A stretch of DNA of 64,000 nucleotides from an uncultured Thermoleophilia bacterium (GTDB lineage: Bacteria > Actinomycetota > Thermoleophilia > Gaiellales > Gaiellaceae). Of this stretch, positions 1 through 64,000 are shown piece after piece. The stretch lies in NCBI GenBank assembly GCA_963806025.1, contig CAWDWI010000013.1, positions 100,478 to 164,477 of the forward strand, read 5' to 3'. The position numbers were made by a program, and so were the translations under genes. The notes beneath the pieces are model-generated. The model was given only the letters and a program-made list of their open reading frames with translations, was not told the DNA's origin and made no database searches. Positions within the stretch are counted from its first letter, which is position 1. Every line of letters begins with the position of its first letter.

Positions 1-762
1 AACCTTCGGGAACAGCGCGTCCATGTCCCGGCCGACCATCGCCAGGATCACCGACTGCGTCGTCAGCTCTTCGACCGGTTTCGTCAGAACATGACGGCCG
101 TCGCGCATGACGGTGACCCGCTGGCAGATCGCAAAGATCTCTTCGAGCCGGTGCGAAACGAAGAGCACGGCGTTGCCGTGCTCGCGCAATGTCTCGACGA
201 TCTCGAACAGCTGGGCCACCTCGGTGCTGGTCAACGCAGCCGTCGGCTCATCCATCACGATCACTCGAGCGTTCGTCGTCAACGCCTTGGCGATCTCGAC
301 GAGCTGCTGGTCGGCGATCGAAAGCCCCCTCGCCAGGCGGTCCGGGTCGAGCCGGACACCCAGCTGTCCGAAAACCGCCGTCGCCTCGCGCCGCATCCGC
401 CTGGCATCGATACGACGGAATCGCTTGAGCGGCTGCACGCCGACGAACATGTTCTCGGCGACCGTCAGGTCGGGGAAGAGCGTCGGCTCCTGAAAGATGA
501 TGGCGATCCCGGCACCCTGTGACTGCTTGGCGTTGTCGAAGATCGCTTCGTCACCGTCGAGCAGGAGGCGGCCGGCGTCGGGCCGATGGACGCCCGCGAG
601 AATCTTGACCAAGGTGGACTTGCCGGCGCCGTTCTCCCCGACCAACCCGTGCACCTCACCGGCACGGAGCTGGATGTCTCCATCCTCGAGGGCATGAACA
701 GCGCCGAAGCTCTTCTGGGCGTGTTCGAGTGAGAGGACCGGGCTTGGCTGGGGTGTGGTCAC
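1..762 (-). CDS. Sugar (rhamnose-type) ABC transporter ATP-binding protein, N-terminal half; the 3' end runs off the window
   Basis: Own minus-strand translation from GTG at 762. It reads VTTPQPSPVLSLEHAQKSFGAVHAL...GENGAGKST (Walker A), then LSIADQQLVEIAKAL (ABC signature), VIVMDEPTAAL (Walker B) and FVSHRLEEIF. It is absent from the ORF track because it is truncated. It lies downstream of the binding protein in the rha operon. Confidence 0.85.
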   Translation of the reverse strand, partial: MTTPQPSPVLSLEHAQKSFGAVHALEDGDIQLRAGEVHGLVGENGAGKSTLVKILAGVHRPDAGRLLLDGDEAIFDNAKQSQGAGIAIIFQEPTLFPDLTVAENMFVGVQPLKRFRRIDARRMRREATAVFGQLGVRLDPDRLARGLSIADQQLVEIAKALTTNARVIVMDEPTAALTSTEVAQLFEIVETLREHGNAVLFVSHRLEEIFAICQRVTVMRDGRHVLTKPVEELTTQSVILAMVGRDMDALFPKV

Positions 763-813
763 GATCGGCGTTGAGAAGGGGGCGCCGCACCGGCGGCGCC
801 CCCTTGGTCGTTC

Positions 814-1830
814 CTAGAACTTGAACTTGTCGACGTTCTTGATGGTGAACGTGTAGGGCGGTCCGAGGACGACCTGCGGCCGTCCGTCCGGGCCTCTGAT
901 GATGACGTAATGTCCGAGCTTGCCGGCCTTGAACGTCTGGCCGACCTTGCCCGTGATGCTGCCGTCGGCAAGCGCGGAAACCGCGTAGCCCGCGAGGTAC
1001 CCGAGGTCCTCTGGGTTCCACAGCTGGAACGCCGTGACGGTGTGGTTATGGACGTATGTCTTCATCTGACTCGGCAGCCCGAGACCCGTGAGAACGACCT
1101 TGCCCTTGTACTTCGAATGGGAGAGGTACTGCGCGGCGGACGAGATCCCGACCGTCGTGGGCGACTCGATCCCCTTCAGGTTCGGGTACGCCTGCAGCAT
1201 GCTCACGGTCGCCTGGCGGGACTGAGCTGGGTTGTCGTTGCCGTAATAGATCTTCACGAGCTTCATGTTCTTGTACGTGGACTTCTTCAGCTCGTCCTTC
1301 ATGTACTTGATCCAGGCGTTCTGGTTCGTGGCCGTCGAGGCCGCGGACAGAATCGCGAACTGACCCTTGTACTTCATCAGCTTGCCCAGCAGCTGGATCT
1401 GGCTCCGGCCGATCGTCTCGGTGTCCGCCTGGTTGATGAACAGCTGGCGGCAGTTGACGTCCGAGTCGAAGGCAACGATCTTCGTGCCTTGCGCCTGGGC
1501 CTGCTGGAGTGCCGGGCACACGGCCTGCGGGTCGTTGCCGGCAATGACGATGCCGGCGGCGTGTGACTGAATTGCGGCCTGAATCGCCGGCTGCTGCGCG
1601 GCAGCGGTGTCTTCCGTCCCCGAGGAGACGACCTGCGTGTCGCCGAGCTCCGTGAGGGCGAGCTTGCCGCCGTGGTCGGCGATCACCTCGTACGGGTTCA
1701 GTGTGTCCTTGGGGATGTAGTAGAACGTCTTCCCGGCCGTGGAGCGGCTCGAAGCCGCCAGGGCGGCCGTCACAGCGACACCTGCTACGAGGACCGCCGC
1801 GACGACAATCGCCCAATTGCGCTTGTGCAT
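814..1830 (-). CDS. Rhamnose-type ABC transporter periplasmic substrate-binding protein (RhaS-like, Rhizobium nomenclature)
   Basis: 338-aa ORF with an N-terminal signal/anchor (MHKRNWAIVVAAVLVAGVAVTAALAAS). The body resembles periplasmic-binding-protein type I sugar binders (IVIAGNDPQA, KIVAFDSDV, FAILSAASTATNQNAWI). Located between rhaEW and the ABC ATPase. Confidence 0.75.
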   Translation of the reverse strand: MHKRNWAIVVAAVLVAGVAVTAALAASSRSTAGKTFYYIPKDTLNPYEVIADHGGKLALTELGDTQVVSSGTEDTAAAQQPAIQAAIQSHAAGIVIAGNDPQAVCPALQQAQAQGTKIVAFDSDVNCRQLFINQADTETIGRSQIQLLGKLMKYKGQFAILSAASTATNQNAWIKYMKDELKKSTYKNMKLVKIYYGNDNPAQSRQATVSMLQAYPNLKGIESPTTVGISSAAQYLSHSKYKGKVVLTGLGLPSQMKTYVHNHTVTAFQLWNPEDLGYLAGYAVSALADGSITGKVGQTFKAGKLGHYVIIRGPDGRPQVVLGPPYTFTIKNVDKFKF

Positions 1831-1891
1831 CGATGGTTCCTTTCGCCTGATGGTTGGATGGACGAACCGGTGGATGTGCGCCTCCTTCGCA

Positions 1892-4000
1892 CTACCGGGG
1901 GTACGCGGCGGTCACGCCGCCATCGACGTTGACGATGTTTCCGGTTGACTTGTTGGAGCGCGGCCCGGCGAAGAACGCGATCGCTTCAGCGACGTCGTTG
2001 GGAAAGACGTCGACGCCGAGCTTCGTGCGCTTGCGGTAGAAGCCCTGCAGATCGTCCTCGGTCACGCCGTACGTGCTCGCCCGCTCGGCCTTCCAGTCGG
2101 ACGACCAAATGCCGGAGTCCTGAATCACTGCATCGGGATTGACCGTGTTGACGCGGATCCCGTGCGGACCGCCCTCCTCGGCGAGACAACGCGCGAGATG
2201 AAGCGATGCTGCCTTGGCGGAGGAGTACGCCGCAGCATTCGCGCCGGCGACGAGGGCGTTCTTCGATCCGACGAACACGACCGACCCGCCGCGCCCCTGC
2301 TCGATCAGCACGCGGAACGTCTCACGTGCGGCGAGGAAATAGCCTTGAGCGAGCACAGCGAAGTTGCGTTCCCACTCCTCGACGCTCGTTTCCGTCACCG
2401 AGGCACTGGTTGCAAGACCTGCGGACGCGACGAGGATGTCGAGGCCGCCATATTCGAGCACGGTGCTGCGGGTCATCTCGACGACGGCCTGCTCGTCGGT
2501 CACGTCGACATGAACGGCGCAGGCCCGACGAAGACCGTGCTCGGCAACGATCTCGTCGGCCACCTCGCCTGCGCCGTCGACGTTGAGATCCGCGATGACG
2601 ACGTGCGCCCCGCGTGCCGCCAGCGCACGCGCAGCGGCGCGGCCGATACCGCTCGCCCCACCGGTGATCAACGCGACCCGGCCGGCGAGCTCGCCCGCGG
2701 GCGGTGCCTGGGCGAGCTTGTAACGCTCGAGCGGCCAGTACTCGATCGCAAACGCCTCTGCCTCGCTGAGCGAGCGGAACCCGCCCAGGGCATCGGCCGC
2801 GCCTTCGACGGCGATCGCGCGGTGATAGAGATCGCGTGAGACGCGCGCCCGAGACGCGTCGGCGCCGGTCGTGACGATGCCGATGCCCGGGATGAGCACC
2901 ACGCGCGGCCCTGCGGGATCAATCGGGAACCGCCGAGTCTCGTCGTCGAGGTGACGCTCGTAGTAGGAGCGATACCAGGTCGAGAATTCCTCGACTCCTC
3001 GACGAAGCGCGGCGGACAGCTCGGCGGCACCGTCCTTCGCCGGATCGAAGTCGACGACGAGCGGGCGATGTTTCGTGTTGACCAAATGGTCGGGGCAAGG
3101 CGCGCCGATCTGGCTGACCTCGGGCGCTCGAGCCGATGACGCAAAGGCGATCGCCTCCGGGCTCTGGTCGACCTCGAGGATGAGCTGCTCGGTGTCCACC
3201 AGAAGGGCGCCGCGGAGCGCAGGGAGGGATTGCGAAAGGAAGGAGCGCGCACTCCTCTCCCCGAGCTCCGCGACCGGCTGGCCCCCCAGCCCGAACCGAC
3301 CGCGCGCTGCTGTGTCGATCGCGCGGGCGGCCCGCGAGACGAACTCGATCGTCGCCTCGTAACTCTCCTCACCGCTCTCTCCCCAGGTCACCAGCCCGTG
3401 CCGCTCGAGCAGCACAGCCCGCGCCTCCGGATGCTCGCGCAGGAGGATCGCGATGCGGCGGGACATGTCGAATCCAGGCCGTTGGTAGTCCAGCCAGACG
3501 GCCTCGTCCCCGAACGCGTCCGCGGCGAGCTGCCGGCCGTTCGGCGTCGAGGTCAGCGCGATCACCGCGTCCGGGTGCGTGTGGTCGACGTGCGCCGCTG
3601 GAACGAACGCATGCAGAAGCGTCTCGATCGAAGGCCTCGGCTGATCGGGGCGCACACTGCACCGCAGGAGGTACGCAACCATCGTCGCGTCGTCCATCTC
3701 CTCGCGACCTTCGAGCGGAAGCAGCTCGTCGAGCCGCAGTCCCGGGAACCCGCCGGCCGTGATCGTCGCCAGGTCGGTGCCCGACCCCTTCACCCAGAGA
3801 ACGCGAACCTCGCGACCCACGTGGTCGGTCACCGTCTCCTTCGCCGAGGTGTTCCCTCCCCCGATGTTCGCGAGCGCCCGATCGGCCCCGAGCAGGTTCG
3901 AGCGATAGACGAGAGCGTCGAGGACGTCCAGGCTCTCGGCAGGCGACTCCCACCGATTCTGGGGCGCGGGAATCCCCCGCAGCACACCGGTCACGCTCAT
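1892..4000 (-). CDS. rhaEW: Bifunctional L-rhamnulose-1-phosphate aldolase / L-lactaldehyde dehydrogenase (class II aldolase domain + SDR domain)
   Basis: 702 aa. The N-terminal half is class II aldolase/adducin-like (GGGNTSAKE, HVDHTHPDAVIAL). The C-terminal half is a short-chain dehydrogenase (ALITGGASGIGRAAA Rossmann motif, YSSAKAA catalytic Tyr-x3-Lys). ATGA start/stop overlap with rhaB. Confidence 0.85.
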   Translation of the reverse strand: MSVTGVLRGIPAPQNRWESPAESLDVLDALVYRSNLLGADRALANIGGGNTSAKETVTDHVGREVRVLWVKGSGTDLATITAGGFPGLRLDELLPLEGREEMDDATMVAYLLRCSVRPDQPRPSIETLLHAFVPAAHVDHTHPDAVIALTSTPNGRQLAADAFGDEAVWLDYQRPGFDMSRRIAILLREHPEARAVLLERHGLVTWGESGEESYEATIEFVSRAARAIDTAARGRFGLGGQPVAELGERSARSFLSQSLPALRGALLVDTEQLILEVDQSPEAIAFASSARAPEVSQIGAPCPDHLVNTKHRPLVVDFDPAKDGAAELSAALRRGVEEFSTWYRSYYERHLDDETRRFPIDPAGPRVVLIPGIGIVTTGADASRARVSRDLYHRAIAVEGAADALGGFRSLSEAEAFAIEYWPLERYKLAQAPPAGELAGRVALITGGASGIGRAAARALAARGAHVVIADLNVDGAGEVADEIVAEHGLRRACAVHVDVTDEQAVVEMTRSTVLEYGGLDILVASAGLATSASVTETSVEEWERNFAVLAQGYFLAARETFRVLIEQGRGGSVVFVGSKNALVAGANAAAYSSAKAASLHLARCLAEEGGPHGIRVNTVNPDAVIQDSGIWSSDWKAERASTYGVTEDDLQGFYRKRTKLGVDVFPNDVAEAIAFFAGPRSNKSTGNIVNVDGGVTAAYPR

Positions 4001-5478
4001 GCGATCCTCTCCAGCCCTGCACCGCTCGCGAGACCGGCGAAGCGCGCGCGTGCTTCCTGCCAGCCGGCATCGGGCGCGGGCTCGTAAACAACAGGCTCGA
4101 ACGACGCACGGACGACATCGCGCGCCTCCTGCAGGGATCCGATCTCACCGAGCGCCATCGCCTGCACGAGCAGGTTGCCGACCACGGTCGCTTCCTCCGG
4201 TCCGGCGACGACGGGCAGGCCGGCCGCACTCGCCGTCCAGCCGCAGAGCAGGGCATTGCGAGCGCCTCCGCCGACGACGTGCAGCGTGCTGGGTGTCGAG
4301 CCGGTCACCGAGTGGAGCAGGTCGATGGTCTCGGCGTGCTTCAACGCCAGGCTCTCGAGGACGCAGCGGACGGTCTCTCCGATGCCGCCGAGCTCGGTCT
4401 GCTCCGTCTCGCGGCAGAACGTACGAATGCGAGCCGGCATGTCGCCGGGCTCGAGGAACATCGTGGCGTTCGGGTCGACGAACGAGACGAACGGCGGCGC
4501 CGCTGCGGCCAGTGCGACGAGCTCGTCGAGCCCGAGCTCGGTCCCCTCGCCGGCCCAGTGACGCCGACATTCGTCGAGCAGCCACAGGCCGGTGACGTTG
4601 CGGAGGAGCCGGAAGGTTCCCGCCACGCCACCCTCGTTCGTCAGGTTCGCGGCAAACGAGTCGTCGCTGATCACGGGGCGGCCGACCTCGACACCGACGA
4701 GCGACCAGGTGCCGATGCTCAGGAACACGGAAGCGTCGTCCACGAGTGGCACCGCCACGACAGCCGACCCGGTGTCGTGCGTCGCGACCGCTATCACCTG
4801 CGCGCGGTCCAGCCCCGTTTCGTCGGCGACGTCCGGCAAGAGCGGCGCCAACGGCGTCCCCGGCGCGACGATCTCCGGAAACACCTTCGTGGGGATGTCG
4901 AGCCGCCCCAGGAGATCGGTCGCCCAGTCGCCGGCAGACGGGTCGTAGCACTGGGTCGTCGTCGCGTTCGTGAACTCGGTGGTCTTGCTGCCGCAGAGCC
5001 AGAAGTGGAACAGATCGGGGATCAGGAGCAGCGTCGACGCTGCCTCGAGCGCCGAGTCGTTGTCGGCGGCCATCGCCGCCAGCTCGAAGATCGTGTTGAT
5101 CGGAAGCAACTGGATGCCGGTGCGCTCGTACAGCTCGCGCGGCGGGACCCGCCCGAACACGCCCGAGGCCGCCGCGGCCCGGCGAGCATTGCGGTAATGC
5201 AGCGGGGGCTCGACGAGCTCGTCGGCGGAGTCGAGCAGACCGAAGTCGACCGCCCACGAGTCGACAGCAACCGAGTCGATCACGTCGTCGCGTCCGGCAG
5301 CCGTCAGCCCGTCGAGAACATCAGAATGCAGGCGTTGCACATCCCAGCGCAGCAAGCCGCCGCCATGTGCGACGGGACCGTTGGCGAACCGATGTGCCTC
5401 GCGCATCGAGAGCCTTGAACCGTCGAAGTGCCCGACCGCGACACGCCCGCTCTGGGCACCGAGATCGACGGCTGCCAT
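3997..5478 (-). CDS. rhaB: Rhamnulokinase (FGGY carbohydrate kinase family)
   Basis: FGGY-like N-terminus MAAVDLGAQSGRVAVG, plus DSWAVDFGLL and HVVGGGARNALLC. The track ORF extends to 5694, but that extension overlaps the upstream DeoR gene. ATG at 5478 lies 9 nt after the DeoR stop (5487), so I chose 5478. Confidence 0.85.
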   Translation of the reverse strand: MAAVDLGAQSGRVAVGHFDGSRLSMREAHRFANGPVAHGGGLLRWDVQRLHSDVLDGLTAAGRDDVIDSVAVDSWAVDFGLLDSADELVEPPLHYRNARRAAAASGVFGRVPPRELYERTGIQLLPINTIFELAAMAADNDSALEAASTLLLIPDLFHFWLCGSKTTEFTNATTTQCYDPSAGDWATDLLGRLDIPTKVFPEIVAPGTPLAPLLPDVADETGLDRAQVIAVATHDTGSAVVAVPLVDDASVFLSIGTWSLVGVEVGRPVISDDSFAANLTNEGGVAGTFRLLRNVTGLWLLDECRRHWAGEGTELGLDELVALAAAAPPFVSFVDPNATMFLEPGDMPARIRTFCRETEQTELGGIGETVRCVLESLALKHAETIDLLHSVTGSTPSTLHVVGGGARNALLCGWTASAAGLPVVAGPEEATVVGNLLVQAMALGEIGSLQEARDVVRASFEPVVYEPAPDAGWQEARARFAGLASGAGLERIA

Positions 5479-5486
5479 CGTCGCCA

Positions 5487-6389
5487 CTAGTTCAGGCCCT
5501 CGTCCCGGCGAACCGAGCGGCGGAGGTCGCGAGGCCGGACCGGCATGGGCTCGCCCGGGCCCGGATCGACGGAGATCACCTCGACGCCGGCAGAGCGCCA
5601 CGTCTGCACTTCTTCGTCGGGCGCGCTCGAGTCGGTGACGATCCCCGTGAGGTCCTCTGTCGAGACGAACGAGAGGAGCGCACTGCGATGCCACTTGGTG
5701 CCGTCACAGATGCCGTAGACCTGCTCGCAGGCGTCAGCCATCTCCTGCTTGATCCGCACCTCGTCGGGATTCAGGTCCATCAGACCACGCTCGAGGCTCA
5801 GCCCACGGGCGCCGAGGAATCCCTTGTTGATGCGTGTGGTCCGGAGAACGTCGGTGCCGAGGTCGCCGACGAGCGACATCGCCGAGAGCCGGAGCGTCCC
5901 GCCGGTGACGAGGACGGTGATGCCTGGGGCGTCGGCGAGCGCCGTTGCGACCAGCAGTCCGTTCGTCACGACCACGAGCTCACGCTTGGCACGCAGCTCG
6001 AGCGCGAGGTAGTAGGCGGTCGTGCTCGCATCGAGCGCAACCGCTTCGCCTTCGCCGACCAGCGCGGCCGCGGCCCTCGCGATCGCGCATTTGCGCGCGA
6101 CGTCGAGCCGGAGCCTGAGGTCGAACCCGACCTCCAGATGCCCCCGGCTGAGCGCCTGCACACCGCCGCGCACCCGGGCGACGAGGCCTTGCCGTGCCAT
6201 GGAGGTCAGATCGCTCCGGACCGTTACCTCCGAAACTGAAAACGATTCCGCAAGTTCCGCAACCGGAACGGAATCGCGCGTCTCGAGCAGTTCAAGCACC
6301 CGCCGCATGCGCTCTTCCTGCGACAAACCACGGAAATCACGAGGCTGGTCGATGAGCGCGACCCTACGCCCCCACCCGAAAGGTGTCAA
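5487..6389 (-). CDS. DeoR/GlpR-family transcriptional regulator, likely rhamnose regulon repressor
   Basis: The N-terminal HTH reads (SQEE)RMRRVLELLETRDSVPVAELAESFSVSEVTVRSDLTSM, followed by a DeoR sugar-binding C-domain. It is the first gene of the rhaB arm. The true start may be internal (ATG at 6308, or TTG near 6326). Confidence 0.8.
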   Translation of the reverse strand: MTPFGWGRRVALIDQPRDFRGLSQEERMRRVLELLETRDSVPVAELAESFSVSEVTVRSDLTSMARQGLVARVRGGVQALSRGHLEVGFDLRLRLDVARKCAIARAAAALVGEGEAVALDASTTAYYLALELRAKRELVVVTNGLLVATALADAPGITVLVTGGTLRLSAMSLVGDLGTDVLRTTRINKGFLGARGLSLERGLMDLNPDEVRIKQEMADACEQVYGICDGTKWHRSALLSFVSTEDLTGIVTDSSAPDEEVQTWRSAGVEVISVDPGPGEPMPVRPRDLRRSVRRDEGLN

Positions 6390-6403
6390 GAGCGATTTGT
6401 CTC

Positions 6404-6432
6404 AGCTTTCGAAACTGATCAAATCGAAAGCT
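6404..6432. promoter_or_regulatory. Perfect 9-bp inverted repeat AGCTTTCGA-N11-TCGAAAGCT in the AT-richer divergent rhaR/rhaI intergenic region; candidate operator
   Basis: Read directly: agctttcga aactgatcaaa tcgaaagct. It is flanked by TGATC..ATCG half-site-like direct repeats (tgatcaaatcg / tgatcgcgaatcg). It sits between the divergent rhamnose operons. Confidence 0.45.
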
Positions 6433-6471
6433 CATTCGTAAATTGATCGCGAATCGTGCAGACTCTCGGCC

Positions 6472-7629
6472 ATGGACGAGACCTCTGCCCTCGAACACCT
6501 CCGCGGGCTCGAGATCGAGACGCCCTCCTGGGGCTATGCCAACTCGGGCACGCGCTTCCACGTCTACCCCTGGCCGGGCGCCGCGCGCACGGTCGAGGAG
6601 CGGATCGCCGACGCCGCCCTCGTGCACAGGCTCACCGGCACCTGCCCGCGCGTTGCGTTGCACATCCCCTGGGATGCGGTCGCCGACTACGGCGACCTGC
6701 GACGGCTCGCGGCCGAGCAAGGCCTCGGGATCGGCGCGATCAATCCCAACCTCTTCGGCGACGACGACTACCGGCTCGGAAGCCTTTGCCACCCCGACCT
6801 GACCGTGCGACAGAAGGCGGTCGAGCACTGCCGTGAATGCATTCGGATCGCCGAGCAGGTCGACTCGAACGTCATCAGCCTCTGGCTTGCAGACGGCACC
6901 AACTATCCCGGCCAGGACGACCTCCGCAGCCGCCGTGCGCGCCTCATCGACGGGCTCGAGCAGATCTACGCGTCGCTTCCCCCGGAGATGAGACTGCTAG
7001 TCGAGTACAAATTCTTCGAACCGGGCTTCTACAGCACCGACCTGCCCGACTGGGGAACAGCGGCGATGCTCTGCCGGCGCCTCGGCCCGCAGGCGCAGGT
7101 GCTCGTCGACACCGGCCACCATCCGCAGGGCACGAACGTCGAGCAGATCGTTGCAGTGCTGCTGGGTGAAGGGTTGCTTGGCGGCTTCCACTTCAACAAC
7201 CGCAAGTACGCCGACGACGACCTGATCGTCGGATCCATCGATCCGTTCGAGCTCTTCCGGATCATGCGCGAGATCGCGGCCGGTGATGCAGGCAACGTTG
7301 CGTACATGATCGACCAGTCGCACAACGTCGAGGGGAAGATCGACGCGATGATCCAGTCGGTGCTGAACATTCAGACCGCCTATGCGAAGGCGCTGCTCGT
7401 GGACGAGCAGCGCCTCGCGGAGACCCAGCTTGCCGGAGACGTGCTCGGCGGCTACCGGATCCTCCTCGAGGCGTACGAGACCGACGTGCGCCCACTGCTC
7501 CTGCGGCTTCGGTCTCAGCTCGGCGTCGCAGACGATCCGGTGGCGGCCTTTCGCGAAGGAGGGTACGGAGCTGAGCTCGCACGCGAGCGCGGCACGGCGT
7601 CGGTCGAGAGCGCATACGAGCAAACGTGA
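6472..7629 (+). CDS. rhaI: L-rhamnose isomerase (xylose-isomerase-like TIM barrel, actinobacterial/Pseudomonas stutzeri type)
   Basis: 385 aa. The N-terminus LEIETPSWGYANSGTRFHVY is typical of this RhaI type. The length fits and the gene heads the divergent rha arm. Confidence 0.8.
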   Translation: MDETSALEHLRGLEIETPSWGYANSGTRFHVYPWPGAARTVEERIADAALVHRLTGTCPRVALHIPWDAVADYGDLRRLAAEQGLGIGAINPNLFGDDDYRLGSLCHPDLTVRQKAVEHCRECIRIAEQVDSNVISLWLADGTNYPGQDDLRSRRARLIDGLEQIYASLPPEMRLLVEYKFFEPGFYSTDLPDWGTAAMLCRRLGPQAQVLVDTGHHPQGTNVEQIVAVLLGEGLLGGFHFNNRKYADDDLIVGSIDPFELFRIMREIAAGDAGNVAYMIDQSHNVEGKIDAMIQSVLNIQTAYAKALLVDEQRLAETQLAGDVLGGYRILLEAYETDVRPLLLRLRSQLGVADDPVAAFREGGYGAELARERGTASVESAYEQT

Positions 7630-7648
7630 CGACGAAGGGTGGCACCCG

Positions 7649-8320
7649 GTGCGCATCGCCCTCTTCGTGACCTGCATCGGCGACACGTTGTTCCCCGACG
7701 CCGGACGCGCGACGGTGCAGGTGCTGGAGCAGCTGGGGCACGAGGTGGTGTTCCCCGACGAGCAGACCTGTTGTGGGCAGATGCACCTGAACAGCGGCTA
7801 TGCGCGGGAGGCCGGAAGGCTCGGACGCCGGTTCAGCGAGATCTTCGGGGGCTTCGAGGCGGTGGTGTCGCCGTCCTCCTCGTGTGTCGGGACGGTGCGG
7901 GAGACGCTGGCCATGGACAACGTCTTCGAGCTGTCCGAGCTGCTGGTACGGCGCTTCGGGGTCGAAGACGTCGGTGCATCGTTCTCGGGCCGCGTCACCT
8001 ACCACTCCACCTGTCACTCGTTGCGCGTGACTCGGGTCGGCGACGCGCCGCTCCGCTTGCTGCGCAATGTGCGCGGACTCGAGCTGGTCGAGTTGCCGCG
8101 TGCCGATGAGTGCTGCGGCTTCGGCGGGACGTTCGCGATCAAGAACGCCGAGACGTCGAGTGCAATGCTCGCGGACAAGTGCGCTGCGATCGAGTCGACC
8201 GGCGCGCAGGTCTGCACCGCGCTCGACAGCTCGTGCCTGCTCCAGATCGGCGGGGGCCTCGCTCGCCGCGACTCGTCGGTTCGAACCGTCCACCTCGCCG
8301 AGATCCTCGCGTCGACGTGA
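7649..8320 (+). CDS. lutA: L-lactate utilization protein LutA ((Fe-S)-binding, CCG-domain oxidoreductase)
   Basis: Starts VRIALFVTCIGDTLFPD at GTG 7649, in frame with track ORF 7382..8320. Two CCG motifs are present (EQTCCGQ, ADECCGFGG). GTGA overlap with lutB. Confidence 0.8.
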   Translation: MRIALFVTCIGDTLFPDAGRATVQVLEQLGHEVVFPDEQTCCGQMHLNSGYAREAGRLGRRFSEIFGGFEAVVSPSSSCVGTVRETLAMDNVFELSELLVRRFGVEDVGASFSGRVTYHSTCHSLRVTRVGDAPLRLLRNVRGLELVELPRADECCGFGGTFAIKNAETSSAMLADKCAAIESTGAQVCTALDSSCLLQIGGGLARRDSSVRTVHLAEILAST

Positions 8321-9702
8321 CCAGCTTTCCGGACGCCGCCCGGGTCGAACTGGCCAACGTCCAGCTGCGGACGAACCTCCGAAACGCGACGGACACGATC
8401 CGAGCGAAACGCGCCAGGGTCGTGGCGGAACTGCCCGACTGGGAGGAGCTTCGCGAAGCGGGGAAGGCGATCAAGACCGAGGTGCTCGCGAAGCTCCCCG
8501 AGTACCTGCTCCAGTTCGAAGCGGCGGTCCAGGCTGCGGGCGGTCACGTCCACTGGGCGCGTGACGCGGCCGAGGCGAACAGCATCGTTGCCGAGGTCGC
8601 TCGCGCACACGGCGTCGATGAGGTGGTCAAGGTCAAGTCGCTCACGACCGACGAGATCGGGCTCAACGAGGCGCTCGAGGCAGAAGGAATCCACGCGATC
8701 GAGACGGACTTCGCCGAGCTGATCCTTCAGCTCGACGGAGACTGGTCTTCGCACATCCTGGTGCCGGCGATCCACCGCAACCGCACCGAGATCCGCGACC
8801 TCTTCGCACGGACGATCGCTCCCGGCATCGGCTCCGACGAGCCGAGCGACCTGGCCGAGGCGGCGCGGCTCTATTTGCGCGAGCGGTTCCTGGCTGCACG
8901 TGTCGGGGTCAGCGGCGCGAACTTCGGCATCGCCGAGACCGGCACCGTCTGCGTCGTCGAATCCGAAGGTAACGGTCGGATGTGCACCACCTTGCCACCT
9001 GTCCTCATCACGGTGCTCGGGATCGAGAAGCTTCTGCCCCGCTTCTCCGACCTGGAGGTGTTCCTTCAACTGCTTCCGCGCTCCTCCACCGGCGAGCGAA
9101 TGAACCCGTACACGTCGCTGTGGACCGGCGTGACCGCCGACGACGGCCCCCAGGAGTTCCACGTCGTGCTGCTCGACAACGGCCGCACCCGCGTGCTGCG
9201 CGACGATGTCGGCAAGGAGGCGCTGCATTGCATCCGCTGCAGCGCCTGCCTGAACGTCTGCCCGGTCTACTCCCGCACCGGCGGCCACGCGTACGGCTCG
9301 GTCTACCCGGGCCCGATCGGTGCGATCCTCGTGCCGCAGTTGATCGGGATCGAGAACGCTGCAACACTCCCCTTCGCATCCAGCCTCTGTGGCGCCTGCT
9401 ACGAGGTCTGCCCGGTCAAGATCGACATCCCAAAAGTGCTCCTGCACCTGCGGGCAAAAGCAGTCGAAGCAAAAGGCAACTCACCCGAACGAGCTCTGAT
9501 GCGCTCGCTCGCCTGGGTCTTCGCCGGCCCTCGCCGACTCGCCGCCGCCCAGCGACTCGGCCGCCTCGGCCAGCGGCCCTTCGTCCACCAAGGCTCGATC
9601 CACCGCCTCCCCGGACCGCTCGCCCGCTGGACCCGCACACGCGACCTCCAACCGCTCCCCCGCGAGAGCTTCCGCTCCTGGTGGCAGCGGGAGCGCAAGT
9701 GA
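8317..9702 (+). CDS. lutB: L-lactate utilization protein LutB (4Fe-4S ferredoxin-type iron-sulfur protein)
   Basis: GTG at 8317 overlaps the lutA TGA. Two ferredoxin clusters are present (CIRCSACLNVCP, CGACYEVCP), plus the DUF162/LUD region (GANFGIAETGTVCVVESEGN). Confidence 0.85.
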   Translation: MTSFPDAARVELANVQLRTNLRNATDTIRAKRARVVAELPDWEELREAGKAIKTEVLAKLPEYLLQFEAAVQAAGGHVHWARDAAEANSIVAEVARAHGVDEVVKVKSLTTDEIGLNEALEAEGIHAIETDFAELILQLDGDWSSHILVPAIHRNRTEIRDLFARTIAPGIGSDEPSDLAEAARLYLRERFLAARVGVSGANFGIAETGTVCVVESEGNGRMCTTLPPVLITVLGIEKLLPRFSDLEVFLQLLPRSSTGERMNPYTSLWTGVTADDGPQEFHVVLLDNGRTRVLRDDVGKEALHCIRCSACLNVCPVYSRTGGHAYGSVYPGPIGAILVPQLIGIENAATLPFASSLCGACYEVCPVKIDIPKVLLHLRAKAVEAKGNSPERALMRSLAWVFAGPRRLAAAQRLGRLGQRPFVHQGSIHRLPGPLARWTRTRDLQPLPRESFRSWWQRERK

Positions 9703-9747
9703 GCCAAGCCCGGAAACAGATCCTGGAACGGATCGCCGCAGCGAGCG

Positions 9748-10338
9748 GTGCGCACGCCGCCGAGCGATCAGTTGCGCACGGCCTACCGGCGCTCCGGCAC
9801 GCTCACTGCTGATGAGCGGATCGAGCTTTTCCGCCAACGAGTTGGCGAATACCGCGCGGAGGTGCGAAGCGTCTCCGCGCCCGAGTTGGCGATGCTGATC
9901 ACCACGGTCTGCGCGGACAGGGGTGCGACGAGGCTGGTCGTTCCCGACGGAATCCCTTCTTGGTGGCACCCGGGCGGCGTCGAGCTCGTGGCCGATCACG
10001 GGCTGTCGGCGCGTCAGCTCGACATGGTCGACGGCGCGCTCACCGGGTGCACCGTCGCGATCGCGGAGACGGGGACGATCGTCCTCGCTGCCGGCGAAAC
10101 CGAGGGCCGCCGCGCGCTCTCACTCGTCCCCGACCTTCACATCTGCGTGGTCTACGAACAACAGATCGTGGAACTTCTGCCGGAAGCACTGGCCCGGCTT
10201 GCCCACGATGGGCTCGAGCAGCGTCCGCTCACCTTCATCTCCGGCCCGTCGGCCACATCGGACATCGAACTGAGCCGTGTCGAGGGCGTGCACGGTCCCC
10301 GGGATCTCGTCGTCCTCGTCGTGAAGGAGTCGTCATGA
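9748..10338 (+). CDS. lutC: L-lactate utilization protein LutC (LUD domain); the N-terminus is probably displaced into another frame (see finding)
   Basis: GCTVAIAETGTIVL, LSLVPDLHICVV and ISGPSATSDIELSRVEGVHGP are LutC/YkgG-like. An LutC-like N-terminus (VSQARKQILERIAAA) starts at GTG 9699 in a different frame. ATGA overlap with rhaM. Confidence 0.75.
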   Translation: MRTPPSDQLRTAYRRSGTLTADERIELFRQRVGEYRAEVRSVSAPELAMLITTVCADRGATRLVVPDGIPSWWHPGGVELVADHGLSARQLDMVDGALTGCTVAIAETGTIVLAAGETEGRRALSLVPDLHICVVYEQQIVELLPEALARLAHDGLEQRPLTFISGPSATSDIELSRVEGVHGPRDLVVLVVKESS

Positions 10339-10646
10339 CCCAGCGCACCGCGTTCGTTCTCAGCGTCCGGCCCGAGAAGATCGAGCAGTACATCCAGGCC
10401 CACAAGGAAGTGTGGCCCGAGATGCTCCAAGCGCTCCAGGACGCGGGAATCCGCAACTACACGATCTTCCGGCACGGCACCGAGATGTTCGGCTATTTCG
10501 AGGCGGACGATCTCGACGCCGCGGCGAACCACCTCGCGCGGCAAGAGGTCTCGACGCGCTGGCAGGACGCCATGGCGGAGCTCCTCGACCAGCGTGTCCC
10601 GGACGGAGGACCGCCGGCGCTCGAGGAGGTGTTCCGGCTCGATTGA
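10335..10646 (+). CDS. rhaM: L-rhamnose mutarotase
   Basis: 103 aa: MTQRTAFVLSVRPEKIEQYIQAHKEVWPEMLQALQDAGIRNYTIF...GYFE. This matches the RhaM/YiiL pattern and length. Confidence 0.85.
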   Translation: MTQRTAFVLSVRPEKIEQYIQAHKEVWPEMLQALQDAGIRNYTIFRHGTEMFGYFEADDLDAAANHLARQEVSTRWQDAMAELLDQRVPDGGPPALEEVFRLD

Positions 10647-10747
10647 GAGCGGAAGCCGCCCCTCGCAGGGGTCGGCCGACGGCAGGCGAACGAGTCCACA
10701 CAGCTTCCCCTCAGGGAAGTCCCCGTTCGGCCGATAGAGAGAGAACA

Positions 10748-11383
10748 ATGTTGAAAGTCGTCATCGCGGATGATCACCGCCTGATCCTGGCCGGGATCAA
10801 ACGCGCCCTGGAGGACGACGGCGAGTTCGAGGTGGTCGGCGAGGCGAGCACGGGCGAGAAGGTCCTTCCGCTCGTCGCGCAGACGAGCCCCGACCTGGTC
10901 GTGCTCGACCTGCGCATGCCCGGGATGGACGGCCTCATCTGCCTCGACCAGATCAAGAAGCGCCATCCTTCGATCAAGGTGGTCGTGCTGTCGGTCTCGA
11001 CCGACGAGAAGCTGATCGAGAACGTCCTCAAACGCGGCGCGAGCGCCTACATCGTGAAGAGCGTCAACCCGGTCGATCTGCCGGGAGCTCTACGCCAGGC
11101 CGTCGAGGGGAACGTCTTCAGCACCATCGGGCTCCCCGACGCGACGACCGCCGGCGCAGCGAAGGCGGCCGGGCTCACCGACCGCGAGGCCGTCATCCTC
11201 GGAGCGCTCGCGCGAGGTCTCTCCAACGAGCAGATCGCGAAGGAGCTCTGGGTCGCGGAGCAGACGGTGAAGTTCCACCTGACGAACGTCTACCGCAAGC
11301 TCGGAGTCTCCAACCGGACCGAGGCCGCCCGCTACGCCTACCAACAGGGCCTCGTCGACAGCCCGCTCTACGAGCACGAATAG
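10748..11383 (+). CDS. Two-component response regulator, NarL/FixJ (LuxR HTH) family
   Basis: Receiver domain (VVIADDH, DLVVLDLRMPGMDG, VVVLS) plus a LuxR HTH (LTDREAVILGALARGLSNEQIAKELWVAEQTVKFHLTNVYRKLGV). ATG at 10748 follows a purine-rich stretch (agagagagaac). No cognate kinase is adjacent. Confidence 0.85.
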   Translation: MLKVVIADDHRLILAGIKRALEDDGEFEVVGEASTGEKVLPLVAQTSPDLVVLDLRMPGMDGLICLDQIKKRHPSIKVVVLSVSTDEKLIENVLKRGASAYIVKSVNPVDLPGALRQAVEGNVFSTIGLPDATTAGAAKAAGLTDREAVILGALARGLSNEQIAKELWVAEQTVKFHLTNVYRKLGVSNRTEAARYAYQQGLVDSPLYEHE

Positions 11384-11400
11384 CGCGCTCGGCGCCCCCG

Positions 11401-11598
11401 CTACAGAAGCTCGACGCGAACCAGGCGGCCCTGCGCACGCTGAGCCGCTTCCCAGGCTCGAACCCGGAGATAGATCGCCATCCGCATCGCCTCGAGGTTG
11501 TACGACCCGAGCAGGGACACCTCGATCGTGTCGTCGCCGGCGGCAGCCACGACGAGATCGGTCCGTGACTGGAGATCGGCGATCAGGACGTCTCTCAT
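11401..11598 (-). CDS. Small hypothetical protein (about 65 aa)
   Basis: MRDVLIADLQSRTDLVVAAAGDDTIEVSLLGSYNLEAMRMAIYLRVRAWEAAQ... looks protein-like. The start was chosen 8 nt after the stop of the upstream small ORF. The track ORF extends to 11712. Confidence 0.35.
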   Translation of the reverse strand: MRDVLIADLQSRTDLVVAAAGDDTIEVSLLGSYNLEAMRMAIYLRVRAWEAAQRAQGRLVRVELL

Positions 11599-11605
11599 CC
11601 CCGGG

Positions 11606-11863
11606 TCACTCAGCCGGAGAGTCGTCACGGTCCCCTTCACCGACGCGAGTGCGCTTGCCGAACTGGAGGCGCGCGCAGGTCGGGCAGTAGAACGCGAGCG
11701 CCGGAGACTCATCGGTTCCCGGTTCGTCGATCCGGTAGGCGCGCCATCCGTGCCAGCAGAGGCCGCTCGAGGCTTCGCACTCGACGCATTGGACGGTCGT
11801 GGCCTTGTGATTGTGACGATCCCGGCTGCTCGCGTTCACTTGTCTCCCTCCCTGTTCCGTCAC
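11606..11863 (-). CDS. Small zinc-ribbon-like hypothetical protein
   Basis: Two CxxC pairs: QCVECEASSGLCWHGWRAYRIDEPGTDESPALAFYCPTCARLQF. No recognised family. Confidence 0.4.
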   Translation of the reverse strand: MTEQGGRQVNASSRDRHNHKATTVQCVECEASSGLCWHGWRAYRIDEPGTDESPALAFYCPTCARLQFGKRTRVGEGDRDDSPAE

Positions 11864-11941
11864 CTTGAAACGGCGAGCAGGTTCGAGCCACCTACGTTCG
11901 AGTTGACTCGTTGCGACCTACGGCGTGCCCCGAACGAGGGA

Positions 11942-12211
11942 TTACGCCGCGCGTGCGTCGCGCCGGGGGACCGCGAGGATTCCCGCCAGCTCGGCGAGGT
12001 GCGAATCGCCGGCTGCCAACCGCTGGAGCTCGCGGGCCTCGCTTCGCCTCAGAGCGACGACGCGTGTGCTGTTGAGCGCCCAGTCGAGCACGAGCGCGAG
12101 ATCGCGAAGTCTCGATGAGCCCCCTGCTTCGGCGTGCGCGAGCCTCTGCGCACGTTCGACCTGTGCGCGGGGAACTACGACGAGCTGACCTCGAATCTCA
12201 AGCCTGACCAT
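11942..12211 (-). CDS. Small hypothetical protein (89 aa)
   Basis: The ORF overlaps the upstream small ORF by 14 nt, suggesting translational coupling. No motif recognised. Confidence 0.3.
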   Translation of the reverse strand: MVRLEIRGQLVVVPRAQVERAQRLAHAEAGGSSRLRDLALVLDWALNSTRVVALRRSEARELQRLAAGDSHLAELAGILAVPRRDARAA

Positions 12212-12389
12212 TGCCGCGCGAAGGACTGTACGTCGGGCGCCGGACGACCCTACCGCCGGTCACCGTCCTCACGTCCACGCGCGCCGTGACCGCCTGCTCC
12301 GGGCGAGCCGGAGGCTCGTGCTGGATGCAGAACTCGCCCATCGTCAGCACTCTGCAGCCCTGCCGGCTGCACTGGTGAACCAGTGACAT
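12198..12389 (-). CDS. Small Cys/His-containing hypothetical protein
   Basis: MSLVHQCSRQGCRVLTMGEFCIQHEPP has C-x4-C-x8-C-x2-H spacing. ATG at 12389 was chosen over the track start at 12422. Confidence 0.35.
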   Translation of the reverse strand: MSLVHQCSRQGCRVLTMGEFCIQHEPPARPEQAVTARVDVRTVTGGRVVRRPTYSPSRGNGQA

Positions 12390-12623
12390 CTCGAGGCCCT
12401 CCCAGCCGCTTCCTGCGAGCATCTCACGGCGGCGAGGCGGATGGATGCGCGCGGGCGCCGAAAAATACGCAATTTGCGGGTCGCTGCTCGTGCCGCTCCG
12501 ACCGGCACGTGCTCCGTCTCAGCCCGAAAGAGGGATACTCGTCAGGCGGCGCGCGGCTGCGGACTGTGCGGCAACTATCCCCTTCCGCGCGCCGCAGCTA
12601 CCTTCGCCGTGACGGCCCGTCCA

Positions 12624-12629
12624 CATAAT
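12624..12629 (+). promoter_or_regulatory. Candidate -10 hexamer CATAAT placed for a leaderless transcript of the DUF6328 gene
   Basis: cataat ends 6 nt before the ATG at 12636 and there is no Shine-Dalgarno sequence. Leaderless mRNAs with this geometry are common in Actinobacteria. Confidence 0.25.
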
Positions 12630-12635
12630 CCCGGC

Positions 12636-13085
12636 ATGGTCGAAACCGACCGAGACCGCCTCAACCGGGAACTGCTGGAACTGCTGAATGAGCTGCGCGT
12701 CGCGCTTCCCGGCGTGCAGGTGCTCGTCGCGTTTCTCCTGGCTATCCCGTTTGCCCGGGGGTTCGCAACGACGACGAGGTTCGAGCGCAATCTCTACTTC
12801 GGCGCTCTTGCATCGGCGCTCATCGCAACCGTTCTGTTGATGGCGCCGAGCGCATATCACCGCGTGCTCTTTCGCCACCACGACAAGGAACTGCTGATCC
12901 GGCACGCAAATCGGCTCGCGATTGCCGGAATCTTCTCACTCGGCGTCTCGCTCACCATCAATCTGTACTTCGTCTGCCGGTACGTGTTCGGCGGCGGCCC
13001 CGCGGCGATCGCGACCTTGGCGTTCATCGCGCTGATCGCGTTGCTCTGGTTCGGCCTGCCGGTCTGGATCCGTCTCCGAGAGTAG
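12636..13085 (+). CDS. DUF6328-family membrane protein
   Basis: DRLNRELLELLNELRVALPGVQVLVAFLLAIPF..RF, followed by further TM helices. This matches my recollection of the DUF6328 N-terminal signature. Confidence 0.6.
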   Translation: MVETDRDRLNRELLELLNELRVALPGVQVLVAFLLAIPFARGFATTTRFERNLYFGALASALIATVLLMAPSAYHRVLFRHHDKELLIRHANRLAIAGIFSLGVSLTINLYFVCRYVFGGGPAAIATLAFIALIALLWFGLPVWIRLRE

Positions 13086-13101
13086 GCCCGCCGCGAACGG
13101 C

Positions 13102-15312
13102 TCAGCGATGCGTGGTCCGGACGGTGCGCCGAGGCAGCTCGACCACCTTCGGCTGCAGAGCGGGAAGCGCACCGAGGATGAATGCCTCGACGAGCTCGGG
13201 GTCGAACTGAGTCCCAGCCGACGCGCGCAGCTCTTCGATCGCGCGATCGCTGCTTCGCGCAGTCCGGTACGGGCGCTCGGAGGTGATGGCGTCGTACGCG
13301 TCGCAGATCGCGATCATCCGTGCGGCAAGCGGGATCTCCTTGCCCCGGAGGCCGTCGGGATACCCGGTGCCGTCCCATCGCTCGTGCGTCGAACGGACCG
13401 TGAGCGCAACATGCTCGAGACCCTCGGCGGCGGCGATGATCCGCTCGCCGATCAGCGTGTGCTGCTGAACGATCTTCCATTCCTCTTCATCGAGTTGCCC
13501 CGGCTTCTGCAGGATCGTCTCCGGCAGCGCGAGCTTGCCGACGTCGTGGAGCTCCGCTGCCGCACGGACGAGCTTGGCGTCGCTCCCGACGAGCCCGAGC
13601 TCCATGGCCAGCGCGGCCGAGTACCTGGCGACGCCGTTCGTGTGCGCACCAAGCGACTCGTCCCGCTCGACGAGCGCCTGGAGCAGGACGCCGCGACCCT
13701 CTCCTCCGCCGACGCCGAGACCTTTCTCGGTGTACATCCGCCGGTCGGCGACCTGCAGTGCGTCATGCGTGTTCTCGGCCTCCCCTGGAAGCAGCGTGTG
13801 GCCGCTCGAGCAACTGATGGCAAATGCCTCGCCTGACTCGCGCAGGCTTGCCGTCGCCGCCGCACGAACCCAGGGCAGGTTGACACTCGATCCCTTCACA
13901 AAGATGCAGAACTCGTCGCCGCCGAGTCGAAAGACCTCGCCCCGCGAGCCGACCGAGTCGCGGAGCCGTGCGCCGAGCCGCTGCAGCAGCGCATCGCCCG
14001 CACCGTGGCCGAACGTGTCGTTGTAGGCCTTGAAGCCGTCGAGATCGAAGAGGAGCAGGAGCGACGGTTCATCGCCGGTCGTCGCGAAGTACTCGTCGAG
14101 GCGGCGGACGAGCGCGCGGCGGTTCCCGAGACCCGTCAGGGCGTCGCTGAGCGATTCGACACGCGTCAGCTGAAGCAGCACCAGGTACTCCTTGAACGTG
14201 AACATGAGACGCCCGATGACGGCGACGAGGCCGAGCGAAGCCGCGATCAGCGCAACCGTCTGCACCCGATGAAAGTGGTCCCAGAACTCGATCCCGAGGC
14301 AGACCAGCGCCATCGCGACCGGGGCGAGGACGATCGCCATCCCATCGAGCCGGCCGCGCTGTCGCCAGGCCGGGGCCACGAGCGATCCGGCGGCGATCAG
14401 AACGAACCCGGCGGGCCAGCCGAGGTCGAGCCAGCCGCCGTACTCGTAGGTCCCGTGCGCGACCTCGACCAGATAGACGGAGTCGGCCACCGCGAACAGG
14501 ACGAGACCGCTGCCCACTACGAGCCACATCCGGTTCAGCTTCCAGCCCGACAGCCCGAACGCACAGAAAACCAGGGAGAGGAGCAGGGCGTCTCCGGCCG
14601 GGTAGGCGAGGTTGGTCGCGATGGCTGCGAAGCTGCCGGTCGACGTCCGCCACACGGGGCCAAGCACGAGACCCGTGGCGAGCGCGCAAACGGTGAATCC
14701 GGCGATCAGACCGTCCACCCAGACGAAGCCGCGGAAATCGACGACGGACGAACGGACGAGGAGCCCGAGGCCGACGAAGACCGGGACGTAGAAGCCGAGG
14801 TAGCCGAGATCGGCGAACGACGGGAAGGGCTGCGAGGCGAGGTCCTGCAGCGCGACCGTGTAGTAGATGTCTCCGAACGTCCACGCGAAGATTCCGGCCG
14901 CGATCCAGATCCAGGCAGCTCCACCGCCCCCGCGCAGGCCCCGCACCAGACACGTCGCGCCGGCGAGCAGGCCGACGGCGTCATAGACGTAGTTCGTGAA
15001 GATCGAGGACACTTCGGCGTCACCAAAACCGGTGCGCAACTGGACGGCGAGCGCAACGAAGGTTGCGGTCGCTGCGGCCAGGCCGAAGACGCACAGCCGC
15101 CTCGCCCAGAGGGAGTCGGCCTCGGCCTCGTTCGTTGCGAGCCGGGCAACCGAATACGCAGTCACAGCCTCGGTTTCGGCACCGTTCGCCGTGGAACGGC
15201 TCCCCCGGATGGGGTAACCCAGCCGTTGGCCGGCGGTGTCGTTCGGGAGTGCTGGTGCGCAACCGGGCGAGAGCGAGAAAGGGGCCCCGCCGCATCGGGC
15301 CTTGGCTCTCAC
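13102..15312 (-). CDS. Membrane-bound diguanylate cyclase (GGDEF) fused to an HD-GYP phosphodiesterase domain
   Basis: Multi-TM N-terminus. GGDEF domain: GLGNRRAL, LFDLDGFKAYNDTFGHGAGD, RLGGDEFCIF. HD-GYP domain: AAELHDVGKLALP, HHERWDGTGYPDGL, ICDAYDAITSERPYR. The true start may be GTG at 15165, because the first 49 aa look non-protein-like. Confidence 0.85.
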   Translation of the reverse strand: MRAKARCGGAPFSLSPGCAPALPNDTAGQRLGYPIRGSRSTANGAETEAVTAYSVARLATNEAEADSLWARRLCVFGLAAATATFVALAVQLRTGFGDAEVSSIFTNYVYDAVGLLAGATCLVRGLRGGGGAAWIWIAAGIFAWTFGDIYYTVALQDLASQPFPSFADLGYLGFYVPVFVGLGLLVRSSVVDFRGFVWVDGLIAGFTVCALATGLVLGPVWRTSTGSFAAIATNLAYPAGDALLLSLVFCAFGLSGWKLNRMWLVVGSGLVLFAVADSVYLVEVAHGTYEYGGWLDLGWPAGFVLIAAGSLVAPAWRQRGRLDGMAIVLAPVAMALVCLGIEFWDHFHRVQTVALIAASLGLVAVIGRLMFTFKEYLVLLQLTRVESLSDALTGLGNRRALVRRLDEYFATTGDEPSLLLLFDLDGFKAYNDTFGHGAGDALLQRLGARLRDSVGSRGEVFRLGGDEFCIFVKGSSVNLPWVRAAATASLRESGEAFAISCSSGHTLLPGEAENTHDALQVADRRMYTEKGLGVGGGEGRGVLLQALVERDESLGAHTNGVARYSAALAMELGLVGSDAKLVRAAAELHDVGKLALPETILQKPGQLDEEEWKIVQQHTLIGERIIAAAEGLEHVALTVRSTHERWDGTGYPDGLRGKEIPLAARMIAICDAYDAITSERPYRTARSSDRAIEELRASAGTQFDPELVEAFILGALPALQPKVVELPRRTVRTTHR

Positions 15313-15620
15313 CCGGTCGCAGCCGCTTCATCGGCAGATCGGACCCGGCTCTGATCCCCCAAAACGGGGAGGGCGGATCCGGCGGCAACCCCTAGGGTGT
15401 GTTTCGAGCCGGGATCGAGAGCAGGGGGGCCGCAGCCTTCGTTCTCTCCCGGCTCATTTCTTTCTGCGGCCGGCAACGCGTCGGCCGGCGGCCGGCTCCA
15501 GGGGAGAGGGACGGAGCCGAGCCGCCGAACCGCCACGCGGTCTCCGACTCCCCCGGAGACTCTCGGAACATTCGGCGAGCGAGTCGACTGTCCTTGTGAA
15601 GGTGAGGCAGCGTGCGCTTG

Positions 15621-17123
15621 CTAGCGAACGACGAAGGTCCGGCTCACGACAACCCGCTTCCGCGCGGGATTGAACGCCGCCTGGAGGACCAGGCGATACG
15701 CGTAGCGACCGGCCGGAAGATGGCGCTTCGGGAACCGCACGAGCGGTGTCCAGTTGGCCTTCGCGTAGCCGACGGTGCGCATCTTCGCCACCGGAGCCGT
15801 GGGCACGTCGGCGGTGGCGCGCTTCGATCCACTCACCGGCACGACGGTCGCGACGTACCGTGCGTCCTCGGCCGTGCGGACGGCGAAGCCCCACGCGCGT
15901 TGCCTCGCGGCGACCTTCGGAACGGCCAGCCCATGGAAGAAGACCTGCGCGCCGAGAACAGTGCGCGCGTGCTTCCAGACGACTCGCCGACCGACGCAGC
16001 GACCTCCGGTCGAGGCGATCGCGTTCGTCACGGTCGTGAACGACGGCCGCTCAGACCCGTCGGCGCGCAACAGCCCGCTCTGGAATCCCGTCAGTGACGT
16101 CTCGTCGATGAACGGCAGGAAGAACAGATCCTTCAGCGTGTGGTCGCACTCGGCCGAGCGGACAAGCTGGCCGTAGATGGCGGCTTGCTTCGCCTCCGTC
16201 GTGACCGGGACGTTCTCGACGCCGATGTAAGGACTGTCGGGGGCGCTGGACGCGACCCGGACCTGCCACCCGATCTCATCGATCATGATCCCGAGACCGG
16301 TCTCCGTCGTCGGCTGTCCCGTGCCGTTGAACGCGTCCCAGAGCCCCTGCTTCACCCGATCGAGATTGGCGTAGCCCGCCATCGGCCACTCGAGGCCCTT
16401 CTTGAGCGAATCGAGCGACGAGCGCGGGTACGGATGGAACGCGAAAAGATCCATCAGCGGAGCCTTGCGCTTGCTGGCGCGATACGCGACACCGACGTCG
16501 TAGAGAAACCGCAGCGGTGACGTCGAGCGGTTGCTCAGCGCGTGCGCGTCGTCGTTCCCGCGGCCCGAGAGCGCGCCGCCGACGACTGTGATCGTCGGGT
16601 CGACCTTCTTCAACGCGTCGTAGCAGAGAGCGAGCACCCGCTCGTAGTCGTGACCTGCGACCGGTTTTCCGTTGCGGAACTGCGGTTGCCAGAAGCGCGG
16701 CTGGTTCGGCTCGTTCGCGATCACGAACGTCTTGACCGTCGGATAGGTCGTTGCGAGGAGCGCGACGAAGGCGGCGAAGCGCTTCGCCTGCACGAGGCTG
16801 CCGCCGATCGCATTTGCGCGCTCAGGCCGCACCGACAGGATGAGGTTCACGCCGAGCGATGCGGCCTCGGGAATCGTCCTGTCCAGGAACGGCTGCTCCG
16901 TGATCGTCATGGGGTTCGCCGGATCCCACATCACCGTCAAGCGGTCGTTGCCGAGCCCGCTCGCGGCGATACGGGCGTAGAACTCCGCGCCGGAATCGGC
17001 GGCGTACTTACCCGTGTCGTCGGCGACACCGAAGTTGATCGTTCCCGGCGAGGCGGCTGCGCGACCACACACCACGCAGAGAAACGCCAAGGCGACAATC
17101 GTCGCGCAGGTGTGGCGGCCCAT
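15621..17123 (-). CDS. Secreted glycoside-hydrolase-like (clan GH-A TIM barrel) protein
   Basis: Signal peptide MGRHTCATIVALAFLCVVCGRAAA from ATG 17123 (the track ORF is extended to 17435). Candidate acid/base FVIANEPNQ and nucleophile IMIDEIGWQ. Paralogous to 49597-50893. Confidence 0.55.
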   Translation of the reverse strand: MGRHTCATIVALAFLCVVCGRAAASPGTINFGVADDTGKYAADSGAEFYARIAASGLGNDRLTVMWDPANPMTITEQPFLDRTIPEAASLGVNLILSVRPERANAIGGSLVQAKRFAAFVALLATTYPTVKTFVIANEPNQPRFWQPQFRNGKPVAGHDYERVLALCYDALKKVDPTITVVGGALSGRGNDDAHALSNRSTSPLRFLYDVGVAYRASKRKAPLMDLFAFHPYPRSSLDSLKKGLEWPMAGYANLDRVKQGLWDAFNGTGQPTTETGLGIMIDEIGWQVRVASSAPDSPYIGVENVPVTTEAKQAAIYGQLVRSAECDHTLKDLFFLPFIDETSLTGFQSGLLRADGSERPSFTTVTNAIASTGGRCVGRRVVWKHARTVLGAQVFFHGLAVPKVAARQRAWGFAVRTAEDARYVATVVPVSGSKRATADVPTAPVAKMRTVGYAKANWTPLVRFPKRHLPAGRYAYRLVLQAAFNPARKRVVVSRTFVVR

Positions 17124-17245
17124 CGGCGCACCTTTTAGCACACCGCACGGCTGGTTCTGCCCCGATTCCACGCTCCGGCGAGCTCGGCGACCAGACTTTC
17201 CGCCACCGGCAGGAAGGCCAGTGCCGGGCGGGGAAATCACTGTCT

Positions 17246-18439
17246 GTGATCGACGATCAGGAGGACGGCCGGCCCGCGGTCCGCCGTCTCGGCTCCGACC
17301 TTGCCCAGGGCGAGGACCGCGGAGCCTCGACCGGGAACTGGCTCCGGGCGGAGCGTGAGCACCTGGTCGTGCACGACTACGACACGGTCGACCGGGACCT
17401 CGAACGCCTCGGCATGACGATCTCGCGGCTCCCATCGGAGGCCGGAGTCGTCTGGCGCCTCACGCTCCCGCACGGCGAGCGGGTCGAAGCATGGGAGCCG
17501 GGAAACGCGGGGTTGGCTCTGCCCGCCGAGATCCTGCGGCTGGTCTCCGGCGTCGTCGGCGGCAAGGGGCTGATCCCTTCCGCGCCTGTCAGCAGCGACG
17601 GCGGCGCCGCGCGCCTTCGCCAAATGCTCGAGGCGCAACGTCGCGCACTGCTCGTCCACGATCCAGGCGTTCGCCTCGGCTCCTCTCCCGAGAACGTCCG
17701 CCGGCACCGTGTCGCAGCGCGCCGCAGCCGCACCTTCCTCCGCGCGACGCGTGCCTACGTCGACCCGAACTGGCGTCGCAGCCTGGCACAGCCCCTCAGC
17801 CGCCTGAGTGAGACGACCGGACCGGCCCGCGACCTCGACGTCCTGCTCGAGCATCTCGGCGCGGAACTGGAGCGGCTCGACGAGGCGGATCAGCCCGGGG
17901 CTGCCAGCCTGCTGGCAACTCTCGAGCATCGCCGCGACGAGGCCCAGCGGCGGCTGCTGGAAGCGCTGAACGAGGAGTCGTACCAGCAACTGCTTGCGCG
18001 GCTCCATCTCCCTCCCCGCCTTCGGGCAGGCGTGGAGGCGATCCCACTCGAGCGAATCGCGCGGCGCGAGTTTCGCACGCTCACGAAGACGACCAAGCGC
18101 CTTGGGCCTCGCCTGGAGGACAGCCAGCTGCACGAGCTGCGGATCTCGCTCAAGCGCGCGCGCTACGCCGCCGAACTGTCTGCAGCGACCGGAGCCTCGG
18201 CCGACTTGTTCTTCGAGGCTGCGAAGACGCTGCAAGGCCTCCTCGGCGAGCATCAGGACGCCGCCGTCGCCGAGTCGCTTCTTCGTGAAGCTACGGTCGT
18301 CGACAAATCGACGGCCGCAGCGTTCGTCGCGGGCAGGATCGCCGAGCGGCAGCCGGCGCGCATGGCTCGCGCGAAGGATCAGATTCCGGCGGCGTGGCGG
18401 CGGTTGCGGAAGCGCGGCTCGCGCCTGTACCGCGGCTGA
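17246..18439 (+). CDS. CHAD domain-containing protein with a short CYTH-like N-terminus
   Basis: HELRISLKRARYAAEL and LGEHQDAAVAE are typical CHAD helices. The N-terminal HDYDTVDRDLERLGMTISR...WRLTLP resembles the CYTH core. Confidence 0.65.
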   Translation: MIDDQEDGRPAVRRLGSDLAQGEDRGASTGNWLRAEREHLVVHDYDTVDRDLERLGMTISRLPSEAGVVWRLTLPHGERVEAWEPGNAGLALPAEILRLVSGVVGGKGLIPSAPVSSDGGAARLRQMLEAQRRALLVHDPGVRLGSSPENVRRHRVAARRSRTFLRATRAYVDPNWRRSLAQPLSRLSETTGPARDLDVLLEHLGAELERLDEADQPGAASLLATLEHRRDEAQRRLLEALNEESYQQLLARLHLPPRLRAGVEAIPLERIARREFRTLTKTTKRLGPRLEDSQLHELRISLKRARYAAELSAATGASADLFFEAAKTLQGLLGEHQDAAVAESLLREATVVDKSTAAAFVAGRIAERQPARMARAKDQIPAAWRRLRKRGSRLYRG

Positions 18440-18472
18440 TCACGCTGCGCCGGTGGGAGCTACAGTGACCCG

Positions 18473-18841
18473 GTGGAGCAGGAGTTCGTCGCCCTCGGTC
18501 ACGCAGGCAGCGATGCGTACGCCGGCCTCGAGACGTTCCCGAACCCGGGAGTCACGACAGTGGAACTGGTCAGCGACGAACTGACCGCCGTCTGTCCGAT
18601 CACGAACCAGGCCGACTTCTACACCGCGACGATCCATTACCGGGCACGAGAACGCTGTCTCGAGTCGAAGTCGCTCAAGCTCTACCTCGCTCGCTTTCGC
18701 GAGCAAGGCGCATTCTGCGAGCAGCTCGCCGTTCAGATCCGCGACGAGGTCGCCGCTGCGCTCGCGCTCGACGCCTCGGACGTGAAGGTCACGCTCGTCC
18801 AGAAACCGCGCGGCGGAATCACAATCACCGCCTCGGCCTGA
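18473..18841 (+). CDS. queF: NADPH-dependent 7-cyano-7-deazaguanine (preQ0) reductase, unimodular type
   Basis: Catalytic Cys context LTAVCPITNQADF, the QueF motif ESKSLKLYL, and a length of 122 aa. Confidence 0.85.
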   Translation: MEQEFVALGHAGSDAYAGLETFPNPGVTTVELVSDELTAVCPITNQADFYTATIHYRARERCLESKSLKLYLARFREQGAFCEQLAVQIRDEVAAALALDASDVKVTLVQKPRGGITITASA

Positions 18842-18924
18842 TCAGCGAAAATCCAGTCCGCCGATCGGTGCGTAGGACGATTACGTAGACGCAGCAATGC
18901 AATCGGTTTGAAAGGACGTCGCAA

Positions 18925-19311
18925 ATGTCTCAACCTCTTCGCCTCACAGTCATCGGGGCCGCCGTGCTCGTCGTGGCCGCCGCCTTCGCAGTCACGGCAC
19001 TCGCTCGCCCACAGGCGAGCCCGAAACTGATCGGAGTCGTCGGCAAGAACGACGCTTACAAGATCACGCTTACGACTTCGGCCGGAAAGCTCGTGAAGAC
19101 GCTGAAGCCGGGCACCTACTCACTGGTGATCCACGACGACTCGGCGATCCACAACTACGAGTTGGACGGGCCGCACGGAAAGTCCTGGACCTTCACCTCG
19201 GTGCCGTTCAAGGGCACGAAGACGATGACGATCAAATTTGCCGCGGGCGCCTACAAGGCGTACTGCTCCGCGCATGAGTCCGAGATGTTCCAGCACTTCA
19301 AGGTCAGCTGA
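18925..19311 (+). CDS. Secreted cupredoxin-like protein
   Basis: Signal peptide. The C-terminal YCSAHESEMFQHF has Cys-x2-His-x3-Met spacing like a type-1 copper site, with upstream His residues (IHDDSAIHNY). Confidence 0.45.
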   Translation: MSQPLRLTVIGAAVLVVAAAFAVTALARPQASPKLIGVVGKNDAYKITLTTSAGKLVKTLKPGTYSLVIHDDSAIHNYELDGPHGKSWTFTSVPFKGTKTMTIKFAAGAYKAYCSAHESEMFQHFKVS

Positions 19312-19889
19312 TGGTTGCGCGTGGAGAACATCTCAACATTCGGCTCGGGCTCGCGGTGCTCGCTGCCGGGACGCTCGGCCTGATCGGGTTCCTGGTCGCC
19401 GGCACGAATGCGCAAGGCGCGACGCACCAGAACGTGAGCAGCGCATCGGTGTCGCTCCGCACGACGAAAGTCGGAGCGATCCTCGTCAACGCGAAGGGCC
19501 ACACGCTCTACCTGTTCACGAAGGACAAGAGCGCCAAGAGCTCGTGCAGCGGCATGTGCGCGACGTACTGGCCGCCGGCAATCGCACGTTCGAAGCCGAC
19601 TGCGGGAACCGGGATCAAGCCGGCTCTGCTCGGAACGACGAAGCGCAGCGACGGCACCAAGCAGCTCACCTACAACCATCACCCGTTGTACGGCTTCTCG
19701 CTCGACAAGCAGGCCGGTCAGGTGAACGGACAAGCAGCGAACGCCTTCGGTGGCCGCTGGTGGGCCGTATCCGCCCGCGGGACGGCTGTCACGAAGACGT
19801 CGACCGCCGGCACGCCGACAACGACCTCGGCCACCACCACATCGTCCAGCACGACGACCGACGAAACGACCACTTCGCGGTACCCGTAG
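19311..19889 (+). CDS. Secreted COG4315 / Lipoprotein_15 repeat protein with a Thr/Ser-rich tail
   Basis: GHTLYLFTKDKSAKSSCSGMCATYWPP and LTYNHHPLYGFSLD are the two characteristic repeats. The TGATG junction overlaps the upstream gene by 1 nt. Confidence 0.65.
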   Translation: MVARGEHLNIRLGLAVLAAGTLGLIGFLVAGTNAQGATHQNVSSASVSLRTTKVGAILVNAKGHTLYLFTKDKSAKSSCSGMCATYWPPAIARSKPTAGTGIKPALLGTTKRSDGTKQLTYNHHPLYGFSLDKQAGQVNGQAANAFGGRWWAVSARGTAVTKTSTAGTPTTTSATTTSSSTTTDETTTSRYP

Positions 19890-19967
19890 AGACCTCCCAG
19901 GGTCGCTGCATGCGGCCGGGCGGCTGCGCGAGGGCCCGATTCGCCCTCGCGCAGCCGCATTCGGCTC

Positions 19968-20666
19968 TCAGTTGGTCGAAGGACTTGCAACCGGCGGAGA
20001 CGCGTCCGGCGTGCCGCTCAGATCGACGATCTTCGTCGCCCGCAACGTCGGCGGGGTGCCCTGGCACCTGACGACCCACACGTGCAACCGGTCGCCGGGG
20101 GCGAGCGCCGAGAGATCCACAGCAGCACCGTTCTTCAGGATGGAGGTATCGCCGGTGACGGCGACCGAGAAGGTTTTCGGGCCCTCGGCGCCGTTCGACG
20201 TGAAGCTGATGCTGCGGGCCCCGACCACCGCGACGGGAGCCGTGAAATCTCCGCGTGCGCAGCCGGCGGCCGCAGGGGGAGCCGGCGGGCTCACCGGGGC
20301 CGTGTCGCCGTTCGCCGGCCCGACGCCCACCAGTGTCAGCGAGACGAGCGCGACCTCGGTCGGCCCGCCGCCTCCCTGACAGGTCCGAACCTGAGCGACG
20401 ACCTTCTGCCCGACCGCGAGAGCCGTCACACCGACGGGTCGATCCTGCTTGCGAATCTGGGTGCGCGGGAGCAGTCGGAAGCTCACCGGACGATCCTGGC
20501 CGGCAACCTTCAACGCCACTCCATCGGCACTCAGTGCCTGAATCACCGCTCCGAACCGCTGGGTCGTGCACGAGCGACCGTCACTTCGCCCGACCGCTCC
20601 GGCACTTGCCGCAACGACCGCCGAGAGCCCGAGCGCGAACAGGGCGACCACGAACAATCTCCGCAT
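19968..20666 (-). CDS. Secreted hypothetical protein
   Basis: ATG at 20666 gives the signal peptide MRRLFVVALFALGLSAVVAASAGA. There are two similar halves (..VAGQDRPVSFRLLPRTQI.. / ..VAVTGDTSILKNGAAVD..). The track ORF is extended to 20921. Confidence 0.5.
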   Translation of the reverse strand: MRRLFVVALFALGLSAVVAASAGAVGRSDGRSCTTQRFGAVIQALSADGVALKVAGQDRPVSFRLLPRTQIRKQDRPVGVTALAVGQKVVAQVRTCQGGGGPTEVALVSLTLVGVGPANGDTAPVSPPAPPAAAGCARGDFTAPVAVVGARSISFTSNGAEGPKTFSVAVTGDTSILKNGAAVDLSALAPGDRLHVWVVRCQGTPPTLRATKIVDLSGTPDASPPVASPSTN

Positions 20667-20702
20667 GTTTTTCTTCCTTCCTGGCACAACGTTGTCCGAC
20701 CG

Positions 20703-21023
20703 GACATCGACGCCGGCGTTCAGGCCCTCGATCCCTCGATCAGACTCGGCACCGCAGCGCTGAACAATCTCGCTCTGCTCAACCGAGCCGACGGCGACCT
20801 GACACGCGCGCTCGAACTGACCGAAGAGGCGCTCGTCCTGGCCGTCACCGTCGGCGACCGCCACCGCGAGGCCGCGCTCCTGAACAACGCCGCCGACCTG
20901 CTGCAGGCGGCCGGCCGGCACGACGAGGCGATGGAGCGGCTCGAGTCGGCGGTCGCGATCTTCGCCGAGATCGGCGAGGAGGGAGCGATGGAGCCCGAGA
21001 TCTGGAAGCTCGTCGACTGGTGA
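20703..21023 (+). pseudogene. Orphan C-terminal fragment of a TPR-containing regulator (AfsR/SARP-type tail)
   Basis: LNNLALLNRADGDLTRALELTEEALVLAVTVGDRHREAALLNNAADLLQAAGRHDEAMERLESAVAIFAEIG...EPEIWKLVDW* looks like the last TPRs and tail of large actinobacterial regulators. There is no matching N-terminal body and no plausible start. Confidence 0.35.
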
Positions 21024-21067
21024 TTTGCTTGCAAACTCACGTTCTTCCTGGTTATCTGGGGGAAGGG

Positions 21068-23206
21068 ATGGGGGTGCTGAGGCCTGCGGCGGTACGCGGC
21101 CTTCGGCGTGTGACGCGCTTGCTGGCGGTCGCAGTCGTGGCTCTCCTCGGCGTGGTCCTCGTGCCTCAGGCCTTCGCGGGCACGTTCGTCGTCACGAACA
21201 CGGCCGACTCGGGCGCGGGATCCCTGCGTCAGGCGATCATCGATTCGAGCTCGGCCTCCGGCTCGGAGATCGATTTCGCCATCGGCACCGGCGTCCAGAG
21301 GATCACCCTCGCTTCACCGCTGCCGGTCATCACCTCACCGGTCGTCATCAACGGCCTGACCCAGCCGGGCGTCAATCCTCCCGACATCGTGCTCGACGGA
21401 AGCCAGTGCTCCGCTCAATCCGGGCCTTGCGAGGGCCTGGTCGTCCAGTCGGGCGGCTCGACGATCGAGGGCCTCGCGGTGGTGGGCTTCGCAGGGCGCG
21501 GCGTCGTCTTCGACGGGAGTGAGACGGGGCTCGGCGGCAACACCCTCGAGTCGTCCTTCGTCGGCTGGGATCCGGGCAGCTCCGCCTTCAACGGGAACGA
21601 CGACACCGGGGTGGCGATCGTCTCGAGCCCCAACAACCACATCGGGAGCGGCAGCGCCGGTGGGCGCGTGGTGATCGGCGGGAACGGTGGCGAAGGCAGC
21701 CTGACTGAGCTCCAGATCACCGGTACCGGGAGCTCGGGCAACACCGTCGCGGGCGACTGGATCGGGCTCGGAGCAGACGGGACCAGCTCCGCAGACTCCC
21801 TCAACGGAATTGTCATCACGGGCAGCGCACACGACAACACGATCGGCGGCAAGGACACCGTCGGCAACACTCTGTACGCCTTCGGCCAGGATGCCGTCGA
21901 CGTCCGGAACGCAGGCAGCGGCAACGTCGTCGCCGGCAACTCGATCGGCCTCGATGCCAACGGTGCCATGAACCAGCACAGCGACACCGGAATCGGCGTC
22001 GAGAGCAGCCCGGGCACGGTGATCGGCGACAGCGCAGTCCCGCCGGAAATCGCCGACCCGACGTTCGGCAACGTGATCGTCGGCGCGACGGGCGACGTCG
22101 GCATCATCGTCACGGGCGCCTCGGACGGGACCTCGATCGCCGGCAACTTCATCGGCACCGACCGGCAGGGGAGCGCCGGGCTCGGGAACGACCAGGGTGT
22201 CCGCGTGATCGGCGCAACCGGCAAGGCGACGATCGGTCCCGGCAACACGATCACCGGCAACACGACCGACGGTGTCCAGATCGACACGTCCTCCGGACAG
22301 CGCATCGTCGCCAACTCGATCTTCGGCAACGGCGGCAAGGGCATCCTCCTCACCCCGGGCGCCAACGACGACATCGCCGCGCCGGTGATCACGGACGCCT
22401 CGACGGCGGGCGGAACGACGACCGGGCACGGCACCTTCCAAGGCTCCCCGAACGCGCCGGCCTTCATCGAGCTCTTCAGCAGCCCGAGCTGCGACCCGAA
22501 CGGCAGCGGCCAGAACTACCTCGGCTCGGTCACCCCAACAGCCGACGGCAACGGGTCGGGTCAGTTCTCGTTCTCCTTCCCGACGGGCCCGGGCACGGCG
22601 TTCCTCACGGCAACCACCACCGACACGGCGACCGTGGACACATCGGAGTTCTCGAGCTGTCTCGCGTCGACCGTGGTCGGCTCGCTCTCGGCCACGCTCT
22701 CGCAGCCTGTGAACCAGGACATCGACCTCACAGCCGCCGGCCCGCTGGACTGGGCTGTCTGGGGGTTCGGCAACAGCGCCTCGCTTACCGCCAACGTACG
22801 CAAGGCGGGCGGAGCGGGCATCAGCGATCTCAGCCCCAGCACTCCGAGCGACGGCCCGGCGCGGAACTTCGGCCAATTCGCGTTCCCGCTCGTGCCCTTC
22901 GGCTTCGACTGGTCGAACGGAATCGCGCCCGCCTCGGCCACGCACGCGAGTGCAGGCATCACCGCGCCGCAGGCTGGACAGGGCTTCTCGTTCACGGTTC
23001 CTGCCGATACGACCCTGCGCACGCTGACGGTCTGGACGTCGTCGCACTACGCGGACGGGACGCTGACAGCGACCCTCTCCGACGGAAGCGCTCAGCCCTT
23101 CAGCTTCACCGTCCATGCGGTCGCCGGTCAGTTCACGAACACGGGAGAGAACGTCCCGGAGGTCTTCGCGCTCACCTACGCGCTGCGCAGAGCGGCCAGC
23201 AACTGA
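21068..23206 (+). CDS. Giant secreted protein, part 1: signal peptide, right-handed parallel beta-helix (PbH1) repeats, beta-sandwich domain
   Basis: ATG 21068 gives MGVLRPAAVRGLRRVTRLLAVAVVALLGVVLVPQAFA, then TNTADSGAGSLRQAI. Many repeats of the type NxIxGNxIG follow (GNTVAGDWIG, GNVVAGNSIG, SIAGNFIG, NTITGN, IVANSIFGN). It probably continues into 23263..28536 across a frameshift. Confidence 0.75.
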   Translation: MGVLRPAAVRGLRRVTRLLAVAVVALLGVVLVPQAFAGTFVVTNTADSGAGSLRQAIIDSSSASGSEIDFAIGTGVQRITLASPLPVITSPVVINGLTQPGVNPPDIVLDGSQCSAQSGPCEGLVVQSGGSTIEGLAVVGFAGRGVVFDGSETGLGGNTLESSFVGWDPGSSAFNGNDDTGVAIVSSPNNHIGSGSAGGRVVIGGNGGEGSLTELQITGTGSSGNTVAGDWIGLGADGTSSADSLNGIVITGSAHDNTIGGKDTVGNTLYAFGQDAVDVRNAGSGNVVAGNSIGLDANGAMNQHSDTGIGVESSPGTVIGDSAVPPEIADPTFGNVIVGATGDVGIIVTGASDGTSIAGNFIGTDRQGSAGLGNDQGVRVIGATGKATIGPGNTITGNTTDGVQIDTSSGQRIVANSIFGNGGKGILLTPGANDDIAAPVITDASTAGGTTTGHGTFQGSPNAPAFIELFSSPSCDPNGSGQNYLGSVTPTADGNGSGQFSFSFPTGPGTAFLTATTTDTATVDTSEFSSCLASTVVGSLSATLSQPVNQDIDLTAAGPLDWAVWGFGNSASLTANVRKAGGAGISDLSPSTPSDGPARNFGQFAFPLVPFGFDWSNGIAPASATHASAGITAPQAGQGFSFTVPADTTLRTLTVWTSSHYADGTLTATLSDGSAQPFSFTVHAVAGQFTNTGENVPEVFALTYALRRAASN

Positions 23207-23262
23207 CAGTCACCTGGACGGAGGCCGCGAGCAACGGCTGCTTACCTGCCTGCGACGACGTC

Positions 23263-26200
23263 GTGATCTACGCTGCCGCGCTTGCCGCCGGCCAGGGCAG
23301 CACCCCCACGGGCGTGGCGAGCAACCTCACGGGCGCGGGGTCCGTGGCCATGTCCGGCCCGAACGACCCGATCTCGAGCATCCCACTGAGCGCCTTCGCG
23401 CCCGCGCAGCCCGGCGTGACGCCCGCGCCGATCAACGGGCTGCCGATCAACGGGCTCCCGATCAACGGGCTCCCGATCAACGGCCTGCCGATCAACGGCC
23501 TGCCGATCAACGGGCTCCCGATCAACGGGCTCCCGATCAACGGCCTGCCGATCAACGGGCTCACCATCAGCGGGTTCCCCATCAACGGGCTGCCGATCAA
23601 CGGCCTGCCGATCAACGGGCTCCAGATACCCGGCGGCTGGACAGCCGTGCTGGCCGGAACCGCGCTCGCCGGGAAGCCGTTGCAGACGATCACCCTGCAA
23701 CAGGTGCTCGCGCTCAACCCGCAGCCCGCGGCGGTTCGCAACCTCACGCTCGGGAACCTCCTGGTCGCAGACAGCGCGCTCGGTCAGGAGACGATCGGGG
23801 CACTGACGCTCGGCACGACGCCGATCAACCGCTTCGGGACCGAGGCAGCATCGATCGAGACCCAGCTTCAGGCCTGGTGCACGGGTGTGGCCGGCGCCGC
23901 GAACTGCTCGCTCGCCTCGATCGGCAGCCAGAACCTCTTCGCGCTCAGTCTCGCCGGTGCACCCATCAACGGCCTGCCGATCAACGGGCTCCCGATGAAC
24001 GGCCTGCCGATCAACGGCCTCCCGATCAACGGGCTGCCGATCAACGGGCTCAACCTGTCCGCTTCGCCGATCAACGGGCTCCCGATCAACGGCCTGCCGA
24101 TCAACGGGCTCCCGATCAACGGGCTTCCCGCGGTCACACTCGCCACCGTCGTGGACTGCACGAAGGCCGGCGTCCACTGCCTGAGCAGCCAGACGCTCGG
24201 GGAGGCGGCGGCCCTCGGAGGGATCAAGTCGACCGCCACCATCCTCGACCTGCTGCGGATCCTGCTGGCGGACGGAAGCCCGGTACAGAACACGCTGACG
24301 CTCGGAGACGTGATGGGCCTGCTGATCAAGAGCGCCGACGTCCCCTGGGAGACGCTCCCGCCCCGCCTCCTCTCGGTGTTCGACACCAGCCGCCCGACCG
24401 CGCACATGAACGCCAACTTCACCTTGCAGGGCACAGGGCAGGGGACCGGGAGCGCGACCGTCAAGGTGACGCTGCCGGCGGGCTTCGACTTCAAGCCGGG
24501 CTCCGCCCAGCTGCAGATCGGCGGTCCACCGTCCGCGGGCCTCGGCGACCCGACGATCGATACGCAGGCGAACACACTGACCTGGACCGTCCCGAACGTG
24601 CCCTTCAACACGCCGTCGACCATTTCCTTCGACACGTGGTCGGGAAGCAGCGTCGGGCCGACGCAGGCAACCGAGTCCGTGACGTCGGGCGGCTTCACCG
24701 GGTCAGGCACGGTGCCGTTCTCCGTCACCGACGGCTTCGACAACAACACACCCGCGACGGCCACGACGATCTCGCCCGACACGAACGTCGAGATGTCGGC
24801 GATCGCGAGCCCGGGCGAGGTCGACTACTACAAGATCCCGATGCCGCCCGCGGGGACGCGACTGCTGGTGCACCTGACGAACCTGCCCGCCGACTACGAC
24901 CTCGCGCTCTATTCGCCGACGACGACGTCTGTCCGCACCGGCACGTCCGCCGTCCCCGGCCCGCCGCTCCAGGACGGAACGATCGCCGACCAGTCGCTCA
25001 GCCTGCAGAACGGCGGCTCGAACACGCAGCTGACGCCGACCGCACTGCAGGACATCCCCGATCCGGGCATCCCCGTCGTTCAGGTCTCGGCGAACCGCGG
25101 CACCGACGACGAGGACGTGGGCATGGTCTCCCCTGGGGGCGGCGGGTTCGCCACGATCGCCGTCTTCGGCTACAACGGCGCGTCGAGCCCCGACCCGTAC
25201 TCGCTGCGCGTCACGACGCAGGCGCCACCCGGCATCAACTGTTCGCCTCGGACGTTGACCGGCGGCACCGCCGGAACGGTGCCGAGCATCGCGTCCCTGC
25301 CAAGCAACCTGAACACCCTGATCCTCGTCAACGAGAAGCGGATCGGAGCCACCTACGGCGCAGCGGACGAGACGAGCGTCGTCTCGTCGCTCACCCATCT
25401 CGCCGGTGACGCGACGCTCGGCGTCAGCGGCGCTGTCATCCCGGTCGAAGGGCTCGCCCAGGCCCAGTACACCGCCTGGGACGCCAACCCGTGCAACGTC
25501 AACGCGGCGAACGCCGTCGCGAACGCGATCGCCGACGAGATTGCTGCGGTCAAGACGCAGCGCCCTGGCCTCAAGTACGTGGTCTTCGCCGGCGGTGACG
25601 ACCAGATCCCGTTCTTCCGGACCCCCGATCTCTCGCGGATCGCGAACGAGACCGGCTTCGCCGGCATGTTCAACAACAACGAGTACTACGGCGCGCTGGC
25701 AAGCAGCGACCTGCTCACCGACAACCCGTACCTCGACACCCGGCCCGTCCCCGCCAGCGGGCGGCAACTCTTCATCCCCGACCTCGCCGGCGGCCGCCTC
25801 GTCGAGACCCCAACGCAGATCGCGAACGCCGTCACGAGCTTCGAGAACTCGAACGGGACGCTCCGCAGCTCCACAGCGTTCGTCTCGGGCTACGACTTCG
25901 TCACCGACGGAAGCCAGCTCGTCACGCAGCGGCTTCAGTCGATTCTCGGGACGCCCTCGGTGAAGAGCCTGATCGACACGACCACCCCGTTCGTGCCCGC
26001 GACGTCCTGGTCGAAGAACGGCCTGCTCAACGCAGCATTCCCGCCGCTCGGCCAGGCGGCGATCAACGACTGGAACGGCCACTACGACAACACGCGCGCC
26101 CTGATGGCAAACGGCGACCTCCTGTCGGCCTCCGAACTGACGGGGACACACGCCTTCTCCGGCGGCATCTTCCTCACGATGGGCTGCCACGCCGGCTTCC

Positions 26201-28536
26201 AGACGACCGACGCGATCATCGGGACACCCGTGGCCGACTGGGCGCAGTACTTCGCCGGCACCGGTACCGGCTTCGTGGGCAATACGGGCTTCGGCCTCGG
26301 CAACACGGACAGCGTCGCCTTCTCCGAAGAGCTGATGGCCGACTTCGCCGGCCATCTCGATCGGACCGTTTCGATCGGTCAGGCACTCAACCTCGCGAAG
26401 GAGGATTACTTCCTCTCGCGCGATGCCTTCAGCTCCTACGACGAGAAGACGCTCTCGGAAGCCGAGCTCTACGGCCTGCCGATGTACGGCGTCGGCGCCC
26501 CGCCGGCCCCGCTCGGGGCGCCCGCCCCGTCGCCGCGCACGTTGCCGGATCCGGTGCGCGGCACCGCGAGCTCCACGAGCCCCTCCACCGGCCTGCTCGC
26601 CCCGTTCGCAGGGTCCGTGCAGGCCGCGGGCTTCGACGTCACGCCGATCTTCTCCACCCCGGCAACCCCCGGCCAGCACGGCAGCTACTACACGAACGCC
26701 GGACAGGTTCAGGCGCCGAACTACCGGCCGCTCCAGCCGTACGTGACGCTGCCGGCGAGCCGCACCAACATGACCGCGCACGGCGTCGTGATCGACACCC
26801 TCGCCAGCGAGGACCACACGGGGTTCAACCCGGACAACGTGCGGCCGACCGTCGACCTGACCGCGAACGAGCCAGAGCCGCAGTTCACCGACCAGGCCTG
26901 GCCGACCAAGGTGCCGACCCTCGTGTCGCTCACCGACCCGAACGGGCTTCAGCAGCGGCTGAACCTGACGACCGGGCAGTTCTTCACGTCCACGGACGGC
27001 GGCACGCAGACCGAGCGGCTCTGGACGCAGATCGGCGGCCGAGTCACCTATTCCCAGAGCGCGGACTTCGTGCCACCGACCGTCGACCAGATCGACGCTT
27101 ACCTCACAGGCAGCACCGTGACGTTCACCGGGCACTTCAGCGATCGCACCGAAACCGGTGCCGCCGGCACCGTCACGTTCGCCCAGGTCGTGTACGACGT
27201 CAACAACACCGGCACCTGGAAGAGCGTGCAACTCGTTCAGGACGGGACCGGCGCCTGGTCGGGCGGCGCGCCGTTCACCGGAACGCGTGTGCAGTACTTC
27301 GCCGAGGTCTGCGACGCCGCCGGCAACTGCGGCTACAGCTCCAACAAGGGACGCTATTTCGACGCCGTGCCTCTGCCGACGACGACGGGCTCGATCACGC
27401 TCACGCCAAGCGGCACGGTCGGAACCGGCGGTTGGTACAGGAGCAGCGTCAACGTCACCGGAACCAGCTCGACCCCAGGCGTGACGATCACCGTCAGCGT
27501 GGACGGCGGCCCGTTCGCGCCGATTCCGGACACGGGGATCACGCTCACGGGCGACGGCGCACACACGCTCAAGGCGCTGGGCTCGGACGGCTCCAAGGCG
27601 ACGACCGTCGTCCTGATCGACAAGACGGCGCCCACGATCGCGTTCGCACCGAGCACCGTGGCTTTCGGTTCACACGTGCCGGCCTTCACGTGCCTCGACA
27701 GCGGATCCGGCGCCGCAGTGTGCGCAGGCACCCAGAACGGTTTGCCGGCCAACGGCGGCGATCTGCTGAAGACGTCGAGCGTGGGAACCGTTCAACTGAC
27801 CGCGCACGCCACCGACGTCGTCGGCAATCAGGTCGACGCCGCCCAGACGGTGCAGATCGTCAAGGCAACGCCGACCCTGACCTGGCCCGCGCCGGCCCCG
27901 ATCAGCTACGGCACCAAGCTCAGCGCGATCCAGCTGAACGCAACCGCCTCGGCCAACAGCCTCCCCCTGCCGGGCACCTTCTCCTACAGCCCGCCGGCAG
28001 GCACCGTTCTGGCGCCGGGCAGCCAGACGCTCTCGGTCACGTTCACGCCGACCGATTCGACCGACTACACCACCGTTTCGAAGAGCGTCACCATCTCGGT
28101 CGGCTTCACACAAGCGTGCATCACCACGAGCAGGACCGGCCCATTGACCGTCGCGAACGGCCAATCCGTCTGCGTCTCGAGCGGCGGCAAGCTGGTCGGC
28201 CCTGTGACGGTGCAGGCGGGCGGCTCGCTCTGGATCAACGGTGGTGCCGTCACCGGCCCGTTCACCGCGACGAGCGCGGCCGTTCTGACGCTGTGCGGCT
28301 CGACGATGACCGGGCCTGTCACCGTGACCACATCGGTCGGCTACGTCCTCTTCGGCGGCACGGGCTGCGCCGGCAACACGTTCACCGGGCCCGTCAGCGT
28401 CACGAAGGGCACAGGTGGCCTCAGCTTCGTCGGCAACAAGGTGGTCGGGCCGCTGACGATCACCAACAACAAGGGCGGCTTCGCCTACTCCGGGAACACG
28501 GTCACCGGCCCTGTGACCGTCTCCGGAAACAGCTGA
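23263..28536 (+). CDS. Giant secreted protein, part 2: PINGL pentapeptide arrays, DUF11/CARDB-like domain, PPC (pre-peptidase C-terminal) domain, putative clan-CD peptidase-like core, Ig-like domains, C-terminal TGPVTV solenoid
   Basis: 1757-aa ORF with no signal peptide of its own. PPC-like GEVDYYKIPMPPAGTRLLVHLTNLPADYDLALYSP. A His..Cys pair (WNGHYDN / FLTMGCHAGF). An Ig-like segment (TPTLTWPAPAPISYGTKLSAIQLNATAS...TFSYSPPAGTVLAPGSQTLSVTFTPTDSTDYT). Confidence 0.75.
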   Translation: MIYAAALAAGQGSTPTGVASNLTGAGSVAMSGPNDPISSIPLSAFAPAQPGVTPAPINGLPINGLPINGLPINGLPINGLPINGLPINGLPINGLPINGLTISGFPINGLPINGLPINGLQIPGGWTAVLAGTALAGKPLQTITLQQVLALNPQPAAVRNLTLGNLLVADSALGQETIGALTLGTTPINRFGTEAASIETQLQAWCTGVAGAANCSLASIGSQNLFALSLAGAPINGLPINGLPMNGLPINGLPINGLPINGLNLSASPINGLPINGLPINGLPINGLPAVTLATVVDCTKAGVHCLSSQTLGEAAALGGIKSTATILDLLRILLADGSPVQNTLTLGDVMGLLIKSADVPWETLPPRLLSVFDTSRPTAHMNANFTLQGTGQGTGSATVKVTLPAGFDFKPGSAQLQIGGPPSAGLGDPTIDTQANTLTWTVPNVPFNTPSTISFDTWSGSSVGPTQATESVTSGGFTGSGTVPFSVTDGFDNNTPATATTISPDTNVEMSAIASPGEVDYYKIPMPPAGTRLLVHLTNLPADYDLALYSPTTTSVRTGTSAVPGPPLQDGTIADQSLSLQNGGSNTQLTPTALQDIPDPGIPVVQVSANRGTDDEDVGMVSPGGGGFATIAVFGYNGASSPDPYSLRVTTQAPPGINCSPRTLTGGTAGTVPSIASLPSNLNTLILVNEKRIGATYGAADETSVVSSLTHLAGDATLGVSGAVIPVEGLAQAQYTAWDANPCNVNAANAVANAIADEIAAVKTQRPGLKYVVFAGGDDQIPFFRTPDLSRIANETGFAGMFNNNEYYGALASSDLLTDNPYLDTRPVPASGRQLFIPDLAGGRLVETPTQIANAVTSFENSNGTLRSSTAFVSGYDFVTDGSQLVTQRLQSILGTPSVKSLIDTTTPFVPATSWSKNGLLNAAFPPLGQAAINDWNGHYDNTRALMANGDLLSASELTGTHAFSGGIFLTMGCHAGFQTTDAIIGTPVADWAQYFAGTGTGFVGNTGFGLGNTDSVAFSEELMADFAGHLDRTVSIGQALNLAKEDYFLSRDAFSSYDEKTLSEAELYGLPMYGVGAPPAPLGAPAPSPRTLPDPVRGTASSTSPSTGLLAPFAGSVQAAGFDVTPIFSTPATPGQHGSYYTNAGQVQAPNYRPLQPYVTLPASRTNMTAHGVVIDTLASEDHTGFNPDNVRPTVDLTANEPEPQFTDQAWPTKVPTLVSLTDPNGLQQRLNLTTGQFFTSTDGGTQTERLWTQIGGRVTYSQSADFVPPTVDQIDAYLTGSTVTFTGHFSDRTETGAAGTVTFAQVVYDVNNTGTWKSVQLVQDGTGAWSGGAPFTGTRVQYFAEVCDAAGNCGYSSNKGRYFDAVPLPTTTGSITLTPSGTVGTGGWYRSSVNVTGTSSTPGVTITVSVDGGPFAPIPDTGITLTGDGAHTLKALGSDGSKATTVVLIDKTAPTIAFAPSTVAFGSHVPAFTCLDSGSGAAVCAGTQNGLPANGGDLLKTSSVGTVQLTAHATDVVGNQVDAAQTVQIVKATPTLTWPAPAPISYGTKLSAIQLNATASANSLPLPGTFSYSPPAGTVLAPGSQTLSVTFTPTDSTDYTTVSKSVTISVGFTQACITTSRTGPLTVANGQSVCVSSGGKLVGPVTVQAGGSLWINGGAVTGPFTATSAAVLTLCGSTMTGPVTVTTSVGYVLFGGTGCAGNTFTGPVSVTKGTGGLSFVGNKVVGPLTITNNKGGFAYSGNTVTGPVTVSGNS
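23428..23622 (+). repeat. Tandem 15-bp coding repeat, 13 units (CCGATCAACGGSCTS = Pro-Ile-Asn-Gly-Leu)
   Basis: Counted directly: 195 bp = 13 x 15. One degenerate pair is present (TISGF). A 60-nt higher-order duplication is visible: 23451-23500 is nearly identical to 23511-23560. Confidence 0.95.
23962..24126 (+). repeat. Second tandem 15-bp PINGL coding repeat, 11 units (one PMNGL, one NLSAS interruption)
   Basis: Counted directly: 165 bp = 11 x 15, in the same reading frame as the first array. Confidence 0.95.
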
Positions 28537-28547
28537 GTCGAAGTCCG

Positions 28548-31500
28548 CTAGGGCAGCGGCACGCGCGGCAGGGCGACGATGCCGAGGCGCTCGAGGATCG
28601 CCTCCGCCTCGCTCGCTTCCGCCTCCGAGGCGAAGCCGGTCACAACCTTTGCGTGCAAGGTGCGGCCGAGCTCGTATTCGGCGCCGAGTGAACGTGCAAG
28701 CCGGATGCTCTCGTCGAAATGCGGCTCCCCTTCCTCGGGCGTTCGCGCCTGCACGGCGGCGAGGCCGAGCAGCCGCTCGAGCAGGGCCGAGCGCACGCCG
28801 AGCTCGCCCGCGCTGCGCATGCGCCCTAGGGCCGTCGTCGCCAGCTCGACCACGTCGGCGTGGCGCCCCTCGAGGATGAACGCCTGCGCACGGCGGGCGT
28901 CCGCCTCGATCAGATAGCTCTCCGCACCGAGCGCCTCGAGCTGAGCACGCGCGTCGTCCAGGTATCGGTGGGCTTCGGCGAACCGCCCCTCCTCCGCCGC
29001 GAGGCGGCCGAGATTGATCATCACGAGCGCCTCACCGGCCGGGAACTTCGCCGCCCGGTAGGTGCGCAGCGCGACATCGAACAGCTCCGACGCCTCGTCC
29101 AGACGCCCCTGGTCGAGGAGGATCTCGGCGCGATTGTTCGTCGCATGCCCACCGGTGAGCACGTCGCCGGCCCGCCGGACAACCTCTTCGGAGCGGTGAT
29201 AGAGCGCGAGCGCCTCGTCCCAGGAGCCTTCGTAGTAGGCGCGCACGCCCATGTTGTTGAGGACGGTCGCCTGACGGTGCAGGAGGCCGAGCTCGTCGAA
29301 GATCGCGAGCGCCCGTTCGAGATACTCGCGGGCTGGGCCGCCGCGATCGCCTTCGGCGGCCGCCCGGACGTAATACGCGTCGGCCAGCGTTGCCCGGTCT
29401 CCGAGTGCGGACGCGCCGTCGGCAGCACGCATGGCGGCGGTCGCGCACTCCTCGATCTTTCCCTGCCGGTAGAGAACGATCGCTCGAGCGAGCTCGAGCG
29501 CCACACTGTCGGCCGCGTCCGCGTCCAACGCGCCCCGTTCGTAGAGCTCGAGTGCCTCGTCGTATCTGCCGCGGCGCTCGCTGGCGACACCCTGCTTTCG
29601 CAACAGCCGTGCGGAGGTCCCGCCGTGCTCCAGGGCGCGGCCGTACGCCGCCTCGGCGTCGTCGTACCGCGCCGCCAACTCGCGCACATCACCGAGCGCC
29701 TCGCACACCCGCGCCACATCCCCACTGTCCGGATCGAAGTGCCCCGCGGCGGCGAGCGCGCGCTCGTAGAGCGTCGCGGCGTCGATGTTCGCGTACTTCG
29801 AACGCGCATCGTCGCCGGCCTCGACCGCGTAGGCCCAGGCCTCGTCGAAGCGACCGGCTTCGAGAAAATGCAGCGACAAGACATCCGCCGGCGCCGGCCC
29901 GCCGGCCGACCGGCGCTCGATCGCATCGCCCACGCGCGCGTGAATCTCGCGCCGGCGCGCATACGAGAGACCGTCGTAGGCGGCGGTGCGGACCAGATCG
30001 TGTCGAAAGCGCAGCAGCCCGGGACCGACCCAGTCGACGAAGTCGGCGAGCCTCACCCACTGTTCGGGATCGTTCGCCTCGTCCGGCAGGATCTCGGCGA
30101 GGAGGTCGAGGTCGAAGGTCGGGCCGATCACCGAGGCGTGCCGGAGCAGCAGGCGATCGTTCGCCTCCAGTGTGTCGATGCGAATCGTCAGGAGCGACTC
30201 GACCGTCTCGGGCAACGCGTCGTCATCGGCCGGTGCCACCGCCAGCTCGCGGATGAAGAGCGGGTTGCCGGCCGCGCGCTGGGTGACTGCGGCGAGCTGG
30301 TCCTCGGACAATGCGAGGTCGCCCGCCGCAGCGAGCGCCAGGGCGCGCGCCTCCGCAACGCCAAGCGGCTCGAGCTCGAGTGCCAGGACATCGACGGCGG
30401 CGAGCGGCAGGCCCGACGGGCGCCGCGTGGCGACGATGAGCCAGGGCCGCGGCCCCGGCTGAGCGAGCTTCGCGAGCAGGAGCTGCGAGGCGTCGTCCAA
30501 CCAGTGCACGTCCTCGACCAGCAGGACCGTCGGCATGAGGAGCATGCGGGCCAGGAACTGGTCGAGCACGTCGTGCAGGCGGTCGCGCCGGAACACGGAA
30601 TCGATCTGGTCGACCTCGTCGGTGTCCGGCACGTCGGCGTCGAACGGCAGCGCGAGCAGAGGCAGCCACGGAGCGAGATCCGGCATCACCGTCTGCGCGA
30701 AAGCCGTCAGCTTCGCGCCGGCACTCTCCGGCGACTCATCGGGAAGGGCCCCGATCAGCGGACGGAGCATCGCCCTGAACGGGCCGAACGGCGTCGATGC
30801 CGAATACGGCTCGCAGCGGCCGCGGAGGAACTGAAATCCAAGGGAGATGGCGACGAGCTCCTCGACCAGCCGCGACTTGCCGGCACCCGGCTCGCCGACG
30901 ATCTCCACGGCGCGGCTCTGGCGCAGCCGCGCAGCGTCGACCGCCCCCGCCAGCAGCGCGAGCTCGTGCTCACGGCCGAAGAGCGGCAAAAGCGGGCGTG
31001 TCTCCTCGATCGTCTCGGTGCTGACCGCGCCGACCGCATGACCGGTGACCGGCCTCGCCTTCCCCTTCATCAGAAACTGGCGCGCCGTGGTGTCGAACCT
31101 CGTACGTGCCCTTTGCAGCACGTCACCCGTGGCCAGGATCTCGCCCTGTTCGGTCCGCGCCGCCAGCCTCGCTGCGAGGTTCACGGTGTCGCCCATCACG
31201 GCGTAGGTCGTCCGGATCGACGAGCCGATCGGCCCTGCGAGGACGGGACCGCGGTTCACACCGACACCGATCGCCGGCCCGACGCCTGCGTCGACGATCG
31301 CGCGCACCGCGCGGAGCATCCGATCTTCATCGTCACCCGCGCTCGACGGTGCGCCGGCGACGAGGTAGAGCTTGCCGCCGTCGTGGTCGATGTCGGACTC
31401 GAGCCAGGTGATGCCCAGCTCGTCTGTCTCGGACGAAACCGCGTCAGCCAGGGCGGCGAGCGCCGCCGCGGCCTCGTCGGGCGCCTCGACGAGCTGATCC

Positions 31501-32267
31501 GTCCCGCTGAACTTCACGAACGCGACGGTCACCTGCCGATGCTCGGCTTCGATCGCCCCGGTTGCGATCGGGCCGCGAAGCGTCGACGGCAGGAGGGCGG
31601 CGAGGTCGCCCAGGCCGTCCGGCTCTTCCTCCAGCAGAGGCGGTTCGGCAACCGCAGCGTCGCTGCGGAGCAGGAAGGCGCCGTCGCGTTCCGCCGCGAC
31701 CAGCCCCTCGAGCGCCTCGGCCGTCCGAGCCGAAACGAGCACCTCGCCCGACTCGGCCGCGTCCTCGAGCCCGAGCGTCGCCGAGGCGGCGGGGCCGCAG
31801 ACGATCAGCTCGCGGTGCGACCGGCCGACGAGGAAGAAGTGGCACTGCCCCGAGACGAGGCCGGCTGCCATGGCGAGGCGGACGGGGCCGACGCTCGACT
31901 CGCCGGATCCCGACTCGGCGACGAATGCCTGCATCGCGAGCGCAGCGCGTGCTGCTCGCTCCTCGTGCCGGTCGCCGTCGAAGAGCAGGAGCAGCGCGTC
32001 GCCACGGAACTTCAGGACGTCTCCGCCATAACGCTTCCCGATGTCGATCAGGCCGGAGTAACACCCGCTGATCAGCATGATCAACTCCTCGGCGCCGAGC
32101 TTGCCGCGCTCCGCGAGCCGCTCCGAAAGGGCCGTGAAGCCCGAGATGTCGAGGCCGAGCAGCGACGCATCCAGGACCCGTCCGACCTCGCCGCTTCGGT
32201 CCCGCTGCCAGGTCGCCGCCAGGCGCGGGACGAACGGCCGGAAGGCCGAGACGGTGTCGGTGATCAC
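28548..32267 (-). CDS. Tandem class III cyclase-homology domains + AAA/STAND ATPase + TPR protein (about 1239 aa)
   Basis: CHD-1: LGLDISGFTALSERL, KFRGDALLLLF. CHD-2: VTVAFVKFSG, YAVMGDTVNLAARLAARTEQGEILATGDV. P-loop IVGEPGAGKSRLVEEL. Long TPR-like C-terminus. GTG at 32267 lies 2 nt after the upstream TAA; the track ORF is extended to 32387. Confidence 0.8.
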   Translation of the reverse strand: MITDTVSAFRPFVPRLAATWQRDRSGEVGRVLDASLLGLDISGFTALSERLAERGKLGAEELIMLISGCYSGLIDIGKRYGGDVLKFRGDALLLLFDGDRHEERAARAALAMQAFVAESGSGESSVGPVRLAMAAGLVSGQCHFFLVGRSHRELIVCGPAASATLGLEDAAESGEVLVSARTAEALEGLVAAERDGAFLLRSDAAVAEPPLLEEEPDGLGDLAALLPSTLRGPIATGAIEAEHRQVTVAFVKFSGTDQLVEAPDEAAAALAALADAVSSETDELGITWLESDIDHDGGKLYLVAGAPSSAGDDEDRMLRAVRAIVDAGVGPAIGVGVNRGPVLAGPIGSSIRTTYAVMGDTVNLAARLAARTEQGEILATGDVLQRARTRFDTTARQFLMKGKARPVTGHAVGAVSTETIEETRPLLPLFGREHELALLAGAVDAARLRQSRAVEIVGEPGAGKSRLVEELVAISLGFQFLRGRCEPYSASTPFGPFRAMLRPLIGALPDESPESAGAKLTAFAQTVMPDLAPWLPLLALPFDADVPDTDEVDQIDSVFRRDRLHDVLDQFLARMLLMPTVLLVEDVHWLDDASQLLLAKLAQPGPRPWLIVATRRPSGLPLAAVDVLALELEPLGVAEARALALAAAGDLALSEDQLAAVTQRAAGNPLFIRELAVAPADDDALPETVESLLTIRIDTLEANDRLLLRHASVIGPTFDLDLLAEILPDEANDPEQWVRLADFVDWVGPGLLRFRHDLVRTAAYDGLSYARRREIHARVGDAIERRSAGGPAPADVLSLHFLEAGRFDEAWAYAVEAGDDARSKYANIDAATLYERALAAAGHFDPDSGDVARVCEALGDVRELAARYDDAEAAYGRALEHGGTSARLLRKQGVASERRGRYDEALELYERGALDADAADSVALELARAIVLYRQGKIEECATAAMRAADGASALGDRATLADAYYVRAAAEGDRGGPAREYLERALAIFDELGLLHRQATVLNNMGVRAYYEGSWDEALALYHRSEEVVRRAGDVLTGGHATNNRAEILLDQGRLDEASELFDVALRTYRAAKFPAGEALVMINLGRLAAEEGRFAEAHRYLDDARAQLEALGAESYLIEADARRAQAFILEGRHADVVELATTALGRMRSAGELGVRSALLERLLGLAAVQARTPEEGEPHFDESIRLARSLGAEYELGRTLHAKVVTGFASEAEASEAEAILERLGIVALPRVPLP

Positions 32268-32269
32268 TC

Positions 32270-32686
32270 TTACACCGCGTCTGGCGGGAGCCGCTCGGCG
32301 AGCGCCTGCAGGACCTTCTCGCCCACCGACGGCATCGCGTGCGTGACGCGCCGAAACGCGCGGTCGGTGAGGATCAGCAGATGGCACGGCGTCGTCGTCG
32401 TGACCGTGGCCGTCCGTGGGATCCCGGTCAGAAGCGCGATCTCACCAAGGAAGTCGCCGTCACCGAGGGTGTTGAGCTGCTCGCCCTTCCTGGACACTTC
32501 CGCGCTGCCGCTCACGAGCACCACGAACTCGCGGCCGCTTTGCCCCTCGACGGTGAGCGCGCGCCCGGCGGAAACGTCGAGCTCGTCGGCCTCAGCGGCG
32601 ATCGCCGCCAGCTCGCCCTTCGAGCAGCGCGCGAACAGCGGCACGGTTCTCAGCAGCTCCACCTTCGCGTTGCGGCGTAGCGCCAT
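32270..32686 (-). CDS. Stand-alone cyclic nucleotide-binding (CAP-family) domain protein, no HTH
   Basis: LLRTVPLFARCSKGELAAIA and the phosphate-binding cassette FLGEIALLTGIPRTATVTT. About 138 aa from ATG 32686 (alternative start 32719). The stop is 2 nt from the cyclase start. Confidence 0.8.
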   Translation of the reverse strand: MALRRNAKVELLRTVPLFARCSKGELAAIAAEADELDVSAGRALTVEGQSGREFVVLVSGSAEVSRKGEQLNTLGDGDFLGEIALLTGIPRTATVTTTTPCHLLILTDRAFRRVTHAMPSVGEKVLQALAERLPPDAV

Positions 32687-32757
32687 CGAGGCGATCGTAG
32701 TCGATCGCACACCTTCCAACTACGACGCCCCCGGTGAGTCGACTACGGTTCGCCCCC

Positions 32758-33570
32758 GTGAAGGCGCGGATCTGGGGATGCCGAGGCTCACTCGCCACAC
32801 CGGGCGAGACGACCGTGCGTTACGGCGGCAACACGACGTGCCTCGAACTGCGGAGCGCCGGCGGTGCGGTCGTCGTCATCGACGCAGGCACCGGCATCCG
32901 GAATCTCGGCCGCGCACTGGCCGACGAGTCGCTCCACCACCTCGACCTGCTCCTGACCCATCTCCACCTCGACCACATCGAGGGCCTCGGCTTCTTCGCG
33001 CTCCTGTTCGATCCGGAATCGACGATCAAGATCCACGGCCCCCGGCCGGCGGACGGCACGCTCAAGGAGAAGATCGCCGCGTACCTCTCCCCTCCGTACT
33101 TCCCCGTTCCCTTCGAACGGATCGATGCCAGGCTGAGCTTCGAGGAGATCGAGACGGACTCGTGGGACATCAACGGCCTGCGCATCTCCTCGGCTCCCGT
33201 GTGCCACCCGGGGCCGACGCTCGCGTACCGCATCGAAGAACACGGCGCGACATTCGCGTTCATTCCCGACAACGAGCCCGGGCTCGAGCCCGACTCGGGG
33301 CTCACGATCGCGGGCGGCGCGGATGTCCTCCTGCACGACTCTCAGTACACGGACGAGGAGTACACGACGCGCGTCGGGTGGGGCCACACCTCATTGAGCG
33401 ACTTCGCGACGTATCTTCGCGCCGCCGCTCCGCGGCGCGCCGTGATGGTCCACCACGATCCCGCGCACGCGGACACGCAGCTCGAAGAGATGCTGGCAGA
33501 GGCGCAAACTGCCTCCGGGCACGACGATCTCTCGCTCGGCCACGAGGGCCTCGAGATCGAGATCGGTTGA
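32758..33570 (+). CDS. MBL-fold metallo-hydrolase (candidate cyclic-nucleotide phosphodiesterase by context)
   Basis: VKARIWGCRGS N-terminus, HLHLDH (HxHxDH) motif, and HDSQY / GHTS / VHHDP later ligands. The alternative start at 32734 is from the track. Divergent from the cNMP-binding gene. Confidence 0.7.
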   Translation: MKARIWGCRGSLATPGETTVRYGGNTTCLELRSAGGAVVVIDAGTGIRNLGRALADESLHHLDLLLTHLHLDHIEGLGFFALLFDPESTIKIHGPRPADGTLKEKIAAYLSPPYFPVPFERIDARLSFEEIETDSWDINGLRISSAPVCHPGPTLAYRIEEHGATFAFIPDNEPGLEPDSGLTIAGGADVLLHDSQYTDEEYTTRVGWGHTSLSDFATYLRAAAPRRAVMVHHDPAHADTQLEEMLAEAQTASGHDDLSLGHEGLEIEIG

Positions 33571-33604
33571 CACACCGCCGGACAGGATCGATTAGGATCG
33601 CGCC

Positions 33605-34015
33605 ATGGCTGCGCCCATCGAACTGCTGAAGCAAGTTCCTCTGTTCCAGGGCCTGGACAACAAGAGCCTCAAGAGGCTGTCGGAGACGTTCATCGACCGG
33701 GCGTTCGTCCCGGACCAGGAGCTCGCGGTCGAGGGCAGCGGCGGCGTCGGGTTCTTCGTGATCGAGTCGGGCGAGGCGGTCGTGACCGTTGAAGGCGAGG
33801 AGCGGCGCACGCTCGGAGCCGGGGACTGGTTTGGCGAGATCGCGCTCCTCGACGCGGGTCTCCGCACGGCGACGGTCACCGCGAAGAGCGACGGCAAGAT
33901 GTACGGCCTCACGCAATGGCAGTTCCGGCCGCTCGTCGAGGAGAATGCGTCGATCGCCTGGCCGCTGCTGCAGGCGATGGCAAAACGCACCCGCGAGCTC
34001 GAACAGCGAAGCTGA
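33605..34015 (+). CDS. Stand-alone cyclic nucleotide-binding domain protein, no HTH
   Basis: LLKQVPLFQGLDNKSLKRLSE and the cassette FGEIALLDAGLRTATVTA. 136 aa. Confidence 0.85.
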   Translation: MAAPIELLKQVPLFQGLDNKSLKRLSETFIDRAFVPDQELAVEGSGGVGFFVIESGEAVVTVEGEERRTLGAGDWFGEIALLDAGLRTATVTAKSDGKMYGLTQWQFRPLVEENASIAWPLLQAMAKRTRELEQRS

Positions 34016-34046
34016 GGATCGGCGCGGAGGCGACTAGGATCGGCGC

Positions 34047-34607
34047 GTGACGCCGGTTCAGGACCTCAGTGACGAGCACCTGGTCGCCCGCTGCCGCGGC
34101 GGCGACTCCGAAGCGTGGGCGGTGCTCGTCGAGCGGTTCTCGCGGTACGTCTATGCCATCTGTGTCCGCGGCTTCCGTCTCTCGCCGCAGGACGCCGAGG
34201 ACGTGTTCCAGGACGTGTTCGCGAAGACGCACGAGCGGCTGGGGCGCTTGCGCGACGACGGCGCGATCCGGCCATGGATCGGCCAGCTCACACGGAGGTG
34301 CTGCATCGACAGGCTCCGCAGCACGCGCGAGGAAGACGCCGAGCCGGACGTCGATGTCGCCGACCCGTCCGACAATCTCCACGACGTCGAACAGGCCTTC
34401 GACGTCCAACAGGCGCTCAACACGCTCGGGGAGCCGTGTCACGAGCTGCTCGACCGGTTCTTCGCCCGCGATCAGAGCTACCGGACGATCGGTGCCGAGC
34501 TCGATCTTGCCGCAGGAACGATTGCGAGCCGCATTTCACGCTGCCTGGAGAAATTGAAGCTTCAGTTGGAAGATCCCGGCCACCCCGACCGTCCTGTAGA
34601 CGGGTGA
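34047..34607 (+). CDS. ECF-type RNA polymerase sigma-70 family factor
   Basis: Region 2: AWAVLVERFSRYVYAICVR..LSPQDAEDVFQDVF, RPWIGQLTRRCCIDRLR. Region 4: SYRTIGAELDLAAGTIASRISRCLEKLK. Confidence 0.85.
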   Translation: MTPVQDLSDEHLVARCRGGDSEAWAVLVERFSRYVYAICVRGFRLSPQDAEDVFQDVFAKTHERLGRLRDDGAIRPWIGQLTRRCCIDRLRSTREEDAEPDVDVADPSDNLHDVEQAFDVQQALNTLGEPCHELLDRFFARDQSYRTIGAELDLAAGTIASRISRCLEKLKLQLEDPGHPDRPVDG

Positions 34608-34611
34608 TTCG

Positions 34612-34866
34612 ATGAGAAGCAACGAGACAATCGAAGAACTGGCACGCCTGATTGCCGTCATGCAGCCGGCGCCGGGGGGCTGGGTCGAAGCAGCGCAGGA
34701 GCTTCCGCGACTCCACGCCGGCCTGGACGACCTGGTGGCCCGGGCGGAGCAGGATGCCGAGTTGCGCGCCCGTCTCGTGTCCGACCTCGAGTCGGCGCTC
34801 GCCGAGTCGGGCATCGAGCCCACCCCGCGCAGCCTCGCCGAAGCTCGGCGCCGGCTGGGATCCTGA
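34612..34866 (+). CDS. Small helical hypothetical protein (84 aa) immediately after the ECF sigma; possible non-canonical anti-sigma/partner
   Basis: 4-nt gap after the sigma stop. No TM helix and no HxxxCxxC zinc motif. The function is inferred from position only. Confidence 0.4.
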   Translation: MRSNETIEELARLIAVMQPAPGGWVEAAQELPRLHAGLDDLVARAEQDAELRARLVSDLESALAESGIEPTPRSLAEARRRLGS

Positions 34867-34873
34867 AGCCGAG

Positions 34874-35446
34874 TTGAATCTCGAATCGGCCGAGCGCTCC
34901 GCCGACGAGCTGATCGCCGCTCTCGCCTCGGTCGACGAGCCGGCAGCAGCCGGCTCCGCCGCGGCCCTGACGGGAGCGCTCGCCGCCGCGATCGTCTGCA
35001 AGGCAGCCCGCGCTGCCTCGAGACCGGCCTCCGCGGCGCAGGCAATCTCGCTGCAGGACCGCCTGCTCCGACTCGCCCGAGCCGATGCCGAGGTCCTCGG
35101 CGAGGCCCGCGCGGCTCTCCAGTCCCGGGCCGCTCCCGCGCCGGCCGCGGGGCGCGATTTCGCGCTCGGACAGGCGTTGCGCAACGCGTCGGTCGTGCCC
35201 ACCGGGATCGCCGAGACCTGCGCCGACGTCGCGCAGCTCGCCGCCGCCGAGCACGGGTCGGTGGAGCCCGACTTCACCGCCGACGTCGCGGCCGCAGCCA
35301 TCCTCGCCGCGGGCGCGGCGCAGGCCGCTGCCGCTCTCGTCGCCGTCAATCTCCTCGCCGACGACAACGAAGGCGACGTCGTCGCGGCACGCAGCGCGGC
35401 GACAACCGCGGCCGAGGTTGTCGCGCAGCTCGCCGGCGGGATCTAG
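34874..35446 (+). CDS. Cyclodeaminase/cyclohydrolase (FTCD_C-like) family protein
   Basis: SADELIAALASVDEPAAAGSAAALTGALAAAIVCKAARAS resembles the FTCD_C N-terminal helix pair. TTG 34874 was chosen as the start, in frame with track ORF 34652..35446. Confidence 0.55.
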   Translation: MNLESAERSADELIAALASVDEPAAAGSAAALTGALAAAIVCKAARAASRPASAAQAISLQDRLLRLARADAEVLGEARAALQSRAAPAPAAGRDFALGQALRNASVVPTGIAETCADVAQLAAAEHGSVEPDFTADVAAAAILAAGAAQAAAALVAVNLLADDNEGDVVAARSAATTAAEVVAQLAGGI

Positions 35447-35455
35447 CATGCCGCG

Positions 35456-36304
35456 ATGACAGGCGGCAACGAGGAGGCCGTCCGGCGGGAGCCGATGCCG
35501 GCCTGGTCGCTGACCAGTGCGGCGGCGACCGAGATCGGGATCGCCAACCCGCTGCCGGAACGCGTCGATGCCGAGTGGGCATTCGGCGGATCGTCGGGCG
35601 AAGGGATCAAGGTGTGCATCCTCGACAGCGGAGTCGAAGAGGGCCACCCGCTGGTGGGTGACGTGTCGGGGGCAGTGGTGATCTCACTCGACCCGGAAGG
35701 CCGGCCCGTCGCCGACGAGGACACCGAGGGTGACCTGTGCGGGCATGGAACGGCGTGCGCAGGCATTGTCCGGTCGATCGCCCCGGCGGTCGAGATCTAC
35801 TCGGTGCGGGTCCTCGGGGCGGGATTCAAGGGGTCCGGAAAGATCCTGCTCGCCGGGCTGCGCTGGGCGATCGAGCAAGGCTACGACGTGATCAACATGA
35901 GCCTCTCGACCACCAAGCGCGAGCTCGGCGACCACCTGCACGAGCTCGCCGACACCGCGTACTTTCGTCGAACGGTCCTCGTCGCCGCTGCCCACAACAT
36001 GCCCGTCGATTCGTTTCCATGGCGCTTCTCGTCCGTGATCTCCGTGGGCAGCCACGAAGAGGACGACTCCCTGGTCTACTACGCCAATCCCGATCCGCCG
36101 GTCGAGTTCTTCGCGCGCGGAGTCGACGTCGACGTCGCGTGGCTCGGCGGCACCACGATCCGGGCTTCGGGCAACAGCTTCGCAACGCCCTGCATCTCGG
36201 GCATCGCCTCGCTGATCCTCGGCAAGCATCCCGGCCTCACACCGTTTCAGCTGAAGACGGTGCTGCACCTGACCTCCCAAAACGTCAAGGAGAGCCATGC
36301 CTGA
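35456..36304 (+). CDS. Subtilisin-like S8 serine peptidase without a signal peptide (intracellular)
   Basis: Catalytic triad contexts VCILDSGV (Asp), LCGHGTACAG (His) and SGNSFATPCISG (Ser). 282 aa with no hydrophobic N-terminus. Confidence 0.85.
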   Translation: MTGGNEEAVRREPMPAWSLTSAAATEIGIANPLPERVDAEWAFGGSSGEGIKVCILDSGVEEGHPLVGDVSGAVVISLDPEGRPVADEDTEGDLCGHGTACAGIVRSIAPAVEIYSVRVLGAGFKGSGKILLAGLRWAIEQGYDVINMSLSTTKRELGDHLHELADTAYFRRTVLVAAAHNMPVDSFPWRFSSVISVGSHEEDDSLVYYANPDPPVEFFARGVDVDVAWLGGTTIRASGNSFATPCISGIASLILGKHPGLTPFQLKTVLHLTSQNVKESHA

Positions 36305-36938
36305 TCGTCTCTACGCCGCCGTTGCCGCAGGTGTCATGGCCTCCGAAGAGGACTTCACGCGTCTTTTGCGCTCGATCGTCGAGGTCGCTCGTGCGATCTT
36401 CGGCGCGCAGGGCTCGTCGATCTTCCTGCTCGACGAGGAAACGGACGAGCTCGTCTTCGCCGCCGTTGCGAGCGAAGAGGAGCAGTTCCTGATCGGTCAG
36501 CGGTTCCCGTCCTCGACCGGGATCGCCGGCTGGGTCGCCTCCTCCCAGACGCCGCTCGTCCTCGAGGACGTGCAAGCCGACCCTCGCTTCGCGCGCGACA
36601 TCGCCGAGCGGAGCGGTTACGTGCCCAAGGGAATCATGGCCGTCCCGCTGCTCGACGAGGAACGCGTGCTCGGCGTGCTCCAGGTCCTCGACCGACCCTC
36701 GGACGCGCGCTTCTCACTCCGGGAGATGGAACTGCTGGGACTCTTCGCGGGCCAGGCCGCGATCGCACTGTCGCTGCTGATGACGGCGCGGAGCGCCAGG
36801 GCCGCCCTCGCCGGTGATGCCGACGCATCCCTCGTCGCCGGTCTCGCTGGCGCGCTCGACCGCCTCGAGGGCGGCCACAGGGACTCGGCCGACGCTCTGC
36901 TGCGCAGCCTGACCGAGCTTCTCGGCAGCCGGCACTGA
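36297..36938 (+). CDS. GAF domain-containing protein
   Basis: LLRSIVEVARAIFGAQGSSIFLLDEETDELVF...GIAGWVASSQTPLVLEDVQADPRF...MAVPLL..ERVLGVLQV. The start overlaps the S8 gene by 8 nt. Confidence 0.8.
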   Translation: MPDRLYAAVAAGVMASEEDFTRLLRSIVEVARAIFGAQGSSIFLLDEETDELVFAAVASEEEQFLIGQRFPSSTGIAGWVASSQTPLVLEDVQADPRFARDIAERSGYVPKGIMAVPLLDEERVLGVLQVLDRPSDARFSLREMELLGLFAGQAAIALSLLMTARSARAALAGDADASLVAGLAGALDRLEGGHRDSADALLRSLTELLGSRH

Positions 36939-36950
36939 TTCCGAAAACGA

Positions 36951-36976
36951 GAGAGCCCCGCGCTGGCGGGGCTCTC
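36951..36976. terminator. Hairpin between convergent genes (11-bp perfect GC-rich stem, 4-nt loop); T-run on the minus-strand side
   Basis: gagagccccgc-gctg-gcggggctctc read directly. On the minus strand it is followed by tcgttttcgg. Confidence 0.6.
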
Positions 36977-37003
36977 GATCGTCAAAACCGCAGACTCTTT
37001 GAC

Positions 37004-37150
37004 TTACGCGAGGCGATGCGCCTCGACGTCGTCGCTGTCGTCGCTGTTCTCTTCGATGGTCGGGTCCTTCGCGAGGCGGTGCGCCTCGACGTCGTCGTCA
37101 GCCTGCTCCGGATCTGCGTTCTCGTTGAGCCGGTTGCGATCCTCAGACAT
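37004..37150 (-). CDS. Small acidic protein (48 aa) with an internal DDVEAHRLA repeat
   Basis: ATG 37150 is preceded by GGAGGAGG 6 nt upstream. MSEDRNRLNENADPEQADDDVEAHRLAKDPTIEENSDDSDDVEAHRLA. A terminator hairpin lies downstream. Confidence 0.55.
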   Translation of the reverse strand: MSEDRNRLNENADPEQADDDVEAHRLAKDPTIEENSDDSDDVEAHRLA

Positions 37151-37272
37151 TAGAAGCCTCCTCCTGGAACTTTGAACCCGCTCAATCGCGGATGACACCT
37201 ACTAGACGGTCGCGGGGAGAGAAATCTTCCCTCACCCTTCCATAGAGTCGCATTGGATGCAATTGTCCGCCG

Positions 37273-38944
37273 GTGGGGCTGGGCGGCCAATTCTCGGAGT
37301 CCCTGGGCGCGGTGCGCCGCGTCTTCGCCAACCCGAACCTGCGCCGGATCGAGCTCGCGTTCGCCGGGTCGGCGATCGGCAACTACGCATTCTCGGTTGC
37401 GATCGCGATCTTCGCCTTCCATCACGGAGGCGTGGCCGCGGTCGGCATCGTCACCGCGGTTCGGCAGGCCGCAGCGGCCGCGGTCGCGCCGTTTGCCGCG
37501 TCGCTCGCCGATCGGTTCCGTCGAGAACGCGTGATGCTCGCCTCCGACGCCGGCCGCATCGGCTGCTCCGCGGGCATCGCGGTGCTGGTCTCGAGTGGAT
37601 CGCCGACGATCGCCGTCTACGCCCTCGCAGTCGGGGCCTCCGTCTCCGGCGCCGTTTTCCGTCCCGCCGAGGCGTCGCTCGTCCCGCTCGTCGCTCGGTC
37701 TCCGCAGGAGTTGACCGCTGCGAACGTGGCGGCGAGCACGTTCGACAGCGTCGGCGTGTTCGCCGGACCGGCGCTCGGTGCGTTCCTGATCGCCTTCTCG
37801 GGCTATACGGCCTCCTTCACCGTGATCGCGGCGACGTTCGCATGGAGCGCGCTCTTCGTCGTGCGGATCTCCTCCGGCGCGCGCGCCAGCAGAAACGTCC
37901 GAGACCGAGGAGGACGGCGGCGAGACCGGTGGCCTGCGTTCGTTGCTCGCAGGCTTCCGCACGATCGCCCACGAGCCGCGCCTGCGACTCCTGATCGGCC
38001 TCTACGACGCTCAGTGCTTCGTCGCGGGCGCGCTCGGCGTCCTGATCGTCGCCACCGCGATCGATCTGCTCGACATCGGGAACGCCGGCGTCGGCGTCCT
38101 CCAGTCGGCCTGCGGTGTCGGTGCGATCGCAGGGGCCGCCGTCGCACTCACACTCGTCTCTCGCTCACGACTCGGCCGCGGCCTCGCTCTGGGTCTCGTC
38201 CTTTGGGGCGTGCCGCTGATCGTCGTCGGCGCACTCCCCTACTCGTTCGTCGCGGTGATCGCGCTCGCCGTGCTCGGGGTCGGGAACACGCTGGTCGACA
38301 TCTCGACCATGACCTTGATCCAGCGCACGGCCGTCCCCGAGGTCGCAGGCCGGATCTTCGGCGTGCTCGAAAGCTCGATCGTCGCGTCGCTCGCACTCGG
38401 CGCACTCACCGCCCCCGCGCTGATCACGTGGCTCGGCACCCGCGGCGCGCTTCTGACCGTAGGAGTGGTCCTCCCGTTCCTCGCACTCGTCACGCGCGGA
38501 CGGCTCAGCGTGATCGACGACGCAGCTCACATCCCGCTGGACCAGATTGCAGCGATCCGCACCGTTCCGTTCCTCACGCTCCTGCCGCTTCAGATGATCG
38601 AATATCTCGCCGGACAGATGAGCCGGATCGAACTGACGAGCGGCAGCGCGCTCTTCAGCCGCGGCGATCACGGCGACTCGTTCTACATCCTCGACCAGGG
38701 CACGCTCGAGATCGACCTGCCGGAAGGCGTGAAACGTGAGACGGCGCCCGCGTTCGTCGGGGAGATCGCCCTGCTCCACGACATTCCACGCACCGCGACG
38801 GTCAGGGCGGGCGGCGACGCTGTCCTCTGGCGGCTCGACCGCGACGCATTCCTGGCTGCAGTCGGCGGCCACGCACGTGCCCGTGGGCATGCGGACAGCA
38901 TCGTGTTCGCGCGCCTCGACGCTGCCAACGCGAACGCTCTATAG
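37273..38944 (+). pseudogene. MFS transporter fused to a C-terminal cyclic nucleotide-binding domain; reading frame broken once (near 37865-37900)
   Basis: The N-terminal MFS half is in the frame of ORF 37273. The C-terminal MFS half plus the cNMP domain (FVGEIALLHDIPRTATVRA) is in the frame of ORF 37943. The junction lies at a ggcgcgcgcgcc run. This may be an assembly error rather than a true pseudogene. Confidence 0.75.
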
Positions 38945-39334
38945 ATCCGAGGCGCGGCGCTCCGCGATCAATGCACGCAGCCGCTCCACCGCTTCCGGGG
39001 CCTTGCGCTCGAGGGCCCAGACGGCAGGCTTGAAGAGCGCAATCAACCGCATCGGAGAAGTTGCGACAACGGACGCCGTGCGGCGGCCGGACGCGAGGAC
39101 TGCCATCTCGCCGAACACGTCGCCCGGCCCGAGGCTGACCACTGTTGTGCCGTTGGCATTGACGTCCGCTGTGCCGCTCTCGATCGCGTACAGCGCATGG
39201 CCGAAATCGCCCTCCGTGACCAGAGTTTGTCCCTCGCCTGCCTCGACCTCGGTGGCCGCGGCGGCAACCGCCTCGAGATCTGCGCCGTCCAGGTCGCCGA
39301 ACAAGGGGATCGCCGCGAGCCGTTCAGTCTCCAT
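38939..39334 (-). CDS. Stand-alone cyclic nucleotide-binding domain protein, no HTH
   Basis: ATG 39334 gives METERLAAIPLFGDLDGADLEAVA and the cassette FGEMAVLASGRRTASVVA. 131 aa. The track ORF is extended to 39550. Its stop overlaps the convergent MFS stop (ctatag). Confidence 0.8.
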   Translation of the reverse strand: METERLAAIPLFGDLDGADLEAVAAAATEVEAGEGQTLVTEGDFGHALYAIESGTADVNANGTTVVSLGPGDVFGEMAVLASGRRTASVVATSPMRLIALFKPAVWALERKAPEAVERLRALIAERRASDL

Positions 39335-39434
39335 CGCGCACGAACCTACACCGGGCCGGGTAGAGGTTTGGTGAACGGGCGGGGGACGCGCCGGAACGAA
39401 CTGGTGAACGGCCGTCGCAGTAGGCTTCTGCTCG

Positions 39435-42400
39435 ATGACTTGCCCGAACTGCGGAACACAGAACAGCGCGGGTCGTCGATTCTGCGGGGCGTGCGCCGCG
39501 CCGCTCGAGCTGGCGTGTCCCGCCTGCGGCGCCGCGAACGAGCCGGGCATGCGGTTCTGCGGCGCGTGCGCCCACCCGCTCGATGAGGTCGGCGCGACGG
39601 CCGCCCCGGAAGCGTCCGCTCAAACGGTTGCGGCACCGCCGGCCGCCGAGCGCCGGCTCGTCTCCGTCCTGTTCGCCGACCTCGTCGGCTTCACGACGCT
39701 CTCCGAGTCTCGCGATCCGGAGGACGTCCGCGAGATCCTCTCCCGCTACTTCGACAACTCCCGGCGCCTGATTACGCTCTACGGCGGCACGGTCGAGAAG
39801 TTCATCGGCGATGCGGTGATGGCCGTGTGGGGCGCGCCGACGGCAACCGAGGACGACGCCGAGCGCGCGGTTCGGGCCGCGCTGGACCTCGTCGCCGCCG
39901 TCTCGGCGCTCGGCGACGAGCTCGGGGCGCCACTTCGCGCGCGGGCCGGCGTATTGACCGGCGAAGCCGCGGTGACGATCGGGGCGAAGAGCGAAGGCAT
40001 GGTCGCGGGAGATCTGGTCAACACCGCTTCCCGCATCCAGTCGGCCGCTGAGCCTGGATCGGTCTACGTGGGCGAGTCGACGCGACGCGCCACCGAGCGC
40101 TCGGTCGCCTATGACTCGGCAGGCGAGCATGTCCTGAAAGGGAAGGCCGAGGCGCTGCCGCTCTGGCGTGCACTGCGCGTCGTCTCAGGCGTGGGCGGTC
40201 AGCTCCGGTCGCAGGGGCTCGAAGCGCCGTTCGTCGGCCGTGACCGCGAGCTGCGCCGGATCAAAGAGCTCTTCCATGCCTGCGCAGACGAGCGGCGGGC
40301 GCACCTCGTCTCGGTGACCGGGATCGCCGGCATCGGCAAGTCGCGGCTCGGCTGGGAGTTCTACAAGTACTTCGACGGGATCGTCGAGCAGATCTGGTGG
40401 CACCGCGGCCGCTGCCTTGCGTACGGCGACGGCGTTGCGTACTGGGCCCTTGCCGACATGGTGCGGATGCGCTGCCGCATCTCCGAGGACGAGCCTGTCG
40501 AGGCCGCTCTGACCAAGCTGCGTGAAACGCTCCGCGAGCAGCTGCTCGACGACGACGAGCGCCGCTTCGTCGAGCCTCGCCTCGCCCAGCTGCTTGGCCT
40601 CGCGGACCGCGAATCGAGCGACCGGCAGGACCTGTTCGCCGCCTGGCGTCTGTTCTTCGAGCGCCTCGCCGACTCGAACCCTGTTGTCCTGCTCTTCGAG
40701 GACTTGCAGTGGGCGGACGCCTCGCTGCTCGACTTCATCGAGTACCTGCTCGAATGGGCGCGCAACCACCCCGTCTACGTGATCACCCTCTCACGGCCGG
40801 AACTGCACGAGCGGCGGCCCGACTGGGGCGCTGCGCAGCGGAACTTCACGTCGATCTACCTCGAACCGCTCTCCGAGAGCGCAATGACCGAGCTGCTCGC
40901 CGGGCTCGTCCCCGGCTTGCCGGGCGGGCTGCTCGCCCAGATCCTCGCCCGCGCCGAAGGCGTCCCCCTCTACGCGGTCGAGACGGTGCGGATGCTGCTG
41001 GACCGCGGCGCACTCGAGCGGTCCGGCGATCTCTATCTCCCGACCGGCGAGCTGGAGACGCTCGAGGTGCCCGAGACACTGCAGGCGCTGATCGCTGCGC
41101 GGCTGGACGGCCTGAGCGACACCGACCGGCGACTGCTCCAGGTGGCGTCCGTGCTCGGCAAGACCTTCACACGCACGTCGCTCGCCAGCCTCTCCGGATT
41201 GTCGGAGCCCGAGCTCGAACCGCTGCTCGCCGCGCTCGTGCGGAAAGAGGTGCTCTCGCTCCACGCCGACGCCAGAGCTCCGGAGCACGGTCAGTACGGC
41301 TTCCTTCAGGATCTCGTGCGACGGGTCGCCTACGACACGCTGGCCAGACAGCAGCGCAAGCAGCTGCATCTCGCCGCGGCCGATTTTCTGAGCTCGTCGG
41401 GAGCCGAGGACGAACTGGCCGAGGTGATCGCCGCCCACCTGCTCGCTGCCTTCGAGGCCTCGCCCGATGCTGCCGACGCGGAGGATCTGCAAGCTCGCGC
41501 TGCGGGGGCGCTGCTGCTGGCCGGCGAGCGTGCGGCGTCGCTCGGAGCCGCCGCCGAGGCCAAGCGCTATTTCGAGCAGGCCGCGAGGCTCGCCGCCGCG
41601 GACGATGTCCGCGCCCGCCTGATCGCCAGAGCCGGAGAGATGGCCTACAGCGCGTCGCAGCCCAGCGCGGCGAAGGCGTTGCTCGACGAGGCCCAGACGG
41701 CCTTCACCGCGCTCGGAGATGTGCGAGCGACCGCCGGTGTTGTCTCGCTGCTCGCGACGCTCGACTTCGAGGACGGCCACCCGCCGCAGGCGGTTGCACG
41801 GCTCGAACCCGTGATCGCGGAGCTCGAGGCTGGGGAGCCCGATGCGGTGCTCGCGGAGATCGCGGGCCAGCTTGGCCGCTTCCTGATCTTCGCCGGCGAG
41901 CCGGAACGCGCCGCTCCGTACCTGGAGCGCGCACTGACGCTCGCCGAGCTGCTCGATCTGCCGGAGACGTTCGTTCAGGCCCTGAACAGCAAATCGGTGC
42001 TGGCGATCCAGCACGGCCGTCTGCGCGAATCGCGGATCCTCCTCGAAGGAGCCCTCGAGATCGCGCTCGCGCAGGAGCTCCACTCGGCGGCGCTCCGCGC
42101 TTACAACAACCTGTCGGTCCTGTTGTGGTCGGTCGACGATTGGAAGGCAAACCTCACCAACATGGAGCGTGCGCTCGAGCTCGCGCGGCGCGTCGGGCAC
42201 CGGAACTGGGAGGCGAACTTCGTGGCGGGGTCGATCGGCACGCTCGACATGCTCGGTCGCTGGGACGAGGCGCTCGCCCGTGGCGTCGAGGCAGATGAGC
42301 TTGCGACGAACGAGTTCGCGCGCGGCCTTCGGCTGCAAGTGGTTCGCATCCTCGCTGCACGTGGAGAGCTCCACCGCGCGAGAGAGATCCTCGTCGAGGA

Positions 42401-42977
42401 CGCGAGCATCTCGCAGTCGGAGAACGCCGATTTCTCAGGCGGCTACGCCATGGTCGAGTCGTGCCTCCTGCGTGCCGAAGGGGACCTCGACGGTGCCCTG
42501 GCTGCGAGCGACCGCGCGTTGGCCCTGGGCCTGGGCATGGATCTCGCCGGGCCGCGAAAGTACACCCTCTTCGAGGCGCTCGAGGTAGCCGCCGAGCGCG
42601 GCGAGCTCGAGCGGCTGCGCACCCTCCTCGCTCAACTCGACGTCCTCCGGCCCGGCCAGGTGACACCGACGATTCGTGCGACCCGAGCGCGCTTCCGCGC
42701 CTACCTGCCCGAGGCCGAAGCCGAGGCCGAGTTTCGGATTGCTGAGGGCGTGTTCGCCGACCTCGAGCTGCCGTTCTTCCTCGCGCTCACCCGCTTCGAG
42801 GCAGCAGCGCGCCTTCTGGCGGCCGATCGTGAGCCGGAGGCCGAGCCGCTGCTCACAGCAGCCGCCACGACGTTCGAGCGTCTGCAGGCAACGCCGTGGC
42901 TCGATCGCGTCGAACGACTCAGTCCGCGCGCACTCACACGCTCCACCGCGGACTCGGAGCCCTCCCTGCCGACGTAA
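39435..42977 (+). CDS. Double zinc-ribbon + class III adenylate/guanylate cyclase + AAA/STAND ATPase + TPR protein (1180 aa)
   Basis: MTCPNCGTQN..FCGACAAPL..CPACGAAN..FCGACAHPL. CHD with canonical residues: VLFADLVGFT, EKFIGDAVMAVWG, GDLVNTASRIQS. P-loop VTGIAGIGKSRL. Long TPR-like C-terminus. Confidence 0.85.
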   Translation: MTCPNCGTQNSAGRRFCGACAAPLELACPACGAANEPGMRFCGACAHPLDEVGATAAPEASAQTVAAPPAAERRLVSVLFADLVGFTTLSESRDPEDVREILSRYFDNSRRLITLYGGTVEKFIGDAVMAVWGAPTATEDDAERAVRAALDLVAAVSALGDELGAPLRARAGVLTGEAAVTIGAKSEGMVAGDLVNTASRIQSAAEPGSVYVGESTRRATERSVAYDSAGEHVLKGKAEALPLWRALRVVSGVGGQLRSQGLEAPFVGRDRELRRIKELFHACADERRAHLVSVTGIAGIGKSRLGWEFYKYFDGIVEQIWWHRGRCLAYGDGVAYWALADMVRMRCRISEDEPVEAALTKLRETLREQLLDDDERRFVEPRLAQLLGLADRESSDRQDLFAAWRLFFERLADSNPVVLLFEDLQWADASLLDFIEYLLEWARNHPVYVITLSRPELHERRPDWGAAQRNFTSIYLEPLSESAMTELLAGLVPGLPGGLLAQILARAEGVPLYAVETVRMLLDRGALERSGDLYLPTGELETLEVPETLQALIAARLDGLSDTDRRLLQVASVLGKTFTRTSLASLSGLSEPELEPLLAALVRKEVLSLHADARAPEHGQYGFLQDLVRRVAYDTLARQQRKQLHLAAADFLSSSGAEDELAEVIAAHLLAAFEASPDAADAEDLQARAAGALLLAGERAASLGAAAEAKRYFEQAARLAAADDVRARLIARAGEMAYSASQPSAAKALLDEAQTAFTALGDVRATAGVVSLLATLDFEDGHPPQAVARLEPVIAELEAGEPDAVLAEIAGQLGRFLIFAGEPERAAPYLERALTLAELLDLPETFVQALNSKSVLAIQHGRLRESRILLEGALEIALAQELHSAALRAYNNLSVLLWSVDDWKANLTNMERALELARRVGHRNWEANFVAGSIGTLDMLGRWDEALARGVEADELATNEFARGLRLQVVRILAARGELHRAREILVEDASISQSENADFSGGYAMVESCLLRAEGDLDGALAASDRALALGLGMDLAGPRKYTLFEALEVAAERGELERLRTLLAQLDVLRPGQVTPTIRATRARFRAYLPEAEAEAEFRIAEGVFADLELPFFLALTRFEAAARLLAADREPEAEPLLTAAATTFERLQATPWLDRVERLSPRALTRSTADSEPSLPT

Positions 42978-43027
42978 CGATCCCCGGTGTGCTTGCCAGG
43001 GTCGCGCAATGAGGAGATCCTCTGCTC

Positions 43028-45463
43028 ATGCGGCCTCGGCCTTCTGGCACGGTCACCTTTCTCTTCACGGACGTCGAAGGCTCGACGTCGCTGCTCGGCG
43101 AGCTCGGTGCGGCGGCGTACGCCACTCAGCTGGAGCTCCACCGCACGGCCTTGCGCCGGGCCTGGGAGTCGCATGACGGCGTCGAGATCGACACCCAGGG
43201 CGACTCCTTCTTCGTCGCCTTCAGCCGGGCGGGCGATGCGGCGGCCGCTGCCCGCGGCGCGCAGGCTCTTCTGCAGGAGCACGGCATCCGTGTGCGGATG
43301 GGCATCCACACGGGCGAGCCGCTGCTGACGGAGGAGGGCTACGTCGGAATGGACGTGCACCGCGCCGCTCGGATCGCCGCCGCCGGCCACGGCGGGCAGA
43401 TTCTCCTGTCGCACGCGACACGCGACCTGCTCGTGGACGAGGACGAGATCGTCGATCTCGGCGAGCACCGCCTGAAGGACCTGACCCGCTCGGAGCGCAT
43501 CTACCAGCTGGGGCTCGGCTCGTTTCCGCCGCTCCGGAGCCTCAACAGATCGAACCTGCCCGAGGTGGCGCATCCGCTCGTCGGACGCATGGTCGAGCAG
43601 CTCGAGGTCGAGGACCTGCTCAGGCGCGTCAGGCTGGTGACCATCACCGGCACCGGCGGCACGGGCAAGACACGTCTCGCACTGCAGATCGCTGCGGAGC
43701 TCCTGGACGAGTTTCCCGACGGGGTGCATTTCGTCCCGCTCGCAGCCTTGACCGATGCGGACCTCGTGCTGCCGGTCGCCCTGCAGGCGCTCGGCCTCTC
43801 GGAGGCCGACAATGCCGACCAGCGCTCGCTCCTCGTCCTCGACAACTTCGAGCACCTTCGCGCGGCAGCCCCGGCCATCGCCGGGTTCCTCGCGAGCTCG
43901 CCCGGGCCGACGCTGCTCGTGACGAGCCGGATCCCGTTGCACGTCTCGATGGAGGTCGAGTATCCGCTCGATCCTCTGCCCCAGCTCGCAGCCGTCGAGC
44001 TGTTCCTCGACCGCGCCAACAGCGTTCGCAGAAGCGCTGAGCCGTCACCTGAGGTGGAGGAGATCTGCCGCCGGCTGGACTGTCTTCCGCTCGCACTCGA
44101 GCTCGCAGCGGCACGGTTGAGGCTGCTCGACCCGGCTGCTCTCCTCCATCGCCTCGATTCGAGGCTGTCGCTGCTCACCCGCGGGCCTGCCGACCTGCCC
44201 GAACGACAGCGGACGCTGGAGGCGACGATCGCGTGGAGCTACGACCTGCTCGACCCGGAGGTGCAGGACGTGTTTCTACGGCTGTCGATCTTTGCAGGCT
44301 CCTTCGGCATCGAGGCTGCCGACTCCGTCGCCGACGCCGACCTGGAGACCCTGACGACGCTCACCGAGGCAAGTCTCCTCAAGGCCCGCGGCGACAGCCG
44401 CTTCCTCGTGCTCGAGACGATTCGCGAGTTCGCTCGTGGGCGGCTACCGGTCGAAGAGGCGATGAGGCTGCCGACCCGCCACGCGCAGTACTACCTCTCG
44501 GCAGCCGAGCAGGCAGCGCCGAAACTGACGGGACACGACGCGCAGGAGTGGCTCGCCGCGATCGGCGCCGACTACGGCAACTTCCTGGCGGCACTCGACT
44601 GGTTCGCGCTCGAAGCACCGGAGGACGTGGCGCGCTTGACGATCGCACTCTGGCGCTTCTGGCTCGTACGGGGACGCTACGAGGAGGGGCAACGAGCGAT
44701 CGAGCGGGCCCTCGGGCTCAGCCCCACCCCGCTCGAGCACGCCGAGCTCCAGTACCAGCTGGGCGCGATCGTCATCTCACGGGGCGACACCGCGCGCGGT
44801 CGCGCCGTGTTCCAGGACGCACTCGACCGATTCCGGGCGGAGGGGCAGCAACTTGGTGAGGCGCGCAGCCTGAGCGCACTCGGGCACGTCGCCGCGGACG
44901 CGGGCGCGTGGAGCGAGGCGATCGCCCTCTACGAGGGCGCCGCGGCCGTTTTCCGCCGCAGCGGCGAACGCTTCGGCCTCGGCGGTGTCCTGGGCGATCT
45001 CGCCAACACCTATCTGCGCTCGAACTCACCCGGCGAGGCCCTGCCGCTCGCCGTGGAGAGTCGCACGATCCAGAACGAGGTCGGCAACGGGCAGGGCGAG
45101 GCGCTCGCACTCGCGATCGAAGGGTACGCCCACCTCGGGCTCGGCCGGCTGACCGAGGCGCGTCGGGCGCTGACCGCCGCAACCCGCGTCGCGCACAGGC
45201 TCGGCTATCTCCACGGCTTGGTCTTCAGCCTGAACGGACTTGCGGCCGTGGCGTATCGATCGGCCGACCATGACCGCGCGCGAGCGCTGTTCGAAGCCGC
45301 GCAGGCGCTTCGAGACAGCATGGGCATCGAGCACGATCCGGACGACGCGCTCGTCGCCGAAGACCGAGCGGCCGCTCGCGGGCCTAGGCCCGTCGGTCGG
45401 TATGGCGGACTTCGATCTCGACCGGGCGATCGCACTCGCGCTCGCCGAGTAGCCGTGCGCTAG
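43028..45463 (+). CDS. Class III cyclase-homology domain + NB-ARC/STAND ATPase + TPR protein (811 aa)
   Basis: TFLFTDVEGST, QGDSFFVAF and GMDVHRAARIAAAGHGGQILLS. P-loop ITGTGGTGKTRLA. TPR C-terminus. The last 25 or so codons may belong to another frame ending at 45452. Confidence 0.8.
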   Translation: MRPRPSGTVTFLFTDVEGSTSLLGELGAAAYATQLELHRTALRRAWESHDGVEIDTQGDSFFVAFSRAGDAAAAARGAQALLQEHGIRVRMGIHTGEPLLTEEGYVGMDVHRAARIAAAGHGGQILLSHATRDLLVDEDEIVDLGEHRLKDLTRSERIYQLGLGSFPPLRSLNRSNLPEVAHPLVGRMVEQLEVEDLLRRVRLVTITGTGGTGKTRLALQIAAELLDEFPDGVHFVPLAALTDADLVLPVALQALGLSEADNADQRSLLVLDNFEHLRAAAPAIAGFLASSPGPTLLVTSRIPLHVSMEVEYPLDPLPQLAAVELFLDRANSVRRSAEPSPEVEEICRRLDCLPLALELAAARLRLLDPAALLHRLDSRLSLLTRGPADLPERQRTLEATIAWSYDLLDPEVQDVFLRLSIFAGSFGIEAADSVADADLETLTTLTEASLLKARGDSRFLVLETIREFARGRLPVEEAMRLPTRHAQYYLSAAEQAAPKLTGHDAQEWLAAIGADYGNFLAALDWFALEAPEDVARLTIALWRFWLVRGRYEEGQRAIERALGLSPTPLEHAELQYQLGAIVISRGDTARGRAVFQDALDRFRAEGQQLGEARSLSALGHVAADAGAWSEAIALYEGAAAVFRRSGERFGLGGVLGDLANTYLRSNSPGEALPLAVESRTIQNEVGNGQGEALALAIEGYAHLGLGRLTEARRALTAATRVAHRLGYLHGLVFSLNGLAAVAYRSADHDRARALFEAAQALRDSMGIEHDPDDALVAEDRAAARGPRPVGRYGGLRSRPGDRTRARRVAVR

Positions 45464-45690
45464 GGCGCTTCGAACAGTTCGATGACCTCCAGCCCATGCA
45501 GGTCGTGCAGGATCCCGTCGAGGTCGCCGTCCTTCACCAGCACGTAGGCGTAGGTGGGATTGTTGGCACCGTCGAACCAGAGGTTCTCGAACTTCCCATG
45601 ATGACTCTTGCAGACCGATTCGACCTTCTCGCGTGTCCGCAGACCCGGATTCGGTGTCATCGCGTTGATCTTCACGAAGTTGTGTGGCAC
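45460..45690 (-). CDS. Small hypothetical protein (66-76 aa)
   Basis: ORF with protein-like composition (..KFENLWFDGANNPTYAYVLVKDGDLDGILHDLHGLEVIELFE). No family recognised. Confidence 0.4.
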   Translation of the reverse strand: MPHNFVKINAMTPNPGLRTREKVESVCKSHHGKFENLWFDGANNPTYAYVLVKDGDLDGILHDLHGLEVIELFEAP

Positions 45691-45746
45691 GTTTCCTCCT
45701 CGAGTTCAGCCGATCATCCACAGCCGAACCGGGCGATGCAAGGCCG

Positions 45747-46067
45747 TCAGTAGGCGGGAAGCGGCGGCGGGAGCGGGCGGCTCAGGTTTGCGACCGCCCC
45801 GGTGGCCTCTTCGGCCGCCGCAGGCCGCGCATCCGTGCGGGCGTGCCACAGGTCGATGTTCAGGCGCTCGATCTCCTCGACGAGCATGGTGATCGCCCGC
45901 CCGGCCGCACGCACCTCCTCTCGCGGATCGGTCTGCAGCCCTTCGCCCCAGCTCCGGAGCGTCTCCACCTTCGCCTCGTCGAGGCGCTGCTGGGGGAGGC
46001 TCAAGAGGCCTTCATAACGGCGGGAGCGAGCGAGACTGTCAACAGCTTTTCCACAATGCACCACCAC
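45747..46067 (-). CDS. Hypothetical protein (helical)
   Basis: LDEAKVETLRSWGEGLQTDPREEVRAAGRAITMLVEEIERLNIDLWHAR looks like a real helical segment. The start is uncertain. Confidence 0.3.
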   Translation of the reverse strand: MVVHCGKAVDSLARSRRYEGLLSLPQQRLDEAKVETLRSWGEGLQTDPREEVRAAGRAITMLVEEIERLNIDLWHARTDARPAAAEEATGAVANLSRPLPPPLPAY

Positions 46068-46456
46068 CAGTCCCTGCGAGCACGCGGAAACCGGTCTTCG
46101 ATGTTGATAACAGCCCTGCGCTCCGCACGCGGTCTCCCCGGGGCGTATCAGGGCAAAAATTCACCGAGCCGGTGGCGTTTTCGTCCACCGCCCCCACAAA
46201 CCTTCGGCTTGCGCCTATGGCCCTCAGGAACGGCTTCGGTCTACTAACGCTCCGCGCTCGGTGCATTCAGCAACGTAGCGATGGCGCGGAGCACGTTCAA
46301 GACCGGAGTTTGTAAACGAACCCGCAGTTTGCGGCAATTCACTCGCGGGTGCCGCCGGCGAGCGAGGGCGGCATCCCTCGACCGAGGGAGGCCTTTCGTT
46401 GCGGGTCGCACGGCGGGCTTCTAGACTCGCGCGAATCCGACGAGAAGGAGGCCGAG

Positions 46457-47824
46457 ATGGCAACCACGACAGGCATGGATGCCGACCGGCTCGACGCGCT
46501 GAGAGGTTCCGTTTCCGGGACTCTCCTGGCGCCGGGCGACGGCGGCTACGAGGAAGCACGCCGAGTCCACAACGGATTGATCGACCGCAACCCGGCGCTG
46601 ATCGCGCGTTGCCAGAGCACCGCCGACATCGCGGACGCGGTTCGGTTCGCGCGCGCGGAGGGCCTCGACATCTGTGTGCGCGGCGGCGGTCACAACGTTG
46701 CCGGACGTGCCGTGGTCGACGGGGCGCTGATGATCGATCTGAGCCCGATGAAGGGGGTCTACGTCGACCAGGGCGCGCGTACCGTACGGGCGCAGGGCGG
46801 TGTGCTCTGGCGCGAGCTGAATCGCGAGACGGCCGCCCACGGGCTTGCCGTCACAGGTGGCGCGATCTCGACCACCGGCATCGCCGGGCTGACGCTCGGC
46901 GGCGGTCTCGGCTGGCTGATGGCGAAGTACGGGCTGGCGGCCGACAACGTGAACGCGGTCGAGCTCGTGACGGCCGAAGGCGATGTGCGCGACGTGACGG
47001 CTGAGTCGGACCCGGATTTGTTCTGGGCGCTTCGGGGCGGCGGCGGCAACTTCGGCATCGCGGCGTCGTTCGAATACCGGCTCTACCCGCTGCAGATGAT
47101 CACCGGAGGGCTGATCGCCCATCCGATCGACGCCGCGGGCGACCTGCTCCGGTTCTACCGCGAGGCGCTCGCGTCTGTATCGGACGACCTCACCGTCTTC
47201 GCAGGGTTGGTGCATGCGCCGGACGGCTCGGGGCACAAGCTGTCGGCGATGGTCGTCTTCCACACCGGAACCCCTGAAGAGGCGGAGCGAGAGCTCGCAC
47301 CGTTCAAGAACTGGGGCTCACCGCTCGCGGTCGAGGTCGGGCCGATGCCGTACCAGGTCATGAACACGGTGCTCGACGCGAACTATCCGACAGGCTCGCT
47401 CAACTACTGGCTCTCGAGCTTCACGAGCGGGTTGCCCGACGGCTTGATCGACACGGCCGTGGAACGGTTCGCGACCGTTCCGTCGACGATGAGCGCGGTG
47501 CTACTGGAGCAGTTCCACGGTGCGGTCTGCCGTGTCGGCGTCACCGACACCGCCGTCCCGCACCGTGAGGAAGGCTGGAACCTGCTCCTGCCGTCTGTCT
47601 GGACCGACCCCGCCGACACCGAAGCCAACATCGCCTGGACACGGGAGACGCACGCGGCGCTTGCTCCTCACCTGACGGAAGGCCGCTGGCTCAACTACCT
47701 CGGCGACGATCAGGACGACGCAGTGCGCGCTGCCTACGGGCCGAACTACGACCGCCTCGTCGAGTTGAAACGGCGCTTCGACCCGCAGAACGTCTTCCGC
47801 CACAACCACAACATCGTTCCGTAG
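46457..47824 (+). CDS. FAD-binding (PCMH-type) oxidoreductase with a BBE-like C-terminus
   Basis: ATG 46457 follows GAAGGAGG. ICVRGGGHNVAG, DLFWALRGGGGNFGIA, and the C-terminal LVELKRRFDPQNVFRHNHNI (BBE motif). Confidence 0.85.
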   Translation: MATTTGMDADRLDALRGSVSGTLLAPGDGGYEEARRVHNGLIDRNPALIARCQSTADIADAVRFARAEGLDICVRGGGHNVAGRAVVDGALMIDLSPMKGVYVDQGARTVRAQGGVLWRELNRETAAHGLAVTGGAISTTGIAGLTLGGGLGWLMAKYGLAADNVNAVELVTAEGDVRDVTAESDPDLFWALRGGGGNFGIAASFEYRLYPLQMITGGLIAHPIDAAGDLLRFYREALASVSDDLTVFAGLVHAPDGSGHKLSAMVVFHTGTPEEAERELAPFKNWGSPLAVEVGPMPYQVMNTVLDANYPTGSLNYWLSSFTSGLPDGLIDTAVERFATVPSTMSAVLLEQFHGAVCRVGVTDTAVPHREEGWNLLLPSVWTDPADTEANIAWTRETHAALAPHLTEGRWLNYLGDDQDDAVRAAYGPNYDRLVELKRRFDPQNVFRHNHNIVP

Positions 47825-47830
47825 CCGCCG

Positions 47831-48640
47831 TCAGCCCAACAAGGTCGCGGCGTGGTCCGGGACGTAGCGGTAGAGGTCGCGCGGCGGCCGCTCGTAGTCG
47901 CTTTCCGGCGGGCGCGGCGGCAACTCGACCGGGGTCTCCAGCACGTCCTGGTAGGGCACGATCGACAGCAGGTGGGCGATGCAGTTGAGGCGGGCGCGGC
48001 GCTTGTCGTCACCCTCGACCACGTACCACGGGGCCTCGTCGACGTCGGTGTGGACGAACATCTCGTCCTTCGCCCGCGAGTAGTCGACCCAGCGCGCGCG
48101 CGACTCCAGATCGAGCGGCGACAGCTTCCAACGGCGCAGCGGGTCCTCGAGCCGTGAGCGGAACCGCCGCTCCTGCTCCTCGTCGCTGACGGAGAACCAG
48201 TACTTGACCAGCCGGATCCCGTCCTCGACCAACAGCCGTTCGAAGATCGGGCACTGCTCGAGAAACAGCCGGTACTCCGCGGGCGTGCAGAAGCCCATCA
48301 CGTGCTCGACGCCGGCGCGGTTGTACCAGCTGCGGTCGAAGATGACCATCTCCCCCGCGCTCGGCAGGTGCGCGATGTACCGCTGGAAGTACCACTGGCT
48401 CCGCTCGCGCTCCGTCGGCGCGGGCAGCGCCACGATGCGCGCCGCCCGCGGGTTCAGGTACTCCGTCACCCGTTTGATCGCCCCGCCCTTGCCGGCCGCG
48501 TCGCGCCCCTCGAACAGAACGACGAGCCGCTCGCCCGTTGTTCGCACCCATTCCTTCAACTGCACCAGCTCCCCCTGCAGGCGAAGCAGTTCCTGCTCGT
48601 ACAGCTTGCGGGGGATCGTCGTTGCGTGATCGTGGGGCAT
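47831..48640 (-). CDS. ppk2: Polyphosphate kinase 2
   Basis: VVLFEGRDAAGKGGAIKRV (P-loop), FDRSWYNRAGVEHV, FWFSVSDEEQERRF-like KYWFSVSDEEQERRF, and WKLSPLD. Confidence 0.9.
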   Translation of the reverse strand: MPHDHATTIPRKLYEQELLRLQGELVQLKEWVRTTGERLVVLFEGRDAAGKGGAIKRVTEYLNPRAARIVALPAPTERERSQWYFQRYIAHLPSAGEMVIFDRSWYNRAGVEHVMGFCTPAEYRLFLEQCPIFERLLVEDGIRLVKYWFSVSDEEQERRFRSRLEDPLRRWKLSPLDLESRARWVDYSRAKDEMFVHTDVDEAPWYVVEGDDKRRARLNCIAHLLSIVPYQDVLETPVELPPRPPESDYERPPRDLYRYVPDHAATLLG

Positions 48641-48760
48641 CGGCTCGTCTCCAGCGAACCCTACGCGCGTCGGCGGCCGCCCCGGCCGTGCGGGAAACCC
48701 CCACCCCGGCTCAGTGATCTCCTGGATTCCACGCGGGACGACGTCGGCGAAGCTGCCGGC

Positions 48761-49102
48761 ATGTCACTCCATCCGAAAAGCACGACCGACCTGGCGCTCG
48801 CGCCGGTGGCGGCGGCAATCGACCTCAACCTCCAGAGACTGCGGGACCGGAAGCCGTCCGAGATCGACTACGAGCTCGCGCTCGAGCTCAATCTCAACAC
48901 CCACGGCAGCACGCGCGTGGACCGCGCGCATTGGGTGCAGCAGAGCGCGATCCGCTTCGTCGACCTCCACGACTGGCAGACAGAGATCACCGATGACGGT
49001 GACCGTCTCCGACTCGACGGAGGGTCCGTGACGCTCGACCTGGGACTGAGCGCCACGCTCCTCAGCTACATCGAGTACGGGCCGACCGGCTCGGAGAAGT
49101 GA
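48761..49102 (+). CDS. Hypothetical protein (113 aa)
   Basis: In-frame ATG within track ORF 48302..49102. The sequence looks protein-like (IDYELALELNLNTHGSTRVDRAHWVQQSAIRFVDLHDW..). No family recognised. Confidence 0.4.
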   Translation: MSLHPKSTTDLALAPVAAAIDLNLQRLRDRKPSEIDYELALELNLNTHGSTRVDRAHWVQQSAIRFVDLHDWQTEITDDGDRLRLDGGSVTLDLGLSATLLSYIEYGPTGSEK

Positions 49103-49111
49103 TCGCCCGCG

Positions 49112-49558
49112 TCAGCGGTCGACGGCCGGAGCGTTCGCATACTCCTCGTCGGTGACGTGGTCGCCCCAATTTGCCGGGATTCCCGCGTCGTCGACCTCGA
49201 GCATCGCGAGGTGGGTCATCAAACGCGTCGCGGCAGCGCCGTGCCAGTGCTCCTCCCCGGGCTCGAAGAACACGCGGTCGCCGGGGCGGATCACCTCGAC
49301 GGGGCCACCTCGCCGCTGCGCGTGGCCGACGCCTTCGAGCACGTAGATCGTCTGGCCGTTCGGATGTGTGTGCCAGGCGGTTCGTGCGCCGGGCGTGAAA
49401 TGAACGCGGCTCGCACTCAGGCGCGAGCCGGCGGACGGAGCGGCGACGGCGTCGATGTGCACGGTGCCGGTGAACCAGTCGCTCGGCCCCACCGTGGTGT
49501 CGCCGATGTTCCTCGTGATCTGCAATTTGGCCTCCAAGTCAGGATCGGTTGCGTGCAC
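49112..49558 (-). CDS. Cupin domain protein
   Basis: Cupin motifs GARTAWHTHPNGQTIYVLEG and PGEEHWHGA. Confidence 0.75.
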   Translation of the reverse strand: MHATDPDLEAKLQITRNIGDTTVGPSDWFTGTVHIDAVAAPSAGSRLSASRVHFTPGARTAWHTHPNGQTIYVLEGVGHAQRRGGPVEVIRPGDRVFFEPGEEHWHGAAATRLMTHLAMLEVDDAGIPANWGDHVTDEEYANAPAVDR

Positions 49559-49596
49559 TCATCATCTCGGGCCGGCGCATGATCGATCGCTGAGAC

Positions 49597-50893
49597 TCAC
49601 CTGACCCGCACCTGGAGGCTGAGCCGGCGCTGGCGCGGCGACCAGATCCGGAGCAGCGAGCCGCGCTGGAGGCGAATCGTCCTGATGAAGACGCCCTGAT
49701 TGTTCGTCAGCCGGGCACGGCCGACGAGTTTCCATTCGTTCCGGTGGAGCACCTCCAGCTGATAGGGCTTGCGGCCCGGCCGGCCGCCGCGAATCTGACC
49801 CCAGACCACTGTCTGGAACCCGACTCGCCTCATCTCCGCGAACGGCAGCTTGAATCCCTGCAGCGAGGGCTTCGGACGGCTGTTCGCGAAGAGGAGCCCG
49901 GTCTGGAAGCGGCTGAGCGCGACCTCGTCGCGATAGAGGTACTGGATCAGCATCGTGACCCGCGGCAGCCGCCAGGCGCGCATCGCCGCGAGGCTGAGCA
50001 TCGTCGCCTGCCTCCGGGGCGGAACGCCGAGGAACATGTCGGGCGGGTTCGTCTGGTAGCCGTACTCGGTGAGCCAGATCGGCTTCGGCCCGAAGGCGCG
50101 CCTGACGAGGATGAGGAGCTTCGGAAGCGTCGCCATCGTGATCGACGGACAGTTCTTGCAGCCGCCGCTCGACGGCGTCTCGCCTGGTCTCGAGGGGTAG
50201 GGGTGGTGGGCGTAGGCGTCGAGCTTCGCGTGTGCGGCGGCCATGCCGCGAACCCAGACCACGGGCGCAACGCCCCCGAGCCCGCCGCGAGGCGCCGTCA
50301 CTCCGCCGCCGACCTGCGCGTGCCGGAGGACGGCGTGGATCGCGTCGTACCCGGGGTTGAGCAGATGCTGGACGTAGATCGCCGCCTTCGTCGGTCTGAG
50401 CCAGAGCGGCTTGTTCGGCTCATTCCAGATCAGCCAGTAGTGAACCCAGGGGTAGCGCTGGGCGGCGGCGTGCGCGAAGGCCCGGAAGTCCCGCGGTCGC
50501 GGAGGCGCGAAGTTCGGTCCACGGCCCCCGTTCGCCCAGGCCGGCGTGCCGACCAGCGTGAGCACCGGCGTCAGGCCGTAGCGGCGGAGGCCGCGCAGAA
50601 TCCTGTCGGGTCGACGCCAGTCGTAGGCGCGATCGCGCGGCGAGCTCGGATTCGGTCGGCCGCCGCAGGGCGATCTCGTTCCAGCGGAGCGTGAAGCGGA
50701 CGAGCGGCACGCCGAGCCTCTTGAACGTCGCCAGCCGCTGGTTGAGCGTTCCCGGCCCGAACTCCAGCCACGCGTCGTCCTGAATCCCGTACCGAATGCC
50801 CTTCGACGCGTGAACGGAGCTCGCAGCAACACATGCCGCGACGGCGAACAACAGCACCACGCACATTCTCATCCGACCCCCTGGCGTCCTCAT
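49597..50893 (-). pseudogene. Secreted glycoside-hydrolase-like (clan GH-A) protein, paralog of 15621-17123; frame broken once near 50652
   Basis: The signal peptide and first strands (MRTPGGRMRMCVVLLFAVAACVAASSVHA...VRFTLRWNEIALRRP) are in the frame of ORF 50420..50986. The rest (NPSSPRDRAYDW...WLIWNEPNKP...IWLTEYGYQ) is in the frame of ORF 49597..50832. Confidence 0.65.
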
Positions 50894-50997
50894 CGGCGGC
50901 TCGAACTCTCGCACGTCGCCAGGATCCCCGCACCGCCATACCAACGCGACAACCAGTTGCGGGCTATGTTGGCACGACCCCAACATGGAGGCTCGCC

Positions 50998-51274
50998 TTG
51001 AGCACGCTCATCCGCTTCGCTCCCCCGTCCTTGACGGCCGAGCAGTACGACAACGCTGTACGTCGACTGCGCGAGGAAGGCGTCCTCCCGGCCGACGGGC
51101 TCGAGTTCGAGATCTGCTTCGGGTCGGGCGACCAACATCGCGTCAGTCAGGTCTGGGACTCGCCCGAGCAGATGGCCGCGTTCGGCGAGCGCCTCGCGAC
51201 CGATCCTCGCCGAGCTGGGCATCGACCCCGGCGAGCCGGAGGTCGTCGAGGTGCACAACATCATCAGGCGCTGA
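50998..51274 (+). pseudogene. Small conserved-looking hypothetical protein (about 91 aa) split by one frame jump near 51199
   Basis: TTG 50998 lies 6 nt after GGAGG. (M)STLIRFAPPSLTAEQYDNAVRRLREEGVLPADGLEFEICFGSGDQHRVSQVWDSPEQMAAFGERLA continues sensibly only in the next frame: PILAELGIDPGEPEVVEVHNIIRR*. Confidence 0.45.
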
Positions 51275-51322
51275 CTCCTGTCGGAAGGCGGGCGGCGGAC
51301 ACCTCCGAACAATCGGGGACGG

Positions 51323-52216
51323 TTACGCCGCTCGCTCTTCCGGATCGACGTCGCGCCCGGGCGAGCCCGACCCCGCAGCCCGGGCCGCCAGTTCCGCGCC
51401 GGCGCCGAAGCGCAGGATGCGACCGCCGAACGCAATCGAGCACACCGCAAACCAGGCCCACCCGAGCGCCAGGCCGGCGATCACATCGGTCAGCCAGTGA
51501 ACATCCAGCAGCACGCGGCTCGCCGCCACACCGACGGCGATCCCGGCGGCCAGCCCGATCAGCGCAGCCCGCCGCGGACGCGCCTGGCGGCGACCGATCA
51601 GCAATGCAGCCGTCGCATAGAACGCAGCTGCCGTCGCGGAGTGACCGCTCGGGAATGACGGCCCGAGCGTCGCGGCCACGGGATTGAACGAGGGCCTGAC
51701 CCGATCGGCCAACTGCTTCACGGTCAGCACGAGAACCTCCTCGCCCGCCATCACGGCAACGATGAAGGCCACCACCCAGGCGCTGCGCTGCACCACGGTC
51801 TCGACAGTCGCGAGGATCACGCACAGCACGACCACGACGTAGATGCTCCCGAGCTGGGTGATGCCGTTGAGGACGTGCGTCGAGAACGCCGATGCGTGTG
51901 CGTTTCCCCACCTCGCGACGCTCTGGTCGATCCCGAGGAGGTGCGCATTCGTACGCACCAGGTACGCGAGCACTCCGAAGAGGACGCCGCCGGCAATCGC
52001 GAGCACCAGGGCGAGCGTCAGCGCGAGGCCCGTTGCCACCTCAGGGTCGAGTCGAGGAGCAAGCGCCGCCCGCAGACCGGGATGCGCGTCAGCCGATTCG
52101 CCGACTTTTCGTGCCGCACTGCGGGCCGGGTCGGCTGCGCGCGGAAATCGCCACGCGAGCAGACCGACCGCGAGACCGGCGGTCAGGGCAAGGGCGAAGA
52201 GAAGAAGGAGTGGCAT
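51323..52216 (-). CDS. PAP2-family (acid phosphatase / lipid phosphate phosphatase) membrane protein
   Basis: KQLADRVRP (KxxxxxxRP), FPSGHSA (PSGH) and SRVLLDVHWLTD (SRx5Hx3D). Multiple TM helices. Confidence 0.85.
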   Translation of the reverse strand: MPLLLLFALALTAGLAVGLLAWRFPRAADPARSAARKVGESADAHPGLRAALAPRLDPEVATGLALTLALVLAIAGGVLFGVLAYLVRTNAHLLGIDQSVARWGNAHASAFSTHVLNGITQLGSIYVVVVLCVILATVETVVQRSAWVVAFIVAVMAGEEVLVLTVKQLADRVRPSFNPVAATLGPSFPSGHSATAAAFYATAALLIGRRQARPRRAALIGLAAGIAVGVAASRVLLDVHWLTDVIAGLALGWAWFAVCSIAFGGRILRFGAGAELAARAAGSGSPGRDVDPEERAA

Positions 52217-52353
52217 TTGTGTGTTTGGAAGATTCGGGAAGCGAAGGACGGGGATATGCCCCCATCGTCTCTGTCAAAACGCAACCAGCCACTGCAGTCA
52301 GCCCTGCTCCCACATCCCGTCCTGCGGGTTCGAAGGAGCAGGGCGGTGTCGGC

Positions 52354-53087
52354 GTGCTCCGGGCACGGCCCGGCGGCCCGGCCGAACGGCTCGCTGCGAG
52401 CCTCAGCGCGAATGCCGCGATCGTCTTCACGATCGCGATGCTCGCCGGGCTCCTCGTGATCGCGGCCGCTTCGATCGGAGCCGGCCTCCTCGTGACGAGG
52501 GTGATCGAGCGCGCATGGGGCATCGGCGCGGCCGACGAGCGGGTCAACGTCTGGCTCGCAGCGCATCGCACACCGGGTCGGACGCACGCGTCGCTGATCG
52601 GCTCGATCGTCGCGGGTGGCGTGGTGCTGCCGATCCTGGTCGGGCGTGATCGGGCTGGCCTGCGCGGTCCTGCGGAAATGGCGGGTTGCGGCTTTCGTCG
52701 TCTTCGCACTCGCCGTCGAAGCGGCGACCTACCGGCTCACGACGCTGGTCGTCCACGTTCATCGGCCGCGCGTCGTCCGACTCGAGCAGCTGCCGGTCAA
52801 CGCCAGCTATCCGTCCGGGCATACCGCTGCGGCGGTCGCGGTCTACGGCGGGCTCGCGCTCCTCGTCACCTCCAGGTTCCAGAGCAGGCGCGGTCCGCGC
52901 GCTCACGTGGGCGTTCGCAGTCGCGATGGTCGTGTTCGTCGCACTGTCGCGCATGTACCGCGGTATGCACCATCCGCTCGACGTGGGCGGCGGGCTGCTC
53001 GTGGGCATTGCAGCACTGGCCGTGCTCGTGTTCGCATGCCGTCTCGCGGGCGCCGTCTACGACGCGCACCACGGCGGAGAAGCATGA
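52354..53087 (+). pseudogene. Second PAP2-family membrane phosphatase, distributed over three frames (jumps near 52645 and 52888)
   Basis: Frame 1: ..AIVFTIAMLAGLLVIAAASIGAGLL..GGVVLPILVG. Frame 2: VIGLACAVLRKWRVAAFVV..VVHVHRPRV..YPSGHTAAAVAVYGG. Frame 0: AVRALTWAFAVAMVVFVALSRMYRGMHHPLDVGGG. All three PAP2 motifs are present once the frames are joined. The start is uncertain. Confidence 0.65.
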
Positions 53088-54019
53088 AGGTTGCAGTCGT
53101 CGCGCACTCGGGCAAGACGCTCGGCGGTGGACTGCCGGAGCTCCGTCGCATCCTCGAGGCCGAGGGCGTGACCGACCCGTTCTGGTGTGAGGTCGCGAAG
53201 AGCCGCAAGGCGCCGGCGCAGATTCGGCGCGCCGTCGCGGAAGGGGCGCAGCTCGTCTTGGTGTGGGGCGGGGACGGAATGGTCCAGCGGGCCGTCGATG
53301 TGCTCGCCGGTTCGGATGTGCACCTGGCAATCGTCCCGGCGGGAACCGCAAACCTGTTCGCGTCCAGCCTCGGCATCACGAAGCACATCGGCCAGGCAGT
53401 GTCCATCGGCCTGCGCGGCGCCGACCGCAAGCTCGACGTCGGACGGTTCAACGGCGAGCGCTTTGCGGTGATGGCGGGCGCAGGCTTCGACGCAGCGATG
53501 ATCCGCGATGCCGGCACCGGGGGGCTGAAGGAGCGGCTCGGTCGCGCCGCGTACGTCTGGACGGGCTCGAAGAACCTGCGCTCGAAGCCGTTTCGGGCCA
53601 AGATCGAGGTCGACGGTGTCCGCTGGTACAAGGGGAAGGCCAGCTGCATCCTGCTCGGGAACACGGGCGAGCTGTTCGGCGGAGTCAGTGCGTTCGAGGA
53701 TGCGCGACCCGACGACGGCAAGCTGGAGCTGGGTGTCGTCACGGCCGAGGGGCTGGTGGAATGGGGCCGGATCATCGCCCGTGCCGCGGTCGGCACCGCG
53801 AGCAAGTCGCCGTTCGCACGGACCACGAAAGCGCGCTCAGTGAAGGTCGAGCTGAACCGGAAGATCCTGTACGAGCTCGATGGGGGCGACCGCTCGAAGG
53901 TGAAGTCGTTCAAGGTCAAGGTCGAGCCGGCCGCCATCACCGTGCGCGTCCCCCGCGACGACTCGCCGTTCGCCCACGGTGACGTGAAGCCCGTCTATCC
54001 AGAGAGGATCAAGCTATGA
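53084..54019 (+). CDS. Diacylglycerol kinase catalytic-domain lipid kinase (YegS/BmrU-like)
   Basis: MKVAVVAHSGKT.., LVLVWGGDGMVQRAV, LAIVPAGTANLFA, FAVMAGAGFDA. ATGA overlaps at both ends. Confidence 0.85.
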   Translation: MKVAVVAHSGKTLGGGLPELRRILEAEGVTDPFWCEVAKSRKAPAQIRRAVAEGAQLVLVWGGDGMVQRAVDVLAGSDVHLAIVPAGTANLFASSLGITKHIGQAVSIGLRGADRKLDVGRFNGERFAVMAGAGFDAAMIRDAGTGGLKERLGRAAYVWTGSKNLRSKPFRAKIEVDGVRWYKGKASCILLGNTGELFGGVSAFEDARPDDGKLELGVVTAEGLVEWGRIIARAAVGTASKSPFARTTKARSVKVELNRKILYELDGGDRSKVKSFKVKVEPAAITVRVPRDDSPFAHGDVKPVYPERIKL

Positions 54020-54853
54020 GCAACATACGATCGACCGGAGCGGTCGGCGCCGTGGAGGACGCGGGCGCCGGCTTCGTCCAGACGCCTGCGTTCGAGTGGC
54101 TCTCGCGTGCCGGGTTCGTCGCGCGTGGAGCCGTCTACGCGATCATCGGGATCCTCGCGTTCAAGCTCGCTATCGGGCATGGCGGCAAGCTGACGAACCA
54201 GCAGGGAGCCATGCGCACGTTGGCGCACCAGCCGTTCGGCAAGTACCTGCTCACGTTGCTCGCGATCGGTCTCGCGGGTTACGCGATGTGGCGGTTGTTC
54301 CGCGCTGCGCTCGGGCGTGGGCCCGAGGGCGCCGATCAAGGCTTCGACCGGCTCGCTGCGCTCGGAAGCGGCCTCGCCTACGGCGCGCTGTGCGTCCTCG
54401 CGGTCGAGATCCTCCTCGGGGCCGGCTCCTCGGGCAGCGCATCGCCCAAGAAGTCGGCGGCCGGGGTCCTCGGCTGGCCGGCGGGCGCCTGGATCGTCGG
54501 GCTCGTCGGGGCCGGCCTGGTCGGGATCGCCCTCTACCAGGGGTACCGTGGCGTGTCGCAGGCAGTTTCTCGACGACTCGAAGGTCGAGGAGATGCCGCC
54601 CGCTGTGAAGACGTGGATCGGCCGGCTCGGGACGGTCGGGCATCTGGCGCGCATGGTCGTGTTCGGCCTCGTCGGGATCTTCCTCATCAAGGCTGCCGTC
54701 GATTTCAATCCGAACAAGGCAGTCGGCCTCGACGGCGCACTGGCCAAGCTCGTGCACGCCGCCTACGGCCCGTACCTGCTCGGAGTGGTCGCTGTCGGCT
54801 TGATCGCGTTCGCGCTCTTTTCGTTCAGCGACGCGCGCTATCGAAGGATTTGA
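54016..54853 (+). pseudogene. DUF1206 domain-containing membrane protein, frame broken once near 54559
   Basis: N-terminal repeats WLSRAGFVARGAVYAIIGILAF..GKYLLTLLAIGLAGYAMWRL lie in the frame of ORF 54016. The C-terminal repeat RLGTVGHLARMVVFGLVGIFLIKAA..GPYLLGVVAVGLIAFALFSFSDARYRRI* lies in the frame of ORF 54317..54853. Confidence 0.7.
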
Positions 54854-54855
54854 CA

Positions 54856-56322
54856 GTGGCCGCCCGGCTCGATCCGTTCAGGCGAATGACCTATCCGCTC
54901 GAGTGTTGGGTGGGTGAACAGATCTCCGAGCAGATCTGCCGTCACCACCGGAGGCGACTCGAGCGGATCGGATGGTCACACGCGCTCGAGCCCGAGCCGG
55001 GCAAGTGGGCCACGGGCGAGTTTCCGGCTCGGCCCGGCAACAGCGTGGAGATTCTGATCGACGGCGCGCAAGCACTGCCGTCGATGGTTGACGCGCTGCT
55101 CGGTGCGGAATCGCACGTTCACATCACCGGCTGGTACTTCACCCCGTCGTTCGCGCTCGAGCGCGGCAGCAGCGAACCGCTCGTTCTCCGGAATCTCCTC
55201 GCCGAGCTGGCAGAGCGGCTCGACGTACGCGTGCTTGCCTGGGCCGGGGCGCCGCTTCCCCTCTTCCGCCCCTCGCGGGGAGACGTCTCGACGATGCGCG
55301 ACCGGTTGACCATGCACACGAAGATTCAGTGCGCGCTCGATGCGAAAGAGCGGCCGATGCATTGCCACCACGAGAAGACGATCATCATCGACGACCGCGT
55401 CGCGTTCGTCGGCGGAATCGACCTCACCTCGGAGTCGGGCGACCGGTTCGACACGAACGACCATCCGTCCCGCTCCGAGGTCGGCTGGCACGACAGCTGT
55501 GCGCGGATCGAAGGCCCCGCCGTCGATGATGTTGCGGAGCATTTCCGCATGCGCTGGCATGAGGTCACCGGTGAGCAGCTCGCCCCCGCAACGCCGTCGG
55601 AGTCGGCGGGCGACGTCGAGCTCCAGGTCGTGCGCACCGTGCCCGAGCGCATTTACGACGCGAAGCCGAAAGGCGAGTTCACCATTCTCGAGTCGTACGT
55701 GCGCGCGCTCGAATCCGCGCAGCGCTTCATCTACATCGAGAACCAGTTTCTCTGGTCGCCCGAGATCGAAGGCGTGCTGTACCGGAAGATCCTTGATCCG
55801 CCCCACCCCGACTTCCGCCTCGTGCTGCTGCTGCCGTCGAAACCGAACAGCGGCGCCGACAACACGCGCGGCGTGCTCGGTCATCTGATCTCCGCCGATG
55901 GAGACGCCGGACATGTGCTGGCCTGCACGCTCTTCGCGCGCGCCGGCGATCTCGCAGACCCCATCTACGTCCACTCCAAGATCGCGATCGTCGACGACGA
56001 GTGGCTCACGATCGGTTCCGCCAATCTGAACGAGCATTCGTTGTTCAACGACACCGAGCTGAACATCGTGAGCCGAGACCCGGAGCTCGCCCGACGGCTC
56101 CGCCTCCGTCTTTGGGCGGAGCACCTCGAGCTGTCCGAGAAGCAGATACCGAGTGATCCCGTCGAGGCAATCGACGAGGTGTGGAAGCCCGTCAGCAAGG
56201 AGCAGCTCGAACGCCGAACGGCGGGCCGTCCACTGACACACCGTCTCGTGCGGCTCCCGCACGTCTCACGACGCTCTGCCCGCGCGCTTGGTCCGGTCTC
56301 GGGCCTCCTCGTCGACGGCTGA
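54856..56322 (+). CDS. Phospholipase D / cardiolipin-synthase-like protein (two HKD motifs)
   Basis: HCHHEKTIIIDDRVAFVGGIDL and YVHSKIAIVDDEWLTIGSANLN. GTG 54856 lies 2 nt after the DUF1206 TGA. The track shows it fused in frame to the upstream ORF (54016..56322). Confidence 0.85.
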   Translation: MAARLDPFRRMTYPLECWVGEQISEQICRHHRRRLERIGWSHALEPEPGKWATGEFPARPGNSVEILIDGAQALPSMVDALLGAESHVHITGWYFTPSFALERGSSEPLVLRNLLAELAERLDVRVLAWAGAPLPLFRPSRGDVSTMRDRLTMHTKIQCALDAKERPMHCHHEKTIIIDDRVAFVGGIDLTSESGDRFDTNDHPSRSEVGWHDSCARIEGPAVDDVAEHFRMRWHEVTGEQLAPATPSESAGDVELQVVRTVPERIYDAKPKGEFTILESYVRALESAQRFIYIENQFLWSPEIEGVLYRKILDPPHPDFRLVLLLPSKPNSGADNTRGVLGHLISADGDAGHVLACTLFARAGDLADPIYVHSKIAIVDDEWLTIGSANLNEHSLFNDTELNIVSRDPELARRLRLRLWAEHLELSEKQIPSDPVEAIDEVWKPVSKEQLERRTAGRPLTHRLVRLPHVSRRSARALGPVSGLLVDG

Positions 56323-56600
56323 CGCTGCGGCCCCTCGCCCCGGTCAGAGCAGTGCGCGATGCTGCTCGATCGGGTTCTGCCGGCGGGCGGCCCGCCGGGC
56401 AGCATCGTTGTCCCCGCGGCCGCGGCGACGATCGTGTGTGTCGTATGTTTGACGCAATGTAAGTCCGGAAATAGATGACCAGACCGTTCTGTCTTGTGAA
56501 GGCAGTCGGGTGTTCATCGATATCCCTTCCCGTTTTGCCGTTCCGGAATCACACAGAGCGATCGGGCGAGGCGGGAAAAGGCGGCCCTTTGGAGGTTTGA

Positions 56601-57155
56601 ATGTCCGTGCTTGCACATAACCGGTCGTCTGCGCCCTCGAAACGACTCGCTGAGACCACAACCGGCACCGCGCGACCATTGCTGTGCTTCGTCTACTCGC
56701 CGACGTCGGGCCCGTCGCGCCGGGCCGAAGGATTCCTCGCCCAGGTCTTGCAACGACGGAAGAACCATCAGACCTTCGTCGTCCAGCGCATCAATTGCGT
56801 CGATCGGCCGGATCTGGCGAAGAAGCTCGGCGCCGAGACTGTCCCGTCACTGGTCGTCGTCGAGAACCGGCGCGTGCGTGCACGTCTGGAACGGGTGCGC
56901 GGGTGCAGGGACATCGAGCAGTTGCTGGAGCCGTGGCTGGGCGTCTCGGATGACGACGGGCTGTCGGCAGCGTCGCTCGAAGACGGGGACGAGGCCACTC
57001 CGCCCGCGCCCGTTCCCGTCCCGGAGCCCTATCCCCCGCCCGACGAGCTCGACATCCCGAACCCCGACCCCGACCCCGACAGAGGGAGCGAGGGCGACGA
57101 TGGGTCGTCGAAACGACAAACCGAGGAGGTGGCAAGATGCCCCCGAGAGGCGTGA
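56601..57155 (+). CDS. Thioredoxin-fold protein lacking both active-site cysteines (SGPS in place of CGPC), with an acidic/Pro-rich tail
   Basis: ATG after GGAGG. LLCFVYSPTSGPSRRAEGFLAQVL...VDRPDLAKKLGAETVPSLVVVENRR aligns by eye with the Trx WCGPC...cis-Pro (TVPS) layout. Confidence 0.6.
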   Translation: MSVLAHNRSSAPSKRLAETTTGTARPLLCFVYSPTSGPSRRAEGFLAQVLQRRKNHQTFVVQRINCVDRPDLAKKLGAETVPSLVVVENRRVRARLERVRGCRDIEQLLEPWLGVSDDDGLSAASLEDGDEATPPAPVPVPEPYPPPDELDIPNPDPDPDRGSEGDDGSSKRQTEEVARCPREA

Positions 57156-57487
57156 AGAAGGGCACCAAGCGCGCCCGTCAGTACGAGCACATCAAGCAAA
57201 GCGAGCGGCAGAGCGGCGCCTCCGAGGCTCGCGCCGAGGAGATCGCCGCCCGGACCGTCAACAAGGAACGCGCCCGGTCGGGTGAGTCGCGCACGAGCTC
57301 CTCGACCTCGACGAGTGACATCTCGTCCGGACGGCGTGGCGGCCTGCGCTCGGGGACGAAGCGGGACAAGGGCCGCACCTACGACCAGCTCTACGGTGAA
57401 GCCAAGAAGCTGAACGTCCCGGGTCGGTCGACGATGAACAAGGCACAGCTTCAGCGAGCCGTCGACGGGCGGAAGCGAGCACGGTGA
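57137..57487 (+). CDS. Basic protein with a C-terminal Rho_N/SAP-like motif
   Basis: ATG after GAGGAGG. RARQYEHIKQSE..EIAARTVNKERA, and the C-terminal TYDQLYGEAKKLNVPGRSTMNKAQLQRAV (Rho termination factor N-terminal-like helix-hairpin). Confidence 0.55.
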   Translation: MPPRGVKKGTKRARQYEHIKQSERQSGASEARAEEIAARTVNKERARSGESRTSSSTSTSDISSGRRGGLRSGTKRDKGRTYDQLYGEAKKLNVPGRSTMNKAQLQRAVDGRKRAR

Positions 57488-57559
57488 CCGCCGCGCCGGT
57501 TTACGACGGAGCTCCGCAGCCCCACGTCCCCATTCTCGGCCTCCTGATCGCAGGGCAGC

Positions 57560-58622
57560 GTGGACGAGGAAACGTGGACCACCGCCGCGACCGCGCGACA
57601 TGCATTCGTCGCGACGATCGTGGCTCTCGTCGTGATCGTGGTCGCGTTCGCCCTGTGGCAGCTCAAGGTCGTCCTTGCGCTGATCCTCCTCGGCTTCACG
57701 ATCGCAGCGGCGATGCGTCCCGGCATCGATCGTCTCGCCTCGTGGCGGATCCCGCGCCCGGTCGGCTTGCTGCTCCACTACCTCGGGCTGCTCGCGGTGA
57801 TCGGGCTGTTCCTGTCGTTCGTCGTGCCGACACTCACCGACCAGGTTCAGGCGGCGCTGCACGCTGCGCAGACTCACCATCCTGGTTCCGGCGTTGGCAT
57901 CAAGGCCAGGGTGCTCGACGTGCTCTCGCGCCGGTTGCACAGTCTTCCCGCCGCCGACAAGCTCGTCCAGCCCGCCCTGTCGGCCGGCGAGCAGGCGCTC
58001 AAGGTGCTGATCGGCATCCTCTTCACGTTCACGGTCGCCGCCTACTGGATCTTCGAGCGCGAGCGCACCGTCGACCTGGTTGCGAGTTTTCTGCCCAGGC
58101 CACGGCGCAAGACTCTCCGGGACACGTGGACGCTGATCGACCAGAAGCTGGGCGCGTTCGTGCGAGGCGAGCTCGTGCTTGATCGCGTTCGTCTCGACGC
58201 TCGCGTCGATCGCGCTCTGGCTCGTCGGCGAGCCGTACTGGTTGCTGATCGGAATCGCGGTGGGGATCCTCGAGATCGTTCCGGTGGTCGGGCCGCTCGC
58301 GGCACTCGTTCTGGCCGTCGGTGCCGGGTTGACCGTGTCGTGGCACACGGCGGTGCTCGCGGGCGCGGCACTGCTCGTGATTCGGTTGACCGAGGACTAC
58401 CTCGTCACCCCGCGCGTGCTCGGAGGTGCAGTCGGCCTCTCCCCGCTCCTGACCCTGATCGCGGTGTCGGTGACAGGGGTCCTGCTCGGCGGCTTCTACG
58501 TGCTGCTGTCGGTGCCGATCGCAGCGGTCGTCGCGACCGTCGTCGATGTGTCACTCCGCGGAGTCGACCCGGCCGAGGTCGAGGTGCCGACCGTCATCTT
58601 CCCGTCCCAGGACGCCGGCTGA
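57560..58622 (+). pseudogene. AI-2E family transporter (PerM/UPF0118), frame broken once near 58181
   Basis: The N-terminal TM part, up to KLGAFVRGELVL, is in the frame of ORF 57560. The continuation IAFVSTLASIALWLVGEPYWLLIGIAVGILEIVPVVGP..LTEDYLVTPRVLG is in the frame of ORF 58179..58622. Confidence 0.75.
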
Positions 58623-58638
58623 CAGCGCGACCGGCCGG

Positions 58639-58971
58639 TCAGGCCGTCGCCTGACCCGGCTCGGCGGGGCCGTCGCCGGGCTCACGGCGCAGCAGGTCGA
58701 GCAGCGGCCCGATCTCGAATCCGAACTGCGCCGGATGGCGCATCTCCTTCTCGCGGTTGATCGCGTAGTGGTTTCTGCGCCCTGTCCGCTGACGCGTCAC
58801 GTAGCCCTCCGCGACGAGGTCGGCGACGATCCGCTGCGCCGCCCGCTCCGTGATCCCGACGCGTTCCGCGATGTCCCTCAGCCGGATATCCGGGTTCGTG
58901 GAGATGCAGAGCAGAACCTGCGTGTGATTTGTGACGAAATGCCAGCCAGCCTGAGCGTTTCTGCTTGACAT
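58639..58971 (-). CDS. Winged-helix (MarR/ArsR-like) HTH transcriptional regulator
   Basis: NPDIRLRDIAERVGITERAAQRIVADLVAEGYVTRQRTGRRNHY. Confidence 0.65.
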   Translation of the reverse strand: MSSRNAQAGWHFVTNHTQVLLCISTNPDIRLRDIAERVGITERAAQRIVADLVAEGYVTRQRTGRRNHYAINREKEMRHPAQFGFEIGPLLDLLRREPGDGPAEPGQATA

Positions 58972-59007
58972 AGAGGATAATAAAGTCGTATGTTTTGATT
59001 CCGGTAT

Positions 59008-59023
59008 CAGGTTACGTCACCTG
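59008..59023. promoter_or_regulatory. Inverted repeat CAGGT-N6-ACCTG in the AT-richer divergent intergenic region; weak operator candidate
   Basis: caggttacgtcacctg read directly, between the HTH regulator (-) and the small Cys protein (+). Confidence 0.25.
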
Positions 59024-59069
59024 GAATTGACTCGACAACCTACCAAGCCCCAGCCCGTTCCGAGGAGGG

Positions 59070-59336
59070 ATGATGTCGCTCACAGCTGATTCGATGTCGA
59101 TCGCCGACCAAATCGCACGCGACGGCGGGCGGCAGGTTCGCCGTTACGTCAACGAGTCGTTGTCCCGCACCGCGAGAGAGGCCGGGGCGAGCGGGCTCGA
59201 GCCGTGCGATTTCGTCTGCGAGTGCGGTCATCTGAGTTGCACGGCGGTCGTGCGGATGCCGCTCGCGAGCTTCGACGAGTCGTCTCCGCCGGGCTCGATC
59301 GTCGGCCACGGCGAAGACGGCAACGTGCCGGAGTAA
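59070..59336 (+). CDS. Small Cys-cluster hypothetical protein (88 aa)
   Basis: GAGGAGGG precedes ATGATG. Contains CDFVCECGHLSC. No family recognised. Confidence 0.45.
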   Translation: MMSLTADSMSIADQIARDGGRQVRRYVNESLSRTAREAGASGLEPCDFVCECGHLSCTAVVRMPLASFDESSPPGSIVGHGEDGNVPE

Positions 59337-59353
59337 CTTCCCTCAGCGACTTC

Positions 59354-60757
59354 CTACTTCCAGCGGCGACCTGCTCCGGCGATGTACTGGCCGTAGCCGC
59401 GCAGTGCGGCTGCCGAGGTCAGTACCTGGTAGGCGAAGAGATAGCCGAGGAAGCCTCGCTTGTCGTGCTTGGGGTGGATGTCGAGCGTGCGGAACACATG
59501 GCGTGCCTGCCACCGCTGCAGGAACCCGAAGATGGCGAGTGTGATCGGGAGCAGGAGCATCGACCACCAGCCGAAGATCAATGGGTAGCCGAAGAGGAAG
59601 AGGATGACTCCAGGGACCCAGAAGAAGATGACCCCGATGTCGAGGCAGGGGACGAGGTAGTCGATCCCGGCGACCAGCTTCGCCAGGACGCGGGGCTGTA
59701 TCGCGGGTGGATGCGTCCGGAGGCCCTCGAACATGCCGCGTGCCCAGCGCGAGCGCTGGCTCAGGAGGATGCTCAACCGGTCGGGGACGACCGTAAAGCC
59801 GAGCGCGACCGGCTCATACTGGACGAGCCCGCGTGCCGCCAGCATTGACCAGGTGAGCACGATGTCTTCGCCGATCGCATCGGGCCAGCCGCCGACGGCG
59901 CGAAGGTCACTCGTGCAGTAGGCCGAGAACGCGCCCTGGGCGACAAGCGCGGTGTTGTACGCCGCCTGCATGCGCTTCACACCGTTGATCCCCAGTCGGT
60001 AGTCCCACTGCTGCATCCGGGTGACGAACGTCGCCTGCGGGTTCTCGGCGACGAGGGCGCCCGCACACGCACAGACGTGCTGGCCCTGCGGCCTGCGCGA
60101 CACGCGAACGACGAGTCGCGTGAGCGCCTGCTGCTGCAGGAGGGTGTCGGCATCGACCGTTACCACCAGCGCTGTCGTCACGGTCTCGAGGGCGGCGTTC
60201 AGGGCGTGGTGCTTGCCCTGTCTCTCCTCGAAGACGCGTCGGTACGGGAAAGGGAGGCGAGCGCCCGCTGCGTCCGCCAGCATGGCGGTGTCGTCGGTGG
60301 AGTTGTTGTCCGCAACGACGACTTCAAGACGACCGGGGTACGAAAGGTCGCCGATATGTTCGAGTGTCCGCACGATCGCGGCACTCTCGTTCCACGCCGC
60401 CACCAGGATCGTCACCGAGGGCCACTCGCCTGCGGCCCAATCACCCTTGGGAGGGTCGAGCGGTAGCTCCTCATAGCGTGTGATCAGGAGCGTGAAGATC
60501 ATGAACCAGATGACCAGACCGGGGATGTAGGCGAGGAAGATCGGGATCACCCAGGCCATCACCGGGCCGATCGCCTCCTCCAGCTCGCCTCGCCAGGTCG
60601 CGGAGACCCAGACGCTGAACCCGACCCAGGCGAGAGTCAGGATGAGTGCGATCGCGAAGCGGACCGTCGGTCGAAGGCCGGACGCCGGAGCCTTCCGCCG
60701 AGTCAGACCGCCGAATGCTCGGGGCGTTGGACCAGCGGATCCGACTGACGACGACAT
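59354..60757 (-). CDS. Processive family-2 glycosyltransferase (PgaC/NodC/cellulose-synthase-like polysaccharide synthase), membrane-integrated
   Basis: ATG 60757 lies 4 nt after GAGGAG. N-terminal TM helices, then VADNNSTDDT, VTVDADT (DxD), GEDIVLT and QRSRWARG (Q-x-x-R-W, the hallmark of processive beta-glycosyltransferases), then C-terminal TM helices. In the track it is fused to the upstream regulator as one 682-aa ORF. Confidence 0.8.
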   Translation of the reverse strand: MSSSVGSAGPTPRAFGGLTRRKAPASGLRPTVRFAIALILTLAWVGFSVWVSATWRGELEEAIGPVMAWVIPIFLAYIPGLVIWFMIFTLLITRYEELPLDPPKGDWAAGEWPSVTILVAAWNESAAIVRTLEHIGDLSYPGRLEVVVADNNSTDDTAMLADAAGARLPFPYRRVFEERQGKHHALNAALETVTTALVVTVDADTLLQQQALTRLVVRVSRRPQGQHVCACAGALVAENPQATFVTRMQQWDYRLGINGVKRMQAAYNTALVAQGAFSAYCTSDLRAVGGWPDAIGEDIVLTWSMLAARGLVQYEPVALGFTVVPDRLSILLSQRSRWARGMFEGLRTHPPAIQPRVLAKLVAGIDYLVPCLDIGVIFFWVPGVILFLFGYPLIFGWWSMLLLPITLAIFGFLQRWQARHVFRTLDIHPKHDKRGFLGYLFAYQVLTSAAALRGYGQYIAGAGRRWK

Positions 60758-60780
60758 GACTCTCCTCGGGCAGGCAGCAC

Positions 60781-61402
60781 TTAAAGATCGGCGCCTCGTC
60801 GGGATACGAGCCGGGCCGTGACGGGCGGCGGCGACGGCTTCGAGGCGCGTCCTCACCCCGAGGGCGCGCAGCAGATGGCGGACGTGGTTCCGGACCGTTT
60901 CCGTGCTCAGGTGGAGCTCCTGCGCGATCTGCTTCGTCGAGCGACCCCGCTCGAGCAGACCCAGCACCTCGGCCTGCCTCGGCGTCAGGTGCGCGGGCGG
61001 TGGGCTCGCCGCGTCGTCGAGCGGACCGGTCAGCAGCCCGAAGACGCCGACCACACGCTCTCCGCCGATCAGGGGCACGGCGCTCACCTCCAGCGCGAGG
61101 CGGGTTCCGTCGGTCGAGACGAAGACGGCGTTTGTCTCGGTCGCCGCGGTCGTGCCGAGCACCTTGCGCGCGAAGAGCTCGCGCGCCCTCGCCCGGTCTT
61201 CCGGGCCGACAACCGACGTGAAGTGCCGACCGCGAACGTCGCCGAGGAGGCGCTCGGCCGCCGGGTTGATCCACCGGACGACCCCGGCCGTGTCGAGCAC
61301 GTAACTCGGGACGAGTAACCCGGTGAGGGCACGCTCGACGTCGCCGCCTACCGTCAGCCCGCCAGCCGTTGCTGCCATTCCCACAGTGTGGTCGATCGAC
61401 AA
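60781..61402 (-). CDS. PAS-like sensor + LuxR-type HTH transcriptional regulator; the natural stop is unclear (in-frame read-through into the GT2 gene)
   Basis: PAS-like VVRWINPAAERLLGD..HFTSVVGPED. LuxR HTH LTPRQAEVLGLLERGRSTKQIAQELHLSTETVRNHVRHLLRALGV. A TAA at 60781-60783 is reached only after a +1 jump downstream of ..EAVAAARHG. Confidence 0.65.
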
Positions 61403-61484
61403 CGGTCTGTCACGGGTCGCCGAAAACGCGGAGCTCCGGACACCCGCGCATCAAAGCGCGGGCATCCGGAGCCGGCTCGAGCCG

Positions 61485-62113
61485 CTAGGTGGCGCTCACG
61501 CAGATGACGTACAACGTCATGTCTGCGAGGTTCACCTTGTCGTTGACCTGCACGATCCAGCCGGAATTGTCGTTCGGCTTGACCGTTGTCGTGCTCCAGT
61601 CCATGCGACCAGGGAACGACGCGATCACGCCACTTCCGTCCGAGAGGGCCTGCGAGTTGAACCCGCTGTCCCCCGCCGACGTGAACCGGTAGCCGCCACC
61701 CAGCGCGACCTTGCCGGGGGAGCAGGCGACCGTAGCGATGGCGCCGCCGCCCACACCGACGTACCCCGGGACCCATGTCCGAGTTGGCGTCGTCCTTCGA
61801 GTACCGCCAGGTGCGAACCTCGTACCCACTTGCGCCGGCGCGGCCTTGCCGGCCCGGAGCGCCGGCTGCACCAGCAGGCCCCTGCGCCCCACGAGCGCCG
61901 GTTGCCCGCAGGCCCCTGCGGACCGGCCGCGCTGGTCCCTCTGTTCTGGCTCTGCAGCGCGTTGCGCGCGGCGGGCGAGAGATCGGCGAGCGAGACTGCG
62001 CCGTCCTTGATCTGGCTGGACGACGTGATCAGGTAGTGATGGGCGGCGAATGCGCCCGAGGTGATCGCGAGCATTGCGACGAGCACCCCGACTAGGGTGA
62101 TTCCTTTTTTCAA
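61485..62113 (-). pseudogene. Membrane-anchored collagen-like (Gly-X-Y) repeat protein with a C-terminal beta-rich domain, spread over three frames
   Basis: TTG 62113 gives (M)KKGITLVGVLVAMLAITSGAFA..GPQGPAG in frame a. GARGAQGPAGAAGAPGRQGRAGASGYEVRTWRYSKDDANSDMGP is in frame a+1. GYVGVGGGAIATVACSPGKVALGGGYRFTSAGD...MTLYVICVSAT* is in frame a+2. Confidence 0.6.
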
Positions 62114-62317
62114 GTTGATTCCTCTCTTGACCCCGGCCGTCACGGTGCGATGAGGCGGGAGCAGTGTTCGGCCTGGGATCTTCACGCTGCTCTCTCGCAA
62201 AGATCACGGTAGCCCGTACCTGTCGGAACGACCATGACACGATGGGGTAGGCCTGGGGCTCTGGCGAAGTGAGCCGGGATGCTTGTTCGTCGTTCGATGA
62301 GCCCGTAGTCTCTGCCG

Positions 62318-63238
62318 ATGCCCGAGCCGCTGCGGACGCTCGAGACGCCTGACGGCCGCCGGCTTGCCTACGCGATTTGGGGCGACCCGACCGGGTTCCC
62401 GGTGATGTCGCTGCACGGCACGCCGGGGTGTCGGCTGGAGCGCTGGCCGCACGATGAGGTGTATGCAGAACACGGCGTCTGCTGGGTGACGCATGATCGG
62501 GCCGGCTACGGGCAGTCGTCGCGGCGTCCGGGACGCAGGGTCGTCGACGAGGTCGCTGACGTGGTGGCGATCGCCGACGAGCTTGGCTGGGACCGGTTCG
62601 CGGTCGGCGGAGGCTCCGGCGGCGGCCCGCACGCGCTTGCTTGCGCGGCGCTTCTCGGCGACCGGGTGATCCGGGCGGCCTGTCTGGTGGGGGTCGTCCC
62701 CTATGGGCCGGAGGGATTCGAGCATGACGACTGGCTGGCCGGCATGGACCCGGAGAACGTGAAGGAGTTCGAATGGGCGCTCGCCGGAGAAGACGTTCTC
62801 AGCCGCGAGTTGACCGTCATGCAGGCCCGGATCGAGGAACGCGTTGCAGAGGATCCGGCGAACGTCCTCGAAGGGTTCGAGCTGAGCGAAGCCGACCGCG
62901 AGGCTCTCCAGCAGGCGGAGTTCCAGCAGATCATCCGGGAGTCGACGTACGAGCGTTGCGTGCACGGCGTCGGCGGCTGGGTCGACGACGAGCTGGCCTT
63001 TACGAAGCCCTGGGGGTTCGACGTCGCGCAGGTCTCGGTGCCGACACTTGTCCGCTATGGCGCAACCGACGTGCTCGTCCCGCCGGCGCACGGCGAATGG
63101 CTGGCGGCTCATGTCCCCGGCTGCGTCGTGAAGATCGACGGCGAGGCAGGGCATCTGGCGTCAGACCCGGTGGCGGAAATCGGGCAGCACATCCGCTGGC
63201 TGCGCGACGGCACGCCGCCCGAAGGCAGCCAGTCCTAG
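62318..63238 (+). CDS. Alpha/beta hydrolase fold protein
   Basis: LETPDGRRLAYAIWGDPTGFPVMSLHGTPG, a nucleophile elbow FAVGGGSGGGPHA (G-x-S-x-G) and a late His (GEAGHLA). Confidence 0.75.
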   Translation: MPEPLRTLETPDGRRLAYAIWGDPTGFPVMSLHGTPGCRLERWPHDEVYAEHGVCWVTHDRAGYGQSSRRPGRRVVDEVADVVAIADELGWDRFAVGGGSGGGPHALACAALLGDRVIRAACLVGVVPYGPEGFEHDDWLAGMDPENVKEFEWALAGEDVLSRELTVMQARIEERVAEDPANVLEGFELSEADREALQQAEFQQIIRESTYERCVHGVGGWVDDELAFTKPWGFDVAQVSVPTLVRYGATDVLVPPAHGEWLAAHVPGCVVKIDGEAGHLASDPVAEIGQHIRWLRDGTPPEGSQS

Positions 63239-63284
63239 CGGCGGGCAATGCGATCCGTGATGGAGTGCGGGTGGCCGAGCTCCT

Positions 63285-63683
63285 CTACGGACCGGCTGTT
63301 CGTAACTCAGTGAGTGAGCTGCCCCGCAGCCGGTAAATGATCCAGGACGAGCGGCTCTTCTGGTCGAAAACGAGCGAGAAGACCGACCGCGGCGATGACC
63401 ACGTCCAGCCTGTGCAATAGAGCTTGTCCCAGTCGCGGCTCAGACCGGCGACCGAACTGGATAACCACGGCGGATAACCGCGCATCAGGATCCCTGAACA
63501 CTCGATCGAGGTCGGGATGATGCCTGGGTACTGCCGCCTCAGTTCGACCCGAGCCCCTGACGGGGTTTGTCCCCAACCGTCCGGCTTGAGTCCGGTCAGC
63601 CACGTTATTGGTTTACGGGCATGGGCCGCACCTGCCGAGGCGCACACCAGCGAGATAACTCCTATTGCGACGATCGACCGCAA
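63285..63683 (-). CDS. Secreted hypothetical protein (132 aa) in a locally lower-GC stretch
   Basis: Signal peptide MRSIVAIGVISLVCASAGAAHA. No family recognised. Confidence 0.45.
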   Translation of the reverse strand: MRSIVAIGVISLVCASAGAAHARKPITWLTGLKPDGWGQTPSGARVELRRQYPGIIPTSIECSGILMRGYPPWLSSSVAGLSRDWDKLYCTGWTWSSPRSVFSLVFDQKSRSSWIIYRLRGSSLTELRTAGP

Positions 63684-63749
63684 GACCGTGAGGCAAGGAT
63701 AAGGCAGTTGGTCGGCCGTTCCAAACCGTGCCGGCGGGACTGTCCCGGA

Positions 63750-64000
63750 ATGGCTCCTGAGCTGCGTAGGGTAAGGCTGGTGTCCGAGCCCGCGCGCTTC
63801 GACGATTACGGAGAGATCACGAGCGTCGTCGTCTCGCAGGGCGGCGAGGTGGTGATCGAGGAGTACCTGGACGGTGACGTGAGCACGCTGCGCAACACGC
63901 GTTCGTGCACGAAAACCGTTGTCGGGATGCTGCTCGGTATGGCGATCGACCGAGGCATCGTTCCGGGAGTCGAGACGCCGCTCCAGGAGCTGCTTGGCGA
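63750..64000 (+). CDS. Beta-lactamase-family serine hydrolase, N-terminal part; runs off the window
   Basis: Own translation from ATG 63750: MAPELRRVRLVSEPARFDDYGEITSVVVSQGGEVVIEEYLDGDVSTLRNTRSCTKTVVGMLLGMAIDRG. It contains the S-x-x-K motif (SCTK). Not in the track because it is truncated. Confidence 0.65.
   Translation, partial: MAPELRRVRLVSEPARFDDYGEITSVVVSQGGEVVIEEYLDGDVSTLRNTRSCTKTVVGMLLGMAIDRGIVPGVETPLQELLG

Follow-up and report, generated by a model that had tools for sequence, protein, structure and literature searches.

Programmed +1 frameshifting of the prfB type occurs once per genome at a site that is conserved across species, in a slippery/stop context with an upstream Shine-Dalgarno-like element. 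Genome decay, of which Mycobacterium leprae is an example, leaves mixed lesions (nonsense, deletions, insertions) under relaxed selection, and its breaks are common to close relatives. Indels that fragment genes are also documented for long-read assemblies (Kastor, PMC12007338; long-read viral metagenomics, PMC6487183). The Microflora Danica soil catalogue, which is Nanopore-only and was built with Flye and one round of Medaka, enlarged genera of the Gaiella type by a factor of more than 10. Its authors inspected low-coverage MAGs for Nanopore-associated errors and connected a lower coding density with long homopolymers and with low GC (PMC12313526).

The window, by which we mean the whole stretch of 64,000 nucleotides analysed here (G000:C13:100478-164477), belongs to a genome of 3.04 Mb and 68% GC which, with 14 contigs, looks like a long-read-only MAG of an uncultured Gaiellaceae-like actinobacterium. 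It resembles the Microflora Danica catalogue in being a few-contig MAG of a soil actinomycetote, and our guess is that it comes from there; unlike the catalogue's coding-density pattern, however, this genome combines its high GC with no enrichment of homopolymers at its frame breaks (PMC12313526). By our analysis these breaks are very probably consensus errors of the deposited assembly, made from a long-read metagenome with differing co-occurring strains, rather than features of the organism. As with the indel errors of long-read assemblies and MAGs, consensus single-base indels split or fuse conserved genes, are found by way of intact orthologues, and scale with the type of assembly and not with biology (PMC12007338, PMC6487183).

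Our main reference was G009, a congener collinear with the window at 91% DNA identity. The independent contigs were one from ENA built from short reads and several from JGI (95-98% identity), plus a Flye-style ENA contig, L095 (96%); L094 (JGI) is 98.3% identical, and L082, L087 and L095 are at 95-96%. Where up to six congeners, and metagenome contigs assembled independently, have an intact orthologue (91-98% DNA identity), its alignment to the window passes from one frame to the next at the following places.

9770-9785, plus strand: LutC N-terminus; frame +1, from a base at 9782 that G009 does not have
23178-23186, plus strand: giant secreted protein; one base missing, the break joining ORFs 20255-23206 and 23263-28536
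37876-37895, plus strand: MFS-cNMP transporter; +1-phase break at a GCGCGCGC run in the central variable MFS loop
45370-45376, plus strand: cyclase-STAND-TPR protein, C-terminal tail; one extra base at 45372 relative to G009
50650-50657, minus strand: GH-like protein; one extra base, absent from G009, G017, G006 and the ENA contig L095
51196-51200, plus strand: small protein; one extra base
52641-52646, plus strand: PAP2 phosphatase, first break; one extra base, absent from L094, L095, G009, G003 and G005
52886-52892, plus strand: PAP2 phosphatase, second break; one extra base, absent from L094, L095, G009 and G003
53968-53973, plus strand: DAGK (diacylglycerol/lipid kinase), C-terminal tail; one extra base relative to L094, L095 and G009
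54560-54565, plus strand: DUF1206 protein; one extra base (54563 relative to G009)
58176-58179, plus strand: AI-2E family transporter; one extra base
60795-60813, minus strand: junction of LuxR tail and GT2 start; a deletion of ~55 nt that takes out the LuxR stop
61768-61772, minus strand: collagen-like protein, second break; six congeners lack a base that the window has at 61771
61898-61910, minus strand: first of the two breaks in the collagen-like protein; of +1 phase, with 2 nt lacking from a full Gly-X-Y codon triplet

A preliminary description of this DNA had listed 13 frame breaks, of which 12 are genuine and lie 0-17 nt from where it had placed them, and one (60790) is the ~55-nt deletion; its positions 9765, 45380, 50652, 51199, 52645, 52888, 54559, 58181 and 23185 correspond to indels that we located. 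It had spoken of at least 12 genes, but the list covers 11, of which 10 are confirmed, and the DAGK tail (53969), absent from that list, adds one more. That nearly all breaks require a +1 skip holds: relative to the relatives, the ten single-base cases comprise nine extra bases and one missing base, and those at 37.89 kb and 61.90 kb are also of +1 phase. Against G009 the window has one extra base at each of 9782, 45372, 50651, 51198, 52642, 52887, 53969, 54563 and 58178, and three sites (37889, 61905 and 60790) are not simple one-base lesions. Every comparable break is absent from the relatives and the independent assemblies (G009, L094, L082/L087/L095 and further congeners). Over 2,149 nt at 98.3% identity, just three indels separate L094 from the window, and they are the three window breaks that L094 spans.

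In the first 51 kb, LutC is read without a frame change in G009, G003 and G005; the window's version gives VSQARKQILERIAAA.. in its first frame and needs the following frame for ..YRRSGTLTADERIELF.., the downstream piece matching positions 80-189 of 189 of LUD_dom. The coding frame of the giant protein changes at 23184/5 and is continuous over the site in G009, whose A at 23180 the window lacks; this is indeed the only -1 case on the list. For the MFS-cNMP transporter, the tblastn match to the 567-aa ORF of G009 is split between frame 1 (residues 1-215) and frame 2 (215-567), the pieces matching MFS_1 3-168 and then MFS_1 plus cNMP_binding, and at 37889 G009 has 5 nt more than the window. The cyclase behaves similarly (824-aa ORF of G009, frame 2 for 6-805 and frame 3 for 800-824), and intact ORFs orthologous to the GH-like protein give tblastn HSPs 3-97 and 97-447 in frames -1 and -2 that abut at 50651/2. 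The comparison with orthologues that the preliminary description had proposed finds PAP2, DUF1206 and the GH-like protein in a single frame in G003, G005, G008, G018, G006 and G017.

Further along, tblastn HSPs in consecutive frames cover residues 1-151 and 152-175 of the small protein and 1-257, 260-338 and 341-404 of PAP2. The Pfam PAP2 model crosses the second break (4-75 of 130 before it, 79-122 of 130 after it), and on L094 the PAP2 gene is called intact at 243 aa. DAGK homologues at 96-99% identity are 300 aa long, with coverage of 95% for the 311-aa reading in the window. DUF1206 is intact in G003, G008 and G018, the window HSPs pass from frame 1 to frame 2 and abut at 54561, and DUF1206 repeats are found on either side of the break. 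Past this break the old frame continues into the PLD gene (ORF 54016-56322), PLDc being a separate gene from about 54979, so that the 768-aa DUF1206-PLD fusion would be, as suspected, an artefact. No entry identical to the 768-aa ORF came up in public gene calls; L095, which has extra bases of its own elsewhere, has one at 54797 that creates the same fusion call. A 2-nt difference from G009 at 54434 was considered as a second DUF1206 break and rejected, since frame calling and three other congeners indicate that the window is intact there and G009 deviant. In the AI-2E transporter, the break is the one column of the alignment with a base in the window and a gap in all six relatives. The AI-2E_transport model continues over the break (4-200, then 203-325 of 327), tblastn HSPs cover 1-211 and 211-357, and, read through, the protein gives gap-free alignments with 12 intact homologues that are 90-99% identical.

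A single-base break had been proposed for the LuxR-GT2 fusion; the cause is instead the ~55-nt deletion. Homology to G009 and to the JGI contig L087, the latter 99.3% identical over LuxR, ends at about 60809-60814, and in both the missing ~55 nt carry the LuxR tail ..ARHG[PR]A..APA[GS] and stop (..ARHG plus 8 aa and stop). A +1 repair of the tail (..RLVSRRGADL and stop) was rejected because orthologous tails differ from it (..HG[PR]A[SF][HQ]APA[GS] and stop) and the window has the deletion. In the collagen-like gene, the reading over 61771 is one frame in 9 congeners and two pieces in G000. At 61905, inside the Gly-X-Y repeat, whose number varies among congeners, the window falls short of G009 by 2 nt, and the reading GPQGPAG followed by ..GARGAQGPAG requires a frame change.

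At six sites (58178, 51198, 50651, 52642, 61771 and 53969) the extra base and its neighbour are the two alleles of close relatives, mostly at third codon positions. Thus the AI-2E site reads GT[G][C]TTG where relatives have GTG or GTC, the small-protein site reads GC[G][A]CCG where L095 has GCG-CCG and G009 has GC-ACCG, the GH-like site reads GA[A][T] on the gene strand where relatives have GAA or GAT, and at 61771 the congeners have G or A and the window has both. Several of the breaks had also been tied to short G/C runs, but homopolymers are not enriched at the sites, runs of at least 4 occurring at 5.8% of them against a background of 8.5%. Breaks are weakly enriched near contig ends (57% versus 47% within 60 kb, nothing within 20 kb), and thus two classic error signatures are missing. 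The words GGCC, GGCCC and CCGGGC are enriched 1.6-2.4-fold, a weak effect that is borderline after multiple-test correction, and the methylation-type motif GATC is not among the enriched words around breaks.

For the genome as a whole, a comparison of stop-free spans was uninformative because at 68% GC every frame is long, and it was dropped for a codon-usage Viterbi frame caller, with a strict criterion as second setting. This detector reported eight switches in the window: five within about 6 nt of an indel, one 17 nt off and two at lesions of undefined form. It yielded 242 candidates (177 extra-base, 65 missing-base) on 13 of the 14 contigs, and 156 extra-base and 37 missing-base under the strict criterion, or 6.4 per 100 kb. 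The total is about 190-240 breaks, with extra bases in excess by about 4:1, and the candidates fall in clusters (variance-to-mean ratio 5.5 for bins of 20 kb). Two sole-copy genes are split by +1 breaks, murE (TIGR01085 2-83, then the rest) and murC (TIGR01082 2-34, then the rest); SerA and the SecDF tail are split as well. A flag at the FtsW/MurG boundary (C10:33531) is probably a false positive because FtsW matches its model over 4-353 of 357. Intact housekeeping genes include rpoB, rpoC, gyrA/B, fusA, infB, ftsH, lon, topA, uvrA, dnaK, groEL, recA and atpD; that the large housekeeping genes checked are mostly intact would also be predicted by selection against real frameshifts.

The few-contig MAGs carry the same type of lesion at different positions. 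Under the strict criterion, the others among them (G009, G017, G006, G003 and G026) have 25 candidates in 492 kb, 22 of them extra-base (5.1 per 100 kb), and the fragmented congeners (G014, G005 and G018) have 2 in 539 kb (0.37 per 100 kb). Breaks are thus about 14-fold rarer in the fragmented assemblies (conditional test, p about 1e-6), a comparison in which contig number serves as a proxy for technology among only eight related genomes and in which fragmented MAGs may be without the variable regions where breaks cluster.

How could consensus errors of this kind arise? Three things we infer here: which kind of platform was used for sequencing, that the strains occurred together in the sample from which the DNA came, and how polishing acted. 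Two co-occurring strains would differ at a site by a SNP or a small haplotype, and a consensus or polishing step would retain both alleles in tandem, adding one base and shifting the frame by +1; in occasional variants a base would be lost, or a short chimera would result whose length is not 3n. The patches of errors would probably mark places where depth is lower or strains are more heterogeneous, and gene callers would then output truncated or fused products such as the DUF1206-PLD ORF. Unlike the long-read indel errors cited above, those of this genome are about 4:1 insertions, without homopolymer enrichment, and lie at strain SNPs with both alleles retained (PMC12007338, PMC6487183).

The preliminary description had favoured insertion-type long-read errors over gene decay, and the absence of the breaks elsewhere, their genome-wide spread, the split murC and murE, the purifying selection, the dependence on assembly type and the SNP alleles all support this. 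Real and very recent pseudogenisation, in a decaying or mutator lineage with about 200 frameshifts mostly in accessory genes, would accord with the patchy breaks, with the intactness of most large housekeeping genes, and with the mostly accessory nature of the broken window genes (transporters, PAP2, DUF1206, the collagen-like protein). As in decay of the Mycobacterium leprae type, many genes are disrupted in one genome. Unlike such decay, however, this genome displays no mixed lesions, relaxed selection or shared breaks: extra bases exceed missing ones by about 4:1, and the same-frame stop interruptions read (from the first 40 of 44) are ordinary stop-start gene junctions with no nonsense lesion among them. 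Moreover, frames downstream of breaks keep a signature of purifying selection, the third-position share of substitutions relative to G009 being 68% there, 74% in other coding DNA and 33% under the neutral expectation. Also against pseudogenisation are the breakage of single-copy murC and murE, the 98.3%-identical contig L094 without any of the three breaks it spans, and the two or three breaks in otherwise undamaged genes (PAP2, the collagen-like gene, and the 10.4-11.4 kb gene of G009). The same lesion type appears at other sites in unrelated few-contig MAGs and rarely in fragmented ones, and mutation does not predict that an inserted base should be the alternative SNP allele. We therefore regard pseudogenisation as very unlikely.

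Less probable still is a mixed population in which the extra bases really exist as minor or co-dominant alleles and were picked up by the consensus, so that some strains truly carry broken genes. The sites do coincide with strain-polymorphic positions, and therefore the heterogeneity at them is real, but the extra bases occur in no relative and in no independent contig, and about 200 alleles of one insertion type would be needed, essential genes included. Programmed +1 frameshifting or four-base decoding, by which genes would be expressed intact despite the extra base, would suit the nearly uniform direction and the fact that the essential murC and murE are hit in an organism that is evidently alive. 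As at prfB-type sites, one extra base must be skipped to give the full protein. Unlike them, the sites number about 200, are not conserved (relatives of 91-98% identity continue in one frame), and share no context (GTG[C]TTG, GC[G]ACC, GA[A]TCC, none before a stop or at a CGG_N/glycine context); the best word enrichment is the 1.6-2.4-fold given above, and -1 and multi-base cases exist too. Such recoding has hardly any claim to belief, and it seems to us next to incredible that a soil actinobacterium should tolerate real extra bases, or decode them through +1 recoding, at some 200 places, murC and murE among them.

With an assembly origin, the significance of the breaks lies in annotation quality: there is no new biology in them. 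Since the genome contains roughly 200 breaks, its gene calls include truncated, fused and missing proteins; among those affected are the 768-aa DUF1206-PLD protein and the split genes murC, murE, serA, PAP2, AI-2E and MFS-cNMP. The genome is in use as a species representative. The same problem is found in the few-contig sister MAGs G009, G017 and G006 and in the ENA contig L095. Claims about domain architecture or pseudogenes from the window should first be compared with the list of breaks. More generally, the allele-merge signature, an extra base that is the other strain's SNP allele, offers a simple read-free diagnostic that can be applied to similar MAGs.

Our analysis indicates that the frame breaks in the window are very probably assembly errors, as the preliminary description proposed, and would correspond to no real biological feature; the evidence is comparative and comes from sequence throughout. 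The genome that holds the window (G000, where the window is C13:100478-164477) comprises 3.04 Mb in 14 contigs, with 68% GC and a completeness of 93.8%, and the proteins of the window have named homologues from Gaiellaceae MAGs. Since at 68% GC long ORFs occur in all six frames, ORF length was set aside in favour of comparison with orthologues and a coding-frame model. A congener, G009 (8 contigs), is collinear with window positions 1887-59321 at 91% identity and served as the reference for indel calls. Coding frames were followed by GC3 phase and by a Viterbi frame caller that had been trained on codon usage in G000. The AI-2E gene and the C-terminus of the collagen-like gene were translated through their breaks, for searches only.

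Breaks in otherwise intact genes are indeed borne out by several approaches. In MAFFT alignments the window carries one base more than G009 at 9782, 45372, 50651, 51198, 52642, 52887, 53969, 54563 and 58178, and one base fewer at 23180; these positions differ from those first described by a few bases, and in LutC by 17 nt. GC3 phase and the Viterbi caller place frame switches at 23184, 37887, 50634, 51201, 52641, 52881, 54561 and 58176. When intact G009 ORFs are searched against the window with tblastn, the MFS-cNMP gene, the cyclase tail, the GH-like gene, the small protein and AI-2E each give abutting HSPs in consecutive frames, and those of PAP2 are spread over three frames. Pfam matches continue across the breaks in PAP2 (4-75 and 79-122 of 130) and AI-2E_transport (4-200 and 203-325 of 327), DUF1206 repeats flank the DUF1206 break, and for the MFS break an MFS half and cNMP_binding are found downstream. 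The second collagen-like break, first placed at 61767, is a single surplus base, at 61771, that six congeners lack, and the read-through protein matches nine congeners in a single frame and G000 in two pieces.

Whether orthologues share the split architecture had been raised as a question, and the answer is no. PAP2 is uninterrupted in one frame in G003, G005, G008 and G018, the DUF1206 gene in G003, G008 and G018, and the GH-like gene in G006 and G017, all related MAGs; LutC occupies one frame in G009, G003 and G005, where the window switches frame after ..AAERSVAHG. In the more distant congeners the non-coding frames are no longer alignable, yet the orthologues remain single-frame, which confirms the breaks.

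At some sites the lesion departs from the initial account. The frame is broken at 37889, where the window is 5 nt shorter than G009 at a GCGCGCGC run in the variable central MFS loop; it is broken at 61905 too, where by Gly-X-Y periodicity two codon bases are missing. The proposed one-base slip at 60790 did not hold up. There, the match with G009, as with the JGI contig L087 (99.3% identical over LuxR), ends at about 60809-60814, and LuxR runs on into the GT2 gene, which retains its own RBS and ATG, because about 55 nt with the orthologous LuxR tail (..ARHG plus 8 aa) and stop are absent from the window. One break had been omitted, a surplus base at 53969 in the lipid-kinase (DAGK) tail that is present neither in G009 nor in the JGI and ENA contigs L094 and L095; DAGK homologues are 300 aa. 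The 768-aa 'DUF1206-PLD' ORF was rightly called artefactual, its cause being the 54563 break: coding potential leaves its frame at 54561, follows the next frame until a stop at 54853, and returns at a separate PLD gene at about 54979.

The GT2 synthase gene beside PAS-LuxR (59356-61418) is a movable piece: L087, a JGI contig 95-99% identical on both flanks, has LuxR directly after the MarR/small-gene block without GT2, and in G009 the GT2-LuxR pair is inverted at another location. The junction deletion of about 55 nt that puts LuxR in frame with GT2 could be a real structural variant. The collagen-like secreted protein (61485-62240), compared with G009 and with congener loci L088-L093, has its N-terminus and Gly-X-Y region in common with G009; its C-terminal globular domain is unrelated to that of G009 and 80-88% identical in at least nine other congeners. 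Its Gly-X-Y repeat number varies widely, and in G094 (3 contigs) the gene is also frame-split, at a different position.

Independent assemblies lack the breaks. The AI-2E read-through has gap-free alignments with 12 intact proteins, at identities of 90-99%, and in the DNA alignment of seven sequences 58178 is the sole column with a base in the window alone. The short-read contig L094, 98.3% identical over 2,149 nt, shows exactly three indels relative to the window: the two PAP2 breaks and the DAGK break. The 148-kb Flye-style contig L095 (ENA contig_29289), 96% identical over about 10 kb, has none of the seven window breaks that it spans. It carries private surplus bases, five inside 83 nt at the PAP2 5' end and another opposite window 54797; the latter produces an annotated DUF1206-PLD fusion (L095 5432-7738) of the same 768 aa as in the window, from a different surplus base. 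G009 in turn has breaks at places that are unbroken in the window, such as 9039, 10970, 11195, 11306 and 22668-23018. Its own surplus bases (loci L009-L013) lie opposite 9039-15245, 21024-23018 and 45509-46111, with three opposite the 10412-11383 gene, several in the N-terminal part of the giant protein, and 2 nt at 54434. The window also has surplus single bases, compared with L095 or G009, at 51304, 51315, 56323, 57118 and 57553, intergenic or at gene ends, where they break no frame; they may represent further errors of this type or genuine differences.

For each extra base, we examined which alleles close relatives have at the position.

Allele pairs at extra-base sites (window coordinates)
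58178: window GT[G][C]TTG; GTC in three relatives, GTG in the rest
51198: window GC[G][A]CCG; GCG in L095, GCA in G009
50651 (gene strand): window GA[A][T]; GAA in L095, GAT in G009 and G017
52642: window GG[G][C]; GGG in L094, GGC in G003
61771: G or A in congeners; both in the window
53969: window TTCG; TTC in L094, TCG in L095 and G009

Such pairs occur at 6 of about 9 testable sites, where by a rough estimate random insertion would give well below 1 in 10 sites, and the majority of the six are third codon positions. Judged from these alignments, the matches are the signature of a consensus that appears to have concatenated two strain alleles.

The pattern extends over the whole genome. The frame detector finds 242 candidates in G000, 177 of extra-base and 65 of missing-base type; under a strict criterion the ratio is 156:37, or 6.4 per 100 kb, and candidates are strongly clustered (variance/mean 5.5 in 20-kb bins). 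The patches lie at C2 500-650 kb, C10 0-40 kb, C12 0-60 kb, and C13 20-60 and 140-180 kb. Many large housekeeping genes are intact. The dcw cluster on contig C10 is an error patch, in which murE (TIGR01085 2-83 / remainder) and murC (TIGR01082 2-34 / remainder), each the sole copy, are split by +1; SerA and the SecDF tail are likewise split. The densest patch observed, about 8 coding-frame changes in 2.2 kb, is a UbiB/ABC1-kinase-like gene on the same contig (C10:12080-14302). In ClpB (C8:136762-139212) a +1-type frame change near C8:138600 splits the gene. Past the breaks, 68% of substitutions relative to G009 affect the third position of codons read in the shifted frame, compared with 74% elsewhere in coding DNA and a neutral expectation of 33%. 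The same-frame stop interruptions inspected (from the first 40 of 44) include no nonsense mutations and are normal stop-start junctions instead. Same-frame neighbours are very often joined as ..TAGATG.. at these first 40 of 44 junctions, and TAG there seems unusually frequent given 68% GC.

Assembly type matters as well. In other few-contig MAGs, 492 kb yield 25 strict candidates, of which 22 are extra-base (G009 11, from 92 kb and including 9 extra-base ones; G017 5, G006 5, G003 2, G026 2), compared with 2 in 539 kb of fragmented congeners (G014 0, G005 1, G018 1); a conditional test gives p about 1e-6, to be read bearing in mind that the genomes are few and related to one another and that events cluster.

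How else could such breaks arise? Recent pseudogenisation is contradicted by the break-free independent assemblies, the genome-wide pattern, the split essential genes including murC and murE, the selection past the breaks, the dependence on assembly type and the allele merge, all of which support insertion-type assembly errors over gene decay. Nor do the data agree with programmed +1 frameshifting or four-base decoding: the sites have no common context (best k-mer enrichment 1.6-2.4-fold, for GGCC-type words) and are unconserved in relatives, and -1 and multi-base cases exist as well. The context analysis found no homopolymer excess at break sites. Real minority alleles are an improbable source of the extra bases, none of which occurs in another assembly.

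Assembly error as the source of the breaks has precedent, since indel-induced gene fragmentation is well documented for long-read assemblies (PMC12007338, PMC6487183). A Nanopore-only Flye+Medaka catalogue of soil MAGs, whose authors checked for Nanopore-associated errors, expanded Gaiella-type genera more than 10-fold (PMC12313526); any origin of G000 in such a data set is a guess. For the window itself, the list of breaks can be used in interpreting gene architecture.

Follow-up and report, generated by a model that had tools for sequence, protein, structure and literature searches.

PINGL pentapeptide arrays in a very large, probably secreted protein of Gaiellales belong to a widespread array/spacer/array module and may form a variant solenoid

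What do two short arrays of an almost invariant pentapeptide do inside a very large bacterial protein, and are they a peculiarity of one genome or one form of something more general? The arrays lie in a stretch of 64,000 nucleotides from a soil actinobacterium (the window, to whose first letter all coordinates refer). An earlier note had described 13 + 11 units of PINGL type around a 113-aa spacer at 23428-24126, and these coordinates and counts proved to be exact.

23428-23622, + strand: array 1, 13 pentapeptide units of 15 nt (aa 56-120 of the open reading frame 23263-28536), in the order nine PINGL, TISGF, three PINGL
23563-23577, + strand: TISGF, unit 10 of array 1
23623-23961, + strand: spacer domain of 113 aa between array 1 and array 2
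23962-24126, + strand: array 2, 11 units of 15 nt, in the order two PINGL, PMNGL, three PINGL, NLSAS, four PINGL
23992-24006, + strand: PMNGL, unit 3 of array 2
24052-24066, + strand: NLSAS, a break at unit 7 of array 2

Exact PINGL accounts for 21 of the 13 + 11 in-frame units, the others being TISGF, PMNGL and NLSAS, and the 5-residue period is strict, running through 13 and 11 units without interruption in the two arrays of the window. Proline occupies the pentapeptide position i-1 in 22 of the 24 units. When at most one mismatch was allowed, CCGATCAACGGSCTS had 22 matches, all of them in register within both arrays, against 0.05 expected by chance. TRF gave scores of 285 for period 15 and 334 for period 60 (93% matches). 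The repeat had also been held responsible for long spurious reading frames in other frames, a claim that we do not retain, because long overlapping frames are normal in a genome of 69% G+C and one of them, 24703-27564 on the - strand, is long yet far from the repeat.

The reading frame 23263-28536 turned out to be the 3' portion of a longer gene, whose start codon is ATG 21068. In the DNA alignment one base, an 'A' of the related loci L006 and L003, is missing in the window at 23179/23180. This deletion shifts the frame, so that the upstream reading frame stops at 23206 and the repeat-bearing one apparently starts at 23263. In this alignment the window and L006 are 99% identical, and 8 scattered indel positions separate them across the gene, which suggests long-read consensus errors. 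Restoring the single base gives one uninterrupted protein of 2,489 aa, and an orthologue (P0002) in the fused form of 2355 aa supports one gene across 23179/23180. The protein of the window frame 23263-28536 is 100% identical to P0001, for which an exact sequence look-up found no record. The parts of the gene outside the arrays and spacer are as follows.

21068-23179, + strand: 5' part of the gene from its translation, with GGGGAAGGG directly before the ATG at 21068
N-terminus of the 21068 gene: predicted signal peptide MGVLRPAAVRGLRRVTRLLAVAVVALLGVVLVPQAFA/G, called by eye
within 21068-23179, + strand: putative right-handed beta-helix (NosD / Beta_helix / CSLREA type), from weak Pfam NosD and Beta_helix matches
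within 21068-23179, + strand: beta-sandwich-like region ending ...VFALTY, from a by-eye reading of the sequence
23179/23180, + strand: 1-nt deletion
23180-28536, + strand: downstream part of the gene, sharing its frame with 23263-28536; stop codon 28534-28536
24127-24357, + strand: region after array 2 that belongs to the module, with a Cys pair (DCTKAGVHC) and helices, ending VPWETL
25522-26424, + strand: Peptidase_C25-like domain (gingipain-type, clan CD), Pfam PF01364, 24.7 bits against a cut-off of 23 bits
26074-26088, + strand: candidate catalytic motif NGHYD inside the PF01364 match
26182-26196, + strand: candidate catalytic motif GCHAG inside the PF01364 match

The repaired protein would comprise, in order, a signal peptide, the beta-helix, the beta-sandwich-like region, the array module (aa 772-1097), a PPC-like domain, the Peptidase_C25-like domain and Ig-like domains. 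Conserved Cys pairs and the predicted signal peptide are consistent with an extracytoplasmic protein, and the host is probably a very large secreted protein. To this extent the giant secreted protein that had been proposed stands, but the frame 23263 to which it had been assigned has no signal peptide of its own. The PF01364 match in the window protein is above the gathering score but marginal, whereas relatives score higher (P0095, 48.8 bits; P0172, 26.1 bits), and NGHYD and GCHAG may represent a candidate His/Cys catalytic dyad. A phmmer search of the C25-like region against PDB sequences gave no match. Four distant members of the family were tested, all of them with arrays; a C25-like domain follows the arrays in P0172 and P0095, and none was detected in P0101 and P0143.

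Is the repeat an isolated oddity, as it had first appeared? The family search overturned this view, since PINGL is one lineage's form of a family-wide module with 96 dominant units. With the window spacer as query, 155 representative clusters carried the spacer domain at E<=1e-3, and 224 distinct proteins were analysed, namely 82 homologues and the newly listed representatives among the 155 clusters. The spacer is marked by the motif QIPGGW...WC...C...LAGA, in which W87, W166, C167 and C176 are invariant in the homologue alignment, and C260 and C267 after array 2 are nearly invariant or invariant in it. AlphaFold gave pLDDT 73-94 for the 113-aa spacer, and AF2 gave 72-80 over module residues 251-300, which follow array 2. 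Foldseek of the window module model against the PDB returned 0 matches for the arrays and the spacer.

Period-5 arrays were found in 179 of the 224 proteins, and 118 of the 142 multi-array proteins had the same dominant unit in every array, as PINGL is present on both sides of the spacer in the window. One shared unit per protein, differing between lineages, indicates concerted evolution. In 67 of the 96 units the second residue is L, I or V. The fifth residue of the units is I, S, L or T, and polar residues, free to vary, occupy positions 3 and 4; such a pattern fits a solenoid in which residues would point alternately inward and outward. PMNGL and NLSAS stand at constant positions among orthologues; even distant members retain the (N/D)-x-S-A-S break that follows unit 6 of array 2, where they have DLTGT, DVAGS or STSAS. 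Moreover, one array can contain both P and Q units, as in L025, where PINGL and QINGL alternate, and in L021, P0032 and P0109, so that both kinds must fit one structure. A DNA-pattern scan of metagenomes for PINGL arrays gave 5 matches, all belonging to the same module family, and the cluster records of 10 distant members gave neither taxonomy nor informative names. These sequence comparisons show an array/spacer/array module that is family-wide, with conserved length, homogenised units and interchangeable P and Q. The PINGL arrays are the Gaiellales version of this widespread unannotated module, in which P-[LIV]-x-x-[ISLT] arrays surround a Trp/Cys spacer.

With regard to the fold, no Pfam or NCBIfam model recognises the PINGL arrays, and Pfam on aa 41-306 of the window protein gave no match to any Pentapeptide family even at E<=10. 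The unit does not fit A(D/N)LXX, so the earlier placing of PINGL outside known families is borne out in this respect; what changes it is a link to pentapeptide-repeat proteins through the arrays of relatives. P0041, whose orthologous arrays are of QLANT type, exceeds the gathering score of Pfam Pentapeptide_4 (PF13599; 39.5 vs 38) in these arrays, and P0027 (QLNGL) scores 19 bits. For array 1 of P0041, AF2 predicted 13 'EEE--' units at moderate confidence (pLDDT 47-68), and the structures that Foldseek matched to this model were almost all beta-helices of pentapeptide-repeat proteins, with alr1298 (60 columns, 1.2 A), Np275 (66 columns, 1.6 A), AlbG, MfpA, Qnr and SV2 among them. The QLANT array is thereby modelled by AlphaFold as a canonical pentapeptide-repeat beta-helix. 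The top PDB matches of the module profile were also pentapeptide-repeat proteins (4yfo, 1.9e-9; 2j8k, 2e-5; 3du1, 1.4e-4; Qnr, 1.3e-3), though these values may be inflated by the common 5-residue periodicity. On the other hand, phmmer of the pure sequences (PINGL)13 and (PLGSI)13 against the PDB found no significant pentapeptide-repeat chain, and their matches to polygalacturonase, V-ATPase and LRR chains were rejected as noise. Several other assignments of the arrays were set aside. The matches to Lamprin (22 bits vs a 34-bit cut-off), Extensin_1, GLTT and the Cys-every-fifth RiPP CefA (17.6 bits vs a cut-off of 30) were rejected as spurious, being below threshold and driven by composition, and an LRR-like reading was rejected because period 5 is incompatible with LxxLxLxxN.

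The register of the profile, consistent across the pentapeptide-repeat chains in the PDB, puts I at i and L at i-2, with Ile aligned with the centre Leu, and a PINGL unit in this numbering reads L(i-2) P(i-1) I(i) N(i+1) G(i+2). The centre residue of the window arrays is thus hydrophobic, as is usual in the family, Ile being aliphatic though neither Leu nor Phe. Instead of the small residue (A/C/S/T/V) at i-2, every PINGL unit has Leu, and instead of coils with Asp/Asn at i-1 without proline, it has Pro; every PINGL unit combines both departures. In QnrC and QnrA1, proline at i-1 (S153P, QnrC) or a bulky residue at i-2 (C72Y, A97Y) abolishes function (PMC2964730). For both PINGL arrays AF2 gave pLDDT 32-48, and DSSP assigned 'HHH--' to each unit and no strands. 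The stalk or solenoid suggested earlier is the most plausible role for the arrays, though the fold itself is unproven.

The explanation that we favour, with a confidence slightly above even, is a variant-solenoid stalk of fixed length, with homogenised units and a length under selection. The two arrays, the spacer and the Cys-containing region after array 2 would form one structural module of the ~2,489-aa protein. Both aliphatic residues of PINGL, the local form of the family-wide repeat [P/Q]-[LIV]-x-x-[ISLT], would be directed into a beta-solenoid core, with P, N and G pointing outwards, and the arrays would fold as a solenoid akin to the right-handed quadrilateral beta-helix of pentapeptide-repeat proteins, altered by one proline per unit. 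Such a solenoid may act as a rigid stalk or spacer surface of fixed length between the N-terminal beta-helix and the protease parts. Slippage and gene conversion among the 15-nt units would homogenise them, within and between the two arrays, while selection would keep the unit number near 13 and 6+1+4. It is possible, though we consider it rather doubtful, that the proline-type arrays adopt a solenoid geometry in which the prolines at i-1 form a ladder and i-2 is bulky, unlike anything among solved structures.

A different structural reading, which we regard as unlikely but deserving of weight, is that the arrays are flexible or extended proline linkers, polyproline-like or built of elastin-like turn spirals, which tether the protease to the beta-helix without any solenoid core. 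The poor AF2 confidence with one short turn per unit, the proline in every unit together with Asn-Gly turn formers, the restriction of the weak Pfam matches to Lamprin and Extensin-like low-complexity families, and the disruptive effect of proline at i-1 in genuine pentapeptide-repeat proteins all agree with it. However, Ile and Leu make up 40% of the residues at fixed periodic positions, which would be odd if they were exposed to solvent; the unit number is conserved across 57-87% identity, the NLSAS break is conserved in position, and the Gln-type units, which share the position of the Pro-type ones and mix with them in single arrays, are modelled as a beta-helix. It has also to be considered that the arrays are more than scaffolding, namely cassettes of identical cleavage sites or peptides, cut once per unit by the protein's own C25-like protease or by a partner. 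Proteases of clan CD recognise particular residues at P1, Asn in the case of legumain, Asp in caspases and Arg/Lys in gingipains, and N, D, R or K are frequent at the variable positions of the units; moreover, a C25-like domain lies downstream of the arrays here, in close homologues and, among the four distant members, in P0172 and P0095, and the units are identical within a protein, including their outward-facing residues, yet specific to the lineage. This last property, outward residues identical within a protein and different between lineages, is what such cutting would explain if true. In many units, however, the variable positions are confined to G, S or A (PLGSI, PLSSI, PMSAI); a structural role is favoured by the conserved spacing of hydrophobic residues, by the break and by the folded spacer, and concerted evolution by itself accounts for the homogeneity of the units. 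We therefore judge the cassette very improbable, and give a similarly slim chance to its supposed outcome, namely that many copies of a lineage-specific pentapeptide are released or that the arrays are a sacrificial or timed pro-region, with the unit co-evolving with the specificity of the protease.

The remaining readings concern the DNA. The earlier note had taken the arrays as recently expanded, and they might form a hypervariable VNTR or contingency locus, with strains differing in copy number. The units are indeed near-perfect 15-nt direct repeats, relatives differ by one unit (13 vs 14), one relative has recent block duplications, and the Gly codon GGG is used in 14 of the 21 units vs 18% in the remainder of the gene, so the units share ancestry beyond codon bias. 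But L006, an independently assembled MAG, has a 981-nt module 99.9% identical to that of the window (1 mismatch, 0 gaps), with the same 13+11 units and the synonymous sites patterned alike, and this agreement means that the arrays are no artefact of assembly and no VNTR varying between strains. Among 21 homologues, at about 57-87% identity, 18 have an array 1 of 12-14 units, and PMNGL and NLSAS are stable in position. The unit-to-unit DNA identity of 0.919 is near the 0.877 +/- 0.014 expected from codon bias alone, which explains most of it; the excess is small and driven by GGG and CCG usage. The recurrence at a 60-nt offset, noticed earlier as a sign of recent expansion, is present but weak (permutation p = 0.019 at offset 4, and 0.083 when corrected for offsets 1-6). 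A 60-nt DNA period as a structural coil of 4 units was rejected as well, for the same lack of significance after correction and because relatives duplicate blocks of 1 and 2 units. A recent, hypervariable expansion is thus largely refuted, with hardly any probability left to it. An artefact of assembly, by repeat collapse or expansion, which had been named as the finding that would undo the observation, is less probable still, to the point of being negligible. The source is apparently a long-read MAG with scattered indel errors, and frame changes occur inside the arrays of the related MAG loci L017, L020 and L021; nevertheless, the two independent assemblies agree across the module, dozens of homologues from other projects, short-read assemblies included, have a matching architecture, and the arrays, of 195 and 165 nt, are far below long-read length.

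The idea of expansion survives in altered form, since over longer times slippage or gene conversion rebuilds the arrays. In L024 (protein P0083), whose spacer DNA is 83% identical to that of the window, array 1 consists of one PINGL and then 13 PLNGL units, which fall into blocks with the same codons, the rare Gly codon GGA being present in 7 adjacent units, while L001 is equally diverged yet retains PINGL. Concerted evolution is visible directly in this array, which has been rebuilt as PLNGL. Such rebuilding implies turnover of the units at a maintained array length.

The module appears to be undescribed, with no curated model and no paper found in the literature search, and it spans no fewer than 155 protein clusters at the 50% identity level. 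It settles no long-standing question. Its members form a natural series from TQLAN, which looks canonical, to LPING, which breaks two rules of the fold, and this series tests how far a beta-helix tolerates proline and a bulky core; the tolerance of a quadrilateral beta-helix for both should be useful for repeat-protein design. The arrays also provide a clear bacterial example of concerted evolution within coding sequence under a length constraint, and the module offers an annotation handle for giant C25-like secreted proteins, which are common in MAGs of soil Thermoleophilia.

Among known systems, the pentapeptide-repeat proteins (PF00805 / PF13599; MfpA, Qnr, AlbG, Np275/276, HetL and the luminal domain of SV2) resemble the PINGL arrays in their strict period of 5, and the likeness to the Rfr fold extends to the aliphatic centre, the inward residue two before it and Gly at i+2. 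They differ from PINGL in that Asp/Asn stands at i-1 where PINGL has Pro, and a small residue at i-2 where it has Leu; in addition, known pentapeptide-repeat proteins are degenerate whereas PINGL units are near-identical, and Qnr and MfpA are small, stand-alone and topoisomerase-protecting whereas the PINGL arrays lie inside a giant, probably secreted protease-like protein with a spacer of their own. The host protein shares with gingipain-type C25 proteins a large, multidomain, apparently secreted architecture with Ig-like accessory domains, but its C25 similarity is marginal, with no sequence match in the PDB and a putative catalytic dyad. Pentapeptide arrays are, to our knowledge, absent from the C25 proteins described so far, and a full-text literature search found no paper joining pentapeptide repeat and peptidase C25; the literature search likewise gave nothing relevant on CSLREA or on concerted evolution of pentapeptide repeats, and 'PINGL' retrieved unrelated words alone. 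Elastin-like and lamprin-like repeats (VPGVG type) likewise have 5 residues per unit, Pro, Gly and aliphatic ones among them, and AF2 draws the PINGL arrays with one turn per unit, but these arrays are short and of fixed length, and the domains on either side of them are folded and contain disulfides. Finally, although the PINGL unit has 5 residues and not 8, 16 or 48, and although protein family and function are unrelated, the repeats of ice-nucleation proteins are comparable in their evolution: their units are homogenised within a gene and lineage-specific, the length of the array is selected, and they are thought to form a regular solenoid surface.

In the window, the arrays and their spacer are arranged as follows.
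23428-23622: array 1, 13 head-to-tail 15-nt units (PINGL x9, TISGF, PINGL x3)
23623-23961: spacer between the arrays, 113 aa
23962-24126: array 2, 11 units (PINGL x2, PMNGL, PINGL x3, NLSAS, PINGL x4)

The earlier description of 13 + 11 in-frame 15-bp units with a 113-aa spacer at 23428-24126 is exact in coordinates and counts. Tandem Repeats Finder scored 285 for period 15 and 334 (93% matches) for period 60. The sequence CCGATCAACGGSCTS with at most one mismatch occurred 22 times against 0.05 by chance, all 22 within the two arrays and in register. The mean pairwise DNA identity of the 21 PINGL units was 0.919 vs 0.877 +/- 0.014 expected from codon bias, when codons were drawn from the usage of the same gene, and the small excess came from GGG (14/21 units vs 18% background) and CCG. 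Thus, the similarity between units is mostly codon bias. The recurrence at 60 nt, also claimed earlier, had a permutation p of 0.019 but 0.083 after correction for the six offsets tried, and is upheld only before that correction. The TISGF unit (unit 10 of array 1, 23563-23577, ACC ATC AGC GGG TTC) has four nucleotide changes from its neighbours, while other units have almost none; it is found only in the near-identical locus L006, and PINGL stands at this position in the related loci L003, L001 and L004.

The arrays are neither an assembly artefact nor a strain-level VNTR. The 981-nt module (both arrays, the spacer and the following Cys region) of L006, an independently assembled MAG, is 99.9% identical to that of the window with 0 gaps, which leaves the probability of an artefact next to nil. 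L006 also has the same 13 + 11 units and synonymous pattern, and L003 (about 92% identical) has 14 + 11. Moreover, among 21 homologues whose module is complete (protein identity about 57-87%), 18 have 12-14 units in array 1 and the outliers 6-7; in several orthologues the landmarks of array 2, PMNGL (unit 3) and NLSAS (unit 7), stand in the same place. With the codon-biased unit identity and the corrected 60-nt p value added, a VNTR is extremely improbable, and the recent expansion proposed by the earlier note is not borne out. In three related MAG loci (L017, L020 and L021) the reading frame shifts within the arrays, and protein databases contain 'ACRST' or 'PADQR' period-5 units (P0084, P0121, P0127) that come from reading the same DNA repeat in another frame. 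In public assemblies, indel errors and wrongly called genes seem to cluster in the arrays.

The arrays lie in an ORF of 1757 aa (23263-28536) without a signal peptide. The upstream ORF (20255-23206) encodes a right-handed beta-helix of NosD/Beta_helix type and an N-terminus that resembles a signal peptide. In orthologues both ORFs are a single protein, and P0002 (2355 aa) reads ...VFTLQYAAASAGQHLTVTW... over the junction. By DNA alignment, one A present in L006 (99% identical) and L003 is missing in the window between 23179 and 23180; its restoration gives an unbroken 2,489-aa protein from ATG 21068, with GGGGAAGGG ahead of this start codon. The giant secreted protein assumed earlier therefore fits this repaired protein, with its signal-peptide-like N-terminus, but not ORF 23263 as it stands. 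Scattered indels are typical of long-read consensus errors. Since the window and L006 differ at eight scattered indel positions over this gene (among them 22090-22092, 22131, 26534/26540 and 27431, as well as 23179/23180), and the relatives are 'MFD' Thermoleophilia/Gaiellales MAGs with contig names of long-read-assembler type, the frameshift is probably a consensus error, though it may be a real pseudogene. L006 has a frameshift of its own elsewhere. A Peptidase_C25-like domain at aa 754-1054 of the ORF scored 24.7 bits against a cut-off of 23 (up to 48.8 bits in relatives). The C-terminal ~190 aa (about 27950-28533) hold another, less regular repeat in which 'TGPVTV / GPLTI / GPVSV' motifs recur and which looks like a further short repeat of beta-helix type; this region had no Pfam match, and no sortase signal or other anchor could be recognised at its end.

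The surroundings include the following genes and extra ORFs.
13102-15312 (-): GGDEF-HD protein
17246-18439 (+): CHAD-domain protein
20255-21067: Arg/Pro-rich 5' extension of the upstream ORF, without coding support
24703-27564 (-): antisense ORF of 953 aa, without coding support
28548-32387 (-): adenylate/guanylate cyclase + AAA_16 + TPR (MalT-like) protein
32734-33570 (+): metallo-beta-lactamase-fold protein

The cyclase gene is convergent, and syntenic in L001 and L002; no functional link of the four neighbours to the repeat protein is obvious. Long ORFs without coding support are typical of a 69% G+C composition, and those attributed earlier to the repeat are not caused by it.

At least two pentapeptide arrays occupy the equivalent place in every homologue with an intact region, and their unit is lineage-specific (for example PINGL, PLNGL/PLNAL, QLNGL, QLANT, QLGHT/QLGQT, PINTL, PIQGL, PISNI, PVNQT, PIDGI, PLRSV, SPLRG, PLGSI, PVGST, PIGKS). 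With the 113-aa spacer as sole query, 155 of 1.84 billion representative clusters were retrieved at E<=1e-3. Pooled with the homologues collected first, these made 224 proteins, 179 of which carry period-5 arrays, with 96 distinct dominant units of the consensus P (75/96) or Q, then L/I/V, x, S/G/A/N and I/S/L/T. Some distant members (P0172, P0101, P0220, P0156) contain many copies of the whole spacer-plus-array module; P0172 (3075 aa) has nine spacer matches and 14 PLGSI arrays. Such multiplication suggests that the two-array layout of the window is a short form of an expandable architecture. A Peptidase_C25-like domain follows the arrays in two of four distant members tested (P0172, P0095) and was not detected in P0101 and P0143. 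When JGI metagenomes were scanned with a DNA pattern for four PINGL-coding units in a row, the five contigs recovered all belonged to the family of the window protein. Source annotations are generic (such as 'hypothetical', 'CSLREA domain-containing' or 'choice-of-anchor Q'), and neither arrays nor spacer are covered by a Pfam or NCBIfam model; the pentapeptide module is fairly widespread but unannotated, and not a common annotated family.

One dominant unit is common to all arrays in 118 of 142 multi-array proteins. Homogeneity within a protein and difference between proteins require array-wide replacement, which is directly visible in the locus/protein pair L024/P0083. The spacer DNA of this pair has 83% identity to that of the window, a divergence equalled in L001, which keeps PINGL. 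Array 1 of L024 starts with one PINGL and continues with PLNGL x13 in identical-codon blocks, with the rare Gly codon GGA in seven adjacent units, and array 2 is a mosaic of both units. In locus L025 (about 1430-1700), array 1 is a strict PINGL/QINGL alternation of ~12 units, a 10-residue super-repeat, which implies that a two-unit block was duplicated. From these blocks and this alternation we infer that units are rebuilt by slippage or conversion, with the count held near 13-14.

P-type and Q-type units occur together in single arrays, so the two must be interchangeable in structure, and the L025 alternation shows this for Pro and Gln at position 1. The QLANT protein P0041 passes Pfam Pentapeptide_4 (39.5 bits vs 38), and the QLNGL protein P0027 scored 19 bits. 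A module profile from 30 aligned segments ranked pentapeptide-repeat chains top among PDB sequences (4yfo, 1.9e-9; 2j8k, 2e-5; 3du1, 1.4e-4; Qnr 3pss, 1.3e-3), in a register placing Ile at the centre i, Leu at i-2 and Pro at i-1. AlphaFold2 built array 1 of the P0041 module as 13 'EEE--' units (pLDDT 47-68), and Foldseek matched this model almost only to pentapeptide-repeat beta-helices (alr1298, 1.2 A over 60 columns; Np275, 1.6 A over 66; AlbG; MfpA; Qnr; SV2 luminal domain).

The conserved in/out hydrophobic pattern, unit count and break position and the P/Q interchangeability argue for a defined array structure. As the best explanation, we consider it somewhat probable that the arrays are a solenoid-like element of fixed length within a disulfide-stabilised module, in the order array, spacer, array and Cys region, which would separate or present the protease half of the secreted multidomain protein. 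That they form a flexible proline-rich linker is possible but rather unlikely, and that they are a cassette of cleavage sites or peptides for the clan-CD protease next to them is highly improbable; a small share of the probability is assigned to no named reading. Compared with these rivals, the solenoid-like element is our preferred reading. As to biological principle the module brings no surprise, and both fold and function are proposals; it should be relevant to specialists of repeat proteins and protein design and to the annotation of soil MAGs.

The earlier view that PINGL does not fit the classical pentapeptide family stands for the PINGL arrays, which had no Pfam pentapeptide match even at E<=10, but less so for the family, given the related QLANT array. 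In the structure prediction suggested earlier, AlphaFold2 gave pLDDT 32-48 in both window arrays vs 73-94 in the spacer; Foldseek found no matches for this model, and pure (PINGL)13 did not match pentapeptide-repeat chains in PDB. In mutagenesis of QnrC and QnrA1, function was lost with Pro at position i-1 (S153P) and also with a bulky residue at i-2 (C72Y, A97Y) (PMC2964730); each PINGL unit has both features. Because of the missing matches, the low pLDDT and these rule-breaking Pro and Leu residues, we place PINGL outside the classical family, either as its proline-type derivative or as a sister to it. The module shows clear concerted evolution and joins canonical-looking pentapeptide repeats to units that violate two of the fold's rules.
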